In this document: piece by piece, positions 1 through 64,000 of the stretch
Position numbering within the stretch: position 1 is the stretch's first letter
Layout of the letters: each line of letters starts with the position of its first letter
Assembly (NCBI GenBank): GCA_010015585.1
Contig: ML975151.1
Reading direction: 5' to 3' (one strand)
Origin: Eremomyces bilateralis CBS 781.70
Taxonomy: Eukaryota
DNA length: 64,000 nt
The notes under the pieces: generated by a model
The model's database searches: none
What the model was told of the DNA's origin: nothing
Seen by the model: the letters and a program-made list of their open reading frames with translations, nothing else
Made by a program: the position numbers and the translations under genes

Positions 1-77
1 ATTTGTAATATTTCAATAGTTATCGTCAGTTACATATTGTCGCACGTGACGTGCTAAGTGGTTGGAAGGCAAAATAG

Positions 78-344
78 TTTGATACGCCACTCTTCGTGGC
101 AGTTTGGAGAGGGAATATTGAGGCAGTAAAGCTTCTAGTTGAAGCGGGAGCAGACCCTGATTCGATAGATACTAGCGGGTATACGTGCCGTGAGCTGTTG
201 CAACATCGTGGTATGGATGAGGTTTTGGCGCTAATAGGTTCGCAAAAAGGGATTAAAAATCACGAAAGATCAGCTGTAAAGCCGATGGAGGTCATGGATA
301 ATGACAATCTTGTACGGCGGGAAACGGAGGATGGGATGGGCTAA
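78..344 (+). CDS. Ankyrin-repeat protein, last exon only (gene starts before window)
   Basis: After acceptor aatag: FDTPLFVAVWRGNIEAVKLLVEAGADPDSIDTSGYT, matching the ankyrin consensus TPLxxAxxxGxxxxVxLLxxxGADxxxxDxxGxT. Confidence 0.75.
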   Translation, partial: FDTPLFVAVWRGNIEAVKLLVEAGADPDSIDTSGYTCRELLQHRGMDEVLALIGSQKGIKNHERSAVKPMEVMDNDNLVRRETEDGMG

Positions 345-736
345 GGGTCCGCCATTAGCTGGACTTGGGAAACCCGCTCGAGTCTCCCGCAGTGGATCGG
401 TCGAGTGTGCATCTAACGTATCGATCTTGGAGCAAGTGCCATAGAAAGCGGAAGATAGAACCTCAAGTTTGTTAGGGTTTGGCTCTGGACAACGGAAATA
501 ATTTGATCCGTAACTTACAGGTTCAGTAGTTACATATTTCGATATTTGCTAGCTTCATGATCCAAATTGAGCACTCTGTCAGTCATCTGCTGACGAATTA
601 TGCTTTTGAATATTTCTTTCGCCATCGATCAAACCATAGTCATCATAATGTCCCCGGGGGTGATTCCCACCCAACTCAAACCAGCCCCAAGCTGTCTTTT
701 TTCCTAACCAAAGACCATAACCCAGCCTGGAACCTT

Positions 737-2072
737 TCACCTTTGGGGAATCAAAAACCGAATGCTAAAACATATCCTCATGCTAGGAAAATTATATATC
801 AGATTCTCCGCCATGAATTGAGGGGTGTGACGGTGTCTTCTGGCCCGTATCTGCACCCAATCTTTTCTTGATGCGCCGAAACTGTGATGTTGACGGGTCA
901 TCGAATATGCCGAATCGTTGCTGCGGACGCTCGCACGGGATTGAACAGCGCGTTTGGTGGTTTGATGGCGCTGCATCTCGTCCACACCCAATGCGTCGGT
1001 GTAAGTTCGAGGGCTGGTTCTGGTGGCCCGCTTGAGTAGAGGTCTCAATGCTGGGAGAGCGGCGACCATGATCGCTGTCGTGCATTCGGCCGAGGACCAG
1101 ACAACTGCACGATTCAGATCAGCGAACGACTCCCGATGTCCGTGGAAGTGCCGGGAAAGTCGGACGGATCATGGAGTGGACGTACAAAAAGGCATGATGG
1201 AGTTTTGCTTGACTGCGGCAAACCGTCCCACGCTCACCGCCATGGTGATGATGCCCAGTCCGAACGTTAGGCCCAAGGCTACAACCTGCTTCCTCGCCAA
1301 TTGGAGTTCAACCAACAACGGGAACGGAAGCACAAAAGCTTGCAGCACAAGTCAGCGAAAGTCTCGTTCATGCTCCGGAAGATTTACCGTACCCATTACA
1401 TCAGAGGTAATGTCCAACGCCCAGACCGTATTGAGATACGTGGCATTATAGATGCTGCAAGCTGGGAAGGAAGGGATGAAATTCGATGCAATATTCGTTC
1501 CACACCAAAATAGTGTTAGGAATAGGGTCGTAAGATAGGACCCAACGCTGTAAACGATGGTAACAATGAGTGCGGTACGTAAATTGGGCCATGTCTGCGG
1601 GATGAGGAAATAGTAGAGGCTGAGGAGGCTAAACTTCGCGCAGTACAGTGAGGCATTGTAGAAGAATATCCCCATGTACCCAATCTAATCCTTTATGAGC
1701 TGGATCCATTTAGTTGGGACGAGATGAACTACCCACCTTTACGTTTGTCGTAGGACTTGTCTCAGCGATTTCTTCAAACATTCCTCCACGTTCGAATGTC
1801 ATCGTGAGGGTTATTTCCAATCCTGTAGCGAAGAGCACCGAGAGGATAAGGAGAATGTCGGAAAATTTGAGCCCGACTCGCTGGTAGAGGAGTCGAAACC
1901 ATATCCGTATTGACACCAAGATGAATGCCAATCCGTACATCGTCCAGTCCACCGCCTATGGGCCAGTTAATGCCAGTCCCGTACAATTCTCGAGCCGTTC
2001 GTACTGTTCGCATGTTCGTACGGACGACACTGGACATACCATAATTGCTGGCCCTTGCAAAGTGCCCCCCAT
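737..2072 (-). CDS. PTH11-like / rhodopsin-domain integral membrane protein (no CFEM), multi-exon
   Basis: Spliced MGGTLQGPAIM|AVDWTMYGLAFILVSIRIWFRL...SDILLILS...LYCAKFSLLSLYY...WALDITSDVM...VAALPALRPLL; GTATGT donor near 2039, TTAAC..TAG acceptor near 1956. Confidence 0.8.
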
Positions 2073-3324
2073 TGTGTTGGTTCTCGATATATTATATACC
2101 GAGATCACATCCTTGATCTTGGTACGAGTTTCAATGATTGAACAAAAATGACATAGAAACGCGAATGTCCAGTATAGAAAGATGTACCAAATGACAAGTG
2201 AGTCCGTCAATCGATGGTGGTCTTGAATAAGATTAAAGTAAAAGAGCAGCGTCCATCGGACGGGGATAAGGTGACATGAACCCCTGAACTAACGAGGTGG
2301 GAACTGGGGAAGGCTGCAAACCCCAACCTTCAGTCACTATGTACTACTCTATAAGCACTAAACAGGGATGAGGGAATGGACTCGACTCGCACCACCAACA
2401 TGCGCCCATGCGGAATCTACATAATTGAGACACGGGCGTCGGGCCGAGTTAGAGCTTGGAACCCCGAATGAAGCGAAATGGACTGGAATTAATTATGATT
2501 TACGACGTACTCTGAAGTGGTGAAGTCTGAACCTTCCAAGCTCCAATGGGTTGCTATCAGATTTCAGACGTTATTTAGTAATAGCATCCCCTAGCAATAT
2601 AAGCATGGGTATATCTACCCTGCGACGAATTCTACTTCACGCAATACAAGCATCTCACCTCCTCCGCCAGGTAACCTATTGCTTCCCTGATTGATCAACA
2701 CGCTTAAAAGATCAATAGTTGCCTACTGCCCAGTGCGGCAGTGCCCTAATGAGCCGTCCATACCATGACTCGGTGATACTAAGATCGATACAAGTGGTGT
2801 TCCTAACTCTTTCAAGTTCCCAGTCAATCAGACTCCCCTTGACCCCTCCCGTCTTAACACAGTTAGTAGAATAGTGCTAACTCGCCTGCTCAACCGAAAA
2901 CTCTTCTCAGTGCTCTAGGTGCTCGACGCTCGTTCGTCATGAATCGTCAAGGAACATGACGATGGCCACTAATGCGCGACACTAGCGGTGGTGTTAAACA
3001 TTAAATGATTCCAGTTAAGATAATAAGATTTACCTCAGTAAGCTCGGGCCATCTCCAATAGCTACCAAATGGCCTGATTGTAAGGATCAACGGATCACGT
3101 GGGGGCCGAGTAGAGACAAGCACGCGACTGAAAGAAAAACCGGCATACCAAAAGCTTTGGACGGGGTCCACAACACCATACAAAATCGCATACATGGATG
3201 GATTTCAACGCAAATATCTCAACCAACGCGGGTTTAAACACTGTTAAATTGAAATGAGACTATTTGCAACGCGTAACAACCCCATCCCAATAGGTTTTGG
3301 GAGGTTTAGGAAGAGTTCGCCTTT

Positions 3325-4172
3325 TTATTCCCTATTATCTGCCCCTCCGCGTCTTATCACCTCCTGAAGCCTATCAGGCATGGAATCAACGCGGGCCTTG
3401 ATCCAATCCTGCCGAATTCCGTCCCATCACTCTTTCAAAAGCTGTTGCATCTCATCAGGTTCCCAATGGGTAAATTTACGTACGTGTTGCTTCATTGGTT
3501 GGAAAGCGTCCTCAACGATCGTGAGGTCTGGAGATCCTGCGCAATTGAAATAGTGTTCAAGACGGTGATCAGAATGGGACTTCCATTCCTTTACGATATT
3601 TCCCCTAGCACGTGGCGGCCCATGGCCTGAGTCTTGTTCCTCTTCCAATACAAAATCGTGACCGTTCTGGATCCAAGGGTTGACAATGGGATCTAGGATG
3701 GAATCGATATATGTTTGTTGCGCCATCTCACCCGTGGTATTGCTCGGTACATCATACGTTACAAGGTCTGATTTGAAGTTGTAGCCAACAGCCCCCCAGA
3801 CGTGGACGTTGTTTTTGGCGTTCTGTTCAACTTCTCCTTGTCGTTGTACACACTGAGGGCAATACCGCTCGCCCGGGCGTCGAATAATCATCAACTTTCC
3901 CTGCGGACCAAGCCCGGCGTGGGACTCCGTCGCTAAAACGGAGCCTCCTCCACCGGTATTTGGTAGGATACCGGTCCTTCATTAAGGTAGCGAAATCGAC
4001 GCGTTTTTCGGCGAGGTTCCTAGAAACCCATGCTTTTTGACAGGCGACGCATTTATGGTAATCCATCGTACCCATAGCCCGCTTAACGGTACGCACGCAG
4101 ACGTCTAGACCAGCCTCATACCCTAGGGGCCCCAGGACATGGCCCTTCCATAGACATCTTGTTCTTCAATGC
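3325..4172 (-). mobile_element. Tc1/mariner (IS630-Tc1) transposase relic, 5'-truncated and disrupted
   Basis: RTVKRAMG...WRRLRFSD (frameshift) ...VHVWGAVGY...VLEEEQDSGHG...SPDLTIVE...premature TGA at 3427-3429, then WIKARVDSMPDRLQEVI (typical Tc1 C-terminal motif). Confidence 0.85.
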
Positions 4173-4435
4173 CGTCCTCTGCCAACCCTCTCACAGCCAG
4201 CTTTACAATTCCTCAACAGTCCCATACCTCATCAGCATGGCTAGAACTCGCTCTCAGCTCCCATATCGTCACCTAGAAAGTTCATCTGACCGTGTCCGGA
4301 GGTCAGTCGAGCTTCATCAACAAACCCTACATTTATCAATCATCTCTGCAACACTTCATGACAAGGCTGGTGAGATTTGTCCACTACACTAGCTATATTA
4401 TTACTGGCGTGGAAATATTTTACATATCACTATTG

Positions 4436-5330
4436 TCAGCTCCTTCGATTGAAGAAGTTTGAAGCGTATCTTGATGTCTCGTCCAATTTATGAGTCAAAG
4501 CATATATTCTATTGACGTCGCTGTCTCTTGCGCGGGCTAAGTCCCTTCTAAGCATTTGAAGCCACCTCTGCTGCAGCCCTCTTAGGACGCTGTCTGCGCA
4601 CATCTTGAGACCCAAAAAGAGGATTTTAAGCATTATCTTGTGCAAATCTTTCGGCGTAGAAATCATCCATATCTCCAAAGTGATAATTCCATGCCATTGT
4701 TGGAGTGCAGAAAGCATACACTCCCCTTGTAGCGAGAGCCATATTCCGTGCTTTAATCAGCTCTATCGGGTCCTTTTCTTGTCCCGTCTCTGCCAAAAAA
4801 TTGGTCACTGTGCCAAAGTCACTACAGTTATATAGAATAGGCTGAAGCTGTCGACGTTCGATATTAGTAAAGAACTCTTCTAACGACGGGGGTGGCCAAG
4901 CAGGCTGTAGAGGGGATCGAGCCATAGTAATAGGCACAGTAATAGAGACGGGTAAAGACAAATAAGATTGAGTAGGGGAAGAGATAGGGACAGGTGTAGG
5001 TGTCAACATAGACAGGTTATCTAGTGACGTCTTAATCGGACTCCTCCTATTCAAGTGCTATACTCTGATTGCCTTCCTCTCGTTACGAATATCGGTAGCA
5101 GAGACTCGAGTTTCCGGATCCTCCTTTTGAATTGCATTCAATATCTGCATCGACCGGGCCCCAGTATTTGTCATCGATTCGATTAGGTCTTTCTGAGCCA
5201 GTGTACGTCTACGATAGACATTATGCGTACTAGGATCGAGTGATCGAGAGTAGTTATGATGCTTATGTTGAACCTCTAGCCTCCACTTGTCGGTGATAAT
5301 AACTTGCATTGTATCTCTGCAGTAACTGAG
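4436..5330 (-). mobile_element. Mutator-like (MULE/FAR1-type) transposase relic with internal deletion
   Basis: KWRLEVQHKHHNYSRSLDPSTHNVYRRRT...QILNAIQ...SATDIRNERKAIR*HLNRRSPIKTSLDNLS resembles the FAR1/HHNH region preceding the MULE DDE core; core absent, joined to a P/S-rich tail; stops, frameshift, TpA-rich. Confidence 0.65.
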
Positions 5331-5520
5331 CGTAAGCAGCGAACTTGCTGAATCATCACCCCCACGTAATGCGACCACAAAGTATGTATCTATCACAAGT
5401 GTAATTCACGGATGTGCGCGGCCAATTTGCCATCCGAGTTCCGCACTCGCTAAGCCCGATGTTTGTACGAGAGACAATGGTTCAATACTGTGGCTACTTG
5501 TATATGAAGATTAAAATCGC

Positions 5521-6866
5521 TTACAAAGTGTCAAGACTCAACCGCTTTCTCGATCCGTCCCTATCCAAGCTCATATCAAGGTCCTCGCTGGTGACGACTT
5601 TCCTCTTGCGGGCCTCGAACCGCTTGTTCCAGCACCAACGCTGCGCGTCGTAGCAATCCGGGCAATTCTCCTCCACGTTAGTGAATCCCTTCAGACATGC
5701 GGCCCGAACGACGTCCGTATGGTTAGAGAGCAGGACCTCGCGAGGGCCAAATTTGAGATCCCTAGGAACCTCGGGGCTGGAGGGATGATAAGTCCACAGC
5801 ACCCGCAGGCGATTATTGGCGAGGACTTTCTTTACCCTCGCTATCGGGGGCTGGTCTCCGTCCTCCTCGCCTTCGCAGGCCACGACAACATAGTCTCCAA
5901 CATAGACCTATCTCCCATTATCTAGAATTCGGGTTAGCAGGAGCACGGGGTGGCGGGCAGGATGGGAGTACTTACAATGGATTGGCCCGTATACTGCTTT
6001 TCGATACCTGCTCCTGACCTTTGCTTGCAAGGCTGCTTTAGAAGCGGGGACGATGACGTCGTCGTCGCCGTCGCCGTGACCGGCAGATGCAGTCAGCTGC
6101 TTCCCCACGGGTCCGGAGATGTCAGCGACAAAATGCGGTCTTGGCGCAGACCGCTGTGCGCTGGCGAGTCCATCGCCATTACAGCTTGGCATGTATGCAG
6201 CGTAGAGACTGTCGCTCAACTCCGTCGTGGGGCTCTGCGCACAGTCATCGCTAGACGCCTTATCATCTACAGCCTCGACGTTAGCATGCACTATCAGTGC
6301 TGGCGATGCGGCGCCAGCAGCGCCAGGCCCGCTACCAGCCGAAATATCTTCGTGCCCAGGAGCACGATCGCTTTCTAGGATTCCATTTTCCGTGTGTTCC
6401 TGGTGCGCTAGGCTTGCAACCCCGTTGAACGCAATTAGGTCGGTCCGTGGAAATCGTCCCTTGGGACATCGAAAGGAGCTCTTGCAGGGTAGGGAGATCA
6501 TCTCCGTCGCTGCCGCTGCTCTCGTCGTCTTCCGCACCGCCGCTGGTCCCTTGAGCGGCTTGATTAATGTTCTGTGTAGACGCCCGTGCGGCCGCTGCTG
6601 AATCTTTAGTCAGCACAACTAGCCTATCACTGAAACGGACCGATAAACTCACAATGGCCCCGGACCGGACTGGCTGTAGCCGGCTGGTGCGCAGGACAAT
6701 CTTCTCCGTCACTGTCGTCTCTCAGATCCACAATTTCTATGCTACCCAATCGAACCCGGCGGCTCTTGGTAGGGCACCGGCCTTGCCCGCGAGCTGTTTA
6801 GGTCTGCGAACTGGAAGCTGTAGGAACGGCGCTCCGTGACGGCTGGTAAGGAATGAACATGGCCAT
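5521..6866 (-). pseudogene. BAH (bromo-adjacent homology) domain gene, disrupted
   Basis: Spliced reading YNGR*VYVGDYVVVA...PPIARVKKV...LRVLWTYHP...FGPREVLLSNHTDVV...CLKGFTNV fits the BAH consensus; two introns with canonical signals; stops at 6798-6800 (TAA) and 5908-5910 (TAG), frameshift near 6445. Confidence 0.7.
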
Positions 6867-8756
6867 AGTAGCGATTACCGTAGATGATAAAAAGTGTAAA
6901 GATGGTGTACAAATGCCCGGTAAAGGATAAGGGGGGACTGAATCGAGAATTGCACGAGGATAGAAATAGTGGCTGCTTAAGTACTCGGGGCGGCTGCGGT
7001 GCAAGACGCTCTGCACTCGCTATCCTATCGCCACGGCTCGATCGCTCTTCTACTTGCATGCGCAACCCTCGCATCAACCCCTGATTTTGCCTCGCCGCCC
7101 TTGCCGCCAGTCCACGATTTGCAAGGGGATATGCATCCTGCACCCAAGGCATGAATATACCATCCTGTCCTGGTTAGCGTGCCATTAGTGATATTGTTTG
7201 GAGGGTGCGTCCAAAAATAGTGGAAGATGAAGCGGTACCATAGATTGACGTTAATGCGGTCTGCTTGATATCTTTCGTTTCCTTCCCCCTTTCAGTCCGC
7301 GACCAGTGACGGCCAGATATGATATGCGACGATGCTCCTCTCGCCCCTATGCACACGCCAAAGGTTGGAAGAGAAAATTATCCTTCCAAAATTCCATCGT
7401 CGCTGGATCCGAGATCGTACGCAAGCTGCTTGACTCAAAGATAAGGGGCTGCCTCTGCCTATGAGAGCGCGTGGTTGCGAGGAGTGTAATGATTGGGTTG
7501 GAGGCAATCTCGATGGCCGTGCTGGGCCGCCAACCTCAAGCAGCCAGGGGCATCGGTCGTCAGTGGACCGTCGTCGTGCGGGCAGATTCAGCTGCTCACG
7601 TCCGGATAACCGTGGAAATTCTAGTTCGCGAGACCACATGCAATGGCAATCGAGCAATTGGATCCACAGGCTTTCAAGTTCGCATGGATGAGTTGGGGTG
7701 CTGGAGCTGGAACAGCTACACCGCAAAGCCCTCCATTCGTCAAGATGCCTCACCGTCATCGTCACCGTCGGTGTTACCGATGTCACCTGGTTCGGCCTCA
7801 CCGGATGCTTTGAGCACTGCAGGTGGACTGCGACTCGAAACTCTTACGTACGAATAGCAGGTTGCAAGCGAGCGAGCGTGGTTCCTCCCATGCCAAGGAT
7901 CCAAGCCAGAGATAGACTGGGGCACTGACGTCCACATCCAGCTTCCTATTTGATCCCGGAACGCCCATGCCGGTGTCTGTATGAAACCGCAGTGGATTCA
8001 AGTAAGCTGAAGGGATCGGGCGGTCACGATCATCATTATGCAATCATAATCATGCGATGCACGGCATGGTGTGGCCGAGCGCTAAGCTTAGCCGGTTTTA
8101 GAAGGGGCGTCTCCAGTTATGGTTAATGCAGTATTATTGCGGACGCGGTCTGAGGCGAAGTCGACGAGGAAGGCCGGAAAAGTCGGAGTGCGAAGGTGCA
8201 CGCATGATCCATAAAGTAATGAGAAGGAGATATGGAGGGCGGTGGGCGACCGTAGTCCATGGCCAATGCTCAGGGTTCTTGGAAAGGGATGGAGAGAAGC
8301 GATCACGCTGAGACGAACGGGGATGGATCCGGCAGTTCGAGCCCATTAAGTTCGAAGTTCTAAAAGCTGTGCAACGCAGAAGCGATGGGTCTTCGGAGAC
8401 GGGGACGCCGAGGAATGAATGCTCTCTAGGGCCTGTTAGTTCTGCTACATTGCGGCAAAAAGCTCTGATAGACTGGGAAGAAACTCAACATGAAAGGTGG
8501 AACGGAAGCTCACCATCCAGAAGGCGCTACGAGAGGGGAGCGAGCCGTCAGGCATGGAATGGAAAAAGAGGGGAAGAGATCTCGCCCAAGGCGCAGCGCG
8601 GGTCAGCAGGGGATTCAGCCGTGCAAATGGTGCGTGCAAGGGGTCGACCGGTTAGCAAGGCGAAATTGAGACGGGGCGAGGCAAGAGAAAAAGGGGAAGC
8701 CGAAAGGTGGAGGAGGAGGAAGAGGTTATTCAGATTTATGAGGGGATAGACGGTGG

Positions 8757-9033
8757 TATTTATGTTCTGAGGGATTGAAGGTTTGAAAACGGAAGTGAGC
8801 GCTATACCTGATAGGGTGGCGCTAAACTATAAACGGAAGTTCGGTAGCACACAGATTACGTAGTACTCACTCGTGCATGTTATATACATAGTTTTAGAGA
8901 TTACTTGATACCTAACCGTGGGTATTTAGTATAATATGTTCTACTAAATTTCTTCTTCTAAGTTAGCGCCATTATATCGGGTATAGCGCTCTCTCTGTTT
9001 TTCAAACCCTTCGAATCCTCAAAAATATAAATA
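8757..9033. repeat. Imperfect inverted repeat, arms 8757-8870 and 8918-9033, 47-bp spacer (MITE- or TIR-like)
   Basis: Left arm tatttatgttctgagggattgaaggtttgaaaac..gagcgctatacctgata..tggcgctaa..tactcac aligns with the reverse complement of the right arm (tatttatatttttgaggattcgaagggtttgaaaaac..gagcgctatacccgata..tggcgctaa..tacccac). Confidence 0.8.
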
Positions 9034-9141
9034 GAAGTGCTCAAGGTGGTTCTTTCAAATACTCACATAGACAAAGCATGATACAGTCGTACAGTAGCAG
9101 TTCTCAAGGAATGGAAGACAATGAGTTTAAGTTGCTCCATA

Positions 9142-10513
9142 CTATATATTCCTGAGCCTAACAACCATTCTCTTCCCTCGAGTTTTCCCTTTTTTCAAGA
9201 TCTCCAAGCCTCTCTCGACTTGGCTAAGTCCGCCCTCCAAGACCTCTAAGTCCGGAAGCCTGAGGCTTGAACAGTTGATTAATTCGTTGAGCTTCTGTGC
9301 ATAGATGGCTGCTTCTTCATCCAGGACAAATCTTTTCATCTCCACCGTCTCCACCTGGACATGCTCCGGTATTTCCTCATCGTTCGCCATCATGGCGAGA
9401 GGTGCAAATCGGACTCTCGGGGTCTCACCTTTGCTCTCTTCAGTTGCGCGGCAAGTTTGAAGACACAATCCAGCGGTTTTCGGGCCAACCAAATCAATTA
9501 CCCGGCTGAGTCTGCCACTGGTCACTGCTCGAATTTCCTCCACAATCTCTTCCGCCGTCCGGTCATCGCGTACTACGACGTGGTCTGCTCCGAGTGATGT
9601 AGAGAGAGCTGCAGTACGACCCGAACAGACTGTAATGACTCTTAAGCCAGAGTGGATGGCGATTTGAGTCGCAAATTGACCTGTTACGGTACTTCCACCC
9701 CAAATCAGAAACCACTCCCCCACACCTGGCCTAGACGAAGCGGGAGAAACGCTGTAGTAGCCAGAATCCAGCGAATGTGGTGTTTCCGTCCCCAAAGAAT
9801 GCTCTGACGATTCAGGGCTCTTTGGATTTGGATCCGGATCTGGCATCGGTACATCCATCCATTTCCAGAGAGCCATAGCAGCAGTGAGGGCGCCGACGCC
9901 CAAGCAAGCTGCCTGCTCGAAGCTGAGGTCCGCGGGTATTGGAAGCACAGTGTGTTGAGGGACGATGATGTACTCTTGGAAACATCCGGCACGGACGTCT
10001 CGGTAGTACGTCGAAGTCCACACACGGTCTCCGGGTTTTACATGGTGGACGTTTTTCCCAACCTTGGCGACCGTGCCCGATGATTCTCTGCCAGTAATCT
10101 AACAATGGTTAGTACAAGCGGTTGTGAATGGTGAGGACACCTACCCATGGAAATGATGGCAAGCAGAAGTTGTATTCGACAGACTTCCAATCAATCGGAT
10201 TGAGGCCGACGGCATGATTCCTGATCATGACTTCATTGTCGTCTCGGATCTCCGGGACTGGGTAGTCGTCGCGGAGTGCGTACTCCCCCCTCCGCGCCAC
10301 GGTAAGTGCTTGTTGTACTTGTGGAGGCGATAATGATGTGTTTGCCGCTGGCTTTAAAGAATGTTTTGAAAATGTAGGTGCTTGCTTTTCCGATATCTCA
10401 ATCCCAACGATCGTGGTGGGTGTAGGAAGGTCTGACTTCTTTGCAAGCCTAAAAATTCGTCGTATTCGCGCTCGTAAGCGCCTGAGAGAGCTATGATCAG
10501 GCGTTATAGCCAT
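9142..10513 (-). CDS. Medium-chain (MDR) enoyl-/quinone-reductase-like oxidoreductase, 2 exons
   Basis: AVGLNPIDWK...FPW|ITGRESSGTVAKVG...KPGDRV...LSFEQAACLG...LIWGGSTVTGQFATQIA; intron ~10099-10144 (GTAGGT..CTAAC..TAG). Confidence 0.9.
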
Positions 10514-10945
10514 GCTGGTGAATATTGAACACCTAGAGCCGCTTCGAATAGGATCTGCAACGAAAGAGACGATACCGAGTGATTGACTTCTAAAATTCTG
10601 GTTGGGAAATGGCGATACGCACTTTGTACTCCCAATGGAAAGGATTAAATAAATAACAACGTACTATGTAAAGCAGTTTTCCAACTATTGCAACGTCAAC
10701 GCTCCTTATTCGGCTCAGTCCGTATTACAAAATCTGCTCGACAACGGCAGGATCGGGTGTCTCTTCCTAGGAACTGGTTACTGGTACCCCGTGCGGATGT
10801 GACAGCGAGCGGCTAGAGTAGTCTACTTTTGTCCATTCTGTTTGAAAGCCTCAAGAGCCGACGGCAGAGGACTTAAGCTTGCTGGACTGGGTTAGCGTTC
10901 GCGTCCTTGGAATGATGGGGAGGTTGAAGAGGGCGGTGGCCGGTT

Positions 10946-10975
10946 CGGAACTGCTTCCGACGGATTATGTTCCGA
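10946..10975. promoter_or_regulatory. Two tandem CGG-N8-CCGA sites upstream of the MDR gene
   Basis: CGGaactgcttCCGA (10946-10960) and CGGattatgttCCGA (10961-10975). Confidence 0.6.
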
Positions 10976-11068
10976 CGAGCTGCAGCCACGGCGAATAGAA
11001 TTGGACATTGACAATTTCACAAGTATGACGATATTCTGGACGCGCAAGATTGAAGATAGTAGCAAGAA

Positions 11069-13418
11069 TTAAATTGAATACGCTTCGTGACTCATCTCAA
11101 ATCCGATCAGGTCAAAGCCGCCCTGAATCGTGACCATGTTCTCCATAGCTCCAAACGTGTCGTCAAAGATAGCGTCGTTGAACTCCGGCCGAGTTGCATG
11201 TAGTTGCATCCGTTGTGTTTCGTCCGGAATGACCTGTGTCATCGGAGTGTCCATCATGGGAGCCACCATCATGGCTCCAGAGTGCCCGATTGAACCGTTC
11301 CCACCAAGTTCTGGTACTCGGACGTCCGGGACCGGATTTCCCGCCATGTCCGCAACCATTGCTGTTACAGCGGCCGATCCCTCTTCATTTCCATCCACGG
11401 ACATGAACAGCCCACGATTGAGTTGCTTGATGGCTCGACGAGGCTCGTACTTACTCTCCTTGATTGATTCGAGGACCGACTGCTTGACGGCTTCGTACAT
11501 ATCGCGATATTTCTTGGCTCCCGGCCAGCGCTCGGTGATGATGTATAGGACGATGCTGCAAGCATTCATGTCATTTGATGTGGTGATGCTGAAGACTTCC
11601 GATGGTGAAATCCAAGTACAGTAGACCAAAGTGAGACCTAAACGAATTAGCACATTGAAAATGAAATCTGGAGGGCGAAAACCGACCCGCAAGAAACACA
11701 GAATGCAGCGCCATGAGAGAAAACCCGACCGAGATGCTCTGGTGGAGCTTCTTGTACGTCTGGCAAACTCCTCCGCAAGCTTCCGCACATTTCATGATCA
11801 AACTAAGCGGCAGCTTTGGACCGGAAAGGACCGGATGCAGTAAGAACCGGAGGCACTTGTAATAGTACACCATGTAGTAGCCATACCCGTCTATGACTTT
11901 TGTGTCGGTTGTGGTAGTAGCCTTGTCGGCATTGTGTTCCCGTGCGTCTCTAGGGATCCGGTCTCTCCAATCGTCCAACTCTTTGATGAAGGTCTCGACA
12001 TCCGACTCGGAAGCACCCGAAGGCCGGTCAACACGGTATATGGTTTGTTGAATCTTGGATTCGATGCGACGTAGACAGCAGATGTGGATGAAGCAGCTGA
12101 GCGATGTGGACACAGCAGGCGGGTCGCTCTCGGATTTGGTTGCGACCTGCGCGGCCTCGAAGACTGCCGCGTCCTGGACGGATTCGTCGACATCGAGGGG
12201 TAGTTCAACATCGATATCCTGATCCGAAATGGCAAATGGGCGGCCTAGAATGATGGATATTTGTCGGTCTAGACAATAGCAGGTCCAGAAGATTCTCTTT
12301 CGCATCTCGTCTTCCAGGATCGAAAAGCGCTTGGGAGGACTCCGGCGGTGCATACCGAGGTCGATGCAAGTCCTCATAGCCAATCCGATACAAGTCCACG
12401 CTCCAGGCCCTTGGGGCGCCCTCAGGCTATAGATAGCGAGGAGGATCAAGATCTGGACGGAACGCACGTCGTGGTACTGGAGGACCTCGTCGAGATGCTC
12501 AATCCCTGCATCGTGATGTTTTTCGCAATAGAATGGCCCTGTCTGGCCAGTCGTCTCCAGGAACCGACCTCCGCTAGCATAGATGAGATGAAGTGCACTC
12601 TTCTCATACGGATCTGTGAGCGAGGCCCTACGAGTGTGTAGGATGCGGATGTAGTTGGAGTGAAATATCGGCCATCGGGTAGAAATGTGCTTCAGATATC
12701 CCTTGAGAAGCCGGTTTGCGGTGTCCTGCGGAATGCTTGCCGTTTCAACATAAGTATCTTCAATACTTGCATACGACAGTGATCTTGGGCTTAAATGCTC
12801 CCCGGGCTGAAGGTCAGGGCCGAAGTGTTCTTTGCATTTTACCAACGACCCTACCAGCTTACTCATAGTAATGCTGGATGACGCGCCAATGTATCCGCCA
12901 CTAGCCTGAAGCGACAGATCCCGCAGAATGTCTACCACCCCAGTACCTTCTTCCGACCTTCCCTCCCCGCTCCAGTCGAGCACTTCTCTTTTACCGTGGT
13001 CAGACTGGGGACTCTCGACGTGCGGTCGTTTGGCCGGTCTACGAATCTCAGAGGGTTCGGAAGAATCGGAGTGGTGGGCGGCTCGAAGTTGACGCCAGCG
13101 GGACTGGCCTTCATCAGCGATTCTTTCTCGCATCAAGACGGCCTCAAGTTCAGCGACACGGTTCTTCGCGGCTTTGTAATAGTCATCCTGACTCCTAGAG
13201 AGCGGCCTCGTGGGCTTGATGTATTTGCAAATGGCATCGAAGCTGGCACAATTGGAACAGGAAGGTGTCCGGCCATCACATTTCTGCTTCCGAGTCTTGC
13301 ATCGCTGGCAGGCCACGGCGACCCGGGCACGTCGTGCCGTTCTGGGTCTATCAGCTGTCGGCCCGTCCATTTGCTCGAGCGGGTTCTCGGATATAGCTGT
13401 GGGCGGAGTAGTAACCAT
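11069..13418 (-). CDS. Zn(II)2Cys6 transcription factor with fungal-specific TF domain, UaY/Ppr1-like, 2 exons
   Basis: ACQRCKTRKQKCDGRTPSCSNCASFDAIC; LAMRTCIDLGMHR...RKRIFWTCYCLDRQISIILGRPFAISDQDIDVELP; intron ~11639-11688 gives HSVFLAG|LTLVYCTW. Confidence 0.92.
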
Positions 13419-13919
13419 GATGCTCTGGTTAAAGACGCGCTATCTTTTCACAGAATCGAAAAAGGTAGTAGTAGTCGAGAGAGATCCGGAGGAGATCCCA
13501 GGATATGGGATCCTCTCCGGCCTCGAAGGGAGATAGTCATATGTTGGGTCATAGTCGATTATGCAACGCAACTGGGATAGGAGAAAGATAAGGGAGGGAC
13601 TTGAGCGATAGGAGATAAGTTCATGTATTATAGTGTAGTGTCAAAAACGGCGGAGTGGAGCTGGGAGGTACATTTAGCATGACTCATGAGCACCGAGGGG
13701 AACCTGTGGAGAATATATGTATCATGGGCTCATGGCTCATGAGTGTCGAGGTAGTGTTAAAAATGGGCCTTAAGGCTTGGCGTTTGAAGAGCTTTGAATT
13801 GTCACGTGGTTCGACTTTCAACCGCTCCTCAATTTACGGAACAAACGACACCAGATCAAAATCCCGGATACTATCAGGTATTACATACACAACCGCTATC
13901 CCTAGACATCTATCCTCGA

Positions 13920-15800
13920 CTATAGGGTTCCCTTCTCCAGAAAAGCAGTCGGAATGTCGATATGCTTGCTACGTAAGTACTCCGCAATGAACTTCCCCAG
14001 GATATCATATGTTGCATTGGCAGTCACTCCCCGATCAAGGTGATCATGCAGCAAGAAATGAACCGCCCAGAGATTGGGAAACTCCATTCGATCGATTTTC
14101 TGGCCCTTGTAGTCCTCGCCCATGAGTTCCTTGAATTTCTCCGAGCTCAGCAGGCTTCGCAGCCACGGCCATTCCGACGCGTCGCGAGCGAAGAATCCGA
14201 CATTGCAGTTCGAGCCTTTGTCGCCCGCCCTCGCGTATACAACCCGCCCCAGAGGGGCACGAGTCGTTGGTCCGAACTCTCCTAGGTCCACTGCATTTGT
14301 TGTCTCGTACGACGGTTGCGTCCATGGGTGCTCGATGGTCTCGGCTGCCGGAGGTACAATCACGTCGTCGTGGCCTGGTTTCGAGAAGTGGATGATTTGC
14401 GTCGGTTGTGGAATCAAGGTTGGGAAGTACTCGGTATACTGACAATGATGTTAGCTCGATCTCCGCGCATATTCCCTTTTTGGAACACCTACTGGCTTTG
14501 GCACCGCCGTTCGGAGGTCAGCGTGAAATGTAGCGGCTGGATATGTGTGCATGTTCATATCGAGCGCCGGGCGTATGAAGTTGGCTTCCGACAATGCTTC
14601 TGCTTCCTTTGCCTGAGCGAACAGTCGCATATCCACTGTTGCTGCGTTCTGATTTCGAGGATTCTCTGATGCCGTGCCGTACACTGACACATCCCAGAGA
14701 CTGAACTTGGAGAGTCTGGCTGTGCCAAAGCTGTGGCGCAGCTGCGTTTCTAGTAGCTTGACCTTCTCGTCAATATCTAGCCCGACCATCGCCCAATGGA
14801 CTTCGGCTTGGTACCCTCCAAAGGCCGTAAGCCCCATTTTCGTCGTTGCCGGCGGTGGCCGTCCGGTAATGCCGGAGAGTCGGACTCGGTTTGGTCCCAG
14901 CTGCGTGAGGCTAGCCTGGTCGATGACAGCTGTGACATCGCAGTTGAGGTAATACATTCCCTGGATCTCGTACAGAAGCTGTTCCTTGCAGGTTTCCACG
15001 CTCACCAAGCCACCCGTTCCCTCGGGCTTCGTGATGACGACGCCTCCTTCGCTATCGATTTCTGCAATGGGGTATCCAAAGTTGTTGATTCCATTCCAGT
15101 CTAGGCTTTTCCACCCAGTGAAGTTTCCGCCAGTCACATAGACTGAGCATTCAATCAAGTGGCCGGCAATTAATGACTGCGCGAGTTGGTCATAATTCGA
15201 CCTCGACCATCCATGCCACCACGCGGCAGCTCCAATGATTGGCGAAGCATCTGCCACGCGGCCACAGATGACGATTGACGCACCTTCGCTGAAAGCTCTG
15301 GCAATGGCCATCCCGCCGAGATAGCACTGCCCGAACAGGGGCTCGAACTCCCATTCTGCGAGCGTCTTTCCGGTTGAAACATGTCGGTAGCTGGAAGGAT
15401 CTTGCTTCAAGTCCTCCTTAACTTGGCTCAGAACGGAATCGCCTTCAATCCACGCCACGTTCAAGCCCAGTCCCTTCTCTTCCACCATCTTGATGACCAC
15501 ATTATATAGCTCTTTTGTTGCTACAACTCCAGCGTTGCATGCAAGCTTAAGTCCTTTCTTAGCAATTCCTTCAAGGGCCGGCTCCAAGGCTTCTAAAAAG
15601 CTGTCTTCATAGCCAATCCCGAGTCCGTTTGCCACGTTGTAGGCTCGAGTTGGCATGTTCAGCTCGCTCATCCAGTCCCCGACGAGCACGTCGACCGACT
15701 CCGACATGTTGACCGCATTGGAAAGGGCATCGCGTTTGTCACAAGGTGAGCCAGAAATGTTCATAATACGCACAGGGCGCGTTGGAGGATGGGACACCAT
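13920..15800 (-). CDS. AtuA-like / DUF1446 family protein, 2 exons
   Basis: VRIMNISGSPCD...DVLVGDWMSELNM...GASIVICGRVADASPIIGAAAWWHGW...AGHLIECSVYVTGGNF...EQLLYEIQG..YLNCDV; C-terminal PLGRVVYARAGDKGSNCNVGFF. Confidence 0.88.
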
Positions 15801-16438
15801 GTTGTCAATCTAGCAAAATCACAGTATGTTGGGGGAGGAGATGAAAAGGTGTATGTGAGCACTATTCAATTCTCTGCAAATATCAAATCTCGGTCTTATG
15901 TCTAACAGCAATAGATAGCAGTCTTGCCATATTATTGCCATTCGAACCCCACCGGAGCCGTTTGCGAGTTCGGATGTTTCTGGCAGCCATCCGGCAGGGA
16001 CCATGGACGGCAGCAGAATCCGCTCGCGTCCGCTCATATGTTTCCCAGGTTGGAACCGGCGGGGTTATGCGTAGTTCTGGAATTGACATTGTCGATGCCT
16101 TGAAATCGTTATCATTTCCCGTCGGTACCTAGACTCCGCTACGGACGATTAGACCGAACCCGCTACTATAGAAGACCAATATCTAGAGAAGATCGAGATC
16201 CAACGGAATGGTGAGCTGACCGTCGCTCTTGGAGTGCTCCGTATGTATCCTGCCAGTCGCGGATAACGAATCATGCTAATCGTGCAGGTGTCACAGGTTT
16301 GACTACGTTCTTTAGCATGATCGGAAAATAGAATGTACAGCCAATGGCCGTATTACAGCCCTTGAAACCAGGGTTCCGTTTCGTTAGGTATCTCGGTCCC
16401 GATCTGGACTCTAGATCCAAAACATCCCGGTCTTCCGA

Positions 16439-16453
16439 CGGAAGTGCTCCCGA
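16439..16453. promoter_or_regulatory. CGG-N8-CCGA site in the divergent AtuA/OYE promoter
   Basis: CGGaagtgctcCCGA preceded by TTCCGA, the same TTCCGACGGA junction as at 10955-10964. Confidence 0.55.
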
Positions 16454-16687
16454 CAGGACAAAGCTGCATCACGTGACTAGACTGAGGGTCGGCATGCCGA
16501 TCCTATAGCGAAACAACCTATGACATAGTGTCTATTACGGAATACAGGACCACAAATTAGGTAACATGGTCCGCACGCTAACAAAGGTCGGTATACTTTT
16601 CTCCAAGTCTTTCCGGGCAGATGCGTTGAACACCATCTCAATCCCATGCTCGTCCCTAATTGAGGTGTTTAACTAGCAACGACAGCG

Positions 16688-18102
16688 ATGGCCTCTACAC
16701 GCTCCCAACCGCTTCTATTTCAGCCACTGAAAATTGCCAATGGAACGATTGAGCTGAAACATCGAGTGATTCTGGCCCCCCTAACTCGCAATCGAGGAGT
16801 TCCCGTTTTCGAAGATACCCCAGAGAAGCCAAACCGAGACTGGTATCCCGATGAATTGGTTACTGAATACTATCAGCAAAGAGCAACGGAAGGTGGCCTT
16901 CTGATTAGCGAAGGTTTACCGCCGTCTCTACAGGTACTTTGTTTCTTACCCCACGGGCCACCTTTCCATCCGTAACTGATATCCCACTCTTCAAGGGCGG
17001 CGGAATGCCGGGCACCACCGGTTTGTATCTCCCCGAACATATTGTCGGTTGGAAGAAAGTCGTCGAAGCAGTACACGCCAAGGGCGGATACATCTATGCC
17101 CAATTGTGGCACTCTGGTCGCACAACCATCGCACCAACCACCGGCCTGCCGAGTGTCGCGCCATCAGCAGTGAAATGGGACGATCCAAACGAAGAATACC
17201 CGTACCCGCCGCCGGGCCACGACAAACGGGCCAAGTACCGAGATCATCCGCCGGTTGAATTGACCGTTAGCGATATCAAGCGCGTCATTGGCGAGTACTG
17301 CGAGGCTGCCCGTCGTGCAGTTGAGGAATGCGGTTTCGACGGAGTTGAGGTCCATGGAGGGAATGGGTACCTCCCAGAGCAGTTCCTGTCGTCCAATGTC
17401 AACATGCGGAACGATGATTATGGTGGAAGTCCGGAGAAGCGGTGTAGATTCGTTGTAGAATTGATGGAGGAGCTAGCCAAGACCGCCGGGCAAGAGAAAG
17501 TGGCACTCCGGTTAAGTCCTTTCGGGCTATTTAACCAAGCCCGGGGCTCGCAGAGGATGGGGACGTGGAGCCACCTCTGCAAAGAACTTAAGACGAAGAT
17601 TCCGCACATGTCTTACGTGTCATTCATCGAGCCGGTATGTTGTTCCCTTTTTCGTGCACACTTGAGGTTAAGCTGATTGATGGACTGCCAGAGATATGAA
17701 CAGGTCTTCAGCACGGCGGAGAAGGACTCATTTCTCGGGTCATGGGGTCTAGAAACTGTCGACCTTTCCCACTTCCGGAAGGTTTTTGGCGACACTCCAT
17801 TCTTCAGTGCCGGAGGCTGGTACGACGGAAACTTTTCGGGAGTTTTGGAGTCCGGCCGGTACGACGCCTTGTTGTTCGGGCGCTGGTTTATCAGTAACCC
17901 TGATCTGGTTCGCCGGTTAAGGGAAGGTTTACCGTTGAGGATGTATGAGCGGGATAGATTTTACGGGCCGTTTCCAGACAGGGAAAGAGGCTATACTGAT
18001 TATACTGCCTGGGATGTGGAAAAGGAACACAGTGCAACCGTGGACGGTATAAAGGGGGACGTTGCAACTACTTCTACAGTTGAAGTAAAGGCATCAGCAT
18101 GA
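16688..18102 (+). CDS. NADH:flavin oxidoreductase (old yellow enzyme family), 3 exons
   Basis: HRVILAPLTRNRG...YYQQRAT.GGLLISEG...IYAQLWHSGR...GFDGVEVHGGNGYLPEQFL...RNDDYGGS.EKRCRF...GRWFISNPDLV; catalytic HxxNxY present. Confidence 0.93.
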
Positions 18103-18564
18103 GCCGTACGCCTGAAGGGATGAACAGAATGAGATGGTCCTTGGTTGCGGACTCTAAATGGGCATTTTCGGGTTTTCGATTTTCATTAATATATGGCATC
18201 CTTCGAAGAACAGTCTGGAGGCGTGAAACCCTCCCGTGATCCGGTAAAACCATTCAGTGAATTATGTGCATGATGAAGCCTTTTTTAAAGGCGAGCTCTA
18301 CTCTAAACGTCCAATGCCGGTTTTCCGGGGAGAGGGGTGTGGCTGGGGGGGGGGGTGAACGGCCATGACATTAGAATTGAACTTCTGAAAGCTAGTCGAA
18401 CAACTTGTCCTTCCAATCGATGGATTGCAGGCTCCAGTATTCAGCTATGATTATGATGGAGTGCAAGTGGTGATATTGACTACATGATCCTACAGAAAGA
18501 ATTAATACAGCTCAAATGGCACTGATGCCAGAGGGTTTTCTTGAAAATAGTTCCTTCAATTCCA

Positions 18565-20194
18565 CTAGGTCTTAACTACTACGGGTTCCTTCCCAACCAC
18601 GACGCTGCCTTGTGTCAGAGGAACTTCAATGTCGTTCGTTTTGCTTTCACCGTTGGTTCCGTTCACACTCTCTTTTACCGCTTGCTCCGCTTTGAAGGCT
18701 TCGATTGTGTCCCCTTCAAACCCACTCCCCCACTTGAACTTGTGCCCGTAGTGATCATCCCTCAGACGAGTCTGACCCTTGACTCCATACAGGTTCTCCC
18801 GCAATGTACCTCCTTCCACGTCATAGTCTTCCCACATGAGACCTCTCTTTACTAACTCGGGTCGCAGAAGGTAGACAACGTCCTCGAATGTGCCAGGGCT
18901 GGTCACATAAGCAATGTTAAAGCCATCAACATCTGCTTCGTTGATCCACTGCTCAAATACATCGGCCACCATCTCTGGAGTGCCAACAGGGGCCGGATGG
19001 AAGCCACCAAGAGCCATGGTCTCGCCTAGTCTTCGAGGAGTCCAAGGTTCCGTGTTACCGGTTGCTTTGTTGAAGTTCTCCAAGAACGTATGGGTGGCGT
19101 CATCTCCAGGAGCATCTTTTAACTCAAAGACTTCGTCGAGCGGGAAGCGGGCCAGATCAATTCCGGTATAGCCAGAAAACTGTGCAAGACCGCCAACGAC
19201 GTCTGCGTCCTGTCTTGCCTGTTCATACTTCGCTTGCGCCTCTTCCAGTGTTCGTCCAATAATTGGGGTGATACCGACAAAGAACTTGAGAGATTGGGGA
19301 TCGCGCCCTTCGGCAGCTGCGTCGGCACGGATCTGAGCAATTGATCCGGCAGTCTGTGAGGGGACCAAGCCTCCAACATAGATGGCTTCAGCATGCTTAG
19401 CGCCAAATGCACGACCCATCTTGGATGTTCCGGCTTGGAAGAGAACCGGAGTGCGTTGAGGAGAAGGGTGAGTTTGGGAGGCGGCCGAAGCTTTCAGATA
19501 TTTGCCTTGACCCTCAATTAGTATCACGACTCTTCGATAACTGGAACACCGCAAACATACCCTTATGCTCAATTTTCTTCACCTTCGAGGGCTCAAAAGC
19601 AACTCTGTTCTCCGCGTCCCAGACAACCGCATCATCCGCCCAAGAGCTCTCCCAGAACTTATAGACCAGGTCCATGTATTCATGAGCCACTGCATACCGT
19701 TCATCATGCGGCACAACATCATCTGCACCCAACGCTGTCGCTGCGGCCTTGCTCCAGCTCGTGACAACATTCCATGCAACTCGTCCATTTGTGAGATGAT
19801 CCAAGGAGCTGAAAGTCCGTGCCAGAATGTACGGTGTCAGGTAGCTGGTGCTGCCGGTGACGCCGAAACCAACGGACTTGGTGACGGATGCCATCGCCGG
19901 AATGAGAACCATCGGGTCCAATCCAGCGGAATGTGCACCTGCACGGAGAATCGGGGCAGTGCTTCTCGAGTAGACATCAAAAAGAGAATAGGAATCCGCA
20001 AAGAAGATGAAGCTAATTTTTCCTTCCTCAGCGAGGCGAGCAAGATTCAGCCAGTATGGCAGTCGGTCTTTGCCGGAAGTCCGGTCGTATGGTGAGCGCC
20101 ATTGGCCTGGCGACATATGGGACCCAGTGCACGCATTTTCGAAGAAGTTGAGGTATATCCTCTTCTTTGGGGGGGAGACTGTGGGCGGAGACAT
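18565..20194 (-). CDS. NtaA/DmoA/DszA-family FMNH2-dependent (luciferase-like) monooxygenase, 2 exons
   Basis: LARLAEEGKISFIFFADS...DPMVLIPAMASVTKSVGFGVTGSTSY..PYILARTFSSLDHLTNGRVAWNVVTS...PSPQRTPVLFQAGTS..GRAFGAKHAEAIY...DGFNI...GTLRENL. Confidence 0.93.
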
Positions 20195-20486
20195 TGCGAT
20201 GGTTCGATAAGTTCTTCAAACGACTTTCTGAAGGGCGAATGGCTGCGTGAGGACCTCTTGCTATCAAATGGGAGCGTCAAAGGCTTATAATACGTATGGA
20301 GAAAGCAATTACTGGTCTATCGGCCCGGACAACCGTCTGCGGGTTTGAACTGCAGTAGGAGTCAGGCCAAAGGCCCGACTCGGAAACAGCCGCGAGCATC
20401 ACATTAGCATCTTACGATCTCCGGAGTTTGGAATCGATAACAAACGAAACTTAGGTGGACTGGGAAAGTAGTTTATGAGATGCCGT

Positions 20487-20521
20487 CGGCACATATTCCG
20501 ATGGGTCGGAGAGGTTCCCGA
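20487..20521. promoter_or_regulatory. Two TCGG-N8-CCGA sites 20 bp apart in the divergent monooxygenase/MFS promoter
   Basis: tCGGcacatattCCGA (20487-20501) and tCGGagaggttcCCGA (20507-20521). Confidence 0.6.
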
Positions 20522-20570
20522 TCGCTTGGATCAGGGTTCCCGATCGGTTGGATCAGGGGCTGATCAGGGG
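20513..20570 (+). repeat. Short tandem duplication (22-bp unit x2, then GATCAGGGG)
   Basis: ggttcccgatcgcttggatcag / ggttcccgatcggttggatcag / ...gatcagggg. Confidence 0.7.
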
Positions 20571-20809
20571 CTCCCTATTGGTCGTCCCCAAAGCGCTAAC
20601 CTGTTTAGGAACAGTGACCCATCGGGGGCTGCTGCGGGGTTTTTTGTACAGTTTACTACGGAACATGGGTAATAGGGTAATAGTTCGTTAACTTCTGAGT
20701 TCGTACTGTGTACAATCATACTCTGTACTCCGTACACTTGGTACTCTTGGCCGTTGGATAATTTCGTAAATTCTGTGATTTTTTCAAGACTTCAACGCTG
20801 CTGTCAACA

Positions 20810-22641
20810 ATGGCAGAATACCGAGAAAGACCACCCCAGGAATCTACGATACAGCAACCACAAGAACTTGTCGACACTCAAGACTATTCCAACCAATATT
20901 CATTCTCAAGACTGGTTATAATTCTTGCGGCGCTGGCATTTACTCTCTTTGTTTCTTTCATAGATCAAACCAGTGTTTCGACGGCACTGCCAGCAATTGC
21001 CAAATCGCTCGATGCGTACGAGTCGATATCATGGGTTGGCACCTCATTTCTGGTTGCAAATACGTCGTTTCAACTGATAAATGGCCGGTTAAGTGACATA
21101 TTTGGTCGGAAAAACTGTCTCATGTTAGTGTCTTGAAATAGAATAGCAAAAACATTTGCTGATTGATCAGGACTTGTATGGCTCTGCTTGCAATCGGAGA
21201 CTTGCTGTGTGGATTTGCAAAGACTCCAGCGCAGCTATATGTGTTTAGAGGAATTGCTGGTGTTGGTGCTGGTGGAATTAATAGGTAGGCGCCTCTTAAC
21301 CTTTGTATGGAATCATTGCTGATTAACGATTAGTTTGGTTATGATCATGTTCACAGACATGACGACCCTAGAGCAGCGAGGAAAGTACCAGGGACTTCTT
21401 GAGACCAACATAGCTTTAGGAAATGGAGTTGGACCCCTAATAGGGGGCGCCTTCTCACAGTCATCCGCAACATGGCGATGGGCATTTTGGTTCGTCGTGC
21501 CAGTCACAGTGATGGCAGCAGTGCCAACCTACCTCACTTCACCCAAAAGCAAGTTGGTGGGAAATATGTCTGAGAAGCTGAGAATGATAGATTATGGAGG
21601 CATGGTGCTCAGTCTCTCTTGTGTCATTTTCCTGCTTGTAAGTCAACCACTCCTAAATCATTCCAGTGCCAGAATAACCAAATAACAATTGACCAGATTC
21701 CCATTTCATCCGGCGGAACCACGTGGAGCTGGTCATCACCTCTCATCATATCTTTTCTTGTGATCGGAGCCTGTCTTGTAGTATTATTCGTCGTCTTCGA
21801 ATGGAAGTATGCCAAGTATCCAGTTATGCCTCTACGAGTATTCGACAGGCGTTCGGCAAAGATCCTCTTCATGCACAATCTCTTAACCGGCATAGTTTAT
21901 TACTCGGACCTTTATTACCTGCCGTTATATTTCCAAGTCGTCCTTGGCCATTCACCCTTGGAATCTGGCCTGCTTATCCTGCCACTTATCCTCGGATTCT
22001 CAGCATCTTCCACAACGGCTGGATTTCTCCTTTCCCGCCTGGGACGCTGCAATCCTGTTATCTGGGCTGGCTACGTGATGTGGACTGCAGGCGCAGGAAC
22101 CCACATCGCCTTCGGATCGTCGACTAGCATCGGAGTCACCATTGGATGTCTTTTGGTCGAGGGATTCGGTATCGGATTTTCGTTCCAGCCAGTTATGATC
22201 GCACTACTGGCTAATACCAGGAAAGAAGACCGAGCCGTTGTTACTGGAATGCGTAACTTTATCAGGACTGTCGGTGGGGCAATCGGACTGGCCATCTGCG
22301 CAGCAATTATCAACAACGTGCTGCAGGCTAACCTACCACCGTCCATGCCAAGTCAGAGCGGGATGGAAATGATCGGCAAGCTGGACCAATTGACTCCGGG
22401 GGAGCAGAGCGCACTCAGGGAGGCGTACATGAAGGGTTTGGACATTGTATTCCGTCTCGCTTGCCCGTTGATAGGATTCTGTCTTCTCACAAGCGCGGCG
22501 TTGACTGATGTTCCGTTAGCAACGGCACACGAACCGCAGGAGCAAAGCGGGCCTGCAATCGACGAGAAAGACTCGGGGGCTGCAAGTTCCTCACCTGCAA
22601 AAACTGAGATCACAATTGATGTGGACTTGCAAAGGAAATGA
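20810..22641 (+). CDS. MFS transporter (DHA2-like drug/H+ antiporter type), multi-exon
   Basis: FVSFIDQTSVSTALPAIA...WVGTSFLVANTSFQLINGRLSDIFGRK...LEQRGKYQG...GPLIGGAF...WRWAFW...YYLPLYFQVV...RNFIRTVGGAIGLAI. Confidence 0.9.
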
Positions 22642-22806
22642 CGATAGATATCAATGATATTTAACTAATAGTTAAACATTGTAAAAAGCATCCTTGAAAG
22701 CAAGCTATTTTGAAACCCTGCACTAGACTATGGTGGTTCTATGTGCAGTTTAATATCTACGGTACGGCACCATACAACATACCAGTGTCTCCAGTGTCTC
22801 CAATGT

Positions 22807-23682
22807 CTATTGGTATTTAGTCAGAAATGGAGACAAAGCTTTCGCAATGCCTTCTACATCTCTATCCGGCTCAAAATTGCCGCCAGTAATCTCAATCGCT
22901 TGAACTCCTTCTCTCAAACCATGGACATGTCCAAAGTACCTCCATAGAACATCGTCTCTTGCACACATCAGCAAGATTGGACAGGAGACCTGTTTATATA
23001 AATCCTCGCTTTTCTGAGCCCAGACTGCCCCGTAAATCAGCATCCGTCCTTTCCATGCCCGAATATGATCCACTGCTTCCCTCTGCCACAACGTGATGTC
23101 TTCACCAACCCCCATATTGCCGAGATACTCCCAGGTCTTCAACAAATGTGATCCATCCCGGGCCGGTTCGTTGAATGGCTTGAAGAATATTTCCTTCATC
23201 GCTGCTCTTTCTTCCACCGACATCACTGTTGGCCCGACAAGGCAAATAGTCGCCACGAACTCAGGATACCGGGCAGCAAATTCGACCGCGAGAACTGCTC
23301 CGGAATGGTGTCCGATGATATGGCATGGCGTCGTGCACCCATTGCCCGCGAGTCCGAGAGCTTCAAATGCTTGCATGAAGGTGGCGGAATACCATACCGT
23401 CCCTTGTTCTTCGATCTCCGCTATCGCGGCTTTCGACGGGTCGAAACTCCCTCCGAATCCGGGCATGTCCGGAGCATAGCATGCGTAGCCTTGCGATGCA
23501 TAGTATTGCATGAGTAACTCATAGCTTGCAGATGATGAAGCAGACTTGTGTAAGAAGATAATTGGTTCCTTTTGTATGGTGGTTTGGGTGGAAGGAAAGA
23601 TATATCGGTAGTGAATCTGGCCGTGGGAGGTGTCGACATACCCCTTTTTCAAGACTGGGGAAAGTAATTTCTGGGCAGGCAT
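22807..23682 (-). CDS. Alpha/beta-hydrolase-fold protein with atypical catalytic motifs, intronless
   Basis: KGYVDTSHGQIHYR...PIIFLHKSASSS...YAPDMPGFGGS...HIIGHHSGAVLAVEFAARYPE.VATICLVG...CPILLMCARDD; ATG at 23682. Confidence 0.85.
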   Translation of the reverse strand: MPAQKLLSPVLKKGYVDTSHGQIHYRYIFPSTQTTIQKEPIIFLHKSASSSASYELLMQYYASQGYACYAPDMPGFGGSFDPSKAAIAEIEEQGTVWYSATFMQAFEALGLAGNGCTTPCHIIGHHSGAVLAVEFAARYPEFVATICLVGPTVMSVEERAAMKEIFFKPFNEPARDGSHLLKTWEYLGNMGVGEDITLWQREAVDHIRAWKGRMLIYGAVWAQKSEDLYKQVSCPILLMCARDDVLWRYFGHVHGLREGVQAIEITGGNFEPDRDVEGIAKALSPFLTKYQ

Positions 23683-23955
23683 GGTTGCTTGGCTTATCGA
23701 AAAGGGGTTGGTTGAATTTGATGGATGGAGGGAACACCGAAGCCCGTGGGAATCAAAGGTCACATAAATAACAAATAAAGATAAATCTAATGTCGATAAC
23801 TATGGATACCGGCATTGCGTTCCGAAACTGGCACATTGCTTCCGATGATAGATATCCAGTTCCGACGCACTCTGCCTTCCGCCAAATCTAATTCAGATTA
23901 CACTAGATCAACGAGGATACTCAGGAACTATTCTACTCTCGCATCCTTTACACAA

Positions 23956-25933
23956 TTACCCAGCCATACCCTTCAGCGACGGCGTGATGCTTGCCTTTTC
24001 CACATCATTCGGTGTATCTGTACCGCTGGGGGAAAGGCCTTCAATGACGTGACCCTCATTTCCGAATGGAACCCTTTCGTATGGCTTTCCAGGCGGCGGG
24101 CTGATGAGACAGATAATGAAGTATATCAATCCAGCGCCAATGAAGCCGATAAACCAGGCTGTCTGGAATAGTTTGAGCCATGCAGGCGCTAACTTTGCAC
24201 CACCAGTGGCTACAACGAATCCCGCTTTTATGGTAGTTAGTAGCACGAACTGCAACTAGTTTGAATGTGAAACTTACGGAAACTGGGGAAGATCCCAATG
24301 GTCCAGGCGGTGAATGCTCTCCAGTTCAGCCCGAAAGTGTACCAGTAAATTGAACTCTTGTCACCGATGTACAGATGCGGAACGGTCCAGTTTCGCCGTC
24401 GGACGAACCAACTGTCGCAAGCGTTAGTGATTCGTGGTTCATTTTGGCACTGGAATCCTACAAGTCGACCGCATTGATCGCGGCAAGAGGCGACACAAAC
24501 ATGCCGAAAGAGTTCAGCACGGTAATGAAATTGCCAGGTGCGTTGACGAATCGCCATGGATTGATCAGATATCCGATGAGGCACATGATAAGACTACCAC
24601 GAGTAACGTCAACCCATCTCGGAGCGAGGGATGCAAGATCCATGCCGGCGGCGACTGAATTCTGGACTAGATTAACCTGGAATAATCAGTACTGAAATTT
24701 AGGAGATCGCGCTGAGCTAGTCGCTTACCGAAATCTGACTCAAGAAGAAGCCTAGTCCGGCAAAAAAGCAGCCGGCGCGGGTGGCAGCATTGTAATTATC
24801 GGAGAGAAGGAATTCTAGTAGTGTGATGGGTTGCCAGATCTCCTTGCCGTACATTGACTTGACGGCGCTCGTAGCGAATGTTCCAAGAGTTGCGGTGACC
24901 GTAATCGCAATGGGAACAGTGAACAGTTGGTTCAGCACAGGAGTTCTCTTGGTCTTTGCATATCGAGTCCAGTCGGCTTGTCTACGGCGTGTCAGCGGGC
25001 TATACAATAGTTTACATATGGTTTGACAAACCTGATTGCGCTACCTGTCCAGGAACCAGCAACTGAACTGACTGCTTGCAACATCTTGAACTTTCGGGTA
25101 CTGTCATCGACCTGGATCGATGCAGCAAGAGCAGAAGCGCCTCCATTGGAGGCAACTGCCCATATAAAGAGCCCGACAATGGTGGCAAGAACGGCGCCAA
25201 AAGCAAACCAGAGTAACCTATGCATTTTGGATGGATGAATGAGCATCAAAGGAGTGAAGATCATGATGTAAATGATGAACCCGATGAGCTGATTCGTGGT
25301 GATGGCTGCTTCGAGAGGAAGAGTGTTCCTCATATTTTGGAACGAAGGGAATATGGCTGAAAGGACAACTTTGACTGCAAGGCCGCCCCAGTATGCTTGA
25401 ATGCCGAAGCTACATAGACAATTAGGAGGCTAGATAGTGCCATAGAGAGACAAGCTTACTAGATGAAGTTGACGAAGCATTTAATCATGACGACAAAGAA
25501 GGATCCATACATTCCAAACGCAACCCGGCTCATCATTGGAAAGCCAATATGATATTGAACCTGCCAACTTTAGTTAGAGAGGCTTGAGGCGGATGGTGAA
25601 AGGTTGACTTACCCCTGGCTCTGCGCAAATAAAGGAAATAAGGCCTGCAAGAACTGATCCAACAAAGACCATGCCAATGGTCTCTCCAGCTGAGAGTCCA
25701 TTCGCGAGGTTACTCGATCCCAGTGTCCAGGCAGAGACGTTCACTGTTGCTGCAATCCAGAATCCGAAGTAGCCGCGCTGTGTGTAGTTGCGCTCCTCTG
25801 GGGGCGAGGGTGCACAATCGTGGTTCGTCCATCTGTTGAAAGTTGCTTCATCATCCCCTTCCTGCTTGACCTCCAAGGAGGTGAAAGTCCGGGGAATATG
25901 GACACGAGCCCTCAACCCGTTTAGGGCATTCAT
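23956..25933 (-). CDS. NCS1-family nucleobase/allantoin-type permease (Fur-like), multi-exon
   Basis: RWTNHDCAPSPPEERNY...FWIAATVNVSAWTLGS...ADWTRYAK...IWQPITLL...RAGCFFAG...GMDLASLAPRWVDVTRG...INPWR...GLNWRAFTAW. Confidence 0.9.
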
Positions 25934-26411
25934 GGTGACAACTTGTAAACGGAGGGGAATTCCGTTAAGTGCCAAATGAACAGGGAGCTTCAAGAAATAT
26001 TTATATCTAGCATCCCGCGTTTGTTGCAAAGAGCACTGGCGCAAGTTCTTGCTTGCATCCTGAGTACTGATTACCGATACCATGAGGCTGGAGACCAGAT
26101 AGATCGGAAGTGCTTCCAGCGCAAATGGTGAATGCCATACTGAATCGTAATTGCGCAGTAAACGAGCCCCTAAGAGAGATGCCTAGACTTTCCTAGAGGT
26201 TGTTGCTATCTGTTGTGGAGCAACCAAAGATACGAGCGCAGAGATACCCCAGGTTACTATAGTTCCCGCGAACACGTTCGGAACCCCGGAACTTCATTTT
26301 GAGCTTATCAGCAGATCTACAAGACAGCGACAAAATTTGGTTTTCTTAGTGGACTGGTTAGTGTCACCGATGATAGATTGGTTCAAGGAGATTGGAACAT
26401 CTGCGACCAAC

Positions 26412-26426
26412 CGGAATCGTCCCCGA
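26412..26426. promoter_or_regulatory. CGG-N8-CCGA site in the divergent NCS1/flavin reductase promoter (near-site at 26105-26118)
   Basis: CGGaatcgtccCCGA; near-match CGGaagtgcttCCA at 26105. Confidence 0.5.
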
Positions 26427-26754
26427 AGTCTATCGAACTTTCCGATGCGGTACCTGTAGCCTGTATCAGAGTGGCGGATGCACGCAACGAGGACTGTAGG
26501 AGTTTTCGACTTCGTCGGTTGGGACGACATACCACCAATGAGTTGCTAACTTATGGCAGGTTCGCATTGGAAAAATTCTTGCAAAAAGCCTCGTAGGGTT
26601 CCAAGATCTAGATGTATCGACCTTGCCGCAGTATCGACGGATAAACGTCGAAGTTTGACACCTGTTGCAAAATAGCAGCTGCCTTCTAAGGATTTGTTAA
26701 TATTCCTCTCCCCCCTACGGGTACTTTCCGGTAGTTACTTTGGTTCTCTAAATC

Positions 26755-27663
26755 ATGGCTTTTTCCCAAATCACGAACCTCCACGTCGAGGCATTCGACA
26801 AGGAAGCGTTGGTCCAACGGAACCCACATGCCGAGTTTCCAGCCGTCGAGGCCTCTCGTCCTGACTACGATCCGTCCAAATTCTGGGAGTACAGCAAAAC
26901 CCCTAAACCGAACTGGAAGCCGGGAAGTGGTTCTATATGCGATGCATGGAAGTCGCATACTCTCATTGCCATCGATCCCGATTCGCCAAACCGGACACAG
27001 AATCAGAACTACAAGTTGATGATTTCATCCACGGTTCCACGGCCCATTGCTCTCGTCAGCACAGTATCACGAGAGGGTGTACATAACCTGGCCCCGTTTT
27101 CCTACTTCAACACCGTCAGTGTGGATCCACCGCTTTACTCCGTCAGCTTCGTGGGGACAGAAGCCAATGACAGCTTGACCAACGTTCTCGACTCTGGGGA
27201 GTGCTGCATCTCTATCGTCAGCGACTGGTTTCTCGAAGCAGCAAACATGACGTCGGTGAACACCCCTCCACACGTGAGCGAATGGCCACTATCCGGACTG
27301 CATCCAGTCCATTCGCACATGGTCAAGCCACCTCATGTGGGAGAATCGGCGTTCAGCATCGAATGCCATGTGCACAGCACTATCCCAATCTACTCCCAGA
27401 GAGAAGTCCACGACGACGGACGTAAAGTGAGGACAGCTACCATGGTATTGTTTCGGGCAGTTATGTACCATGTGCGAGACGACGCCATCAACGATCGAAT
27501 GGAAACAGTAGATATTGGGGTGCTAAGGCCGGTATGGAGAGGAGGAGGTATTACATATGGCAGTTGTTTTGGCGGTTGGGAGACAGAAAGACCGAAGGCC
27601 TTTAGACATCTAGTGGAGCAGGAGGATGTCAAAGCTGTGCTTAACCAATTGCAAGTTTCATAG
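26755..27663 (+). CDS. Flavin reductase-like FMN-binding split-barrel protein (DIM6/NtaB family)
   Basis: NYKLMISSTVPRPIALVSTVS..GVHNLAPFSYFN.VSVDPP...DSLTNV...SEWPLSGL.P..S.MVKPPHVGESAFSIEC...LRPVWRGGGITY. Confidence 0.88.
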   Translation: MAFSQITNLHVEAFDKEALVQRNPHAEFPAVEASRPDYDPSKFWEYSKTPKPNWKPGSGSICDAWKSHTLIAIDPDSPNRTQNQNYKLMISSTVPRPIALVSTVSREGVHNLAPFSYFNTVSVDPPLYSVSFVGTEANDSLTNVLDSGECCISIVSDWFLEAANMTSVNTPPHVSEWPLSGLHPVHSHMVKPPHVGESAFSIECHVHSTIPIYSQREVHDDGRKVRTATMVLFRAVMYHVRDDAINDRMETVDIGVLRPVWRGGGITYGSCFGGWETERPKAFRHLVEQEDVKAVLNQLQVS

Positions 27664-27848
27664 ACGTCGATAGAACCAAGATCTCTCTGGATGATCTCTC
27701 TGGGTGTTCGAGTCCATGTGGCAGACTCCACGCCTTTGGAATCGTGTTACTCCGGGAGTATGTGTGGAATCAAAGTGCTCAGTGACGCAAGTTCTATAAT
27801 CTACATTCATTTCTTCGCTACATAAACATAAAATAACAGAGCCTTTAT

Positions 27849-28871
27849 TTAAGCTAACTGGCCCTTCTTGTACGGGAACTTCTCTCGGAAATTTTCCGCA
27901 ATCTGTGTCCTCGTTGCAACCCATACTCCCTCCTTTGTAGCAATGTACTCGACAAACTTCTGCAGGGCTGCAAACCGGGCAGGCTTCCCAATGCATCGAC
28001 AGTGCAACCCGACCGTCATCATCTTGGGCATTCCTTCCACACCCTCCTGATACAGCACGTCAAAAGCGCCCTTGACATGATCGTAGAAATCCATCGGCGC
28101 GCTGAATCCCGTGGCAACGTTGAACTTGTAGTCGTTGCAGTCGTATGAGTACGGAACCATCAGCATTCCTTGAGGGTTTGGCTCGTCCTTCTCGGCAGGT
28201 ACGTCCACCCAGTACGGAATGTCGTCGGCATATGAGTCGGATTGCCAAAGGAGAGGGAGGCCCATTTCCTTGTAAACATCCCATATAAGAGCATGAGATC
28301 GCGGTGAAAGACGTCCGTAGTACCACCCTTTGGGGTAGACACCGCTGACGTCTTTGATGGCTTTGATTCCCTTGCGAATGTATTCCTTCTCCTCTTCCGG
28401 GCCAACCGTGTGATAATCGATCCAGCGGTAGGCGTGCGATGCAATGTCGTGACCATTCTCCACCGAGGACTTGGCGACGGCGGGATTGTCTTCGAGGGCT
28501 TTGCCAACGGCATACAGAGTATATTTCATATTGTGCTTGTTGAACAAGCGAATGAGGCGCCAGACGCCGGCCCGGGCCCCGTAGTCATACTCGGATTCGA
28601 TATTGACTGCTCGCTCCTGGACATGCGGAGTTCCGCCCGGAGCTTCCCACAGGTGGGTCTCAGAATGAACGTCGCCGTTCAAGACAGTATGTTCTGCTCC
28701 TTCCTCATAGTTGATGACGAACGAGACGGCGATCTTCGCATTATTGGGCCACTGGGGATGGTGGGACTTCTCGCCGTATCCGATGAGGTCGCGAGGGAAG
28801 TCATAGTGGTCGTTCCATTCATATGGTGCAGCCTTCAAGGCATCCGATCCAAGATTGTATGGCGTAGACAT
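27849..28871 (-). CDS. Polysaccharide-deacetylase-fold cyclic amide hydrolase, PuuE allantoinase / HxnM type
   Basis: PRDLIGYG...PQWPNNAKIAVSFVINYEEGAE...ESEYDYGARAGVWR...HDIASHAYRW...GWYYGRLS...DSYADDIPYW...VPYSYDCND.KF...MMTVGLHCR.IGKPAR. Confidence 0.9.
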   Translation of the reverse strand: MSTPYNLGSDALKAAPYEWNDHYDFPRDLIGYGEKSHHPQWPNNAKIAVSFVINYEEGAEHTVLNGDVHSETHLWEAPGGTPHVQERAVNIESEYDYGARAGVWRLIRLFNKHNMKYTLYAVGKALEDNPAVAKSSVENGHDIASHAYRWIDYHTVGPEEEKEYIRKGIKAIKDVSGVYPKGWYYGRLSPRSHALIWDVYKEMGLPLLWQSDSYADDIPYWVDVPAEKDEPNPQGMLMVPYSYDCNDYKFNVATGFSAPMDFYDHVKGAFDVLYQEGVEGMPKMMTVGLHCRCIGKPARFAALQKFVEYIATKEGVWVATRTQIAENFREKFPYKKGQLA

Positions 28872-29392
28872 ATTGCTTGAGGAAGAGAGAGGGTAGGAAG
28901 AAGAATAGGATGTCGAAGGTCACGACTGTCTCGCCGCGAACAATGGTCCTACTTCTACTCACCTGTAATCCTAGATAAGCCACAATCAGCTCTTCTATTC
29001 TCGCTTGAACCTCTATCGTCACCTGAATTAGCAATCGCCCCGCCCCTCTAAATGGGAGGAGCAACTATTCCGACGGGTGATCGGATTCGGCACATCCGAT
29101 AGATAGTCGGGGCACCAGAGATGATACCGAACGGCCCGGCATCGGCTTGGATCATAGTGCTCTTCGAGATGCGATAAGAGCAATTGAACAAAACCGTGAG
29201 CTGCATATTGACTTCTATAGCCTCCTACCTTTTCCAGTGTTCTGAGCTCCAAAGAATTTGACAGCAGCAAGCCGGGAAGTTGACAGTTCGCTCAAATCAC
29301 GTATCTCCATAGCCCGCCTACAATTTTAGATCCTGTTACCCCTGGAGACGATACCTTACCCTTTTTGGACGCCAGTCAGTGACATCACAGTC

Positions 29393-31119
29393 ATGTCCGT
29401 CTTATTCACGACTATCTCAGAGTAGGCTCTGCACCACCAAACTTGTATGTTGGTATCCAATCTCACAATATTTTAAGGAAGAACCCGGTCACCGTCAATG
29501 ACGTCTGCAGCGCTCTTGCTAAAGTTGGCGGCGGCGTCAAACCTCGGGCTGAGGATGAAGCCGATTTCGTAAAGCTATTGGCGGCGGTACGTGGTGGCCT
29601 ATCGAGTTGCCGCCTGAAAATGCTAATAGTGACCGCATCGTAGTGCCACGATTGTGCCGCTTCCATTGACGCTCTGCCTGACTACGATGTTCCAACGGAC
29701 GGCAAACGGTTCCCGCGCAAAAATGTCCATCGCGTTCAACCGTCCGAGCAAGTGCTTGGCGCCGCGTGGGCGCACACCTTTTCCATCAAAGATGATTTCA
29801 TTCAAGGGCCGTTGAGCGGCAAGACCGTGTGTCTGAAAGACTGCATCTGCGTAGCAGGCGTACCACAGATCCTGGGAACGGAGATCATCGAGCCCTGGGA
29901 GCCAACCAGCGACGCAACAGTCGTGACGAGGACGCTAGAGGCTGGTGGCGAGATTGTAGGCACGGCCAACTGCGAGAACTGGTGTCAGAGCACCAGCTCC
30001 TTTTCCAGCGCGCATGGGACGGTAGAGAACCCACATGCAGCTGGGTACTCGGCGGGAGGAAGCACCTCTGGTGCTTCGGCACTGGTTGGAGCAGGCCTGG
30101 TCGACATCGCGATTGGCGCAGATCAAGGAGGAAGCATTCGAGTTCCCGCTGCACTTTGCGGCTGCGTGGGTCTGAAGCCGACGTTTGGACTTGTGCCCTA
30201 TACCGGCATCGCGAGCAACGACGCCATCAATGACCATGCTGGACCTCTTGCTAGCAACACGATGGACACGGCCTTGTGTCTCGACGCCATAAGCGGATAC
30301 GATGGTATTGACGACCGCTGCTTCGGAGCGCCCAAGCCCAGTAGCACAACCTTTGCCGCCGACTTGGCTGCCCCATCAGCAGCCGATCTCCGTGGCTTCA
30401 GGATTGGGATCCTTAAAGAAGCTTTTGAGCAAGCCACTGTTGAGCCGCGAATGAAGACCGCCGTGTTATCCGCGGCAAACCGATTCAAGGAGCTCGGTGC
30501 CACTGTCGCAGAGGTCTCCGTCCCAGATCATAATCTCGGAACTGCGATATGGACCATACAGCAACGGATCGCCGGGAGTCTATCGCTCCTCGGGCATACA
30601 ACAGGCCGACGCGGGCAAGGTTTGCCCGCGCTCCATGCTGCACGACTACCCTGGACGCAGGAGAAGTTCGACAAGTGCTTCCCAACCACGCAAAACACCA
30701 TGCTGAACGGCCTGTATTTGATGGAGCGTTTCCCATCCATCTACGCAAAGACGTTGAACCTCATCCGCCGCCTCACAGATTCATACGACCGGGTGTTGAA
30801 GGACTACGACGTGTTAATTCTCCCGACGACGCCGTTCGTCGCTCCGCGCCATGGCACACTCACTACCCCGATCGCAACCATTGAACCAACGGTAGGATTG
30901 ACCTGCAACACGGCCATGTTCGACGCCACGGGACATCCTGCGCTGACACTCCCTGTTGGCTGGCTGAGCGCAAAGGACAATAAGGACATATATCTGCCTG
31001 TTGGGATGCAAGTTATAGGCGGTATGTGGGAAGATGGCAAGGTATTGCGGGCTGCGTATGTCTGGGAGCAATCTTTTGACTGGAAAGCCATGAAGCCCGT
31101 GGTTAACGGCATGCACTGA
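29393..31119 (+). CDS. Amidase-signature family amidase, 3 exons
   Basis: Spliced MSVLFTTISE|..KNPVT..LLAA|..; GKTVCLKD (Lys), AGGSTSG (cis-Ser), GADQGGSIRVPAALCGCVGLKPT (Ser nucleophile). Confidence 0.92.
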
Positions 31120-32315
31120 ACTACTTAGCCGGCACTGTTAGACGAATGCAGTACTATCCAGGTGCAAGCCGGCCCTATTATAATCAATTTACGTTTAAAT
31201 TAGAGCCCAAGAAAACTTTATTATGTTGCCGAGTGTCGTCAGCCGCTCTACAGTTATATTCAGCAGAGCTTTCGGTCAACCAAATCGACATCGATATATC
31301 ACAGTGGATGGGTTATCTCACCAGCCACTCATGTCTCCTCTCCTACCATAGCGACGTGAGAGTTCCGGACGAAGAAAAATAAGCTTAGCCGATTACATTC
31401 TATTTAAGTATAAACTAATGAATCCCGATTCCCATTCCGCTACCACAGGATCTGACAGTATCTGGAAATCGGAGTTTGATTACGCCAAAATATGCTGTTG
31501 CCCCACCCGAGCCCCCACCCAGACCACCCAACAGATCCCCCAACAGACCCCGTAATTAACGGACCCCTCAAGGTACATAGTATGCACATAGGCATACTAA
31601 TGCTGTATTTGACCACCTGTAGCGCCACCAGTATCGTTTCTATTTTTAATAAAAAAACTCTTGGTAACTACACGTGAAGAGAGACATCGTATAAATCAAT
31701 ATAATTTAGAATAATAAGAAATAGAGCATATTTATTGACATTGTGGCAGGTGGTTGGTGAGGTGAGGTTTGAGGTTGGCAATTTTGCTACACTGTGTCTA
31801 CCATAATTAATGGACTGCTGTACGGAGTAGTACCGTACCATACACAATATTTGTACCCCGTACCCTGAGAGAACGTCCTGATTCCATCAACTTCAACCAT
31901 CTTTTCCGACTCTTTTTTCAGATTTACGAGATATCTACCAGCTAACTCCCGAAAGGGGCTTCTTTTCCCTCGAGTACAGCGGTTGAATACCATATTCCTT
32001 TTCAATGGACTGAATGCAACCCTGAGAACCTAATAGGTAGGTCCATTAAGTGCTGACAAAGAGAAGCAGCTATATCTCTGAAGTCAAGCTGCACGAGTCT
32101 TCAGCGAGGGGTCATGCTGTGAAGACGTGCAAGTGCTACGATGCTAGAGGGCTGCAGGCTGCGCCTCGGGCACAGCCTTATCTATCTCCTTTCGGCTTTT
32201 TAGATGATTCTATTTTATTCTCATTGATCCTCTACTTTTCGTTAGCGTCGCCTTCATGTCCTGATTTCAGTCTACAAATATGGCTTCATTTTCGACCGAT
32301 TTCGAGTTATGAGAC

Positions 32316-34991
32316 ATGGATTTCCCTTCCACTCCCAACCAGAATGATGATGACACCCTCTATACTCCCCTCCATCCTAATGAAATCCGCCTGTTAAAGT
32401 TGCTACCTGGGCCTTGGGGTATGCCTATATGTTGCGAACTTTCCCATGTACCTCTTTCGAACAAGCCAGCGTACAAGGCACTATCCTATGCTTGGGGATC
32501 TCGAAGACTTGTGGAGCCCGTCTTTCTTAACGAAACTCCACGACTAGTCACGAAAAATCTATACACTGCACTTTCGAGGCTCCGATCTGAAAATGAACCG
32601 GTCACGATATGGGTGGATGCTCTTTGCATCGATCAAGCGAATATCGATGAACGAGCAACTCAGGTTGCTATGATGCGAAGCATCTTTGCAAAAACCGACG
32701 AAGTCATTGTGCACCTGGATATTCCAAATCAGCATCTCAGAAATCATCGCCGATTGAGCCGAACTCCGCGGCCGGAATCATTCTTCCGTATGAGTGATTC
32801 TGATGATGCCCTTCTTGAGAAGTTTATGGGGCGTTTCAAAGTATCCGGGGATGGCTGCTTGCGGAGTCAACGTAGTCAGGTCGATGTCGGTACACAGGTG
32901 TTTTGTCTAATACGGCTCGTAGCCTCGGGGCGCCTCCATGAACTTATTTCTGCCGTTGCAGATCATCCTGATGGCTCTCTTCCTTCCATGTTATCCGATT
33001 TGTTTGAAAACCTCCGCTACATGTTGCGTTGCAGATGGTGGAACAGAGTATGGATCATTCAAGAGGTGGTCGTCCCAGAACGAGTAATGGTGTTCTATGG
33101 AGGAGCCATCGCCCCATGGGATATGTTGGTCAGTGCAGCTAAGGCCTGGCTGCCGGACGATTCGCGGAATTCTGATCCGCCATCCATCCCAAGGGAATAT
33201 TCACTGGTTCTTGACTACTTTGCCAAGCAAATACTGGGAATTGAGAAAATGCGAAGGCAGTGGAGATTCACCAACCAAACGACTCTTCTGCGGCTCTTGC
33301 GCCAATTTTCCGATCGAGAAGCATCTGATGACCGAGATAAAGTCTATGCGCTACTTGGACTAGTCACCCAATCCTTGAGTCTCCCTAACGGGCATATTCT
33401 ACTTCCAGACTACTCGTTGGACATAAAATCGGTTTTCATTAATGCAAGCCTATCTATTGTTCGGACAACCAGGTCACTATCAGTCATCGTCGTCGACAGT
33501 GCCCGCAAATATCGTCAAGATTTGCCATCATGGGCTGCTGATTGGACTGCCCCTGCGGATGACGCAGAACGAAAGCGAGCGGAAAAAATAGAACGATATG
33601 ACGCAACTGGGTGTTGGGATGTCCAAGTACAGCACGATACGGAAGAAGAATATGGTGGAATTGCGGCGAAGATAGATGGGATGGGTCAAAAGCACAGTCT
33701 CGAACAGGCCACCGGCATCAAATATGCAACAACTGTATCCGATTTCACCGCCATTCTTGGACATGCACAGTGGAAAGAATATCTTCTTTTGCCCGAGTCA
33801 ACTCGGGAAGACTGCCTTGAAGCCATTGAAACGTACGAAATGGCTAAAGGTGGGACAGTTTGGGCACGTCTATTAGATCAATCTATTCTCCAAGTCCCCG
33901 GTGTTCAGATCGATCGAGTGGCCAAGGTGTCAGAAGCCTGCTTTTCGGATCTCGAATTCCCCGCGGTTGTCAAAGAATGGGCTGTGCTTGCATTGTCGAA
34001 TCATCATGAATGGGGATCCGTGGCTACTTGGCTTGCCGACTTTGTTTACCCATTCCTTCACACGTTGGGCATCAACGTGAGCGAGGAAAACTCCCCGCCT
34101 ATTCAAGGTCCATCACAGTCAGATTTGGGGTGGTTGGTGCCTATGGAAGACTCCGAAACGCTGCCGCGCTGTATATCCGATGCACTTCTGGCTGCTAGCG
34201 GGAGACCAAGGCCATATGCGCCGATGAAGGAGCATCGTGGTGTCGAGCCAGCTCTAGCAGATGAGAGAGCAGAGGAACAACTCCTCAAGGTTGCGATAGA
34301 GCAATCATACCGACGTCGTTTCTTCGTTACCGCTACGGGTCACTTCGGCCTTGGACCTTTGAATCTTCAGGCTGCCGATCGTATTTACCTGCTTCCTGGA
34401 TCCAAGACCCCAGTTGTTCTTCGAGACGCTGGTAAACGGGAAACAGCACGCTTCAAGGGGATGGGCAAGCTTGGCACCGTGGAAAGAGAATGTCATGAAA
34501 TCATAGGGGATTGCTACATCCACCCTTATATGCAGGGACAGGCTCGCGAGCGTTTCCAGTCTGCGGCGGCTCAATGGGGCTCCAAATCAGATTTACGGCG
34601 TTGCATCGCCGCATTCGGATCCGCTGCCAAACAGCGCCGCGACCTTGAGATCCAGTTATTCAGACTCGGTACTCGAAAACTACAGCTATCTTCGCTGTTA
34701 GAAGACCTGGAAAAGCAATTCGAGAAGGACGAGGCATTTCCAGAAACCTTCCTCATGAATCGCATAAAGTCGGCCGATATTGTTCCAGAAATGGAGCGTC
34801 GGCAAGGGCAGATACCATCGAGCGAGCTTGTGCCCCAGATTCTGCGAGAGAGGCTCGTGGAGGTAGAGGAGAACAATTCCAAGACCGAGAGAGCCTTCAA
34901 CAGCGCAGTTGGTCAGGCAGAAGCCACGAAGAAGTCCCTCCTTGCCGCTGAGAAAAAATCGTCATCTAGCATCTTCGTCTATCTTGTTTAA
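32316..34991 (+). CDS. HET-domain (HET-6-like) heterokaryon incompatibility protein
   Basis: EIRLLKLLPG...YKALSYAWG...IWVDALCIDQAN..ERATQVAMMRSIF...WWNRVWIIQEVV...ASDDRDKVYALLGL...LPSWAADW...RRFFVT..GHFGLGP...IIGDCYIH. Confidence 0.92.
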   Translation: MDFPSTPNQNDDDTLYTPLHPNEIRLLKLLPGPWGMPICCELSHVPLSNKPAYKALSYAWGSRRLVEPVFLNETPRLVTKNLYTALSRLRSENEPVTIWVDALCIDQANIDERATQVAMMRSIFAKTDEVIVHLDIPNQHLRNHRRLSRTPRPESFFRMSDSDDALLEKFMGRFKVSGDGCLRSQRSQVDVGTQVFCLIRLVASGRLHELISAVADHPDGSLPSMLSDLFENLRYMLRCRWWNRVWIIQEVVVPERVMVFYGGAIAPWDMLVSAAKAWLPDDSRNSDPPSIPREYSLVLDYFAKQILGIEKMRRQWRFTNQTTLLRLLRQFSDREASDDRDKVYALLGLVTQSLSLPNGHILLPDYSLDIKSVFINASLSIVRTTRSLSVIVVDSARKYRQDLPSWAADWTAPADDAERKRAEKIERYDATGCWDVQVQHDTEEEYGGIAAKIDGMGQKHSLEQATGIKYATTVSDFTAILGHAQWKEYLLLPESTREDCLEAIETYEMAKGGTVWARLLDQSILQVPGVQIDRVAKVSEACFSDLEFPAVVKEWAVLALSNHHEWGSVATWLADFVYPFLHTLGINVSEENSPPIQGPSQSDLGWLVPMEDSETLPRCISDALLAASGRPRPYAPMKEHRGVEPALADERAEEQLLKVAIEQSYRRRFFVTATGHFGLGPLNLQAADRIYLLPGSKTPVVLRDAGKRETARFKGMGKLGTVERECHEIIGDCYIHPYMQGQARERFQSAAAQWGSKSDLRRCIAAFGSAAKQRRDLEIQLFRLGTRKLQLSSLLEDLEKQFEKDEAFPETFLMNRIKSADIVPEMERRQGQIPSSELVPQILRERLVEVEENNSKTERAFNSAVGQAEATKKSLLAAEKKSSSSIFVYLV

Positions 34992-35882
34992 TTCCTTCTT
35001 GTACCATCTGGAAAGGAAGAAATTGATGGTCCTAAAGCTCATCCCGGTGGCGTTAAAAACCCTTAAGTATTGTTACTTCAGATTACCTTCGCCTCACATT
35101 ATCTTTCTTGAGGCATGTCTTGAAATACCCAACTGTCTGTGTTTTAACGCCTTCCCTCGCTCAGTTGAGCAGTGTAGCATCACCTTCGAATCACCTTTCG
35201 CCATGGGACAAGGCAACCTCTCGCGCAGCCTTTCTTTTACAGCTCCGCCCTTTTCCTGTATATTCATACCCTGTCTCATGCAAGCCACTTCCCCTTTGCC
35301 CTTTTCATCGTCGAGCAGCAAGGCTGGCTCTCTACGAGCACAAGAAGGTAGCTATCCCCATCCCCCCAGATCACCAAATTTTCCACAGTGTTGCAGCGTT
35401 TCGTACGTCCTCTTTTTCCTCAGCCTTGTCACTGTGTTACTCCTGGACAGAAGGCAACCGCCAAGATGTTGCCTTTCCACGTCAGCACTCATCCATTTCA
35501 TTGGATACCTGAATACCCAGTCTTCGATGCGGGCGGTGATTGGAGTGCGGGAAGCCTTGACTTGGACACAAGGTGCCTTTTTTTATTATCACTGACGCTA
35601 AAAAAAGGGCGAACGAGGACTTGACCCAGGCCTCGGGTATTGGATCTTGTAGACCCTGCACCATGGCGCCCGAGTGAATACGATGATGTGGTCGCAGAGG
35701 CGCTCCCCTTCGCCCTCCGCCAGCCCCTTTGCAGTTTGAAAGCACCGCGTGGGCGGATACACCCAACCGTACATACCGTCCTATCAGCGACTTGTATGGG
35801 ACTGATCCTGCGAAATCGCTTTGGATGGGTATAAATAACGGTACACCACAAGCTAAAAGGTGAGCTTCTTCGATGGATGTGA

Positions 35883-36566
35883 ATGCCGGATTCGCTTACT
35901 CATGCCCAAAATTTTAGTAGTGATGGATCGACCGAACCACTGGCATATTTATGCCCTGTATGCAACCGTCCTATGGGCTCGTCGACCGAGTTTGTCAAAC
36001 ACTTGAAGGATACATCCTGCGGGTCCACATGCCTCGAGTGTGGTGAACTGTCAAGGTCCGGTGTAGACCTCTATAGGCATGCTCAAGAATATAGCCATAG
36101 CGTTCTCCGCTGCGGCTACAAAAAGTGTGGAAAGACCTACGCCCGAATCGACATCCTTGAGCGTCATTTGCTCAATCATCGAGCCAATGCAGCTCAATAC
36201 CCATGCACTTACTGTTGCAGTGAGAGGGCGTTCACGCGCAAAGACAAGCTAAAGCAGCATTTGAACAATTTTCATCGAATCGGCGACGCGCAAGGCATTG
36301 ACCTTGTCTGTCATCACCATGATTGCGACTCATATCGTCCCAATGGTCCCCACTATTATGAACTCGATCATCCCTTCAAAAGGGGCGCAGATTACACCAG
36401 TCACATCAAAGAAGTCCACGACGAATCTCCGTATCCTTGCCCCGTCGCAGGATGCAATCGCGTCGGCGCGAAGGGATACTTCTCCAAAAGTCCTCTGGTA
36501 AGGCATATCAAGAAGGAGCATGTTGGGACAGATATACAGTTCGGCAAGATCCCGGCCTCTGTTTAG
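35883..36566 (+). CDS. Multi-C2H2 zinc-finger protein (5' exons uncertain)
   Basis: CLEC..HAQEYSH; CGYKKCGKTYARIDILERHLLNH; CTYC...FTRKDKLKQHLNNFH; CPVAGC...LVRHIKKEH. Confidence 0.75.
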   Translation: MPDSLTHAQNFSSDGSTEPLAYLCPVCNRPMGSSTEFVKHLKDTSCGSTCLECGELSRSGVDLYRHAQEYSHSVLRCGYKKCGKTYARIDILERHLLNHRANAAQYPCTYCCSERAFTRKDKLKQHLNNFHRIGDAQGIDLVCHHHDCDSYRPNGPHYYELDHPFKRGADYTSHIKEVHDESPYPCPVAGCNRVGAKGYFSKSPLVRHIKKEHVGTDIQFGKIPASV

Positions 36567-36906
36567 TGGAGAATGGGGATGGGAATGATGATCCACGGCG
36601 ATTCCATACTCGCAAGTCGCAAACGAGACTCGACATGTGTGGGTTTTGGGTGATGTCTCATCATTTGCCATGCAAATCGGGATCAAGGGGTTAGACTGTC
36701 GTTACCGTGCAGGTTGAATACAACTGAATTAGCTCTCGACGTATTGATTTGAATAGCAAATTACTTATGCAACATCGAGTATGTGACCGATATGAAACGG
36801 GTATCATGAATTCCAGCGCCACCACCCTCGTACACCCCCACAAATACCAACACCCCCATCCATCGTCCATCCTGCAGCACGAAGTTCACGCTATAGTGAT
36901 AGATCT

Positions 36907-38100
36907 TCATGTCCAAACCCCAGAGCGACCCAACGCATACCATCCGAGTGCGCTAGCGACAACCGCAACACCAGCAATGGCGTGTGGGAACCAGTCAACA
37001 CGACGTACTCCAGTATTTCGCAAAACCCCACTAGGTGTATCATGAACAGAATATTTCTTGCTCGTAGCGCGCTCTGTCCCGCCCAGTGTCGTGTTAGAGT
37101 TGCGAAACTCAGTATCCAACTCAGTGACAATATCCTCGCAAGCTTTAAATACCACTTCGGCCTCCTCAAGCACCTCAACCCTCTGCTCTTCGGAAAGCAT
37201 GTTCCCTATACACTCGAACTGACTCTTGAACCCTGCTCTGATATCTTCCCCGTCCTGGCCCCCCTCAAAGCACCAGAGACCAAGTCCCTTGGTCTCCTGG
37301 GCACATGGCTTCTCGTCTGTTTCAGGATGGCTCTCGCCATCAAAATCTGCTCCCCAAAATCCAGGTCCACTGGCAACTAACTGGCTCCGGATCCATCTTC
37401 CACCGCTAAAGATTGCCAGGTAGAAAGTCCATGCATATGCCAATAGAACATGCGGCTTCTCGTTTGCAACGCGCCGGATGCGTTGGCAAATGTTTTGGAC
37501 GGCAGGACTTGGATACGCGGATAGGGAGACGGAGAGATCGATCGGCTGGATATTGAGAAGATATGCGAGATCCGCTTGGAGCGTGGGGGTGCGGTGAAGG
37601 CCTACGGGAAGCAGGTGCGACAGCATTTGGAGAAGCACTGCGTTCGGCTTTAGCGGAGGGGAAGTTGCGTCATCAGGTGGCAGGTTGGGGGACGTCTGAG
37701 CGTGTTCAATCTGGGAAGACCTTGCGGCGAGAATGTCGGAGTAGGTTTGGATGTTCACCCATGGATCCTCTAACAGTTCTTTAAGCCGTGCCTGGTGAAT
37801 CGGCGAGCGGGTGCCATCGGTGGGCGAGGGAAGGAGGTCGCGGATGGATGCCTCGAGGGTGAAGAATATGTGCGCGAAGTGGAGGATGCCGTTTGCGTAG
37901 AGATCTGGACTGGATGTATGCGGGGGCAAAGCGAGCGGGAGTCGAGATGTGATGAGGCGGTTGAGCTTCGTATGCGCTGATCTAGAGGTTTGGAGTTAGT
38001 AGGCGGAAGCGTAAGAAACTGTGCGATAGACATACTGAGTCGCCTTGTTAATCTGCGCCCCGAAAGACTCAGCATCTGCTGGTGGCTTTGATCGAAGCAT
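36907..38100 (-). CDS. Heme oxygenase-like protein, 2 exons
   Basis: Spliced MLRS..AQINKATQ|SAHTKLNRLITSRLPLALPP...YANGILHFAHIF...KPHVLLAYAWTFYLAIFSGGRWIR; C-terminal TM anchor; intron GTATGT..CTAAC..TAG ~37982-38035. Confidence 0.85.
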
Positions 38101-39648
38101 CTCGTCCCTATTCTAAACGTTCCGATTCTAAAGGTCGCGCAGAGTACCGGTTGGAGAGAAGCGTGGGACTTCTGGTTAAGTATGTGCTCTTCAGCAGTCT
38201 TCATCTTAAGGGATATATACATAGTAGCGCTACATCAGTCATAATACATCCAGGCAACATCCACGCAGGGGATATGGTTGGAGGCGGAGTGACTTTGACT
38301 GTGCAAACAAGGTCATGAGATCAAGGTGGCAGTGGCACCGGAACACTAGCGGGGGAATAGGCACCATGGTAAATCTTGCTCTTCATACACACTCTGGAGG
38401 GATAACCTGAGGGAGTCATCCATATCAGCAGCGTCTCTTGACCTGGTCATTTTGGAACGGTGGATGATCAATAGCAACATCTTGTAGCGGCGGAGACGCG
38501 ATGAATGGCGTGGCACGCGTTTGTGGCACATCGCCACGTCATATGAGGCTGGTAGGACCCCTGGAGAGCTTCTCTAGTAAACTTCCCGATTTCCCCTGTC
38601 CTTACCAGGCTGCTAAAATGAAAAACTCAGATCTGACTTTGATTTTAGGCATTGGCAGAAAATAAAAGGTTTCAGGACAAGCATATCTCCTCCTTGAAAA
38701 TGTTGACTAGTTGACTGGACCTCAATGCTGTATCCATATACTTGGCGCTGTGCGTGCTCTTGTCTGATGTTGCTCTGAGGACGAGACTAGCTGTTCTATC
38801 ACATATTTTTTTGAGACTTTGTAAGGGACCCTTTAGATTCTCTTTTATTTACCAGAACGCTTGATGATATTTGAACGTGCTGAGTGTCCGAGACTTGCAT
38901 GGCTGTACGGAGTATTCCATACGGAATACGGATATTTATCGTCTTATTACAAACTGACTCGTCCTCAAAGAACATCTCCTTGTTAATTTTAGATCACGTG
39001 TAGTGCTCCATGATTCAAGTCAAGAGACGTGGGCAGTCTGCCTTGCCCATAAGCTGTCTGTCCCTTTGCATCTGTACTTCGTACGACCGTAATATTACAC
39101 CATTATTTCCCATGTTCAAGGCTCACTCGTATCTAAATCCTTATGTGGATAATGCGAGGAGAAAACCAGCTGTATCCCTGCCTTGCAACGCGCCTTGTGG
39201 CCATTATGATGTACCAGTTAAACTTAATGTCAGCCTCTGGCTTGCTCCCACTTGATGAATCTTTGATGTTTCTCAGTCGAAGATTGGATTAGTACAGAAA
39301 ATCGCTCGAACAAATGCATATCTCATTGGTTCCGCTCCTCGCTATGTTGGTTAGATCGTCATCTTTTTCGTTCTATCGTCATGAAAGCCTCGACTAGATC
39401 GCGCATTCTGAGCGGATATCTCGGTGCCTCGTTTGCGCAGTCTCAGCTATTCTAAAGTGTGGTTGATTGCACGAATACTTGTGGCTATGTTGAATCGTGA
39501 TGAAGTCAATATCAAATATTAGTCTGTTTAAATACCTACCGGCAATAATACAGCGATACAAAAGCTCCAATTCTTCACCGTCAGTTTGAAATCGTTCCTG
39601 CTATCAACTCATCATCTTTCAAACTGGTAGCATCCATACGTTCTTCGA

Positions 39649-41774
39649 ATGATGCTTCTATTTCATTTGGTTCTTTTCGTCCCTGGCTTCGCCTTGGGGG
39701 CCCTCACCAGACAAGGAGATCATTCGGGGCCAAGCAGCTGCAAATGTGTATGTGTCAATATCATCTTTTACCAATTTCCTATTACAAGGAGTTCCCGTCG
39801 GAGTCTACCTATGTGTTGGGGACGAGACAGTTCTTGTAGTACCGGCACAATAACCAACCATTTACTCTCATCTGACTTCCTAGCAGACTCCAAAGGATCC
39901 ATGCTGGCCATCTCTCGACGAGTGGTCTCGATTCAACGCATCAACATCTGGTCGGCTCATTAGAGGCAGTCCCCCAGCCGCCGTCTGCTACCCGAACACA
40001 CCAGCATACGATGCAGAAGCATGTGCTTATGTTTCTGCCAATTGGTTCACGAGCTCGTTTCACGCAGCGGATCCCATCAGTGTGGATTACCCATTCTGGG
40101 CCAACAATAGTTGTAACCCGATCTACTCCAACGGCACGAGTATAACGGGCGACCCAACAGCTGGTGAACGAGGATGCAGCATTGGCAAATATCCTGCTTA
40201 TGTTGTCAATGCTACGACTGCGGAGCAGGTGCAGGCCACAGTACGGTTTGCAGTCAAGAACAATATTCGACTGAATATCAAGAATACTGGCCATAACTAC
40301 CCTGGCCGTTCGACTGCCTATGGAAGCCTGTCCATTTATACTAGGCATTTCCAGGGCATTCAGTGGCATGATGACTTCAAGCCACAAAGTTGCAACAAAG
40401 GCAACTCCACCAAGCAGATGGCTGCCACCATTGCTGCCGGCATGAACGACACAGCCGTCTACGAGGAGGCAGACAAACACGGAGCGGTCGTGGTGGGTGG
40501 ATCGAATCCGACAGTTGGGATCATGGGCTGGTTCCAAGGAGGCGGACACGGCCCATTATCTTCCGAATATGGCATGGGAGCGGACAATTTGCTCGAAGCA
40601 ACCTTGGTTACCCCGACTGGAGATCTGATTATCGTCAACGAATGCCAACACTCGGACGTCTTTTGGGCCATCCGTGGAGGAGGCGGAGGCACGTTCGGCG
40701 TGTTATTGTCGGCAACGATGAAGGCATATCCGACTCCGGCAACATCACTACTCCCCATCCAGATTAGCCAAGCAGATCCCAGCGAAACTGGCACTGACCA
40801 GTTCTACTCGCTGATAGCTTGGTTACACAGTCAGTTCCCAGCACTCAAGGATGGCGGTGCGCAAGGGTACTATTTCCTGGTCCCCCCTCCCGTAGCACCG
40901 GTACTGAGCTTCTCTGGTTTTTTCTTCTTTTACAACAAGCCGGAGGGTTATGTCACCGAGTTAGTTGCACCTGTTCGAGCCAAGCTCGAGGAAATGGAGA
41001 AACAAGGACTCATCGCTTTTACGCTTCTGGAGACCCCCGCCACTCCGACTTTCTACTCTCTCTGGTTCCCACTTGTTGCTGCCAACAATAGTGAAACAGT
41101 GGCAGAGGGCAATGGTGCTATGGGAAGTAGGCTACTAACTCGCAAAGCGTTGACAGAAGATGTTGGCTTTGTCGCAAGCGTCTTTAAAGCGATCGCGTCA
41201 AATGCTGGGAAAGAGGTATAGCATCTCTATTGCAACTCAACTTCAATATTCGGGTCAACTGACTTTTCTCGCAGGAGCCCTATAAACCGATCATGCTCGG
41301 GCATATGATCGCAAACGACAAAAACCGCGGGTTGGATATTGCGCTCAACCCAGGCTGGCGAGATGCCGTCACCCATTTTGTCGTTGTCAACAATTGGCCC
41401 GACGCACTCCCAAGCGGTCTCGACCAGAAGATGTGGGATGATATGACATTCAATACCACGCACTACCTTCGGCAGCTGAGCCCAGACTCCGGCGCCTATT
41501 TCAACGAAGTAAGTATCTTTACCAAATTTCTCCAGTCGGTGTTGACTCCCCCTAGGCCGACCCGTTTGAGCCCGACTGGCAGTACACGTTTTTCGGTGTC
41601 AACTACCCACGGCTGAGGAAAATCAAGAAGCAGCTTGATCCCGACAGCGTCCTTTGGTGTCGAGGCTGTGTGGGTAGCGAGGAATGGGATGAGGAGGATA
41701 GCGGCAGGCTCTGTCGAGTTGGATGGGCTGGTGGCGAGATTAGGCGTAGGGTTGGGCAGAGTATCATACCATAG
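39649..41774 (+). CDS. Secreted FAD-linked oxidase (berberine-bridge-enzyme-like), 4 exons
   Basis: Signal peptide, SCKC|..PCWPS..W...IKNTGHNYPGRS...PTVG..GWFQGGGHGPLSS.YGMGADN...FWAIRGGGGGTFGV...GAYFNE|AD..EPDWQ..FFG.NY.RL..IK...DP...WC..CVGS. Confidence 0.92.
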
Positions 41775-42683
41775 AAAGTCTTTACCGCCTGCGAAGGATT
41801 ACAGCTTGAAAGCAGCGTAAAGCATTAATCATTGGTTAGTTAACTGAAAGATCATAACATAACTAACTAGTTAACTAGATGAAATCTAACCTAATTCGCA
41901 ATAGTATTCCTAACGCACCTAGTTGATTGACTGCAATTGTTCTATTTTTCCTAGTCATCGCTAGAGCAAATTGTTTCTAATCGACGCTTCTAGGCGTGAA
42001 ACGTAGAAACACGACCGACGAATATATAACACCTCACGTTAACTTCTCTACATGGCTATTGGCTAGTTATAAATGAGTAAACCTAACGCCCTGAAACCCA
42101 GCAGAAACCTGAAAGGTCTATGCCTTGAAAAGCTTGAACTTCAGTGTACCGTTCATGGCTGACCCTGACTCATTCCCCATCAGAACCCAAGTCTAGCAGA
42201 AGCACCATAGCGAATTGACTCGTTCTTGATTCTCTTTAGAGCAACCGAGAGGCGAGTACCTATTGTAGGACCAACAACAGCCACGGTGTTTTACCAGTCA
42301 CCACAGCACCCAAGCCGTTAATCAAACGATATTCTCTCTTTATTATTTTCAGCCCAGGTGACTCGATTTCTAACATCAAGGGGTCATGCAAAGCAGAGAG
42401 TTATGCAATGTAATCGCTAGATAGTAGGCAGTAGAGATTTCTTCACCTCACAAAGTCGGCCACAAAAGCTTGCCGGGATGAGTGCACAATGGGCTTGGTT
42501 TGGCATTGTCATGCTGTCAAAATCCAAGAATTCAAATATCTGTAGGTAACCCTTTAGCTTTTTGAATCTCTATGGCAATAAACAGGCTCTAGACTGAACA
42601 TATCAATTGATGTACTTCTCTAGCAGATACCGTAAGCCGTTTTCAAAATTCAATTCATATGCTTGCCCAACAGCGTTCAAAGC

Positions 42684-44502
42684 TCAAGCAGTCCCATCTA
42701 GTTCAAGTTTTCCTGCAGTTGGGTCCATATCCACTCGCTCGTGGACCTCTATCTCAGTGTTGACGTCGCCATTGGTTCTCTCCTGCTCCGAAATCTTGAC
42801 AACAAGATCAAACGCCTTCCGCATATGCTTCTCTGAGCCAAGTTCATTGCCATTTACCACCCGGATGGCATACACATCTCCCAGCTTCGTGCTCGTCAAG
42901 AAGAGCTCTCCACTCGCATTGATTGCTTCGTAGACTGCTTCAGTGACCGTGTTTGCGGCCTCCTGGTCCGTTGCGCCCTTGGGGTCCCGAGGTTTAACTG
43001 TGAAGACGACCAAGCCGAAATTGGCGGCCGTGACGATTTCGAACAAGTCAGATCGTTCACGTAGCCAGCCATCAAACTGTTCTCCAAGGCGAATACCTTT
43101 GTGAATGTGTGCTTGGAGGCCAGCGATACCGTACGTGCGGAGGACAATCCAGATCTTGATAGAGCGGAAACGGCGGCCAAGTGGAATCTGCCAGTCGCGG
43201 TAGTCTGTGACTAGGCTGGCATCCGACCATTTGTTGCGCAAAAATGGGGGAGTGATCGAGAGGGATGCCGTCACTTGCTGTGGGTTCTTAATAAACATGA
43301 TACTGGCACATATTAGCCATCTTCGGAGAACAAAAGTGTCATCCCTTACCTTGCATCGAAGTTGGTCAACAGCCATTTGTGCATGTTGAAGTCGAAGCTA
43401 TCAAAATGTTCCACGCCTTTCAAATGATACCGCAGTTCTGGACATATCATCGCTGATCCGGCATATGCTGCATCAACATGAACCCAAATCTCAGGCCAAT
43501 CTTTGAGAACTTCTGCGATCTCTTCGAACCGGTCCACCGCACAAGTGCTTGTAGTGCCTAAACTCACAGTCAGATAGTATGGCACGAGGCCTGCGCTCTT
43601 CGTATGTTCCAAAGCCGCTTTTAGGTCCGCCCCAGTCATCGCGAAATCATTATTGCGGCTGACAGGAACGCTGCGGTATCTTGTTCCAGCGATTCTCGCA
43701 GCTTTAGCGGTTGCAGAGTGTGCACATTCGCTCCCCAACGCAACCAGCTTGCTTCGGATGTCTCCAAGCTTGTCCTCCCGAGCCTCTTCTGCAGCCCAAT
43801 CCTCGTCAGTGCGAGGATCCATTCCTCCCGGGGGCTCGCCGGCCCGTTGGCGAAGGATCCTCTCCCTAGCGGTGACGAGAGCAATAACCACGGCTTCACT
43901 GGCACTGCCTTGAATGACGCCGCCGCCACCACCGGAGCTAAGGAAGCACTCCGGCATACCGAGCGCCTGTCCCACCCAGTCCATCATGACCGTTTCGAGC
44001 TCTGTGATGGCGGGACTGGCAATCCAGGAGAATGCTGGAGCGCTGAAAGCTGCCGAGTACAGCTCACCGAGCATTCCTGGATAGGAGCTGTTCGCTGGGA
44101 AGAATGCCATGAAGCTTGGGGATTGCCAATGAGTAAGGCCCGGCACGATCTTGGACGCGATGTCTGGTTGAATAGCGTCCCATTTCTCCGGCTCTTGTGG
44201 TGCAGAATCCGGGAGCAATGGGCGCAGATATCCGGGATGTATTGAAGAGTCCGGTAGCGCAGGGCGATCAGAAAGAGACTGACAGTAGCCAATAACTAAG
44301 GGAAGTTTTAACTCATGTCCACATTGTGCAGATACGAAGATGCCTCATCGAGAGCCGCAGACATGATATGCCATCAAGCTCGTGGAAATAATTCAACGAA
44401 CTCAAACTAAATAGATGACCGACATTGCAACCGAATACAAAAATGTTGCTTACTGTGTTCTATGGCTGCATGTGCCGCCTCTCGAAACTCGTTTGCATCC
44501 AT
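42684..44502 (-). CDS. Group II PLP-dependent aromatic-L-amino-acid decarboxylase family protein (Phe at catalytic-loop Tyr), 3 exons
   Basis: MDANEFREAA...PGLTHWQSPSFMAFFP...SPAITELE..MMDW...GGGVIQGSASEA...WVHVDAAYAGS...SFDFNMHKWLL (PLP Lys)...TPPFLRN...DYRDWQIPLGRRFRS. Confidence 0.93.
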
Positions 44503-45423
44503 CTTTTCCTCTCCAATTGATAAAATGCCAGGCCTTAAAAGATGCAACTCTATTCAAATCACAGTAGGACCTTCTAATTATCAGCGAATACGTGCCGATA
44601 AGGAGCCATGCGACTAACACAGATTTCGTCTAACATGCATACAGGTACGAATGCTACTGATTGGGTTACGTACGTACCATAATTAGTTATTGATATTCCA
44701 GCGTCAGTTCTTACGACAGAGAAATTTTGGGAAAGGTTCCGCTTGAGTTGGATCAGGCGAGATCGGGACGGATGCGAGCGGAAATGCTCCGCTCGGCAAA
44801 TATTTTCGGCATCCATTCCGCGTCAGGATCGCTCTCGAACAACCTTCAAATGAAGCAAGAGCATCTATTAAGATGAGAGAATGCCCGTACCCATTCAGAA
44901 GAACTACTCGGACATACGAAGCAAGGAAGAAAATAACGACGCCCCCTGATATCCATATGCCCAGCCCGCCCAGTCTGCTCATTAATCTGATCAATTGGGG
45001 TACACCAGTCATATCCTTTCATGGAGTTCTTTTGCCATATTATGACCTTAGGACTCAGTCCAGTCCATCACTATCAATTTTTCCCTACAAAGAAAGAAAG
45101 CAACCGAGGAGAAATTCCTATCCGCCATGGGTGACTGGGCAGTTGGAAGTCAATTGCTACCCCGCAAACCGCATGGATTGGGTTCGATCCACGAGGACAG
45201 GAGGACAAGGGTTGAGCTCTTTCCTGTCCAATTGAAACTGCAAGATGATAGAATGAATGTACGAGAAGCGGTACGAGAAACCTGTACGAGAGCGACGAGC
45301 GGAGTAAATGGTAAGTAGGATGCTGGTATTTATAAGATTGAGTCCCTGGTTGTGTGTATACTGCCCGTTAGGACTCTTTCGCTGCTGTTCAAAAGATATC
45401 AGATATCTCCAGAAACCGTAACC

Positions 45424-46688
45424 ATGTCCACCGTTTCGTTGTCCGAACTGGGACGATATCAGTCCATTCCTGAGACGAAGGTCGACCTACCCTATGCAGA
45501 CCTCATCACACTGGACCTATCAAAGTTTGACCAACCTGGAGGGAAAGAAGCTCTAGCGCAGCAACTCCACCATGCCATCCATACCGTGGGATTCTTCTAC
45601 CTCAAGAATTTCGGACTCAGTGACGAAGAGGTAGAAAGGCAATTTGACCTTGCCATTGACCTCTTCTCCCTTCCTCTGGACGAGAAGCTAAAGTACCCGA
45701 TCACGAACGAGTTGAAGGGTGGGCCGTTGGGATATAAGCCCCGAGGCGTGAGGAAAGGCGCGCATGGATTGATGGACAACAGCGAGATCTATGACGATCC
45801 GAAATATATCGACTTCTTCGAGCCGCGAGGGCGACCCGAGCCGTTTCAGCAAGCGAAGGTCGACACGGAGAAGTTCTGCAGACATATCCATGAACACATG
45901 CTCAAGCGGCTGCTGATCCTCGTCGCCATCATCATGGAGCTGGAGGATGAGGAGGCGTTATGGAAGATCCACGATTACTCCAAGGTTTCGAACTGCCACA
46001 TGAGGTACATGGTGCAGCATCCTCGGACGCCGGAGGAAATCGAGATCATGAGGGCGAAGGGGGGGGAAGAGGTGATATATGGACACACGGACTTTGGCAC
46101 GTTCACGTTTCTGTTTCGGCAGCCGATCGCTGGGTTGCAGGTTCGTTTGGAAGAGGAGAAAGAGTGGCGATGGGTGAAGCCGGTGGATGGTGCGTGCGTC
46201 GTCAATGTTGCGGTAAGTGTCAACTCGTCAGCCAATGCAAGGATCGAAGTAAATGCTAACTGCATTGGATTGGTTGTCTGCAGGATACATTGAGTTTCCT
46301 GACAGGGGGGTATCTGAAGAGCTCTATTCACCGGGTGGTACTGCCTCAGGAAGACCAACGGCACCTTCCACGCGTCGGCGTGATATACTTTTCGAGGCCA
46401 GGTATGACAGAATGCCCCTGAGCAATTCTGAGTTCTTGAGCTCACTCTGCACCTTCTAATGCATAACTGACAAGTGCTGCAGAGGAAGAGACGCTGTTAA
46501 AGCCTGTGGATTCGCCTGTCATCCGTCGCGTAGGCAACAAGTCCGTATTGCCACCGAATAACGCTCTCACATCAGCGGAATGGGTTCAGGCGCGGTATGC
46601 CAATATCCCTGCAAACTATGCACGAGGTCTCAGCGGCAGTGACAAGACGCGTCTGGTGAAGAACGTCGAAGTCAGGACTTATGCGTAA
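45424..46688 (+). CDS. 2-oxoglutarate/Fe(II) dioxygenase (IPNS/DIOX-like), 3 exons
   Basis: LITLDLSKF...LA.QLHHAIHTVGFFYLKNFG...GHTDFGTFTFLFRQPIAGLQV...WRWVKP....VVNVA|DTLSFLTGGYLKSSIHRVV; HxD..H triad. Confidence 0.9.
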
Positions 46689-46906
46689 CTTAGTCAGACC
46701 ATCAAAAGTAGCCATTACCTGATGATAGCAATGACTACTCATAGTTGCTTTGGCTTGCTCCAGATACAAGCACAGTGGTCTTGGGTTGGCTTTGGCTGCC
46801 GGAGTAGTTCCACACAGAGCAGTGTGCTATGGGAATAGCGCAACTAGGCGGGTGTTGGTGGTTCCCAGGACCACAACAACATAGACGCCATGTGTCCCGT
46901 AGTCGC

Positions 46907-47847
46907 TCATAGATAGTCCTTCTTGCGGCTCGTCCGGGTGAACTGGTTCAAATGCCATTCGACGTCGCCATCCTTGTTCTCCAGCGTGCCTCCTCGGATC
47001 TCGAACAGTCGCATGGTCATCCGTGGTCCAACTTCCGCCAGTTCGACATTCATGTAGCCGGTTTTGACGAAGACATGATGCCGCACCTCAACGCTGTCTT
47101 CAACATTCTTGAACGTCACGACTCGGTTGCCGACTTTGCTAGCGCCCTCCCGTGGAGGAAAGAGGTGCTTCAAAATTTGAACAATGCGCTGGCCAAGCCT
47201 TGTAGTGAACCCTTCGAAGATCAGGTGCGGATAGCTTTCGCTGACCGTCCCGGCCGCGCTGTTTGGAATATCTGCTCGGAGAACCACATTGTGCAAACTG
47301 AAGCTCGCTGTCGGACCATGGGGGAAGTGGCTGATCGTGAGTGCCGTTGGCGTGCCTCGATGTTCGTGGAGAAGGATTACGTCGCTCAAGCCAGCGGCGT
47401 TGGCGCTGCTCACAAGGTTTGGCAACACCAGGTTACCTCGATTGAGTCGGATGGATGTCGGTAGTAAAAGTCGAACCTCTTTCGCAAACGTGCTAAGCCG
47501 GCTGCTTGGATCTCGACTGGTTGTAACCAAGACGCGTGGGTCAACTATGCCACTCAGTTGGGCATACTCGTCATCCAAGGCGAGCTCATCGTCGGCAGTG
47601 CGCTCCGCTCTCGTCTCATCGTATGCATAATCGGCGCGTAGAGTCTTGTCGTTCAGTATCGTCTGATCGAGGGGTTTCCCAGATGCTATGGAAGCCTTAA
47701 GTTTCGACCGTTTGTCTGCTACCTCGGCGTCGCGCAGAACGAGGGCCCGTCGATAGAGGTAATCCCGCCGTTCTCGAGCTTGTCTGCGCTATAGGTCTAA
47801 TTAGAACGAACTGGAACCCAAGGATATGGTAATAGACTTACAATCAT
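46907..47847 (-). CDS. IMP4: U3 snoRNP protein Imp4 (Brix domain), 2 exons
   Basis: MI|RRQARERRDYLYRR...DPRVLVTTSRDPSSRL...LLHEHRGTP...HFPHGPTA.FSL.NVVLR.DI...ELAEVGPRMTM. Confidence 0.96.
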
Positions 47848-47928
47848 GTTTCCTGTATTATGCGATAGAATCTCTGGGCACTATCGTGTTATAACGGCTT
47901 TGACCCTCCGCATTTATATCAAGCAGTT

Positions 47929-48019
47929 CTAAAATTTCCGCAAACTTTCTTCAAGGTGGATCATCTTCACGTGAGCACAGTTCTTCTCCTGTGGCGCTAT
48001 TGTGGCGCTCCTGTGGCGC
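47929..48019. promoter_or_regulatory. Motifs in the bidirectional IMP4/UPF1 promoter
   Basis: RRPE-like AAAATTTCCGC near 47931-47941, palindrome TCACGTGA 47967-47974, TGTGGCGC x3 at 47990/48001/48012. Confidence 0.4.
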
Positions 48020-48406
48020 ATGTAAATGTTGACAAGGATTTCCCGCAGTGAAACTGCTCAGTTAAATGATGAATGCGACATCTTCTCTTCTTTTTGCCCT
48101 TCTGTCCTGTCTTGATAATTGCAATTTCGGTCTCCACGATTGATTTGCAGTTTAACACCAGACGCAAGGCGGCTTATGTGCCCTGATTTGTTTCTATATC
48201 CACCCCTCATCACAGTAGAACAGATCCCTGCAGTGCCTCTGTCGCCGCTCTGAGTAATCTTCAACCGCAATCCTGTAAGGTACCTGAGCCTCACGCACTA
48301 CTCATCAACCGCAGAGGCGGTGCTGGAATTCCCTCGATGATCCTTTGAGCCGTTTGTTTCCCCACTCAAGCCCAGAATCTCCAGGCTTCGACTCAAATCT
48401 TCAGCC

Positions 48407-51400
48407 ATGGAGAGCGCTTTCAAACATATGGGCAACCACCTGGTCTCCGACTCGGCCGACACGATCAATGCTGGCGAAGACGAGAGCCTTTTTGATGGAA
48501 ATCTGGGGCGTGCTCCCCTAGGAACCGGTCCCCGCCGCCGAAACCATGGCGATGACGATGACGAGACCGAGGTGTTTGACGACGAGGACCTCGAAAGCAT
48601 GGCAAGCATGACGGTGGATGAAGCGAATGGCAAGAAGGCTATGAAAGCGGAAGAAGAGGTTGAGTCGCCTCCGCATGCCTGCGCGTAAGTTGGAGTATGG
48701 TGAACACGCGGAATTCCGAGTGGCTGACTGTGTCCCACTAGGTATTGCGGCATCCATAACCCAAGCTGTGTCGTGAAATGCCTTACTTGCGGAAAGTGGT
48801 TTTGCAGTGCTCGCGGCAACACGTCGTCCTCACACATTGTGAATCATCTAGTCCGAGCGCGTCACAAGGAAGTCCAACTCCATCCGAACCACACTTCTCT
48901 TGGTGACACCATTCTCGAATGCTACAACTGTGGAACGAAGAACGTCTTTCTCCTCGGGTTTATTCCTGCAAAGTCTGATACCGTCGTGGTCCTCCTCTGC
49001 CGCCAGCCATGTGCGTCCGCTCACTCGGCCAAGGATATGAACTGGGACATTGCACGATGGCAGCCACTCATCGAAGACCGGTCGTTCCTGGAATGGCTAC
49101 TTCCCCTGCCATCCGATCAAGAACAGCTACGAGCGCGCCACCTGAGCCCGCAAATGTATGTGAAGCTGGAGGAGCTATGGAAGGACAACGCGAATGCCAC
49201 GATAAAGGATCTTGAGAAGGGTGCCATGGTCGACGATGAACCCGCGCCGGTCCTCCTTCGATACGACGATGCCTATCAATACCAAAACGTGTTTGGACCT
49301 TTGGTCAAGATTGAAGCGGACTATGACAGGAAACTAAAGGAGGCTCAGTCTCAGGATAACTTGATCGTCCGCTGGGATTACGGTCTCAACAACAAGCACT
49401 TGGCTAGCTTTGTCCTCCCCAAGCTCGAACTTGGCGACGTTAAGTTGGCTGTCGGTGATGAAATGCGATTGCGTTATACTGGCGAACTTCGACCTCACTG
49501 GGAAGGTGTGGGATATGTCATCAAGATTCCGAACAACCAGTCCGACGAGGTCACTATCGAACTGCGAGCTAAAGGCGATCATAAGTCGGTTCCCACAGAG
49601 TGTACGCACAACTTCACTGCGGATTATGTATGGAAGGCGACTTCATTCGATCGCATGCAACACGCCATGAAGACATTCGCGGTGGACGAGATGAGTGTTT
49701 CAGGCTACATTTTCCATCGTCTGCTTGGCCACGAAGTTGCAGCCGCACCTATGAAAACCCAGCTGCCCCGGAAATTCAGCGTTCCAGGCCTCCCCGAGCT
49801 GAATGGAAGTCAGATCAATGCGGTAAAAAGCGTGCTTCAGAAGCCGTTGAGCTTGATTCAGGGGCCGCCGGGTACGGGCAAGACTGTCACGTCAGCAACC
49901 GTTATCTACCACCTGGCCAAGATGACGTCCGGACAGGTTCTCGTTTGCGCGCCGTCCAACGTCGCCGTGGATCAGCTTTGCGAGCGCATCCACATCACCG
50001 GACTGAAAGTTGTTCGGGTTACTGCGAAATCGAGAGAAGACGTCGAATCCTCTGTTGGCTTCCTCTCGCTCCACGAACAAGTGCGAATGAACGATACGAA
50101 CGTCGAACTCAATAAGCTCAATCAATTGAAGAACGAGTTGGGCGAGCTGTCAAGCCAAGACGAAAAGAAATTCAAGCAGCTCACTCGCGCTGCGGAGCGA
50201 GAAATCTTGAACAGTGCCGATGTCATCTGCTGCACTTGTGTTGGTGCTGGAGATCCTCGACTCGCGAAGTTTAAGTTCCGAACCGTGCTCATCGACGAGT
50301 CGACCCAAGCCGCTGAGCCTGAGTGCATGATTCCTCTTGTCTTAGGATGCAAGCAGGTGGTCCTTGTTGGAGATCACCAGCAGTTGGGCCCTGTCATCAT
50401 GAACAAGAAAGCTGCCAAAGCCGGCCTCAACCAATCTTTGTTTGAGCGTCTTGTCATTCTCGGATGCGCCCCGATTCGCCTCCAGGTCCAGTACCGTATG
50501 CATCCGTGTCTGTCGGAGTTCCCTTCCAACATGTTTTACGAGGGTTCTCTGCAGAATGGTGTGACAATGCAGCAGCGACTTCGACGTGATGTCGATTTCC
50601 CCTGGCCCGTTGCCGATGCGCCGATGATGTTCTGGTCCAACCTTGGGAATGAGGAGATCTCAGCATCAGGTACCTCGTACTTGAATCGTACTGAAGCGTC
50701 GAATGTCGAAAAGATCATTACCCGCTTCTTCAAGGCTGGTGTCCAGCCGGCCGACATTGGTGTCATCACTCCATACGAAGGACAGCGCAGCTACATCGTC
50801 AGCTCGATGCAGGCGAATGGCACGTTCAAGAAGGAGAACTACAAAGAAGTTGAAGTTGCATCCGTCGACGCTTTCCAGGGTCGTGAGAAAGACTTTGTTG
50901 TTTTGTCTTGCGTCCGCTCCAACGACCACCAAGGCATTGGATTTTTGTCGGATCCCCGCCGTCTGAATGTCGCCCTCACCCGAGCGAAATATGGCCTGGT
51001 GATCCTTGGTAACCCCAAGGTGTTGTCGAAGCATCCTCTGTGGCATTTCCTCCTGCTTCACTTCAAAGAGCGCAACTGTCTCGTGGAAGGGCCTCTGTCC
51101 AACCTTCAGATCTCTCTTCTTCAATTCAGTCGCCCGAAGCAGACCTACCGTGGCCCACAACGCTATCAAATGGCATACCAGAACGCCGCCTCTCACTTCG
51201 CCGGCCGTGGACACGCTCCTGCTCAAAACGGTAAACCCGCCCGCGAATACGATGCAGCGAGCAGCATTGTCGGCTACATCCCCGATGATGTCTCGTCCGT
51301 CCACTCATCTGCACTGGGCGGTGTTGGTATCGGCAATCACAACGCCAACTTCCCACCCATGTTCCAGAACTTCACAGAGTCCTGGCCTACACTCCCCGCC

Positions 51401-51733
51401 ACGGCCCGCGGTGTCCCTGGGAAGAAGGTCAATGGTCCCATTGCTCCAGGCAGCATCGCAGGCGACAGCGTTGCCGCTAGCGAGCTTACGGATGTGACAA
51501 CAAGTATGCTGGACGGAAAGCAGGGCGGCGTGTCGCTCACCGGGTTGAGTCTCCATGACTCCGGAAAGACACAGTCGCTTAGCCAGAGCGATCGTCTGAA
51601 GCGTTACGTTGAGGCGAGCGCTCGTCCTGACGGGGGGCGTGGCCTGGGTCGTGGGTTGCCGAATGACGAAGACGAGATTCGGAGCCTCAGTAGCGCCTTT
51701 GCGTCCCAAATCGGTGTCAACTCATATGATTGA
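48407..51733 (+). CDS. UPF1: Nonsense-mediated decay RNA helicase Upf1/Nam7, 2 exons
   Basis: [25 protein letters not shown]...[14 protein letters not shown] (CH domain); [54 protein letters not shown]. Confidence 0.98.
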
Positions 51734-52347
51734 TTGACCTTCGTGGATCATGGGAACAACTTGATTTGTGAGGGATATTCGAGAGCACGCCTCTTCAATG
51801 ACTCAATTCGTCCGGCATGGACCACGAGCCCGTCATTGATGCGATGGTTCCTTGCCAACGACGCTTCGAGTCGCAGCGAGATGTCTCGCCATCGATAAGA
51901 CGCGGGCACTTCGGTCGACGGGGGCGAATGCCATATGGTTGGCTCTCAGAAGAGTCACTCGTGCTGGGCCTTTGCGAAACGCCTAAGCTCGGAGTAGGAT
52001 CGAGAGAGATGGGATTTACGGAGCGCCGGGAGATGTGTGGACTAACAGTACGCCGTCAGGAAAGAAAATACGCCTCCACCAACCTCCTCATTCGTGGACG
52101 CACGGAACTATCAAGCCCTCGGCTTCATCGACGGCGTCCACAATGCTTCGTGACATGGGAATGCAGGCACGGCCACCAACAATCAAGATGTCTAACTAGA
52201 ATGTTTTTTCTCTTTCATTCAGTCTAAGTCTGTACCTATCAGAATCGACAGTCGCTACCTCACGCCTTTCTCTTTGTGTTCACTTTGTCTGGAAATCCAC
52301 TGAAACTCGCGTGATATAATTTCGTGCTCCTAGGACTACTACCTAAG

Positions 52348-53006
52348 TCACATTTCCATCCTCAAGAAATTCGCGCACGCATGCGCTTTGTTCGTCGAAT
52401 CGGAAATGACAATGCTCCGGTTACCGACGAACGCAAAGTCTCCGATCGTCGACGAAGTGTAGAAGTCGGAGAACCTATTGCCGTTAGTCTGCCGCGGACC
52501 CATCTATCTAAAAGGCGCTTGACTCACGATTTCGTGCCCGTTCCGGTAGACGTCACCCTCAATGTCCCATATTTCCCACTGAGATCCCCAACCCGGCACG
52601 TCGCCGGGTCATCAGTCTCGCAAACGGGGTCCGCGCCTCGGACATATGGATCGAACACGCCACCAAGGGCATCGCAGCTTGCGCCGACCTTCACCGAGCT
52701 TGTCGCGATATAGTACGCTGACGACAGTAAGCCACACTGCTCATGACACAGTTTCGGGGACGGTGACTTACATAGCGCACCCACGTTTGTCGGCGCCTTG
52801 GTCAGTTTCAGGCTATAAGACAACCCATTCCCAGCGGGGCCGGCAACAATGTCGATGGACCCGGTTACCGTATCGCTCGACAGGCTACCATGGTACATGA
52901 TGTTATCCGCGTTCGTTGTCGTTTTGGCATTTCCCAGCGCGCCGGTCGGTCCGCCATGGCCGAGCACCACGCCCGCAAGGGCAGAGAAGAGGATCGCGCT
53001 GCGCAT
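52348..53006 (-). CDS. Secreted SOD5-like (Cu-only SOD fold) protein lacking copper-ligand histidines, 3 exons
   Basis: Signal peptide; GPTGALGNA...GNGLSY...|YYIA...C.ALGGVFDPY.RG..P.C...P.TC.VGDLSGKYG...|F.D.YTS...AFVGNRSIVIS...ACANF. Confidence 0.85.
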
Positions 53007-53704
53007 CTTGGCGAAGATCTCGCGTATCGGGCTGATGTTTCGAGTTAGGTGGGGCTCGGACGATCGGGTTTGTCGATCAGGAACGTGGCGCGAGCCGGAT
53101 TTATATAGGCCAAGGCGGACGGACACATGTCAAGCAATGCACCCTAGAGCTTGATTTAGATTTCGGCGGTTAGAGTGGAAGGCGGGCGAGGCGTTTCTTC
53201 TGCATTGCAAGTCGTGAGGCCCTTGCCGCTGCGATCCGATTGATTCGTCGCATCGTGAGGATAATTAAAAGATGATAATATATGTGTCGACTACTTGGGG
53301 TCCCCCTCAATGCCTCGTTTCAGTGCGATCAGTTGTTGGTCATGGGGCGGGTGGGCAATATATATTGCGAAGTAGCGCCTGGTTCCCGCGAACCAGCCAT
53401 GGGGATAGCAATCTGGGTATATTATTCTAACTCCCGAGAACACTTGTATGTAGGACGTCGGGTCCGGATACATTTAGTGTGGGCAAATCGGAGCAGGTCT
53501 AGACCAGTTTAAGCAGCATTTTAGTTTGGAATGCGCTATTTCGAGGCGGTATCCTTATCGCCAAATCGTCTGCAATGTCTTCATCTCTTTCGCACTCCAA
53601 CATTATTTGGATGCATCCGAGGCATGTTTAGGCCGATTGGATGATTGACTGAGAAGTTGCCATACAGATCGGTCTATCATTAGGTATCTTCTAAACTTCT
53701 AGGT

Positions 53705-54810
53705 TTAATGTGATAAGTAGAGAGACACTGGCCAGGCGAAGGGTTGCCCACGCTCTTGCTTTGGTTTGTTCTGATCTACGAGTAACTCCACCAGAGCCAT
53801 GAACGAGTACGCGCCCATAGCTGTCAATAGATGCCACCATCCATGGAACTCCAGGAGAAAACTCCACGGCATGCCCCATTGTCGCTTCAAGGACGTCAAC
53901 TGAGAGCAGAATAACCAATCCAGATTCCAGATCGCGTATCCAACCCCGAAGTAGACTGTAAATACCAGATAAGCATCCTGAAGAAAAAGCGATTGGTCTC
54001 AAAAATTGACTTACCTCCACCGAGACGAGCGACTTTCGTGGCCCGCCGCTTCGCTGGATCTCCTTTCTTGAAATTCTTCTGGACCACATTCCTCGTCTTC
54101 CATCCGATGGCTGCGAGCATGCTAGCCCAGAGGAGAGCGTGCCAGAGGAAGTCTTGCTTGATGCTTTGGGTTCCAACGAATCCGATCAAGATCGAGAGGA
54201 GCACTATGCCATTCCGCAAGGCGATGCGGGGCGGCTGGTCGAAGCTAAAGATGCGGTGCAGTACGCACGCAGTCGCAAAGTGCATCGAAAGCTCATCCGC
54301 TACGAAATCATGTTAGGGGTGGTAACCTTAACTGCAATGGTGAGATCCCACCTAGTTCAGCGGGTGCTTTCAGGAGAGTATGATAGGCCGCGCTGCAGAT
54401 ACCGACGTAGGCAAGCCCTACATAGGGCAAGGCGGTCGTGAATGCCTCCGCATAGGTAGAGACGCTGTGAAGCCTGTGGAAGGCATATCCAACTGCAACC
54501 TCGTTAGCTTAATGTAACATATCTGAGGATCGGGATTGTTCACGGTATATTAAGCTTGTCAAGGCATTGATGAATTCGGCGATGTAGACAGTGACGACAT
54601 AATCCTAACAGACTGTTGGTTACTCTTCCTGGTCAATTATCAAATCCGCATGATATACCTCTTCACAGAAGCTATTGTTGGCACATTAGCATAGTAGGCA
54701 GCAGCACTTTGCTGTTAGACTGGAACTACATACTTCAAGGGTGACGTGATGGGCCCCCATACCGGGGCTTCCGATGAGTTGGAGTTGGAATATGGGATCG
54801 AGAACCGCAT
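53705..54810 (-). CDS. Alkaline ceramidase (CREST family), multi-exon
   Basis: WGPITSPLN|FCEE|DYVVTVYIAEFINALT...DELSMHFAT...LLEFHGWWHLLTAMGAY. Confidence 0.88.
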
Positions 54811-55382
54811 TTTGGCGTAAGATTCAACCTAGCAATGAGCGAAAAACGGCGGTAGATATATTCAACGTCATGCATCTAAGACAAACGTATGCGATGAACT
54901 GGGTATTGGTCATGTTTAACTCAAGTCCGCGTGTAGAAGGTGACGAATGACTAGTATGGTATGGATACCACAGTACGGTGCAACAGGTACAGAAACCACG
55001 AAGGACGCGCAATAGAATTATAAAGAGATGTACCGTAATTCCCTCTCAACCCATTCAATGAAGAACCATAGAGATTGAGAAGGGCGTCAGTTTTCCATCA
55101 CGTTCCAACTGCATGTGCCGTTGTCCGGGATGTTAGTGAATTCTGTATGCTTATTGATCAACTGGAGCCTAATTAGAGATACCATATGGATGCACGAGCA
55201 GGCGAAGGAATGGCGTGCGTCATCAGCTGCCGTCGTCTGCCGGACCTCACCTCATCTATCACTTCTGCCCCGTGCAAATAAGATTCTTGAGCCCATGCGT
55301 TTACGAATTTGACCACCGGTAATCAAAGTGAAATAGTTATATAATTAGGTGATCTATCACGATATATCTACATATCCTGCCA

Positions 55383-56976
55383 TCACGTCCCGGGCTGAAT
55401 ATATATCTCGTTCATAAAGTACTCTCGCTCCCATCCCCTATCGTCGCTCACGACTTCAACCGGAACATCAAACAGCATACTGCGTCTCTCCGACACCTCA
55501 TATCGTGGCCAATAATCCCGTTTCCTTCCACCATCTCTGGGATCCTTCCCCCCACGAAACCCATTCGGATCCCCTGTTGTCGCAAAGTTGGCGAGGAACA
55601 AGCTCGCGTCGTCCGCCAGCTGACCCACGCCTGGAGCCCCCGCGGTTTGCTTCATCGCGGAGGGATTGTTGAAAACAAGCGGGATATCGAATGCGTGAGC
55701 AGCACCCTCCTTTGTGGGCGTCCGCCAGCGCAGATAGTACACCCACGTCGGGCTATGGGGTGGCGCGACGCGGATGTTCAGCTGCACCTGCATGCTCTTC
55801 CATGAGCGCGCCGCCGTGGTAGCAGCAAAGAAGACATCCGACGGGCTAAGCTCTGGGTAATGGGTGCGGTAGTCGGACGCGATCTGACTGCCCGTCATGT
55901 TTCCGATATACTGGCGAACATTTCGCTCGATCGCCTCAGGGAGCGTCTCCCAGGTGAGGTTGAATAAGGTCTCGTTGGAGCCGCCGATCAGATTGCGGGT
56001 CTCGTCGTACGTGTTGCCCATGACCATCGGGATATCTCTCGACTGCTCGTTCGCGGTGGGGAAGAATGGATCGCGAGGCAGCGTCAAACCCTCGACAACC
56101 GGCGCATAATTGTTTCCTGCTGGCGACAGCACCACGCGTAATTCCTCCATCGACATATTCAACAGCGCCGACAGTCGCGTCGTGTTGTCCGCGCCCGATA
56201 CTTTGGCCAGCACGGTTTGCGTCGTCTCTTTGGCGTGTTCCAGAGTCCGTCCAGTGATCTGGGCTCCGCTCATCGTCCAAACTCTGTGGAAGAGGCCTTT
56301 CGCAGCTGGTTGCGCCATCAATGTCGCACATTTGGCTCCTCCGCCGCTTTGTCCGAAGATCGTGATGCGGTTTTTGTCGCCGCCGAATCGCTCGATGTTG
56401 TCTCGGACCCATTCAAGCGCGAGGATCAAATCGGCCTGCCCTGGGTTTGCGTTCTGGTAGTCAGAAGACACGCCTCCGAGATATAGGTAACCGAACCCGT
56501 TCACGCGATGGTTCACCGTCACAACCACGACATTTCGAGTCTTCGCCAGCCGAACCCCATCGTACAGCGCATCGTTCACCGTGCCGGTACCCTCCATGAA
56601 AATAGACGAGGACCGGGAGTTCCTGTTCGCGTGGTGAAGGATTGACCGTCGGTGTCCAGATGTTCAGGTTCAGGCAATCTTCGGACTGTACGGTGCCGTT
56701 GATGTCGTTCCCTGTTGGCTGGGGTGCGATGAAACCATACTCAGTGCAGACTTTCGGTTCGGTCCATGGAGCTGGTCGCCGGGGCGCTTGGAATCGAGTG
56801 TTAGCTGTGTCGGCACCATAAGGGATATTCTTGAACGTGTGGATGCCATGGTCTCTGAAGCCAAGGACAGGTCCATTTGTCGTGCTAACGAGTCCTCGCC
56901 CTGTCAAGCCCTCCTCCGCCACTTGACCTAGGACACAACTGAAGAGGAGCTGTACGCTGAGTATTAGCTTCATCAT
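55383..56976 (-). pseudogene. Type-B carboxylesterase, intronless, with frameshift at ~56585-56592 (pseudogene or sequence error)
   Basis: Frame 1: signal peptide, FKNIPYG..RFQAP...SEDCLNLNIWTP...VLVYFHGG; frame 2: GTVNDALYDG...VTVNHRVNGFGYL...FGGDKNRITIFGQSGG...TYDE...AAHAFD; no room for an intron at the switch. Confidence 0.8.
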
Positions 56977-57838
56977 CCTGTTAACGGGTCCCAGAGTGTT
57001 TCCTACCTTGCGGGCTATTCGTACATATATGATGGCTTCGGTTAGCAGTCAAACTCCAAATTACTGGTAGATATGATGGGTGGAAATTCTTCCGATAGTA
57101 TACAGGGATCAAGCTCCTGGGATGAGAGATCATCATTTAGCAATACCTCGGGCTTGACTTCAAGACGTTCCTCCGTCCGCGATTCTCGCCTGAATACGCC
57201 CCGCAGACAAGAATCTCAGGTGCTGACAAGAACGAGTAAGTGTCAGGTTCCAACGAATCAGTGGGGGAGGGAGAATATGTCGATCGATACCAAGCGAACC
57301 GGTCGTTAAACCGGAAATCCCCCGATTTTAGATGGTGGATATGATGTCTCGTATAGGAATTTGTACTTGAAGATCTCTCTTTAGGTTTGGCAAAGGCGTT
57401 CCCGCTATTTGGTTTAGGCGGAAGTTGACGAGCGTGGCGGACTTGAGTTTATGAGGATTGAGGGGTCAATTATCCCTTTTTTCCGGACCCCTTCTGTCAA
57501 TTGTAGAGTATCGCAAGGAATCGTATCAAAAGTGCCAAATACTCGGTCCAGGACAGGGATACACTGGACAACACAAGCATACCTCAATCGCGGCTTCAAT
57601 ACTTCCACTCTATATCCGTGCATAAAGATCTTGCCTTTGACTGAAATCCGCTTGGGGTGGGTGGTAGATATATACGCCAGGTGGCTGGGGAACAAGCCCT
57701 CTCCGAATGCCCAGCTCCAGGTATGATCAAGAAAAGGAAGCCCCACAACCGCATAGGCACATACATATCAACTCCAAACGACCAGACGCTTCGATAGAAA
57801 AATTCCAATAAACCGCACCCTAGCCACGAAGCTGACCA

Positions 57839-59781
57839 TCAAGAGCGTTCACCTCGCCGAGGAGAACCAAGAAGCGGGTGCTCCGACGCCTGCCATTCCG
57901 GCGACAACGCCCCCGAAGAAATCGGCGACGGCTCCCCAAAACTCATACTCCTCGCACGCTCCCCGATTGACGCGGCCGAGCTCCTCCGTCGATGCGACGG
58001 ACCCAGTGACGGGCTGATCGCCGGCGGCGGCAAGGTCATGAAGTCCTCCCCCAGACTACCATGTCTCCCATCGTCCGGCGGCGTGATCAGCGGCCAGTTG
58101 GGGGTATTCTTCGCGGAGGTGGGCAGCGGGGAGAGTTCAGTGTCGGGGTCGCGGTCCCAGCCGTGCGACGTGCGGTAGTTGGCCATCTTCTCGTCTTCGC
58201 TGAGGCGGAAGACGTGGGCGCCGGGGCGCATGATGAGGTACATGGAAATGTAGGCAAAGAGTTGGAGGCCAAGGCAGATGCCGACGAGGGTGGGGTAGAG
58301 GGTGAGGCCGTAGTGTTTGCGCTCGTCGATGGGGTCGAGGATGACGTGGGCGTGGATGCCTAGGCTGTACACGGCGCTCCAGCACCAGCAGGTGTTGAAG
58401 AGACCGGTGCTGGAGAGGATGACGATGGTGAGGACGGAAAGTGAGATCATGGCATCTTTTGCTGTGGTGAGGTACCAATGATACTTTCCGCTAGCCACCA
58501 GTGAGAATACCCAAGTGAGGATAGGAGAAACCAAGAAGACAAGGCCGAGGCTGAGAACCCAAAGATTGCGACAACTGAGTCCGATAGTGGGTGTAATCCA
58601 AATAATAGCGAATGCACAGGAAACGGATGCCAGAACAGGCAAGGCAGCGAGAATTAGTAAGATGAACGGAGATCGGTCGCCTGGCGTATGGCTAGGCACC
58701 AGTTTCTTGTTCGGCCGGAAGCAATAAACTGCACCATTCCATGGTTGAGCATCAATGTAGTCGTCGGGCTGGGCCTTCTTATTCTTCCCGTGGAAGAACC
58801 AAGTCGACGTCCTGGCTTTGATTTTCGAAAACAGATGCTGATCGCGGTGACCCCGCTCTTTGACAGTCCGGTTGTAACGTTCGAGGATTCGCAGGCAAGT
58901 TCGTCTTGAGGAGAACCCCGAGAGAGTGTTGCTGAGCATCACGGAGTTAATGATGAAACTCAGGAACATGGCCTAGAATTGCTTTAGTTCTGTTGGACAG
59001 ACAACAAGGTATTGGAGTCACCCACAGTACCAATTCGGCCACCTGGTTGACTAGATGATGTGCCGCCAATCGAAGGCACGAATGCCGCGATGATGCTCCA
59101 CAGGTAGTTAAAGATCACCAACAGCGCTCGTAAGACCTCGTTCGTACGGCTGTCAACCAATTCGTCTGCCGTCTCGGCCAGGATGTGGTTCAAGTCGTCT
59201 CGACTGAGGGTATGGCCAGATTCACTGTGGATTTCTCGCAAAAGTGAGACGACACTCCCCATATCTCCCGTGAGCTCTTCAATCGCACACCAAATCACAG
59301 CCTGGGTTCCAGGGTTGGACGACGCGTCAGGACGTCCGTCGGAGTTCCATTGCGCCATGGAATAAAAACGACTCCAAACCTCAGCTTTGGTTAAAAGCGA
59401 CCACATAGCATCTATGGGGTCTCCAATGTGGTGGAAGATGATCAACACCCGATGTTTGAATCCAATGCGTGGAAGATGAATGTTTCCGATCATCAGCAAG
59501 ATCGGAATCAGCCATGTTAACAACCGTGGTCCGATATCGTCGTAGAATTCATCTCGCGAATGCGGGCATGATGTCTCGCACCCTAGGATTGTGAGTTGAA
59601 GATCGTCTCGCTGAGACAGATATGAAGTGCCATTGTAATAGAAGATGGGATCTGATGGAGAAAGCGTGCCGTTATCCAAACGCGCCTGTATATCGATGTT
59701 GCACTGTGCGAGATCGACAGTGGCGCTAGGCAGCGCATAGAACAAGAGAACCACCACAACGCTCTGGCGGAAACACAGCAT
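57839..59781 (-). CDS. Multi-pass membrane protein of unknown function, 2 exons
   Basis: Signal peptide, Cys-containing ectodomain, LLTWLIPILLMIGNI...HHIGDPIDAMWSLL, several TM helices, GLSCR, GLFNTCWCWS, P/S-rich tail; intron ~58974-59027. Confidence 0.75.
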
Positions 59782-61509
59782 GACTGGACAAAATCAACAG
59801 GTGGGGATGCAGACAAGAAAAGAAATAACGGTCAAGTAATGAATATCTTTCCTTATTTACGAAGTGGCGACCTATCATCGAAGGGGAATCGAGGACTGCT
59901 GCACGTACTCCTTACCAGATATGGGCGGCAGCCACTCGTCCAACTGCAAGTAGTTCGTCTGGAACATGATCGGGGGAATTATAATGCCAGCCCGTCGCGC
60001 GATGCATGTCTGATAGATTTAAAATAGCAGAAGTACTCGACAGTCGACACGAGTAGCGTTCTCATGCAGCCACACTCATGGTGTTTGAAACCTTCAATAA
60101 GTGAAACTGAAGCGAGGTTGAGGAAGAAATAAATGTGAGCCAATGAAAAAGGCATGAGGTGTGTCTCCATAGGCTGGCTCCGCGGCTGGGCCTGGAAGTA
60201 AATGCAGGGCATCGCCACTTCACCGGCCTCGTTGCTGTTGCGATTTCGTGGGGTAGTTGTGCTCAAAGTACAGAATACTGTCGTGATGTTATTCCGTACT
60301 CCGTCCTCGGTTCTCGACTTCTAGGGCCCTACTGCATGCAGAGCTCCATGGCGTCAGTAACGGATGCCCAGGATTGCTTCGCCTAGGTAGGTATATATAA
60401 ACTAGGAGCCTCGTATATTAAGACAGGAGATCCAAGGGTAACAACTAACAGGACTCGGCAAAATAAGGACTCAAGCTTGCCTGAAGGAATACAAACTGCC
60501 ACCCTCAACCTCAATGAGCTGTCGATGTGCGAGAGATATCAGAACATTTCGCATAAAGCCAGAACTTGAAAAGAAACCTAAACAGAAATAATGGATCGAC
60601 TGGTCCGATTACCAGCAGCCAATATGGGAACGCCTTGCAAGCAGATAGAACGACGGTCTGACGGGTCTGTGGGCAGTGCCCGGCACGAGCATGAGAAACT
60701 CCGGTTTTCAGTCCGAAGAACGGTGAAACATACTTTGTCTTCACTCTTCAGAAAGGGCTCACCACTGTGACCATACAGGATGCTTAAGAACAATCGAACG
60801 AACAAAAACGAGAAGAATATTTTGTAATTATAACTTCTTTTGCTTCGTCACTCTTGCAGGGGATCCATCATGCTGTGTCTTGAACTGCTACTAAGCATCA
60901 CACACTTGGGTATGATGTTGGTTATTATAGGCAAGGAAGACGATAACTGGGAGTATGAGTTAATAAGATACTGGTACAGTGTTACCAGTATTCTTATTAG
61001 GATGTCCGATGTTCCGATAGTGTATTGAAGATGCGTACAGTAGTCCGAAGGTAGTAAGTGTTGCGAGATGTTCAGGTGAGCCCATCACATGGCTTCACCA
61101 AATCCCAGCTTCTCCACACTTGACTTCGTGTTCTGCTTCCAATCAAGATGACTCTAATTCCTCCTTCATAATCACCAGACTTTCGTTCACCCTGCTGTTG
61201 ACTCTTCTATTCTCCTTTCCTATAACGATCCCTATGTTTATCTTAAATTGTGTGTAACTTGATCACTTCTCTCAACCACCATCCATTCCATCGGTCGCGA
61301 TACCCTCATTTCCTCGTCCGCGTGCGACCTCAACCTTACGGACCCTATTGTATAGGTGCTCTTTACCAGCTGTCGAACTGTTCTTGTGCTCAAACCACCA
61401 TTCATGAGCATATATATTCTACGAGCAACCCTTCAGTTGCAATAACCAACCCCTCTTCACTTCATTGCTTGTATTTCTACCTTACCCACTTCCATAGGAC
61501 CCTGCGATC

Positions 61510-62922
61510 ATGTCCTCCAATCCTCCAATCCTCCGTCCTCGCCCCCGTCGCCCTTTTGAACTCAACATGGAGAGTCCCTCCCCTTCTCCCTCCACATCAG
61601 AGTTCTCTTCAGCCAGGCCCCTCGAGTCAAACACCCAGAACTCCAGCGAGCAGGTCGCCCACTCCCCCACAAGTCCTTCCATCCTCTCAGGGTCCGATCG
61701 CAACCATGACGCAACTGACCCGCCGTCCCGCACCCGCTCCGTCATGAACCTCACCTCCTCCACCCTGGTCGGCATCTTCGGTCCATCGATTACCACGTCG
61801 GAAAGCATCGACGTGTCCGAGGCAGCAACACCGTGGAGCACCGGCGCAGAGACTCCCGCTCACAGAATGAGTGGATGGGACGACGACTCGGGGGGCGATC
61901 TCACGATGAGCTATAGCGGCGGACATGCTCCCGGTACGGAAGTCAACCCCGCGAGCCTACGCGACCGGCTGAGCCACATATCCTCGTGCAGACGGAGCGG
62001 CGCGTCAAGCTGGAAGGATTATTCGAGCGCCCGGAGCAGCACGAATGATAGAAGAGAGGAATACTTACGGACTACGAGACGCACATCCTTGGCAGGCCCA
62101 GGTGGAAGGACCCATAAAGTCTCGGCCTCCCGCCGTCTCTCGCTGTTCTTCCTCCGCACCACCGCGCTCTTCATCGTCGGTACGCTGTACGGATCCTTCA
62201 TCTCTCACCTACACGACAACCAGAACCTCACGCCAGTACCGATGTCCGCCCTCAATAGCCGCAGTTGGGCCTATCTTGCGTTCTGGGGGACGTGTGGGGT
62301 GCTTTGGGGCAAGCTACTACCGTGGGTAGACAGGTTATGGGCCGAGAAGCTCGGGAAGGATTGGGTCGGGAGATTGATGGAAAACTCCAGTGGGAGAGCC
62401 GGAGAGAGGGGGCAGTTGGGGTGGCCTGACTTCGTGCGGGGAGTGGGGGCTTTCGTTGGGATTGCATTCGCCATCGTAGGTTTATATTTGAATTTAGGGA
62501 AGGATGTTCAAGATGCTAACCCGCTGCAGCGCAAACTCCCATGGACATCCACCACTCAGGCATCCGTCACGCTCTCATTAGCGAATCCCGTCCTGTGGTA
62601 TCTCCTCGACCGCACCTCCGCAGGCCTCGCACTCTCCTCTGTCGTCGGCCTCGCCGGGACCGTGGTGCTCCTCCTCACCAACGCCCAGCTCGTCCCCGGT
62701 CCCACGTCGTCCTTCTCGCAATTCGGGAATTCATCCGCAACTTCAGCGATTGTAGGCGGCGGACTCATCCGTGGGAATGGGACGTTGGAATGGGCGAGCT
62801 GGAAAGATCGCGAACTCATCGGCGTCGCGACTTGGTTTTCTTCCGTTTTGTTCTGCAGTTGCGTCTGCTTTGGGAATGTGGGGCGTCTGGGACGGAAGTG
62901 GACAGCGGTGGGGAGGCAATGA
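61510..62922 (+). CDS. INSIG/Nsg-family sterol regulator, with a 54-nt in-frame intron (62476-62529)
   Basis: LYGSFISHLHDN...YLAFWG..GV.WG.LLPWVD...VRGVGAFVGIAFAI|RKLPW.ST.QAS.TL.LANPVLWYLLDRT...W..SVLFCSCVCFGNVGR. Confidence 0.9.
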   Translation: MSSNPPILRPRPRRPFELNMESPSPSPSTSEFSSARPLESNTQNSSEQVAHSPTSPSILSGSDRNHDATDPPSRTRSVMNLTSSTLVGIFGPSITTSESIDVSEAATPWSTGAETPAHRMSGWDDDSGGDLTMSYSGGHAPGTEVNPASLRDRLSHISSCRRSGASSWKDYSSARSSTNDRREEYLRTTRRTSLAGPGGRTHKVSASRRLSLFFLRTTALFIVGTLYGSFISHLHDNQNLTPVPMSALNSRSWAYLAFWGTCGVLWGKLLPWVDRLWAEKLGKDWVGRLMENSSGRAGERGQLGWPDFVRGVGAFVGIAFAIVGLYLNLGKDVQDANPLQRKLPWTSTTQASVTLSLANPVLWYLLDRTSAGLALSSVVGLAGTVVLLLTNAQLVPGPTSSFSQFGNSSATSAIVGGGLIRGNGTLEWASWKDRELIGVATWFSSVLFCSCVCFGNVGRLGRKWTAVGRQ

Positions 62923-63431
62923 AGGTTTGTCGCCGCTATAGTAATACCGTACCAGGTCGCTCGTAACGATTATGAACGTTGGGAGGTTTTAGTCTCCCTA
63001 ATATTCGCAAGCGCAGTTACATTCCTCGAGTCTTTAGCAACATCCAGCCTTCAGCCGGAAATCGCGCCATGGGATATACGTGGGCGTGTTTAAATCCGCC
63101 TCCCAAATTCATACGAGATGAAGGAGTTTCGGAGGAGAATCTCCCGATCGCATCCACAATTTACATCAAACATGCCGAAAGCGGAATTAGTCCGCTAGCC
63201 CCTTGCTTCTCCACGTGCATTCGGTTCATTTACGCCTCCATGGTTCCGACGATCACAAGCTTGGAAGAGGGGGGCATCAGACCATCGGCCGGCCTGGTCG
63301 TGTCCCAAAGAGTCGGAGTATCTCGAACTTCCAGTCTCCATCTTTCAACATGATGGATATGTAATTGTAAATTCGTAATATTTCCGGATTGTGTGAAGTT
63401 TAGGTCGTCGCCTTTCTCATGCTGCATGATC

Positions 63432-64000
63432 ATGGCCGACCAGGACCGCTTCGGGTCCTCAACGACTGGCGATGAAATTGTCGAAGCGTTCGCAAACGAG
63501 GTCAATGGGAAGACTTGTAAGTCAGAAGGATGGATCCACTACACCCCACCCCCTTGTTCGTCTACAAACATCCAGACATACATTAACATGCCCTCCAGTC
63601 CTCATCACCGGCGCCAGCGCCCACTCCCTCGGCGCCGAAACCGCCCTCTCCCTCGCCCGCAAAGGCACCCCCGCCCAACTCATCCTCCTCAGCCGTACCG
63701 AATCGCGCGTGACGCCCGTCCTCTCTCAAATCCAGCATCTCAACCCCCGCGTTCAAACCTTCTTCTTCCCCATCGACCTCAGCAGCCGCTCCTCGGTCCA
63801 CGCCGCCGCGGAGCGCGTGCTCGCCCATCCTCAGATCCAGCGCATCGATGTGTTGATCAACAACGCGGGGGTGATGGGCGTGCCGTATGCGCCGGCCGGG
63901 GAGTTTCGAGAGCGGGGTGGGAGGCCGGTGGAGATGCATTTGGCGGCGAATCATTTGGGACCGTTTTTGTTGACGGCGTTGGTTTTGGAGCGGATGAGGC
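63432..64000 (+). CDS. Short-chain dehydrogenase/reductase (retinol-dehydrogenase-like), runs off window; not in ORF track
   Basis: Spliced MADQDRFGSSTTGDEIVEAFANEVNGKTF|LITGASAHSLGAETA...IDLSS...IDVLINNAGVM...EMHLAANHLGPFLLT; intron GTAAGT 63517..CAG 63598. Confidence 0.88.
   Translation, partial: MADQDRFGSSTTGDEIVEAFANEVNGKTCKSEGWIHYTPPPCSSTNIQTYINMPSSPHHRRQRPLPRRRNRPLPRPQRHPRPTHPPQPYRIARDARPLSNPASQPPRSNLLLPHRPQQPLLGPRRRGARARPSSDPAHRCVDQQRGGDGRAVCAGRGVSRAGWEAGGDAFGGESFGTVFVDGVGFGADE

Follow-up and report, generated by a model that had tools for sequence, protein, structure and literature searches.

A regulator-bearing gene cluster of Eremomyces bilateralis, probably catabolic, in which a conserved core is joined by lineage-specific additions

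The eleven genes at positions 9142-31119 of the window (the whole 64-kb stretch of DNA analysed) are best explained, with a probability of about 0.55, as a regulator-controlled fungal catabolic (nutrient-assimilation) cluster made of a conserved core and lineage-specific additions. The cluster probably breaks down an imported N-containing ring compound; the catabolism of an NCS1-imported N-compound, proposed in an earlier note on this DNA, is retained as the best reading. No description of such a cluster was found in the literature searched, in agreement with the view that it is undescribed.

Gene content, gene models and transcription

Pfam scanning was performed on 28 ORF pieces, 25 within the cluster and 3 upstream, and NCBIfam scanning on 14 pieces. 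The eleven genes were found in the order expected (Table 1), with the stop codons of g1 and g11 setting the outer coordinates, and eight of them form four head-to-head pairs, AtuA/OYE, luciferase-like monooxygenase (LLM)/MFS, NCS1/flavin reductase and PuuE-like/amidase. The scans thus bear out the arrangement first described, with its resident Zn2Cys6 factor, as well as the absence from the scanned pieces of PKS, NRPS, terpene synthase, Mo-hydroxylase and group A FAD monooxygenase domains. Beyond the cluster, the same window carries HET, Brix and UPF1 genes.

Table 1. Genes of the cluster and promoter boxes in the window, with introns confirmed by spliced contigs (X1 joints in brackets)
Feature	Position	Strand	Scan evidence or remark	Introns (X1 joints)
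g1 MDR-type (zinc-ADH superfamily, quinone/enoyl-reductase-like) oxidoreductase	9142..10513	-	Pfam ADH_N + ADH_zinc_N
g2 Zn2Cys6 transcription factor, 766 aa (model)	11069..13418	-	Zn_clus 4e-09, Fungal_trans 2.7e-35	11638-11686 (11634/11684)
g3 AtuA-family protein, 608 aa	13920..15800	-	Pfam AtuA 514 bits, C-terminal AtuA_ferredoxin 59 bits	14439-14492 (14438/14493)
g4 Old Yellow Enzyme-type ene-reductase (OYE), 431 aa	16688..18102	+	Pfam Oxidored_FMN, three exon pieces	16934-16995 and 17635-17691 (both confirmed)
g5 FMNH2-dependent LLM, NtaA/DmoA family, 524 aa	18565..20194	-	TIGR03860 227.8 + 210.8 bits (two exons)	19506-19560 (19504/19560)
g6 DHA2-type MFS transporter, 558 aa (model)	20810..22641	+	Pfam MFS_1; TRI12 weak	three (21123/21171, 21281/21331, 21637/21697)
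g7 alpha/beta-fold protein, 291 aa	22807..23682	-	Pfam Abhydrolase_6/1, Hydrolase_4
g8 NCS1 permease, Fur/Dal4/Mhp1 type, 556 aa, 7 exons (model)	23956..25933	-	Transp_cyt_pur on four exon pieces	two (25409/25460, 25558/25611)
g9 NtaB-like flavin reductase, 302 aa, one coding exon	26755..27663	+	Pfam Flavin_Reduct 1.7e-22	5'UTR, about 26496-26559 (26495/26560)
g10 PuuE-branch NodB-fold cyclic-amide hydrolase (putative), 340 aa, single exon	27849..28871	-	Pfam Polysacc_deac_1
g11 amidase-signature enzyme, 537 aa	29449..31119	+	Pfam Amidase 276 bits	29587-29643 (29585/29643)
CCGWCGGAA box, g1 promoter	10955..10963	.	second CCGWCGG core at 10858-10864
Palindromic double CCGWCGGAA box (TTCCGACGGAA), g3/g4 intergenic	16433..16443	.	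further CCGWCGG core at 16119-16125
CCGTCGG core without GAA flank, g5/g6 divergent promoter	20483..20489	.
CCGWCGGAA box, g10/g11 divergent promoter	29068..29076	.

Gene models were built by script and checked against annotated proteins, the Atlas copy and the spliced contigs of the public run X1. Joints of the X1 contigs match 12 predicted introns in the regulator, AtuA, OYE, LLM, MFS, NCS1 and amidase genes, and one contig is colinear across 26560-28367. All 30 bins of 11200-31190 are covered by these contigs, which come from one run whose depths cannot rank the genes; the RNA comparison began at 11200, so that the MDR gene, modelled with two exons and an uncertain start, lies outside the covered range. 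The LLM model has the start and length of the annotated protein, the amidase is 100% identical over exon 2 to an annotated amidase of 537 aa, and the alpha/beta-fold protein equals the Atlas copy letter for letter, while the start of the PuuE-like protein was taken from the translation.

The MDR protein gave as top NCBIfam matches the PIG3, crotonyl-CoA reductase and acrylyl-CoA reductase models, none of them near its cut-off, and the PDB matches of the OYE were generic for that family. The MFS transporter scored 105 bits against TIGR00711 (EmrB-type) in NCBIfam, where the permease matched TIGR00800 (ncs1) and, weakly, the allantoin-permease models.

Conserved core and lineage-specific additions

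Linkage was examined in 19 related fungal metagenome loci, each with an LLM sharing 60% identity or more with that of the window. Other genes of the set lie beside the LLM in 11 of them, in seven distinct arrangements and with shuffled order and orientation, and therefore the grouping of the genes is more than chance. Unlinked homologues in other genomes had been named as an argument against a cluster; for the core, linkage was found in these 11 loci instead, and together with the Pfam scans it supports the reality of a conserved cluster that has its own regulator and lacks a core enzyme of secondary metabolism. The other eight loci are short contigs, and no cluster-gene match was present in the one-sided flanks of about 2.4-2.6 kb of L011 and L015.

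The genes recurring beside the LLM in the seven arrangements are those for AtuA, the flavin reductase, the NCS1 permease, the alpha/beta-fold protein and the Zn2Cys6 factor. AtuA adjoins the LLM in L005-7, L012, L019 and L022, NCS1 stands beside the alpha/beta-fold gene in all nine related loci holding both, and the reductase is divergent from NCS1 in L005-7 and L010 as it is in the window. Counterparts of the regulator, 41-45% identical, occur in L005-7, L010 and L022, with a fragment in L019. The MDR reductase, found beside the LLM solely in L010 (45% identical), probably belongs to the core too.

OYE, MFS, PuuE-like and amidase genes, on the other hand, were found in none of the 19 loci within the available flanks. 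Where the window holds OYE and MFS, the relatives have nothing, AtuA following the reductase directly in L005-7 and the LLM directly adjoining the alpha/beta-fold gene in L001. OYE and MFS, inserted inside the core, and the PuuE/amidase pair, at one edge, are best read as lineage-specific additions. Consequently, of the self-contained unit of eleven genes first envisaged, the linkage of the core stands, but not an equal conservation of all its members.

The LLM-NCS1 pairing also recurs in a paralogous locus (L036). Among the best 120 of 3682 LLM matches, orthologues 67-90% identical are spread widely but patchily over four classes of Pezizomycotina. The related clusters stop at housekeeping or unrelated genes, namely CNOT1 and DUF1349 at L010, eIF5A and cutinase at L022 and a PKS tail at L008.

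A shared promoter motif

The motif CCGWCGGAA, found post hoc, has 4 matches in the 64-kb window compared with 0.98 expected, and all of them fall in three cluster promoters, that of the PuuE/amidase pair included. In the orthologous loci, 12 of 14 matches lie in promoters of LLM, AtuA, regulator or ADH genes, and the double box recurs in the same form upstream of the LLM of L038. The motif is missing from the window promoters of the NCS1/reductase pair, the alpha/beta-fold gene and the regulator, and from the intergenic DNA of L005-7, L003/L008 and L018. It marks promoters of the window cluster as well as orthologous promoters.

The PuuE-like/amidase pair

The PuuE-like protein scored 358.4 bits against the PuuE model TIGR03212, under the cut-off of 424.6, and its PDB matches were 3s6o, 1z7a and 3cl6 (PuuE), with E values of 1e-89 (3cl6) to 2e-92, compared with merely 5e-13 for 3qbu. 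For the amidase, NF005565 gave 438.8 bits, under the cut-off of 545, and the top PDB match was the Rhodococcus amidase 3a1k (5e-84). In the nicotinate (hxn) pathway of A. nidulans, HxnM is reported, in the available part of the source, to be closest to 3qbu and a P. putida cyclic imidase, and HxnN to FAAH1 (PMC9304392). The hxn-like back end proposed earlier therefore holds as an analogy between families, and a closer match is contradicted by the PuuE branch of the one enzyme and the proximity to 3a1k of the other.

PuuE-like and amidase genes have consecutive accessions or locus tags in eight species besides that of the window (Rhinocladiella similis, Cladophialophora carrionii, Helicocarpus griseus, Emmonsiellopsis sp., Diplodia seriata, Neofusicoccum parvum, N. 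ribis and Fonsecaea erecta). The pair is a separate two-gene module which also stands alone in other fungi. By consecutive accessions, the PuuE-like gene is near the LLM in four species besides the window's: it is five genes away in R. similis and C. carrionii, as in the window, and four in Mytilinidion resinicola, for which the PuuE-like gene alone was verified, and in Trichodelitschia bisporula it lies on the same contig, 13 genes off.

These observations bear on a rather unlikely alternative, namely that juxtaposed modules and not one pathway are present, the core being one unit, PuuE/amidase another that in two steps would open and then deamidate a cyclic amide as a different substrate, and OYE and MFS unrelated insertions; the eleven genes would then lie together by chance in this lineage, without forming a self-contained pathway. 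Six of the eight species with an adjacent pair (Helicocarpus, Emmonsiellopsis, Diplodia, both Neofusicoccum and Fonsecaea) are missing among the best 120 of 3682 LLM matches, and therefore the pair may serve another substrate. In Halenospora varia, one contig carries the LLM gene and another the PuuE-like gene, and the uninterrupted neighbourhoods of the metagenome loci, devoid of all four added genes, point the same way. However, absence from the best 120 of 3682 matches is weak evidence, the distance from the LLM to the pair is four to five genes in the window's species, R. similis, C. carrionii and, for the PuuE-like gene, M. resinicola, which together represent two classes, and in T. bisporula the LLM contig carries it too. 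Furthermore, the PuuE/amidase promoter shares the box of the core, and OYE and MFS sit within the core, each paired across a common divergent promoter with a core gene, AtuA and the LLM respectively.

The AtuA-family protein and a proposed pathway

The AlphaFold2 model of the AtuA-family protein (pLDDT 94.4) matched the citramalate lyase 9evf_A (CmlA) with a Foldseek E value of 2e-16 and a VIA Z of 27.4 (rmsd 3.2 over 391 aligned residues), and its profile matched 9erq/9evf, 'AtuA family | citramalate lyase subunit A', at E 1.3e-05. At 13-14% identity, this match indicates fold and family and not reaction. AtuA is a conserved core enzyme with, as far as the model goes, the CmlA fold. According to the available part of the source, CmlAB splits citramalate directly into pyruvate and acetate (bioRxiv 10.64898/2026.01.16.699985), which makes the fungal protein a candidate CoA-independent C-C lyase; in bacteria, AtuA genes have acyl-CoA enzymes as neighbours, and a CoA ester may be the substrate of the fungal one. 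The earlier note had assigned AtuA no role.

For the catabolic cluster we infer the substrate class, the catalytic steps and their order as follows. The NCS1 permease (Fur/Mhp1-type) would import a small N-heterocycle or cyclic amide, and the NtaB-like reductase would provide FMNH2 to the LLM, whose oxygenative cleavage, by ring opening or C-N cleavage, would be the committing step. The ene-reductases MDR and OYE could then saturate a C=C bond, the PuuE-like enzyme would open whatever cyclic amide or imide is left, and release of ammonia would fall to the amidase. By analogy with citramalate, C-C cleavage by the AtuA/CmlA-like protein would convert the hydroxy-carboxylate so formed to a 2-oxo acid and a carboxylate. 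The Zn2Cys6 factor is predicted to turn the genes on via CCGWCGGAA(G) boxes.

It is very unlikely that the cluster serves detoxification or tailoring instead, by modifying or destroying a defence compound of plant or microbial origin or a toxic xenobiotic, or by tailoring a metabolite from elsewhere, with export by the DHA2 MFS and without nutrient yield as its purpose. The MFS is indeed DHA2/TRI12-like and of efflux type, fungal clusters for xenobiotic resistance often contain OYE and amidase as far as the available part of PMC4726666 describes them, and the PKS tail at L008 adjoins the NCS1 gene. Yet MFS and OYE are non-conserved parts, the window cluster is without a core biosynthetic enzyme, and the core holds an importer and a putative C-C lyase; in the family of the latter, the one member with an assigned role supplies central metabolism, according to the part of the source available (bioRxiv 10.64898/2026.01.16.699985).

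The luciferase-like monooxygenase, its reductase and the alpha/beta-fold protein

The top PDB matches of the LLM were DmoA (6ak1), LadA, YtnJ/MoxC, riboflavin lyase, HcbA1 and DszA. The known substrates of its closest solved relatives are dimethyl sulfide, alkanes and sulfur compounds and not heterocycles, which counts against the heterocycle reading. The group C FMN monooxygenases RutA, DszA and HcbA1 are described, in the available part of PMC7662398, as carrying out oxygenative C-N, C-S and C-Cl cleavage. In NCBIfam, the RutA model reached 36 and 25.7 bits on the exons compared with a cut-off of 498.3. The Rut-like oxygenase front end suggested earlier consequently survives as a likeness within the superfamily, but not as RutA, the LLM being a TIGR03860 (NtaA/DmoA family) member. 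RutB, RutC and RutE have no counterpart in the window cluster. The top PDB match of the flavin reductase was 3bpk, 'nitrilotriacetate monooxygenase component B' (1.3e-29).

The least probable reading is organosulfur scavenging, in which, when sulfur is limiting, LLM and reductase would work like DmoA, SsuD, DszA or SfnG and strip sulfur, as sulfite or a thiol, from a sulfonate, sulfone or sulfide, leaving the carbon skeleton to be processed by the other genes: the dimethyl-sulfide monooxygenase 6ak1 as top solved relative, YtnJ/MoxC and DszA among the matches, weak matches to alkanesulfonate and dimethylsulfone monooxygenase models and orthologues automatically named 'DszA family' or 'dimethyl-sulfide monooxygenase' agree with it, but the SsuD and SfnG models gave 27-43 bits compared with cut-offs of 383-518 (NCBIfam), the scanned ORFs contain no sulfatase, taurine dioxygenase or sulfite-handling partner, the conserved partners are a nucleobase/hydantoin-type NCS1 permease and an AtuA lyase, and the lineage adds two C-N hydrolases.

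The alpha/beta-fold protein had been taken for a RutD-like hydrolase, which is not borne out, since its active site is non-canonical (GHHSG elbow, HKSASSS loop) and His replaces the nucleophile Ser: H126 is the residue that HMM alignments to 3bdi, 4f0j and 6l7m place at the Ser of GxSxG. In an alignment of six orthologues, no conserved His occurs past residue 206, and H125, H126 and S127 are invariant, suggesting from sequence that this protein may have a function other than that of a hydrolase.

Gene content and transcription of the cluster

Pfam searches of 25 ORF pieces within 9142-31119, together with NCBIfam searches of 14 pieces, bore out the set of eleven genes proposed in the earlier note, and the strands and coordinates of g1 to g11 show the four divergent pairs described there. 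As also stated there, the scanned pieces contained no recognisable domain of a PKS, NRPS, terpene synthase, Mo-hydroxylase or group A FAD monooxygenase. GC content and composition over the cluster displayed no anomaly.

Genes of the cluster, with window coordinates and strand
Gene	Product or family	Coordinates	Strand
g1	MDR reductase	9142-10513	-
g2	Zn2Cys6 factor (TF)	11069-13418	-
g3	AtuA	13920-15800	-
g4	Old Yellow Enzyme type (OYE)	16688-18102	+
g5	luciferase-like monooxygenase (LLM)	18565-20194	-
g6	DHA2 MFS	20810-22641	+
g7	alpha/beta-fold protein	22807-23682	-
g8	NCS1	23956-25933	-
g9	flavin reductase	26755-27663	+
g10	PuuE-like	27849-28871	-
g11	amidase	29449-31119	+

The gene models were derived by a splice-site script, the introns of the window being about 50 nt long with GT..AG ends; introns of this type and the Zn2Cys6 and HET genes mark the window as fungal. 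Comparison of the modelled LLM with the annotated protein gave 524 aa and an identical start, while the g11 model agrees with the annotated amidase of Eremomyces bilateralis CBS 781.70 (537 aa, 100% identical); the accessions of these two annotated proteins are six apart, consistent with the gene order. The g7 model agrees with its Atlas copy, the Atlas entries for the cluster proteins giving family names and nothing further.

The stretch was found in a sole public sequencing run, X1 (0.72 of sampled words; 19 of 20 pieces at least 99% alike), whose contigs span 30 of 30 bins of 11200-31190, g1 being outside the range compared. Twelve predicted introns with canonical ends and correct strand, in g2, g3, g4, g5, g6, g8 and g11, are missing from these contigs. 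X1 was taken as RNA because its contigs lack these introns, the run record itself not saying so; on this basis, one sample or more contains spliced transcripts of g2 to g11. Since X1 consists of contigs, depths are not usable as expression levels and the genes were not ranked by them.

Two plus-strand GT..AG joints were also observed in X1 between g3 and g4 (15850/15915 and 16240/16297), and a single contig connects the first AtuA exon with the OYE gene. These joints would fit a long OYE 5'UTR that is spliced twice and overlaps the divergent AtuA transcript at its start, or else a small plus-strand gene outside the annotation. Within the minus-strand AtuA gene, a further joint with plus-strand GT..AG ends skips 482 bases at 13972-14455 (depth 25.7, side 30), which may represent an antisense transcript or an assembly artefact.

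A core set of genes is conserved across fungal classes

A search with an LLM exon returned 3682 relatives, and the best 120 of these include proteins 67-90% identical from Dothideomycetes, Eurotiomycetes, Leotiomycetes and Sordariomycetes. About six core genes (NCS1, LLM, flavin reductase, AtuA, alpha/beta-fold protein and TF) are conserved over these four classes. When the 56 metagenome loci obtained from the scan were queried by tblastn with the eleven models, an LLM at least 60% identical was present in 19, and 11 of these 19 carry other cluster genes alongside. The 11 loci represent seven distinct arrangements (L001=L002, L003=L008, L005=L006=L007, L010, L012, L019 and L022). The most complete contents are those of L010 (AtuA, TF, alpha/beta-fold, NCS1, reductase, MDR and LLM), L005-7 (alpha/beta-fold, NCS1, reductase, AtuA, LLM and TF) and L022 (NCS1, alpha/beta-fold, TF, AtuA and LLM), the Zn2Cys6 gene being a conserved member of the cluster. 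The remaining 8 loci are short, L011 and L015 having a one-sided flank of about 2.4-2.6 kb without a match.

Gene order and orientation vary among the seven arrangements, which favours selection on the linkage over inherited synteny. The flanking genes differ from locus to locus as well: beyond LLM stand DUF1349 and CNOT1 genes in L010 and cutinase and eIF5A genes in L022, and a PKS tail lies outside the NCS1 gene in L008. The linkage consequently extends beyond general synteny, as seen in the seven shuffled arrangements, the differing flanks and the accession spacing in four named species.

A quick LLM tree of 32 hand-chosen rows placed the window protein in a clade (SH-aLRT 99) with Trichodelitschia (Dothideomycetes), Rhinocladiella and Cladophialophora (Eurotiomycetes), and Halenospora and Tricladium (Leotiomycetes), while Dothideomycetes occupy at least three places in the tree. 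Exchange of the cluster among classes, or else an old paralogy, might lie behind this topology.

An origin from a bacterial operon was rejected on present data. By tblastn, 31 bacterial AtuA loci yielded no homologue of the LLM, Flavin_Reduct, NCS1, TF or alpha/beta-fold gene, the matches to other cluster genes being distant amidases in two of these loci (L062 and L072) and OYEs of the dienoyl-CoA-reductase type in two others (L082 and L086). Likewise, the core set was absent from all 37 metagenome loci with an LLM less than 56% identical, 3 of which gave one weak match each (L031, L036 and L044). In L036 (3742-12772), three LLM paralogues (45-47% identical to g5) surround an NCS1 gene (34% identical to g8), a layout from which it follows that the pairing of LLM with NCS1 recurs in a paralogous cluster.

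The monooxygenase and its predicted reductase partner

Two exon pieces of LLM scored 227.8 bits (model positions 1-192) and 210.8 bits (186-422) against TIGR03860, together covering the whole model; the pieces were scored separately and each by itself is below the cut-off of 279.7 bits. By this profile match LLM is assigned to the NtaA/DmoA family and not to RutA. The scope of TIGR03860 takes in NtaA, DmoA, DszA, LadA, riboflavin lyase and others, and the solved relatives of LLM in the PDB are DmoA, LadA, YtnJ/MoxC, riboflavin lyase, HcbA1, DszA, NtaA and EmoA. Enzymes of this group carry out oxygenative C-N, C-S and C-Cl cleavage, according to PMC7662398.

The nearest solved relative of the reductase g9 (Flavin_Reduct) is the NtaB-type 3bpk, 'NTA monooxygenase component B' (E 1.3e-29). 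This separate reductase lies in the cluster and is linked to LLM in L005-7 and L010, the coupling of the two proteins being predicted. As in bacterial NtaA/NtaB systems, a monooxygenase of the TIGR03860 type and an NtaB-like reductase are thus kept in one cluster; unlike those systems, the LLM of the window is eukaryotic, contains an intron and has genes for an NCS1 permease, a candidate AtuA lyase and a Zn2Cys6 factor as linked partners.

The AtuA protein has the fold of a citramalate lyase

g3 contains an AtuA domain (PF07287, 514 bits; cut-off 22.8) followed by a ferredoxin-like domain (PF23544, 59.4 bits; cut-off 27). No function was stated for the AtuA/DUF1446 family in the literature searched, and a representative search with AtuA returned 3168 relatives. 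Since a single-sequence PDB search with the AtuA domain gave no match, the relation to the citramalate lyase subunit CmlA was reached via profile and fold. An AF2 model of g3 from a 49-sequence alignment (pLDDT 94.4) has 9evf, 'citramalate lyase - ADP - pyruvate', as its sole strong structural match, both in Foldseek (E 2.1e-16, TM 0.69) and by VIA (Z 27.4, rmsd 3.2, 391 residues aligned; next entry 9.9). The AtuA profile reaches the same 9evf chain (E 1.3e-05), named by its depositors AtuA family protein and CmlA. The window protein retains each of the 12 columns found invariant in the alignment of 49 family sequences.

Cml of Raoultella planticola (CmlAB; PDB 9erq/9evf) is employed in a preprint as an enzyme for direct cleavage of citramalate to pyruvate and acetate (bioRxiv 10.64898/2026.01.16.699985). 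The window protein shares with CmlA the AtuA-family membership, by Pfam and profile, and the same fold over the 391 aligned residues. It differs from CmlAB in being 13-14% identical, so that its catalytic role is putative, and in being one chain with a fused ferredoxin-like domain, Cml having been cloned as two subunits according to the preprint. The contexts differ as well: CmlA belongs to a methylaspartate/glutamate-fermentation cluster, a DUF1446 gene being noted in PMC4682846 downstream of the methylaspartate ammonia-lyase gene, whereas the window gene stands with a flavin monooxygenase and an NCS1 permease.

The AtuA proteins of the Pseudomonas-type atu/liu system for acyclic terpene utilisation and of other bacterial loci are full-length, carry the ferredoxin-like domain and are 32-40% identical to g3. 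Neighbouring genes were scanned for 12 of the 31 bacterial loci and comprise acyl-CoA carboxylase, acyl-CoA dehydrogenase, AMP-ligase, enoyl-CoA hydratase, CoA-transferase and thiolase-like genes. In contrast to these surroundings, Pfam recognised no CoA-handling enzyme in the scanned pieces of the window cluster, and the bacterial loci in turn lack its monooxygenase, reductase, permease and alpha/beta-fold genes. In two Polyangiaceae (L060 and L067, about 11700-13900), AtuA is followed by cupin and formyl-transferase-like genes and acyl-CoA enzymes are absent; this layout is a second bacterial context for the AtuA family.

The alpha/beta-fold protein g7

In g7 the Ser of the nucleophile elbow is replaced by a His (GHHSG) that is invariant in 6 of 6 orthologues, HKSASSS stands in place of the usual HG loop and, from our reading of the list of invariant columns, no conserved His occurs past residue 206 of 291, where the triad His is expected. 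Therefore, g7 is not a canonical serine hydrolase.

A candidate regulatory site and the PuuE-like/amidase pair

CCG-W-CGG cores were spotted among the seven cluster promoters. In the 64 kb, CCGWCGG has 13 sites, 6 of them within about 4.3 kb of cluster promoters, and the longer box CCGWCGGAA has 4 matches against 0.98 expected, a number reached in 1 of 100 shuffles. All four lie in three cluster promoters, namely those of g1, g10/g11 and g3/g4, the last with a palindromic double; between g5 and g6 the CCGWCGG core occurs alone, and the NCS1/reductase, g7 and TF promoters of the window contain no motif of this type. The motif was discovered post hoc in the window, the orthologous loci playing no part in its discovery. 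These loci carry it too, with 2-3 copies, spaced by about 24 bp, in the promoters that separate LLM from AtuA or MDR in L010, L019 and L022, and further occurrences upstream of TF (L010 and L022), LLM (L001, L011 and L038) and AtuA (L012). In the loci of LLM orthologues, 12 of 14 motif matches fall in such promoters, and 6 of the 9 distinct loci with upstream sequence have the motif upstream of LLM (absent in L003/L008, L005-7 and L018). We read CCGWCGGAA as the likely site of the resident Zn2Cys6 factor.

The OYE, MFS, PuuE-like and amidase genes were not found by tblastn in the available flanks of the 19 related loci (10 kb in L005-7, L010 and L022). At the position taken by the MFS gene in the window, L001 has the alpha/beta-fold gene abutting LLM, and at the position of the OYE gene, AtuA and LLM of L005, L019 and L022 have a common divergent promoter. 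Adjacency of a PuuE-like and an amidase gene, as judged by consecutive accessions or locus tags in homologue lists and exact cluster look-ups, was observed in Rhinocladiella similis (000958/000959), Cladophialophora carrionii (OCT44044/OCT44045), Helicocarpus griseus (02015/02016), Emmonsiellopsis sp. (002628/002629), Diplodia seriata (008539/008540), Fonsecaea erecta (11305/11306), Neofusicoccum parvum and Neofusicoccum ribis. All of these species except R. similis and C. carrionii, i.e. 6 of 8, are absent among the best 120 of the 3682 LLM relatives, and the PuuE-like and amidase genes therefore form a module in its own right.

These observations would suit the alternative that the pair, the OYE and the MFS are mere neighbours with other business. 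The main argument for a regulatory tie between the pair and the cluster in this genome is the motif in front of g10/g11. Accession spacing, in addition, places the pair 5 genes from LLM in R. similis and C. carrionii, the same distance as in the window; a PuuE-like gene is 4 genes from LLM in Mytilinidion resinicola, of another order of Dothideomycetes, and 13 genes from it on one contig in Trichodelitschia bisporula, while in Halenospora varia the two genes are on separate contigs. We regard the mere-neighbour explanation as unlikely, though still deserving attention, and prefer to see these genes as lineage additions to the core.

As to the enzymes themselves, g10 scored 358.4 bits against the PuuE model TIGR03212 (positions 2-297), under the curated cut-off of 424.6, and was consequently rejected as a PuuE allantoinase equivalog. 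It is a close relative of PuuE, the PDB search giving E 1.1e-89 for 3cl6 and only 5e-13 for 3qbu. g11 belongs to the Pfam Amidase family (276 bits), with the Rhodococcus amidase 3a1k as its nearest solved relative. The motifs KD, GGS(T)SG and GGSIRVPA were read by eye in its translation, and we take them to be the Lys, cis-Ser and Ser triad of amidase signature enzymes. A PuuE-like protein about 64% identical to g10, AN9327 (P0241), is present in A. nidulans; it appears distinct from HxnM as that enzyme is described in PMC9304392.

Comparison with known catabolic systems

The cluster enzymes are assigned by sequence to the NtaA/NtaB, AtuA, amidase-signature and PuuE-like families. In the earlier note the cluster had been read as a Rut/Nta-like oxygenase front end joined to an hxn-like back end. 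This interpretation is supported in part: a catabolic role is the favoured reading, but the likenesses to Rut and to hxn are at superfamily level only, and the cluster is neither a Rut system nor an hxn regulon.

E. coli Rut (RutA-G), like the cluster, is a regulated unit that brings together a monooxygenase of the LLM superfamily, a Flavin_Reduct reductase, a nucleobase-type permease and an alpha/beta-fold protein. LLM was rejected as a RutA equivalog (TIGR03612; 36 and 25.7 bits, cut-off 498.3), and g7, which moreover has His at the nucleophile position, was rejected as RutD (TIGR03611; 18.6 bits, cut-off 238.5). RutB (isochorismatase-like), RutC (RidA) and RutE (nitroreductase) domains were not found by Pfam in the 25 ORF pieces, and the window permease is of the NCS1 type, unlike RutG, which is an NCS2 permease.

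The cluster has family-level counterparts of three products of the A. nidulans hxn regulon (HxnT, HxnM and HxnN), namely an OYE and, encoded as a pair, a NodB-fold cyclic-amide hydrolase and an enzyme of the amidase signature family. The hxn logic of reduction, hydrolytic ring opening and deamidation, as outlined in PMC9304392, would fit the cluster as a fair analogy. On the other hand, the scanned pieces contain by Pfam neither an HxnS-type Mo-hydroxylase nor HxnX/HxnV FAD monooxygenases, and the genes that recall hxn (OYE, PuuE-like and amidase) are those lying outside the conserved core. Bokor et al. (PMC9304392) report HpPgdA 3qbu and a cyclic imide hydrolase of P. putida as the closest relatives of HxnM, and FAAH1 as that of HxnN. 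Compared with these published descriptions, g10 appears to be of the PuuE branch as opposed to the HpPgdA/cyclic-imidase branch of HxnM, and g11 is nearest to Rhodococcus 3a1k and not to FAAH1.

No description of this gene combination in fungi was found in the literature searched. Bacteria degrade trigonelline (tgn) and pyridine (pyr) by direct ring opening with a two-component flavin oxygenase, after which a dehydrogenase and a hydrolase act. These pathways would be the closest functional analogies and would suit LLM, the reductase, the MDR and the alpha/beta-fold protein; to our knowledge, neither has an AtuA-type enzyme.

Proposed function

Taken together, the cluster would add a variant to the fungal catabolic clusters already known. 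The favoured reading, with a probability of roughly 0.55, is that it is controlled by its TF and consists of a core plus lineage additions, its substrate being, as inferred from its genes, probably a small N-heterocycle or cyclic amide. NCS1 would bring in a small compound of this class, the two-component flavin monooxygenase would attack it and the CmlA-like C-C lyase would finish the carbon skeleton; as lineage additions, two ene-reductases might provide saturation, and the cyclic-amide hydrolase/amidase pair ring opening and release of ammonia. Sulfur scavenging and detoxification carry smaller weight than the mere-neighbour alternative.

Within the reading of a core with lineage additions, a more specific joint proposal is tentative, and we hold it to be possible rather than probable. 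The core would represent a eukaryotic pathway type not described before, in which the NtaA-family monooxygenase directly opens or dealkylates the heterocycle imported by NCS1, the CoA-independent CmlA-like lyase yields central metabolites and the alpha/beta-fold protein with His for Ser performs a non-hydrolase step; this unit would have moved between fungal classes, a portable PuuE-like/amidase module for nitrogen release being added in some lineages. If so, the CmlA-like lyase step would be the first role assigned to the AtuA family in fungi.

Few fungal catabolic clusters for nitrogen heterocycles are known to us, and each, for example the hxn regulon, has revealed new chemistry. The present cluster offers a candidate regulator and a candidate binding site as starting points, together with three enzymes of interest: the NtaA-type monooxygenase, for which we know of no fungal substrate, the fungal AtuA/CmlA-like lyase and the His-for-Ser alpha/beta-fold protein. 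Identification of the substrate would give functions to the widespread annotations 'DszA-like', 'AtuA' and 'chitin deacetylase 1', which are probably misleading, and would test wider C-C cleavage roles for the newly recognised citramalate-lyase fold.

Surroundings of the cluster

To the left of the cluster, Pfam recognised a weak rhodopsin-domain fragment and otherwise no domain; to the right it found a HET gene, a C2H2 protein and a heme oxygenase, with Brix and UPF1 genes farther out. The HET-domain (heterokaryon incompatibility) gene, of about 890 codons (32313-34991, plus strand), adjoins the amidase end. A second small metabolic group at 39884-46290, comprising a FAD_binding_4 oxidase, a PLP-dependent decarboxylase and a 2OG-dioxygenase-like gene, stops just short of the housekeeping Brix and UPF1 genes.

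Follow-up and report, generated by a model that had tools for sequence, protein, structure and literature searches.

The 64-kb window analysed here, one stretch of DNA from the fungus Eremomyces bilateralis CBS 781.70, carries a gene cluster in whose promoters the motif CGG-N8-CCGA recurs. The question that this locus raises is whether the motif is the switch through which a transcription factor encoded in the cluster controls its neighbours. An earlier note, made from the sequence alone, had proposed that the factor reads the sites with an N8 spacing, and had taken the sites as independent support for a regulon.

The cluster and its resident zinc-cluster factor

The locus is a conserved catabolic gene cluster and, to our knowledge, it has not been characterized to date. 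The conserved core includes genes for an MDR-type zinc dehydrogenase (9142..10513, minus strand), the resident Zn2Cys6 transcription factor (11069..13418, minus), an AtuA-family protein (13920..15800, minus), an NtaA/DmoA-family two-component FMN monooxygenase (18565..20194, minus), an alpha/beta hydrolase (22807..23682, minus), a multi-exon NCS1-family permease (24237..26083, minus, 3' end approximate) and a flavin reductase (26755..27663, plus). The window has as extras an Old-yellow-enzyme-type (OYE) FMN oxidoreductase (16688..18102, plus), which is absent from the related loci recovered, an MFS transporter (20810..22641, plus), a PuuE-allantoinase-like hydrolase with a deacetylase fold (27849..28871, minus) and an amidase-signature enzyme (29644..31119, plus, coordinates without the first exon). 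The monooxygenase matches NtaA/DmoA-family profiles at 211 and 228 bits. The bacterial Rut pyrimidine pathway was considered for the cluster and rejected: the monooxygenase scores 26-36 bits against RutA, for which the cut-off is 498, and profile searches matched neither the flavin reductase nor the hydrolase to RutF or RutD. The likeness to the Rut pathway is one of roles only.

The factor is the sole regulator within the conserved core. Its gene, on the minus strand, consists of exon 1 (13418-11685), one intron and an exon 2 that runs to 11069. The protein matches Pfam Zn_clus at 36.9 bits (cut-off 21) and Fungal_trans, the middle homology region, at 122 bits. The zinc cluster lies near the N-terminus; its six canonical cysteines do not vary across 16 homologues, and the solved domains closest to the DNA-binding domain are those of Put3, Ppr1, Hap1 and Gal4. 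A conserved segment, Y..A...RV(A/E)(E/D)LE..L, follows ~20-22 residues past the last cysteine. The name ClrB was not found among the 120 homologues listed for the factor.

Sites in the cluster promoters

Exact CGG-N8-CCGA sites lie at 10946, 10961, 16439, 20487, 20507 and 26412, all six where the earlier note had put them, and three of them are full TCGG-N8-CCGA palindromes (10945, 20486 and 20506). In the dehydrogenase promoter, two abutting N8 units, TCGGAACTGCTTCCGA then CGGATTATGTTCCGA, span 10945..10975 with a period of 15 bp. This pair is not in the promoter of the factor; it lies 3' of the factor gene, ~100 bp beyond the stop codon, and ~435-460 bp ahead of the ATG of the dehydrogenase (10513). 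The factor's own promoter (13419-13919) contains neither TTCCGA nor an N8 site, and thus offers no autoregulatory link. The divergent promoter of AtuA and the OYE-type gene carries a composite element, TTCCGA-CGGAAGTGCTCCCGA (CCG-A-CGG-N8-CCGA), at 16433..16453, which is 235-255 bp upstream of the OYE ATG (16688) and ~630-650 bp upstream of the AtuA ATG (15800). Between the ATGs of the monooxygenase (20194) and the MFS transporter (20810), the palindromes TCGGCACATATTCCGA and TCGGAGAGGTTCCCGA occupy 20486..20521 with a period of 20 bp. They are joined there by a 22-bp tandem duplication (20513..20556, two copies, 95% identical) that holds a copy of the second palindrome's right half-site and an extra TCCCGA at 20538. 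In the divergent permease/flavin reductase promoter, CGGAATCGTCCCCGA (N8) and a TTCCGA at 26440 form an element at 26412..26445, ~330 bp from either ATG (26083 and 26755). The same promoter has a further TCGGAA at 26278 and, 22 bp upstream of the putative permease ATG, a near-site, CGGAAGTGCTTCCAG (26105..26119), with a TCGGAA half-site and a right triplet that is not CCG. The spacer CGGAA[C/G]TGCT[C/T]CC is indeed common to 10946, 16439 and this near-site, as had been claimed.

Of the window's six enzyme promoter regions, two have no N8 site; both carry the TTCCGA half-site. The hydrolase promoter has three direct copies of TTCCGA at 20-bp spacing (23820, 23840 and 23860, within 23810..23865), 138-183 bp upstream of the ATG (23682), the first of which forms a CGG-N9-CCGA pair with a CGG at 23810; these copies had been overlooked in the earlier note. 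The PuuE-like/amidase promoter, the weakest of the set, has TTCCGACGG at 29068 and a CGG-N16-CCGA pair at 29108, the only N16 pair in the window's promoters; the elements (29068..29132) are ~200-260 bp upstream of the PuuE-like ATG (28871). TTCCGACGG has exactly three copies in the window, all on one strand, at the previously listed positions 10955, 16433 and 29068.

The strongest and most general signal in these promoters is the half-site TTCCGA/TCGGAA, not the N8 dyad. In an unbiased scan of the window's promoters, it was the top hexamer of 1710 (14 versus 31, Bonferroni 7e-4). Its density is 3.7/kb in the cluster promoters, compared with 0.81/kb in eight non-cluster promoter regions and 0.70/kb in the window overall, in keeping with the expectation that the motif would be rarer in other promoters. 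Strong half-site pairs show mixed spacings overall (N8, N9 everted, N12, N16 and N17 direct).

N8 pairing nevertheless exceeds what half-site density predicts. The six enzyme/transporter promoter regions (4054 bp) contain six CGG-N8-CCGA sites versus 0.54 expected from the rest of the window (Poisson 2.2e-5), which agrees with the rough estimate, made before, of fewer than one site by chance. When the promoters were simulated 5000 times with a first-order Markov model, no run reached a count of six. For 29 other spacers in these promoters, the mean was 1.14 sites and the maximum 3; three full palindromes were observed versus 0.08 expected. Across the whole window there were 18 strand matches, compared with 8.9 +/- 3.6 after shuffling (18 was reached by 1 of 100 shuffles), and 6 of 14 distinct sites fell within the 4555 bp of cluster promoters. 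N8 was the best of 21 spacers tested for promoter location of CGG-Nx-CCGA (p=2.4e-4), and CGGA-N7-CCGA, with 7 of 10 occurrences in promoters, ranked first of 568,948 four-letter dyads. Under full multiple-test correction the N8 dyad alone, in the window, is not significant (Bonferroni 0.52), and plain CGG-N8-CCG, lacking the trailing A, is weaker (6/25, p=0.007; not significant across 63 tests). It is the half-site, the simulations and, in independent loci, a pre-specified N8 test that carry the significance. The N6 sites reported at 10711 and 20381 are present; CGG-N6-CCG is at background (2 of 14 window sites in cluster intergenic DNA), and 2 of 6 CGG-N6-CCGA sites lie in the window's cluster promoters (p=0.06). 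No repeats longer than the sites were found to join the promoters.

The motif in related clusters

Additional evidence came from related clusters on metagenome contigs, of which 10 non-redundant loci entered the scan. TTCCGA was again the top hexamer, of 2017, with 27 occurrences in 10,118 bp of promoters, whose limits, set from tblastn matches, take in some coding sequence, versus 43 in 91,035 bp (Bonferroni 5e-7). Promoters of the related loci held 7 of 18 CGG-N8-CCGA sites (p=0.0012) and none of 9 CGG-N6-CCGA sites, counts that overstate the number of independent events because several loci are kin (L004 with L005, L012 with L015, and L011, L012 and L014 with one another). The close relatives (L001, L002, L004 and L005) have four N8 sites, where the other spacers average 0.17 (P=3e-5), and here as in the window's promoters N8 is the outlier among 31 spacers. 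Among more distant relatives N16 is the favoured spacing, with 11 N16 pairs, 7 N17 and 5 N8.

The closest comparison is with L001, where the factor is 85% identical and the block that matches 10945..10975 is 24/31 identical and ungapped. All seven substitutions fall in the spacers, both N8 units are free of indels and keep both triplets, and the flanks are 44-50% identical; the gene downstream is the same dehydrogenase as in the window. In L004 (factor 57% identical), gene order differs from that of the window, and the N8-bearing promoters resist alignment with those of the window: TCGGAACCCATTCCGA is located between the flavin reductase and permease genes and TCGGGATTGAAACCGA upstream of the hydrolase gene. 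L011, L012 and L014 also have palindromes in front of the hydrolase gene, as L015 does in front of AtuA. In L002 (factor 61% identical), the dehydrogenase/AtuA promoter is without an N8 site and holds just one TCGGAA and look-alikes with N9 or N10 spacers, and in L006 there is no site within 290 bp after the factor gene. Motif and factor gene were found together in every related cluster recovered, across differing gene orders. This recurrence in rearranged, unalignable loci upholds the view that the motif marks a co-regulated set of promoters. The N8 spacing fares less evenly: it is preferred in the window and in close relatives, but the half-site is the stronger signal, two of six promoters do without N8, and the distant clusters use N16.

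What reads the sites

The promoter motif is a real cis-element. Its sites are present, outnumber chance expectation, are specific to the promoters of the cluster and are retained in the related loci. The observation in the earlier note is confirmed, and its interpretation is partly supported. The resident Zn2Cys6 factor is, judged from sequence, the most likely candidate reader, and the sites are probably upstream activating elements of the catabolic cluster that it reads as an N8 homodimer. We infer the binding protein, the dimer mode, activation and an inducer. The recognition unit would be a CGG with fixed flanks, TCGGAA (or TTCCGA on the opposite strand). Here and in the closer relatives, these units would mostly form inverted pairs with an 8-base spacer (consensus TCGGAA-N4-TTCCGA), often two in tandem with a 15- or 20-bp period. 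A homodimer of the factor (11069-13418) may sit on each N8 unit by way of the short helix predicted after the zinc cluster, and would jointly turn on the dehydrogenase, AtuA/OYE, monooxygenase/MFS, hydrolase and permease/flavin-reductase promoters. The PuuE-like/amidase promoter may also be switched on, less certainly.

There are parallels with several known systems. CGG-N8-CCG is a documented site of ClrB/CLR-2, and loss of either triplet is reported to abolish binding by A. nidulans ClrB (PMC8313289, PMC13267753). The N8 class of spacing is therefore not new, and the list of known spacings in the earlier note (Ppr1/UaY, Put3 and Gal4) had left out this case. The cellulase-mannanase regulators ClrB, CLR-2 and ManR are Zn2Cys6 proteins, as is the factor here, and their sites, like those of the cluster, are described as inverted CGG triplets exactly 8 bases apart; their described regulon, unlike this one, comprises plant cell-wall enzymes encoded by scattered genes, and the site descriptions compared mention no TCGGAA/TTCCGA inner flank. 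UaY, of purine catabolism in A. nidulans, and Ppr1, of the yeast pyrimidine pathway, bind TCGG-N6-CCGA. They share with the cluster an outer T...A flank on the inverted CGG triplets and the control of nitrogen-heterocycle pathways, permeases included, and differ in a spacer of 6 rather than 8. For GliZ and similar regulators of secondary-metabolite clusters, the predicted site is TCGG-N3-CCGA; as here, GliZ-type regulators are described as cluster-resident Zn2Cys6 factors with a TCGG...CCGA palindrome in most intergenic regions of the cluster, and the palindrome is missing upstream of the regulator gene itself (PMC4006717). The N3 spacer and the cluster, described as biosynthetic rather than catabolic, set GliZ apart. 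The oleate response element of Oaf1-Pip2, given as CGG-N3-TNA/R-N8-12-CCG, places inverted triplets 14-18 bases apart (PMC2784042). This is comparable to the N16/N17 pairs of the distant clusters; Oaf1-Pip2 is described as a heterodimer with a fatty-acid regulon, and the window itself holds a single N16 pair.

A less likely explanation is that the resident factor reads a single extended half-site, TCGGAA, as a monomer or loosely tethered dimer with free spacing, so that N8 is one packing among others. AlcR of A. nidulans is a monomeric zinc-cluster protein. Pho7 of S. pombe, likewise described as a monomer, provides a precedent on TCGGAAATTAAA, and one of its sites starts TCGGAA (PMC6265462). 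Both recognize a lone CGG whose asymmetric flank is extended, as the resident factor would on this view. The enrichment of the half-site far above any dyad, in the window and in independent loci, the three direct repeats of the hydrolase promoter, the varied spacings of strong half-sites and the dominance of N16 in distant relatives are all consistent with such reading. However, the N8 excess persists when half-site density is controlled, the remaining spacers are nearly empty in close relatives, and in L001 the spacing is kept while the spacer letters differ. Moreover, the conserved helix-like segment after the zinc cluster is as in dimeric family members, whereas Pho7 and AlcR lack a dimerizing helix.

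It is unlikely that the reader is encoded elsewhere in the genome, for example as a wide-domain regulator or second zinc-cluster factor, and that the resident factor recognizes another sequence. The TTCCGA-free promoter of the factor gene would fit this, as would the fact that CGG-based sites are common to many zinc-cluster proteins, but motif and factor stay together despite rearrangement, the window's non-cluster promoters are at background for the motif, and the conserved core has no other regulator. Chance, composition or functionless leftovers of duplicated promoters are strongly disfavoured: while the pattern was chosen by eye, plain CGG-N8-CCG fails correction and one extra half-site is a product of the 22-bp duplication, the simulations, the lack of longer inter-promoter repeats, the first rank of the same word in independent loci and the N8 sites in unalignable promoters argue otherwise.

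Reading by the resident factor as an N8 homodimer thus remains the preferred explanation. Because the motif recurs in the promoters of this cluster and of related fungal clusters, it is very probably the switch for the resident regulator. An arrangement of this type is of an ordinary kind.

Half-sites in the promoters of the gene cluster

Searches with Pfam and NCBIfam defined an eleven-gene run at ~9.1-31.1 kb of the fungal window. The run begins with an MDR-type dehydrogenase (9142-10513, minus strand), the Zn2Cys6 transcription factor (11069-13418, minus, one intron; “the factor”) and an AtuA-family protein (13920-15800, minus), followed by an OYE-type FMN oxidoreductase (16688-18102, plus), an NtaA/DmoA-family two-component FMN monooxygenase (18565-20194, minus) and an MFS transporter (20810-22641, plus). 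An alpha/beta hydrolase (22807-23682, minus), an NCS1 permease (24237-26083, minus), a flavin reductase (26755-27663, plus), a PuuE-allantoinase-like hydrolase (27849-28871, minus) and an amidase (29644-31119, plus) complete it. Among solved structures, dimethyl-sulfide monooxygenase and LadA come nearest to the monooxygenase, and the PuuE-like hydrolase matches PuuE structures with E 1e-89; a search by sequence for a solved relative of the AtuA protein found none. Beyond 32 kb the genes are unrelated to the cluster; they include UPF1, heme oxygenase, a C2H2 protein and HET. Directly adjoining the cluster end, at 32313-34991, is a large gene with a HET (heterokaryon incompatibility) domain.

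Six CGG-N8-CCGA sites are spread over four intergenic regions of the cluster, as claimed in an earlier note made from the sequence alone, all of whose coordinates and strings proved correct on recheck. Three of the six are full palindromes, TCGG-N8-CCGA. The pair at 10946/10961 follows the 3' end of the factor gene. Being ~435-460 bp upstream of the ATG of the dehydrogenase gene, it was assigned to that gene's promoter. The hydrolase promoter, missed by the earlier note, carries, at 138-183 bp from the ATG, three copies of the half-site TTCCGA in exact 20-bp steps (23820, 23840 and 23860). Two enzyme promoters of the window lack any N8 site.

The background for tests against chance consisted of the rest of the window, eight non-cluster promoters and simulations. 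The cluster promoters (4555 bp) hold six of the 14 distinct CGG-N8-CCGA sites in the window (p=2.4e-4), and N8 was the best of 21 spacers in this promoter-location test. The rate outside promoters predicts 0.54 sites (Poisson 2.2e-5). When the six enzyme promoters were simulated with a first-order Markov model, none of 5000 simulations reached six sites and one of 5000 reached three full palindromes. The looser CGG-N8-CCG (6 of 25 in promoters, p=0.007) fails correction over 63 orientation-and-spacer classes. Because the pattern had been picked by eye, assumption-free scans were also run. TTCCGA/TCGGAA was the most enriched of 1710 promoter hexamers (14 versus 31 elsewhere, p=4e-7, Bonferroni 7e-4), and CGGA-N7-CCGA ranked first when 568,948 four-letter dyads were compared over spacers of 0-20 (7 of 10 in promoters, in four regions, p=9e-7); the dyad alone is not significant, since its Bonferroni value is 0.52. 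TTCCGA occurs at 3.7/kb in the cluster enzyme promoters versus 0.81/kb in the eight non-cluster promoter regions, with a whole-window density of 0.70/kb. Within the same cluster promoters, where half-site density is equal for all spacers, N8 yields six sites; 29 other spacers average 1.14 and reach 3 at most. The sites did not prove to be copies of a longer repeat, with the sole exception of a 22-bp tandem duplication at 20513-20556 in the monooxygenase/MFS promoter (two copies, 95% identical). It adds one half-site and may show how half-site arrays grow.

Conservation across related loci

When metagenome contigs were scanned with an alignment built from the factor plus 15 homologues, 23 related loci emerged (labelled with L numbers). 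Core genes were located in them by tblastn with the window exons, plus Pfam. L010, L013 and L017, near-duplicates of L002, L012 and L015, were left out together with factor-only loci, giving a test set of ten non-redundant loci (101,153 bp) with 10,119 bp of promoters, a promoter being taken as at most the 600 bp that precede an enzyme or transporter gene. A six-frame ORF mask covered 84% of the locus sequence, including true promoters, and was dropped; tblastn-defined genes were used instead. Several of the loci share, in varied gene orders, a seven-gene core of dehydrogenase, flavin reductase, NCS1 permease, alpha/beta hydrolase, factor, AtuA and FMN monooxygenase. L012 and L015 have all seven genes, L004 five, L008 four, and L002 and L009 three. 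The OYE, MFS, PuuE-like and amidase genes had no tblastn match in any related locus, and hence are additions in the window's cluster.

TTCCGA/TCGGAA was again the top hexamer in the ten loci, this time of 2017 (27 versus 43, p=2.4e-10, Bonferroni 5e-7), and occurs in 14 of the 18 promoter regions. The pre-specified CGG-N8-CCGA was also enriched in the promoters of these loci, which hold 7 of its 18 sites (p=0.0012). Among the close relatives (L001, L002, L004 and L005; factor at least 55% identical), N8 accounts for four promoter sites, and 29 other spacers average 0.17 (P=3e-5).

In L001, where the factor is 85% identical, the double site of the dehydrogenase promoter is identical at 24 of 31 positions with no gap, versus 41/93 and 184/370 identical positions and 46 gap columns in the flanking non-coding DNA. 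All seven substitutions fall in the spacers, leaving TCGGAA, AATCCGTCGG and TTCCGA unchanged, and the dehydrogenase start comes after the double site, as in the window. The same alignment holds a second conserved block, CTCTGCC(G/A)TCGG, at 10853-10867, ~90 bp from the double site. This block ranks among the best-conserved 31-column stretches of the intergenic alignment and in the window contains CCGACGG (10858). L004, in which the factor is 57% identical and its gene adjoins the flavin reductase gene, has just two N8 sites in 7991 bp, both of them full palindromes: one between the flavin reductase and permease genes, the other ~135 bp upstream of the hydrolase ATG. The permease/flavin-reductase promoters of L004 and the window have no alignable similarity, so the first of these palindromes represents motif-level conservation and not a positional footprint.

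Full palindromes also precede the hydrolase gene of L011, L012 and L014 and the AtuA gene of L015. Across the window and the loci, nine lie in defined enzyme promoters, one more sits at the dehydrogenase promoter of L001, and three are found elsewhere: at 51270 of the window (in the UPF1 coding sequence), at 3059 of L005 and at 21186 of L012. The L005 site was rejected; it falls in the N-terminal coding or leader region of the factor and is absent from the related L004. An N8 site in L003 falls in coding sequence and was likewise set aside. L002 (factor 61% identical) lacks a promoter N8 site, its dehydrogenase/AtuA promoter included, and none is present within 290 bp after the factor gene of L006. 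N10 was enriched in the loci as well (8/15), but at least three of these sites (L011 735, L014 157 and L015 8442), which have a single conserved spacer in common, apparently fall inside an unmasked permease 3' exon and were not counted as regulatory. At ~393-600 of L014, the hydrolase frame apparently has an in-frame stop a few codons after a candidate ATG, for which an intron, an error of sequencing or another start could account.

The resident factor and half-site spacing

The factor is the sole regulator in the conserved core and accompanies the motif through every rearrangement. It has a canonical six-cysteine domain (Pfam; DNA-binding region at about residues 25-115), is nearest by sequence to the dimeric binders Put3, Ppr1, Hap1 and Gal4, and carries, ~20-22 residues after the zinc cluster, a conserved Y..A...RV(A/E)(E/D)LE..L segment that we infer to be a dimerising helix. 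Together, its position as the only core regulator, its company with the motif and this putative dimerising segment make a homodimer model the best supported, and the factor is a candidate binder of the regulon motif. A homodimer would occupy each TCGG-N8-CCGA unit, with the inner flanks (TCGGAA) supplying specificity, and the 15- or 20-bp period of the paired units suggests two dimers side by side. The cluster genes are predicted to be induced together, probably by activation rather than repression. The sites lie 135-650 bp upstream of start codons and are central in three divergent promoters, positions that would fit upstream activating sequences. Neither TTCCGA nor an N8 site occurs in the factor's own promoter (13419-13919), and the factor-only promoters of related loci have five TTCCGA in 4134 bp, near background, which argues that autoregulation through the motif is unlikely.

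A second spacing emerged from the distant loci (L008, L009, L011, L012, L014 and L015; factor ~40% identical). Here N16 is the outlier, with 11 promoter sites versus a mean of 1.38 (P=2.4e-7, an exploratory figure, since the signal was not specified in advance and several of the loci are related among themselves); N17 has seven and N8 five. The N8:N16 ratio is 10:2 in the close group versus 5:11 in the distant group (Fisher p=0.009, again exploratory, the loci being partly kin). Homologous N16 sites of L012 and L015 keep their triplets while their spacers change, so these sites look functional too. Base frequencies flanking the 43 promoter TTCCGA sites show a weak CGG signal at the N8 and N16 partner positions and little else, and at least one N8 or N16 pair is present in 22 of 25 enzyme promoter regions overall. 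In the distant, N16-17 group the factor has a linker 2-3 residues shorter behind its zinc cluster, and factor and site geometry may have co-evolved between lineages. The earlier proposal holds in its core, a motif of the regulon for which this lineage prefers N8, with the resident regulator as its candidate reader; it is incomplete, as half-sites and other arrangements matter too.

Known systems and the function of the cluster

A cluster-resident Zn2Cys6 factor with CGG palindromes in the cluster promoters is the expected arrangement, and no principle is changed. The window sites have the outer flanks TCGG...CCGA in common with the UaY/Ppr1 site, in which the spacer is N6. The N8 spacing class is not new, since parts of two papers document inverted CGG triplets eight bases apart for ClrB/CLR-2 (PMC8313289, PMC13267753); the former also gives CGG-N8-CGG for AmyR. 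The predicted GliZ site, TCGG-N3-CCGA, has these outer flanks too and, like the window motif, is found in most promoters of its cluster and is missing upstream of the regulator (PMC4006717). Excerpts on Pho7 (PMC6265462) and on the Oaf1-Pip2 element (PMC2784042) provide precedents for monomeric reading of TCGGAA-type sites and for long spacers of 14-18, respectively.

The genes suggest that the cluster degrades an imported nitrogen heterocycle, on the strength of the NCS1 permease, the two-component FMN monooxygenase and reductase, and the hydrolases, joined here by the PuuE-like enzyme and the amidase. Membership of the bacterial Rut pathway found no support in the family scores and was rejected: the cluster's parts are alike in role, but come from different families. 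A full-text literature search for the cluster or the factor returned only bacterial or unrelated work, and the factor homologues among the matches listed, which include some from Mollisia scopiformis and Cladophialophora carrionii, have generic names only. The broadest reading is that factor and motif form an uncharacterised catabolic regulon, widespread in ascomycetes, that degrades an imported nitrogen heterocycle and has undergone a lineage switch of site spacing. We consider it rather unlikely that this holds as a whole; in such a switch, N8 pairs would go with factors of at least 55% identity and N16-17 pairs with factors of ~40% identity.

These findings give a conserved fungal cluster a testable cis-element and a candidate regulator, and extend the N8 class of zinc-cluster sites to a second protein lineage. 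The motif allows the full regulon to be predicted in any genome with the factor, and motif reporters could be used to screen for the inducing compound, and through it the pathway's substrate. If the N8/N16 split holds, the loci offer a natural series for how half-site spacing is set. The main value, which is moderate, lies in a handle on an uncharacterised conserved pathway and a possible lineage switch in spacing.

Follow-up and report, generated by a model that had tools for sequence, protein, structure and literature searches.

In plant enzymes of the group II decarboxylase family, Tyr at one position of the large catalytic loop gives amines and Phe at the same position gives aldehydes, as described in PMC7497351. 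The same text covers human DOPA decarboxylase (DDC), in which Tyr332 supports protonation of the quinonoid at C-alpha; the Y332F mutant formed no amine and yielded aldehyde and ammonia with O2. In bioRxiv 10.1101/404970, a single Tyr-to-Phe exchange was enough for PsTyDC to become a specific 4-hydroxyphenylacetaldehyde synthase, which also released ammonia and H2O2. The residue rule has already been published there, as has its application as a predictive fingerprint. Two fungal cases have been described. The DHPAAS of Psilocybe cubensis (PcDHPAAS) has Phe (PMC7497351), and IasA of Psilocybe mexicana, with Phe as F329, was expressed and assayed as an indole-3-acetaldehyde synthase (PMC11046786). 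Here we describe a decarboxylase homologue that carries a natural Phe at the same site; it comes from Eremomyces bilateralis CBS 781.70, which belongs to the Eremomycetales within the dothideomycetes.

Like the protein studied here, IasA and PcDHPAAS are fungal homologues of the group II PLP decarboxylases in which the large-loop Tyr is replaced by Phe. For these two, aldehyde production was shown in vitro (PMC11046786 and PMC7497351), whereas the product of the E. bilateralis enzyme is predicted. Both Psilocybe enzymes are basidiomycete proteins of about 500 aa; the E. bilateralis protein belongs to a Pezizomycotina clade and has 537 aa. The Arabidopsis phenylacetaldehyde synthase AtPAAS (6eei) comes from another kingdom and is of independent origin. 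Its loop reads P-E-F-L-K-N where the E. bilateralis protein has P-P-F-L-R-N, the downstream segment IPLGRRFRS and the small-loop His are common to both, and the E. bilateralis protein has an insertion of about 30 residues (about 167-197) together with a C-terminal tail, both absent from AtPAAS. A second class of aldehyde synthases, the His-to-Asn class, includes the insect DHPAA synthase and the Eucalyptus PAAS. It shares the fold (match to 6jrl, E 2e-104), and its net reaction is the one predicted here. Members of that class keep the loop Tyr and replace the small-loop His, whereas in the E. bilateralis protein it is the Tyr that has been exchanged, and His209 is still present.

The gene lies on the minus strand at 44502-42684 of the window, the whole stretch of 64,000 nucleotides that was analysed, and comprises three exons. 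The spliced product of 537 aa is a 100% match to a hypothetical protein of E. bilateralis CBS 781.70 in the database (P0001). Pfam assigned a single domain, Pyridoxal_deC PF00282, to residues 37-435 (E 1.1e-106); the score of 357 bits against a gathering cut-off of 27 places the protein among the group II PLP-dependent amino-acid decarboxylases. The GC content around the gene was unremarkable (0.46-0.54). Positions of the gene parts and of the adjoining genes are collected in Table 1.

Table 1. Parts of the decarboxylase gene and its two adjoining genes in the window.
Feature	Position	Strand	Remarks
Exon 1	44454..44502	-	ATG 44502-44500; residues 1-16 and first base of codon 17; X3 contig joint 44454/44295
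Intron 1	44296..44453	-	158 nt, GTAAGC..TTAG (GT..AG); X3 joint skips 158
Exon 2	43350..44295	-	Residues 17-332; His209 codon 43720-43718; PLP lysine K323 codon 43378-43376
Intron 2	43303..43349	-	47 nt, GTAAGG..CCAG (GT..AG); X3 joint skips 47
Exon 3	42684..43302	-	Residues 332-537 and TGA stop; catalytic loop and C-terminal domain
Catalytic-loop segment LSITPPFLRNK	43230..43262	-	Residues 346-356; aligns to human DDC 326-336
Phe352 codon TTT	43242..43244	-	At catalytic Tyr position (human DDC Tyr332)
FAD_binding_4 oxidase	39884 to about 41800	+	Convergent with decarboxylase gene (Pfam)
2OG-Fe(II) oxygenase (DIOX_N)	45319-46290	+	Divergent from decarboxylase; about 0.8-1 kb between coding regions

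The first-pass annotation of this DNA had read a loop LSITPPFLRN with Phe encoded by TTT at 43242-43244, had placed this Phe at the catalytic Tyr site and had called for a check of the sequence data for TAT, which is one base away from TTT. The minus strand does read L-S-I-T-P-P-F-L-R-N-K from 43262 to 43230, followed by WSDASLVTDYRDWQIPLGRRFRS, and contigs from all three sequencing runs compared (X1, X2 and X3) show TTT; we concluded that the codon is TTT and not TAT. The contigs of the DNA runs X1 and X2, which are possibly the source of the window itself, had no differences from it across 42600-44600. From run X3, which belongs to a second sample and study, a contig of 1896 nt was obtained that omits exactly 43303-43349 and 44296-44453, and no other letter differs; that X3 is RNA is a guess, and none of the listed runs is on record as RNA. 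The exact omission confirms both introns and indicates a spliced transcript carrying TTT, and judging from this contig alone the gene is probably expressed.

The placement of Phe352 opposite Tyr332 of human DDC was likewise borne out by HMMER alignments. In a full-length phmmer comparison with human DDC (3rbf, E 4.4e-125) residues 308-410 aligned to DDC residues 288-390 without gaps, and the pairs were F352 with Tyr332, K323 with Lys303 and H209 with His192. The human and pig DOPA decarboxylases align with the protein from end to end, and human DDC was second among the solved structures matched to the whole protein; the best match was AtPAAS 6eei with E 1.7e-129. In alignments of exon 3, F352 stood opposite Tyr in CrTDC (6eew), OsTDC (6khn), PsTyDC (6eem) and 8x0o, while AtPAAS has Phe there. 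Thus the large-loop Tyr that marks the amine-forming decarboxylases (Tyr332 in human DDC, Tyr348 in CrTDC) is replaced by Phe352. The Phe is natural here, whereas in the Y332F mutant of DDC it was engineered.

The remaining active site was found to be kept. The Schiff-base lysine K323 in the H-K-W motif and the small-loop catalytic H209 are both invariant in an alignment of 20 sequences (A1), in which all 20 rows, the query included, hold K323, H209, D291, the GRRFR segment and SPxxTELE (x, variable). The HVDAAYAG segment is conserved in the query as well. With Phe at the large-loop Tyr and the other active-site residues retained, the protein has the active-site residues of the Tyr-to-Phe class, and since His209 is present it lacks the Asn that defines the His-to-Asn class. 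In an AF2 monomer model (mean pLDDT 76.1) confidence was low at residues 68-108 and 348-374, and Phe352 lies within a non-regular loop of low confidence (segments 348-350 and 352-374). Low confidence at 348-374 is what would be expected of a mobile catalytic loop.

Taken as a whole, the analysis suggests that the protein is probably an O2-dependent aromatic acetaldehyde synthase and not an amine-forming decarboxylase. The aldehyde product is deduced from the published enzymes that carry Phe at this site, i.e. human DDC Y332F, the plant aldehyde synthases and the Psilocybe enzymes PcDHPAAS and IasA. In such a reaction an aromatic L-amino acid would be bound as the external aldimine on PLP-Lys323 and lose CO2 to give the quinonoid. 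Because the hydroxyl of the loop Tyr, which assists protonation of C-alpha, would be missing, O2 would attack the carbanion instead, and the resulting peroxy intermediate would collapse to the arylacetaldehyde, NH3 and H2O2. It is unlikely that the enzyme still mainly forms amines, in which case His209 or water would protonate C-alpha and Phe352 would only slow the reaction or add a minor oxidation. Such an enzyme would fit the retained small-loop His, the proposal that in plants the Tyr may exert its effect by way of this His, and the mixed activities of insect mutants (both in PMC7497351), as well as the bifunctional His-to-Asn mutant of PsTyDC (bioRxiv 10.1101/404970). Against it speak the cases described in the cited sources, DDC Y332F, the plant Tyr/Phe swaps, PsTyDC after the Tyr-to-Phe exchange, PcDHPAAS and IasA, in each of which Phe at this site gave aldehyde and not amine.

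The catalytic column was compared in 92 sequences, the query included, which were those of at least 430 aa among the best 120 of 6273 protein matches to exon 2 and were aligned with MAFFT. Tyr was found in 86 rows and Phe in three: the query, P0069 of Watsoniomyces obsoletus and P0119 of Massariosphaeria phaeospora. The other three rows held Ser, Leu and a gap and were visibly mis-modelled there. Without the query the close full-length homologues have Tyr in 86 of 91 and Phe in 2 of 91. In metagenome loci, 77 of the 80 fetched aligned at the site, with Tyr in 71, Val in four and Phe in two. A wider survey took the best 150 representatives of 50%-identity clusters by local alignment (11353 matches at E <= 0.001) and gave Tyr 118, Phe 14, Ile 4, Val 3, Leu 2, Ala 1 and Arg 1, with seven unaligned. 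Ten of the 14 Phe representatives were looked up; they came from the basidiomycetes Violaceomyces, Rhodosporidiobolus and Mixia, from Dimargaris, Chromera and Volvox, and from four other sources. These three sets of counts indicate that Phe has appeared at this site repeatedly among eukaryotes, yet few members of the ascomycete clade have it.

P0069 and P0119, which belong to the same clade as the query, have V-I-D-Y where the clade has V-T-D-Y in addition to Phe at the catalytic Tyr site; by their sequences they are candidates for further natural aldehyde synthases. A separate observation concerns P0154, P0243 and the metagenome loci L067, L073, L074 and L076, which have Val at the aligned site and Tyr one residue later (N-Q-A-V-Y); the subgroup may represent either a one-residue shift of the alignment or a different loop variant. 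When 14 Phe rows were compared with 158 Tyr rows, no column was found to covary with Phe, and the best candidate differed in only 43% of the Phe rows; this agrees with a switch that consists of the one residue. Among the best 120 of the 6273 protein matches no Tyr-type copy of E. bilateralis was seen, the only Eremomyces entry being the query. Since the 120 are a small part of all matches, this absence carries little weight.

In a FastTree phylogeny of 106 rows the query fell inside a clade of 88 rows, of which Lipomyces is the first branch. Its place within the clade was basal and unresolved, and its end branch was long (0.5 vs a median of 0.18). The Phe sequences of Violaceomyces, Rhodosporidiobolus and Mixia formed a clade of their own with a support value of 100, and a branch with a value of 99 parts these sampled basidiomycete Phe types from the clade of the query; the Psilocybe sequences were not in the tree. 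In a quick IQ-TREE analysis of 47 rows the three close Phe rows required three changes. Groupings for the AU test were chosen after the tree was known. A single origin for all three of the close Phe rows was rejected (p 1.6e-9), and so was a grouping of the query with Massariosphaeria P0119 (p 0.007). A grouping of the query with Watsoniomyces P0069 was not rejected (p 0.19, log-likelihood difference 36.8); Watsoniomyces belongs to the class Lichinomycetes, unlike the dothideomycete Eremomyces.

The trees give good support to an origin of the query Phe that is independent of both Massariosphaeria and the basidiomycete Phe clade. Independence from Watsoniomyces is likely, on the basis of the maximum likelihood tree and the different classes only. 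In line with the convergence put forward in the first-pass annotation, the trees place the Phe change within an otherwise Tyr-type ascomycete clade and apart from the basidiomycete Phe clade. The novelty that the annotation implied for a fungal aldehyde synthase was overstated, as Phe-type fungal enzymes have been characterised since 2018 and 2024 in Psilocybe.

The query also departs from its relatives elsewhere in the protein. At the 175 columns that were at least 90% uniform in the other 91 homologues it differs at 21, the top count of the 92 rows. The margin is small: two broken models reach 19 and 16, one further row 17 and Lipomyces 16, and with gaps counted as departures the query ranks 90th of 92. 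Four departures, N106S, C109A, L130M and L380I, are at sites invariant in all 91 others; F384I, G361S and R339P are additional ones. S106 and A109 are the residues that human DDC has at the aligned positions 104 and 107. The departures fit either adaptation after the switch or a somewhat relaxed constraint, and to that extent they weigh against the predicted aldehyde synthase.

If constraint were relaxed, the Tyr-to-Phe exchange could be just one among many mildly harmful changes in a gene that is losing its original role, and the enzyme would have low or no useful activity. We regard such drift as improbable, even though the top departure count with its four otherwise invariant sites, the long end branch and the unresolved basal position would agree with it. 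The frame is intact and both introns are precisely spliced in the transcript-like contig, the core motifs are kept in the query as in all other rows of A1, and other isolated lineages have similar departure counts (16-17). Furthermore, the best match to the query among the best 120 of 6273 has 65% identity and no close sequenced relative is listed, so that a longer Eremomyces branch would follow from that alone.

The residues of the pocket would fit an aromatic substrate. Taking the list of CrTDC pocket residues, including F124 and 369-370, from bioRxiv 10.1101/404970, the equivalent positions by offset are W73, F81, F82, P83, A84, H322, L373 and G374, and these are conserved across the fungal clade (A1). 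L373-G374, corresponding to 369-370 of CrTDC, are the residues of both AtPAAS and human DDC and are invariant in the fungal clade, so they do not discriminate among Phe, Tyr, Trp and DOPA. F105, next to N106S and C109A, would by the same alignment offset be the pocket residue F124 of CrTDC. These two exchanges, specific to the query, could hint at a shifted substrate preference. They also give some room to an aldehyde synthase acting on a non-aromatic or unusual amino acid, in the manner of the legume serine-decarboxylase-like (SDC-like) enzymes, whose substrates are hydrophobic amino acids. Acetaldehyde synthases of the SDC-like type have reportedly been described. A substrate of this kind is nevertheless highly improbable, given the conserved pocket and the L373-G374 pair shared with two enzymes that both act on aromatic substrates.

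The FAD oxidase and the 2OG oxygenase adjoin the decarboxylase gene (Table 1), and farther out are housekeeping genes: Brix and UPF1 lie on one side, heme oxygenase on the opposite side. A conserved partner, for instance an aldehyde dehydrogenase or a reductase, was not found beside the decarboxylase, which weighs against the predicted aldehyde synthase. When six neighbours (FAD oxidase, 2OG oxygenase, Brix, UPF1, heme oxygenase and C2H2) were searched by tblastn in 80 metagenome loci encoding relatives, 51 of which include 3 kb or more of flank on at least one side, there were no matches at E <= 1e-8. The result provides no evidence of a conserved gene cluster, and this idea was dropped; a cluster specific to the lineage may nevertheless exist.

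Two further features of the window were recorded. An open frame of 892 aa with a HET (heterokaryon incompatibility) domain lies at 32313-34988 on the plus strand. It gave weak tblastn matches in the metagenome loci L033 and L036, which also hold relatives of the decarboxylase; the co-occurrence is probably coincidental, as HET genes are numerous. At 9145-31116, Pfam searches on stop-to-stop ORFs detected a run of catabolic-looking genes, namely a Zn-ADH, a Zn2Cys6 transcription factor, AtuA with an AtuA ferredoxin-like domain, an OYE-type flavin oxidoreductase, a luciferase-like monooxygenase (two ORFs), an MFS transporter, an alpha/beta hydrolase, a cytosine/purine permease, a flavin reductase, a polysaccharide deacetylase and an amidase. 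By its domain content this run may be a degradative gene cluster.

Concerning other ascomycetes, no aldehyde synthase of the group II decarboxylase family was found in the literature searched, which takes in few subscription journals. The E. bilateralis enzyme could, tentatively, be the first aromatic acetaldehyde synthase of an ascomycete, with a Tyr-to-Phe exchange of its own in a Tyr-type Pezizomycotina clade and separate from the basidiomycete and plant enzymes. As the mechanism and the diagnostic residue are textbook knowledge in plants and have been published for Psilocybe, the gain is one of annotation and evolutionary breadth and not of a new principle. The proposed functional re-annotation, from a decarboxylase to a predicted aldehyde synthase, is well founded. 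If it is true, the database name of the family (aromatic-L-amino-acid decarboxylase or dopa decarboxylase-like) misstates the reaction of this protein, and the same misnaming would apply to about one in ten related clusters, namely those with Phe (14 of the best 150 representatives). An ascomycete case would then be added to the repeated route by which a single residue turns a decarboxylase into an aldehyde synthase. If the gene is the sole copy, E. bilateralis would have exchanged the synthesis of arylethylamines for an O2-dependent route to arylacetaldehydes that needs one enzyme. Auxin-type acids or aryl alcohols are formed from arylacetaldehydes, and the enzyme would provide a direct step from an amino acid to an arylacetaldehyde in a poorly studied order of fungi.
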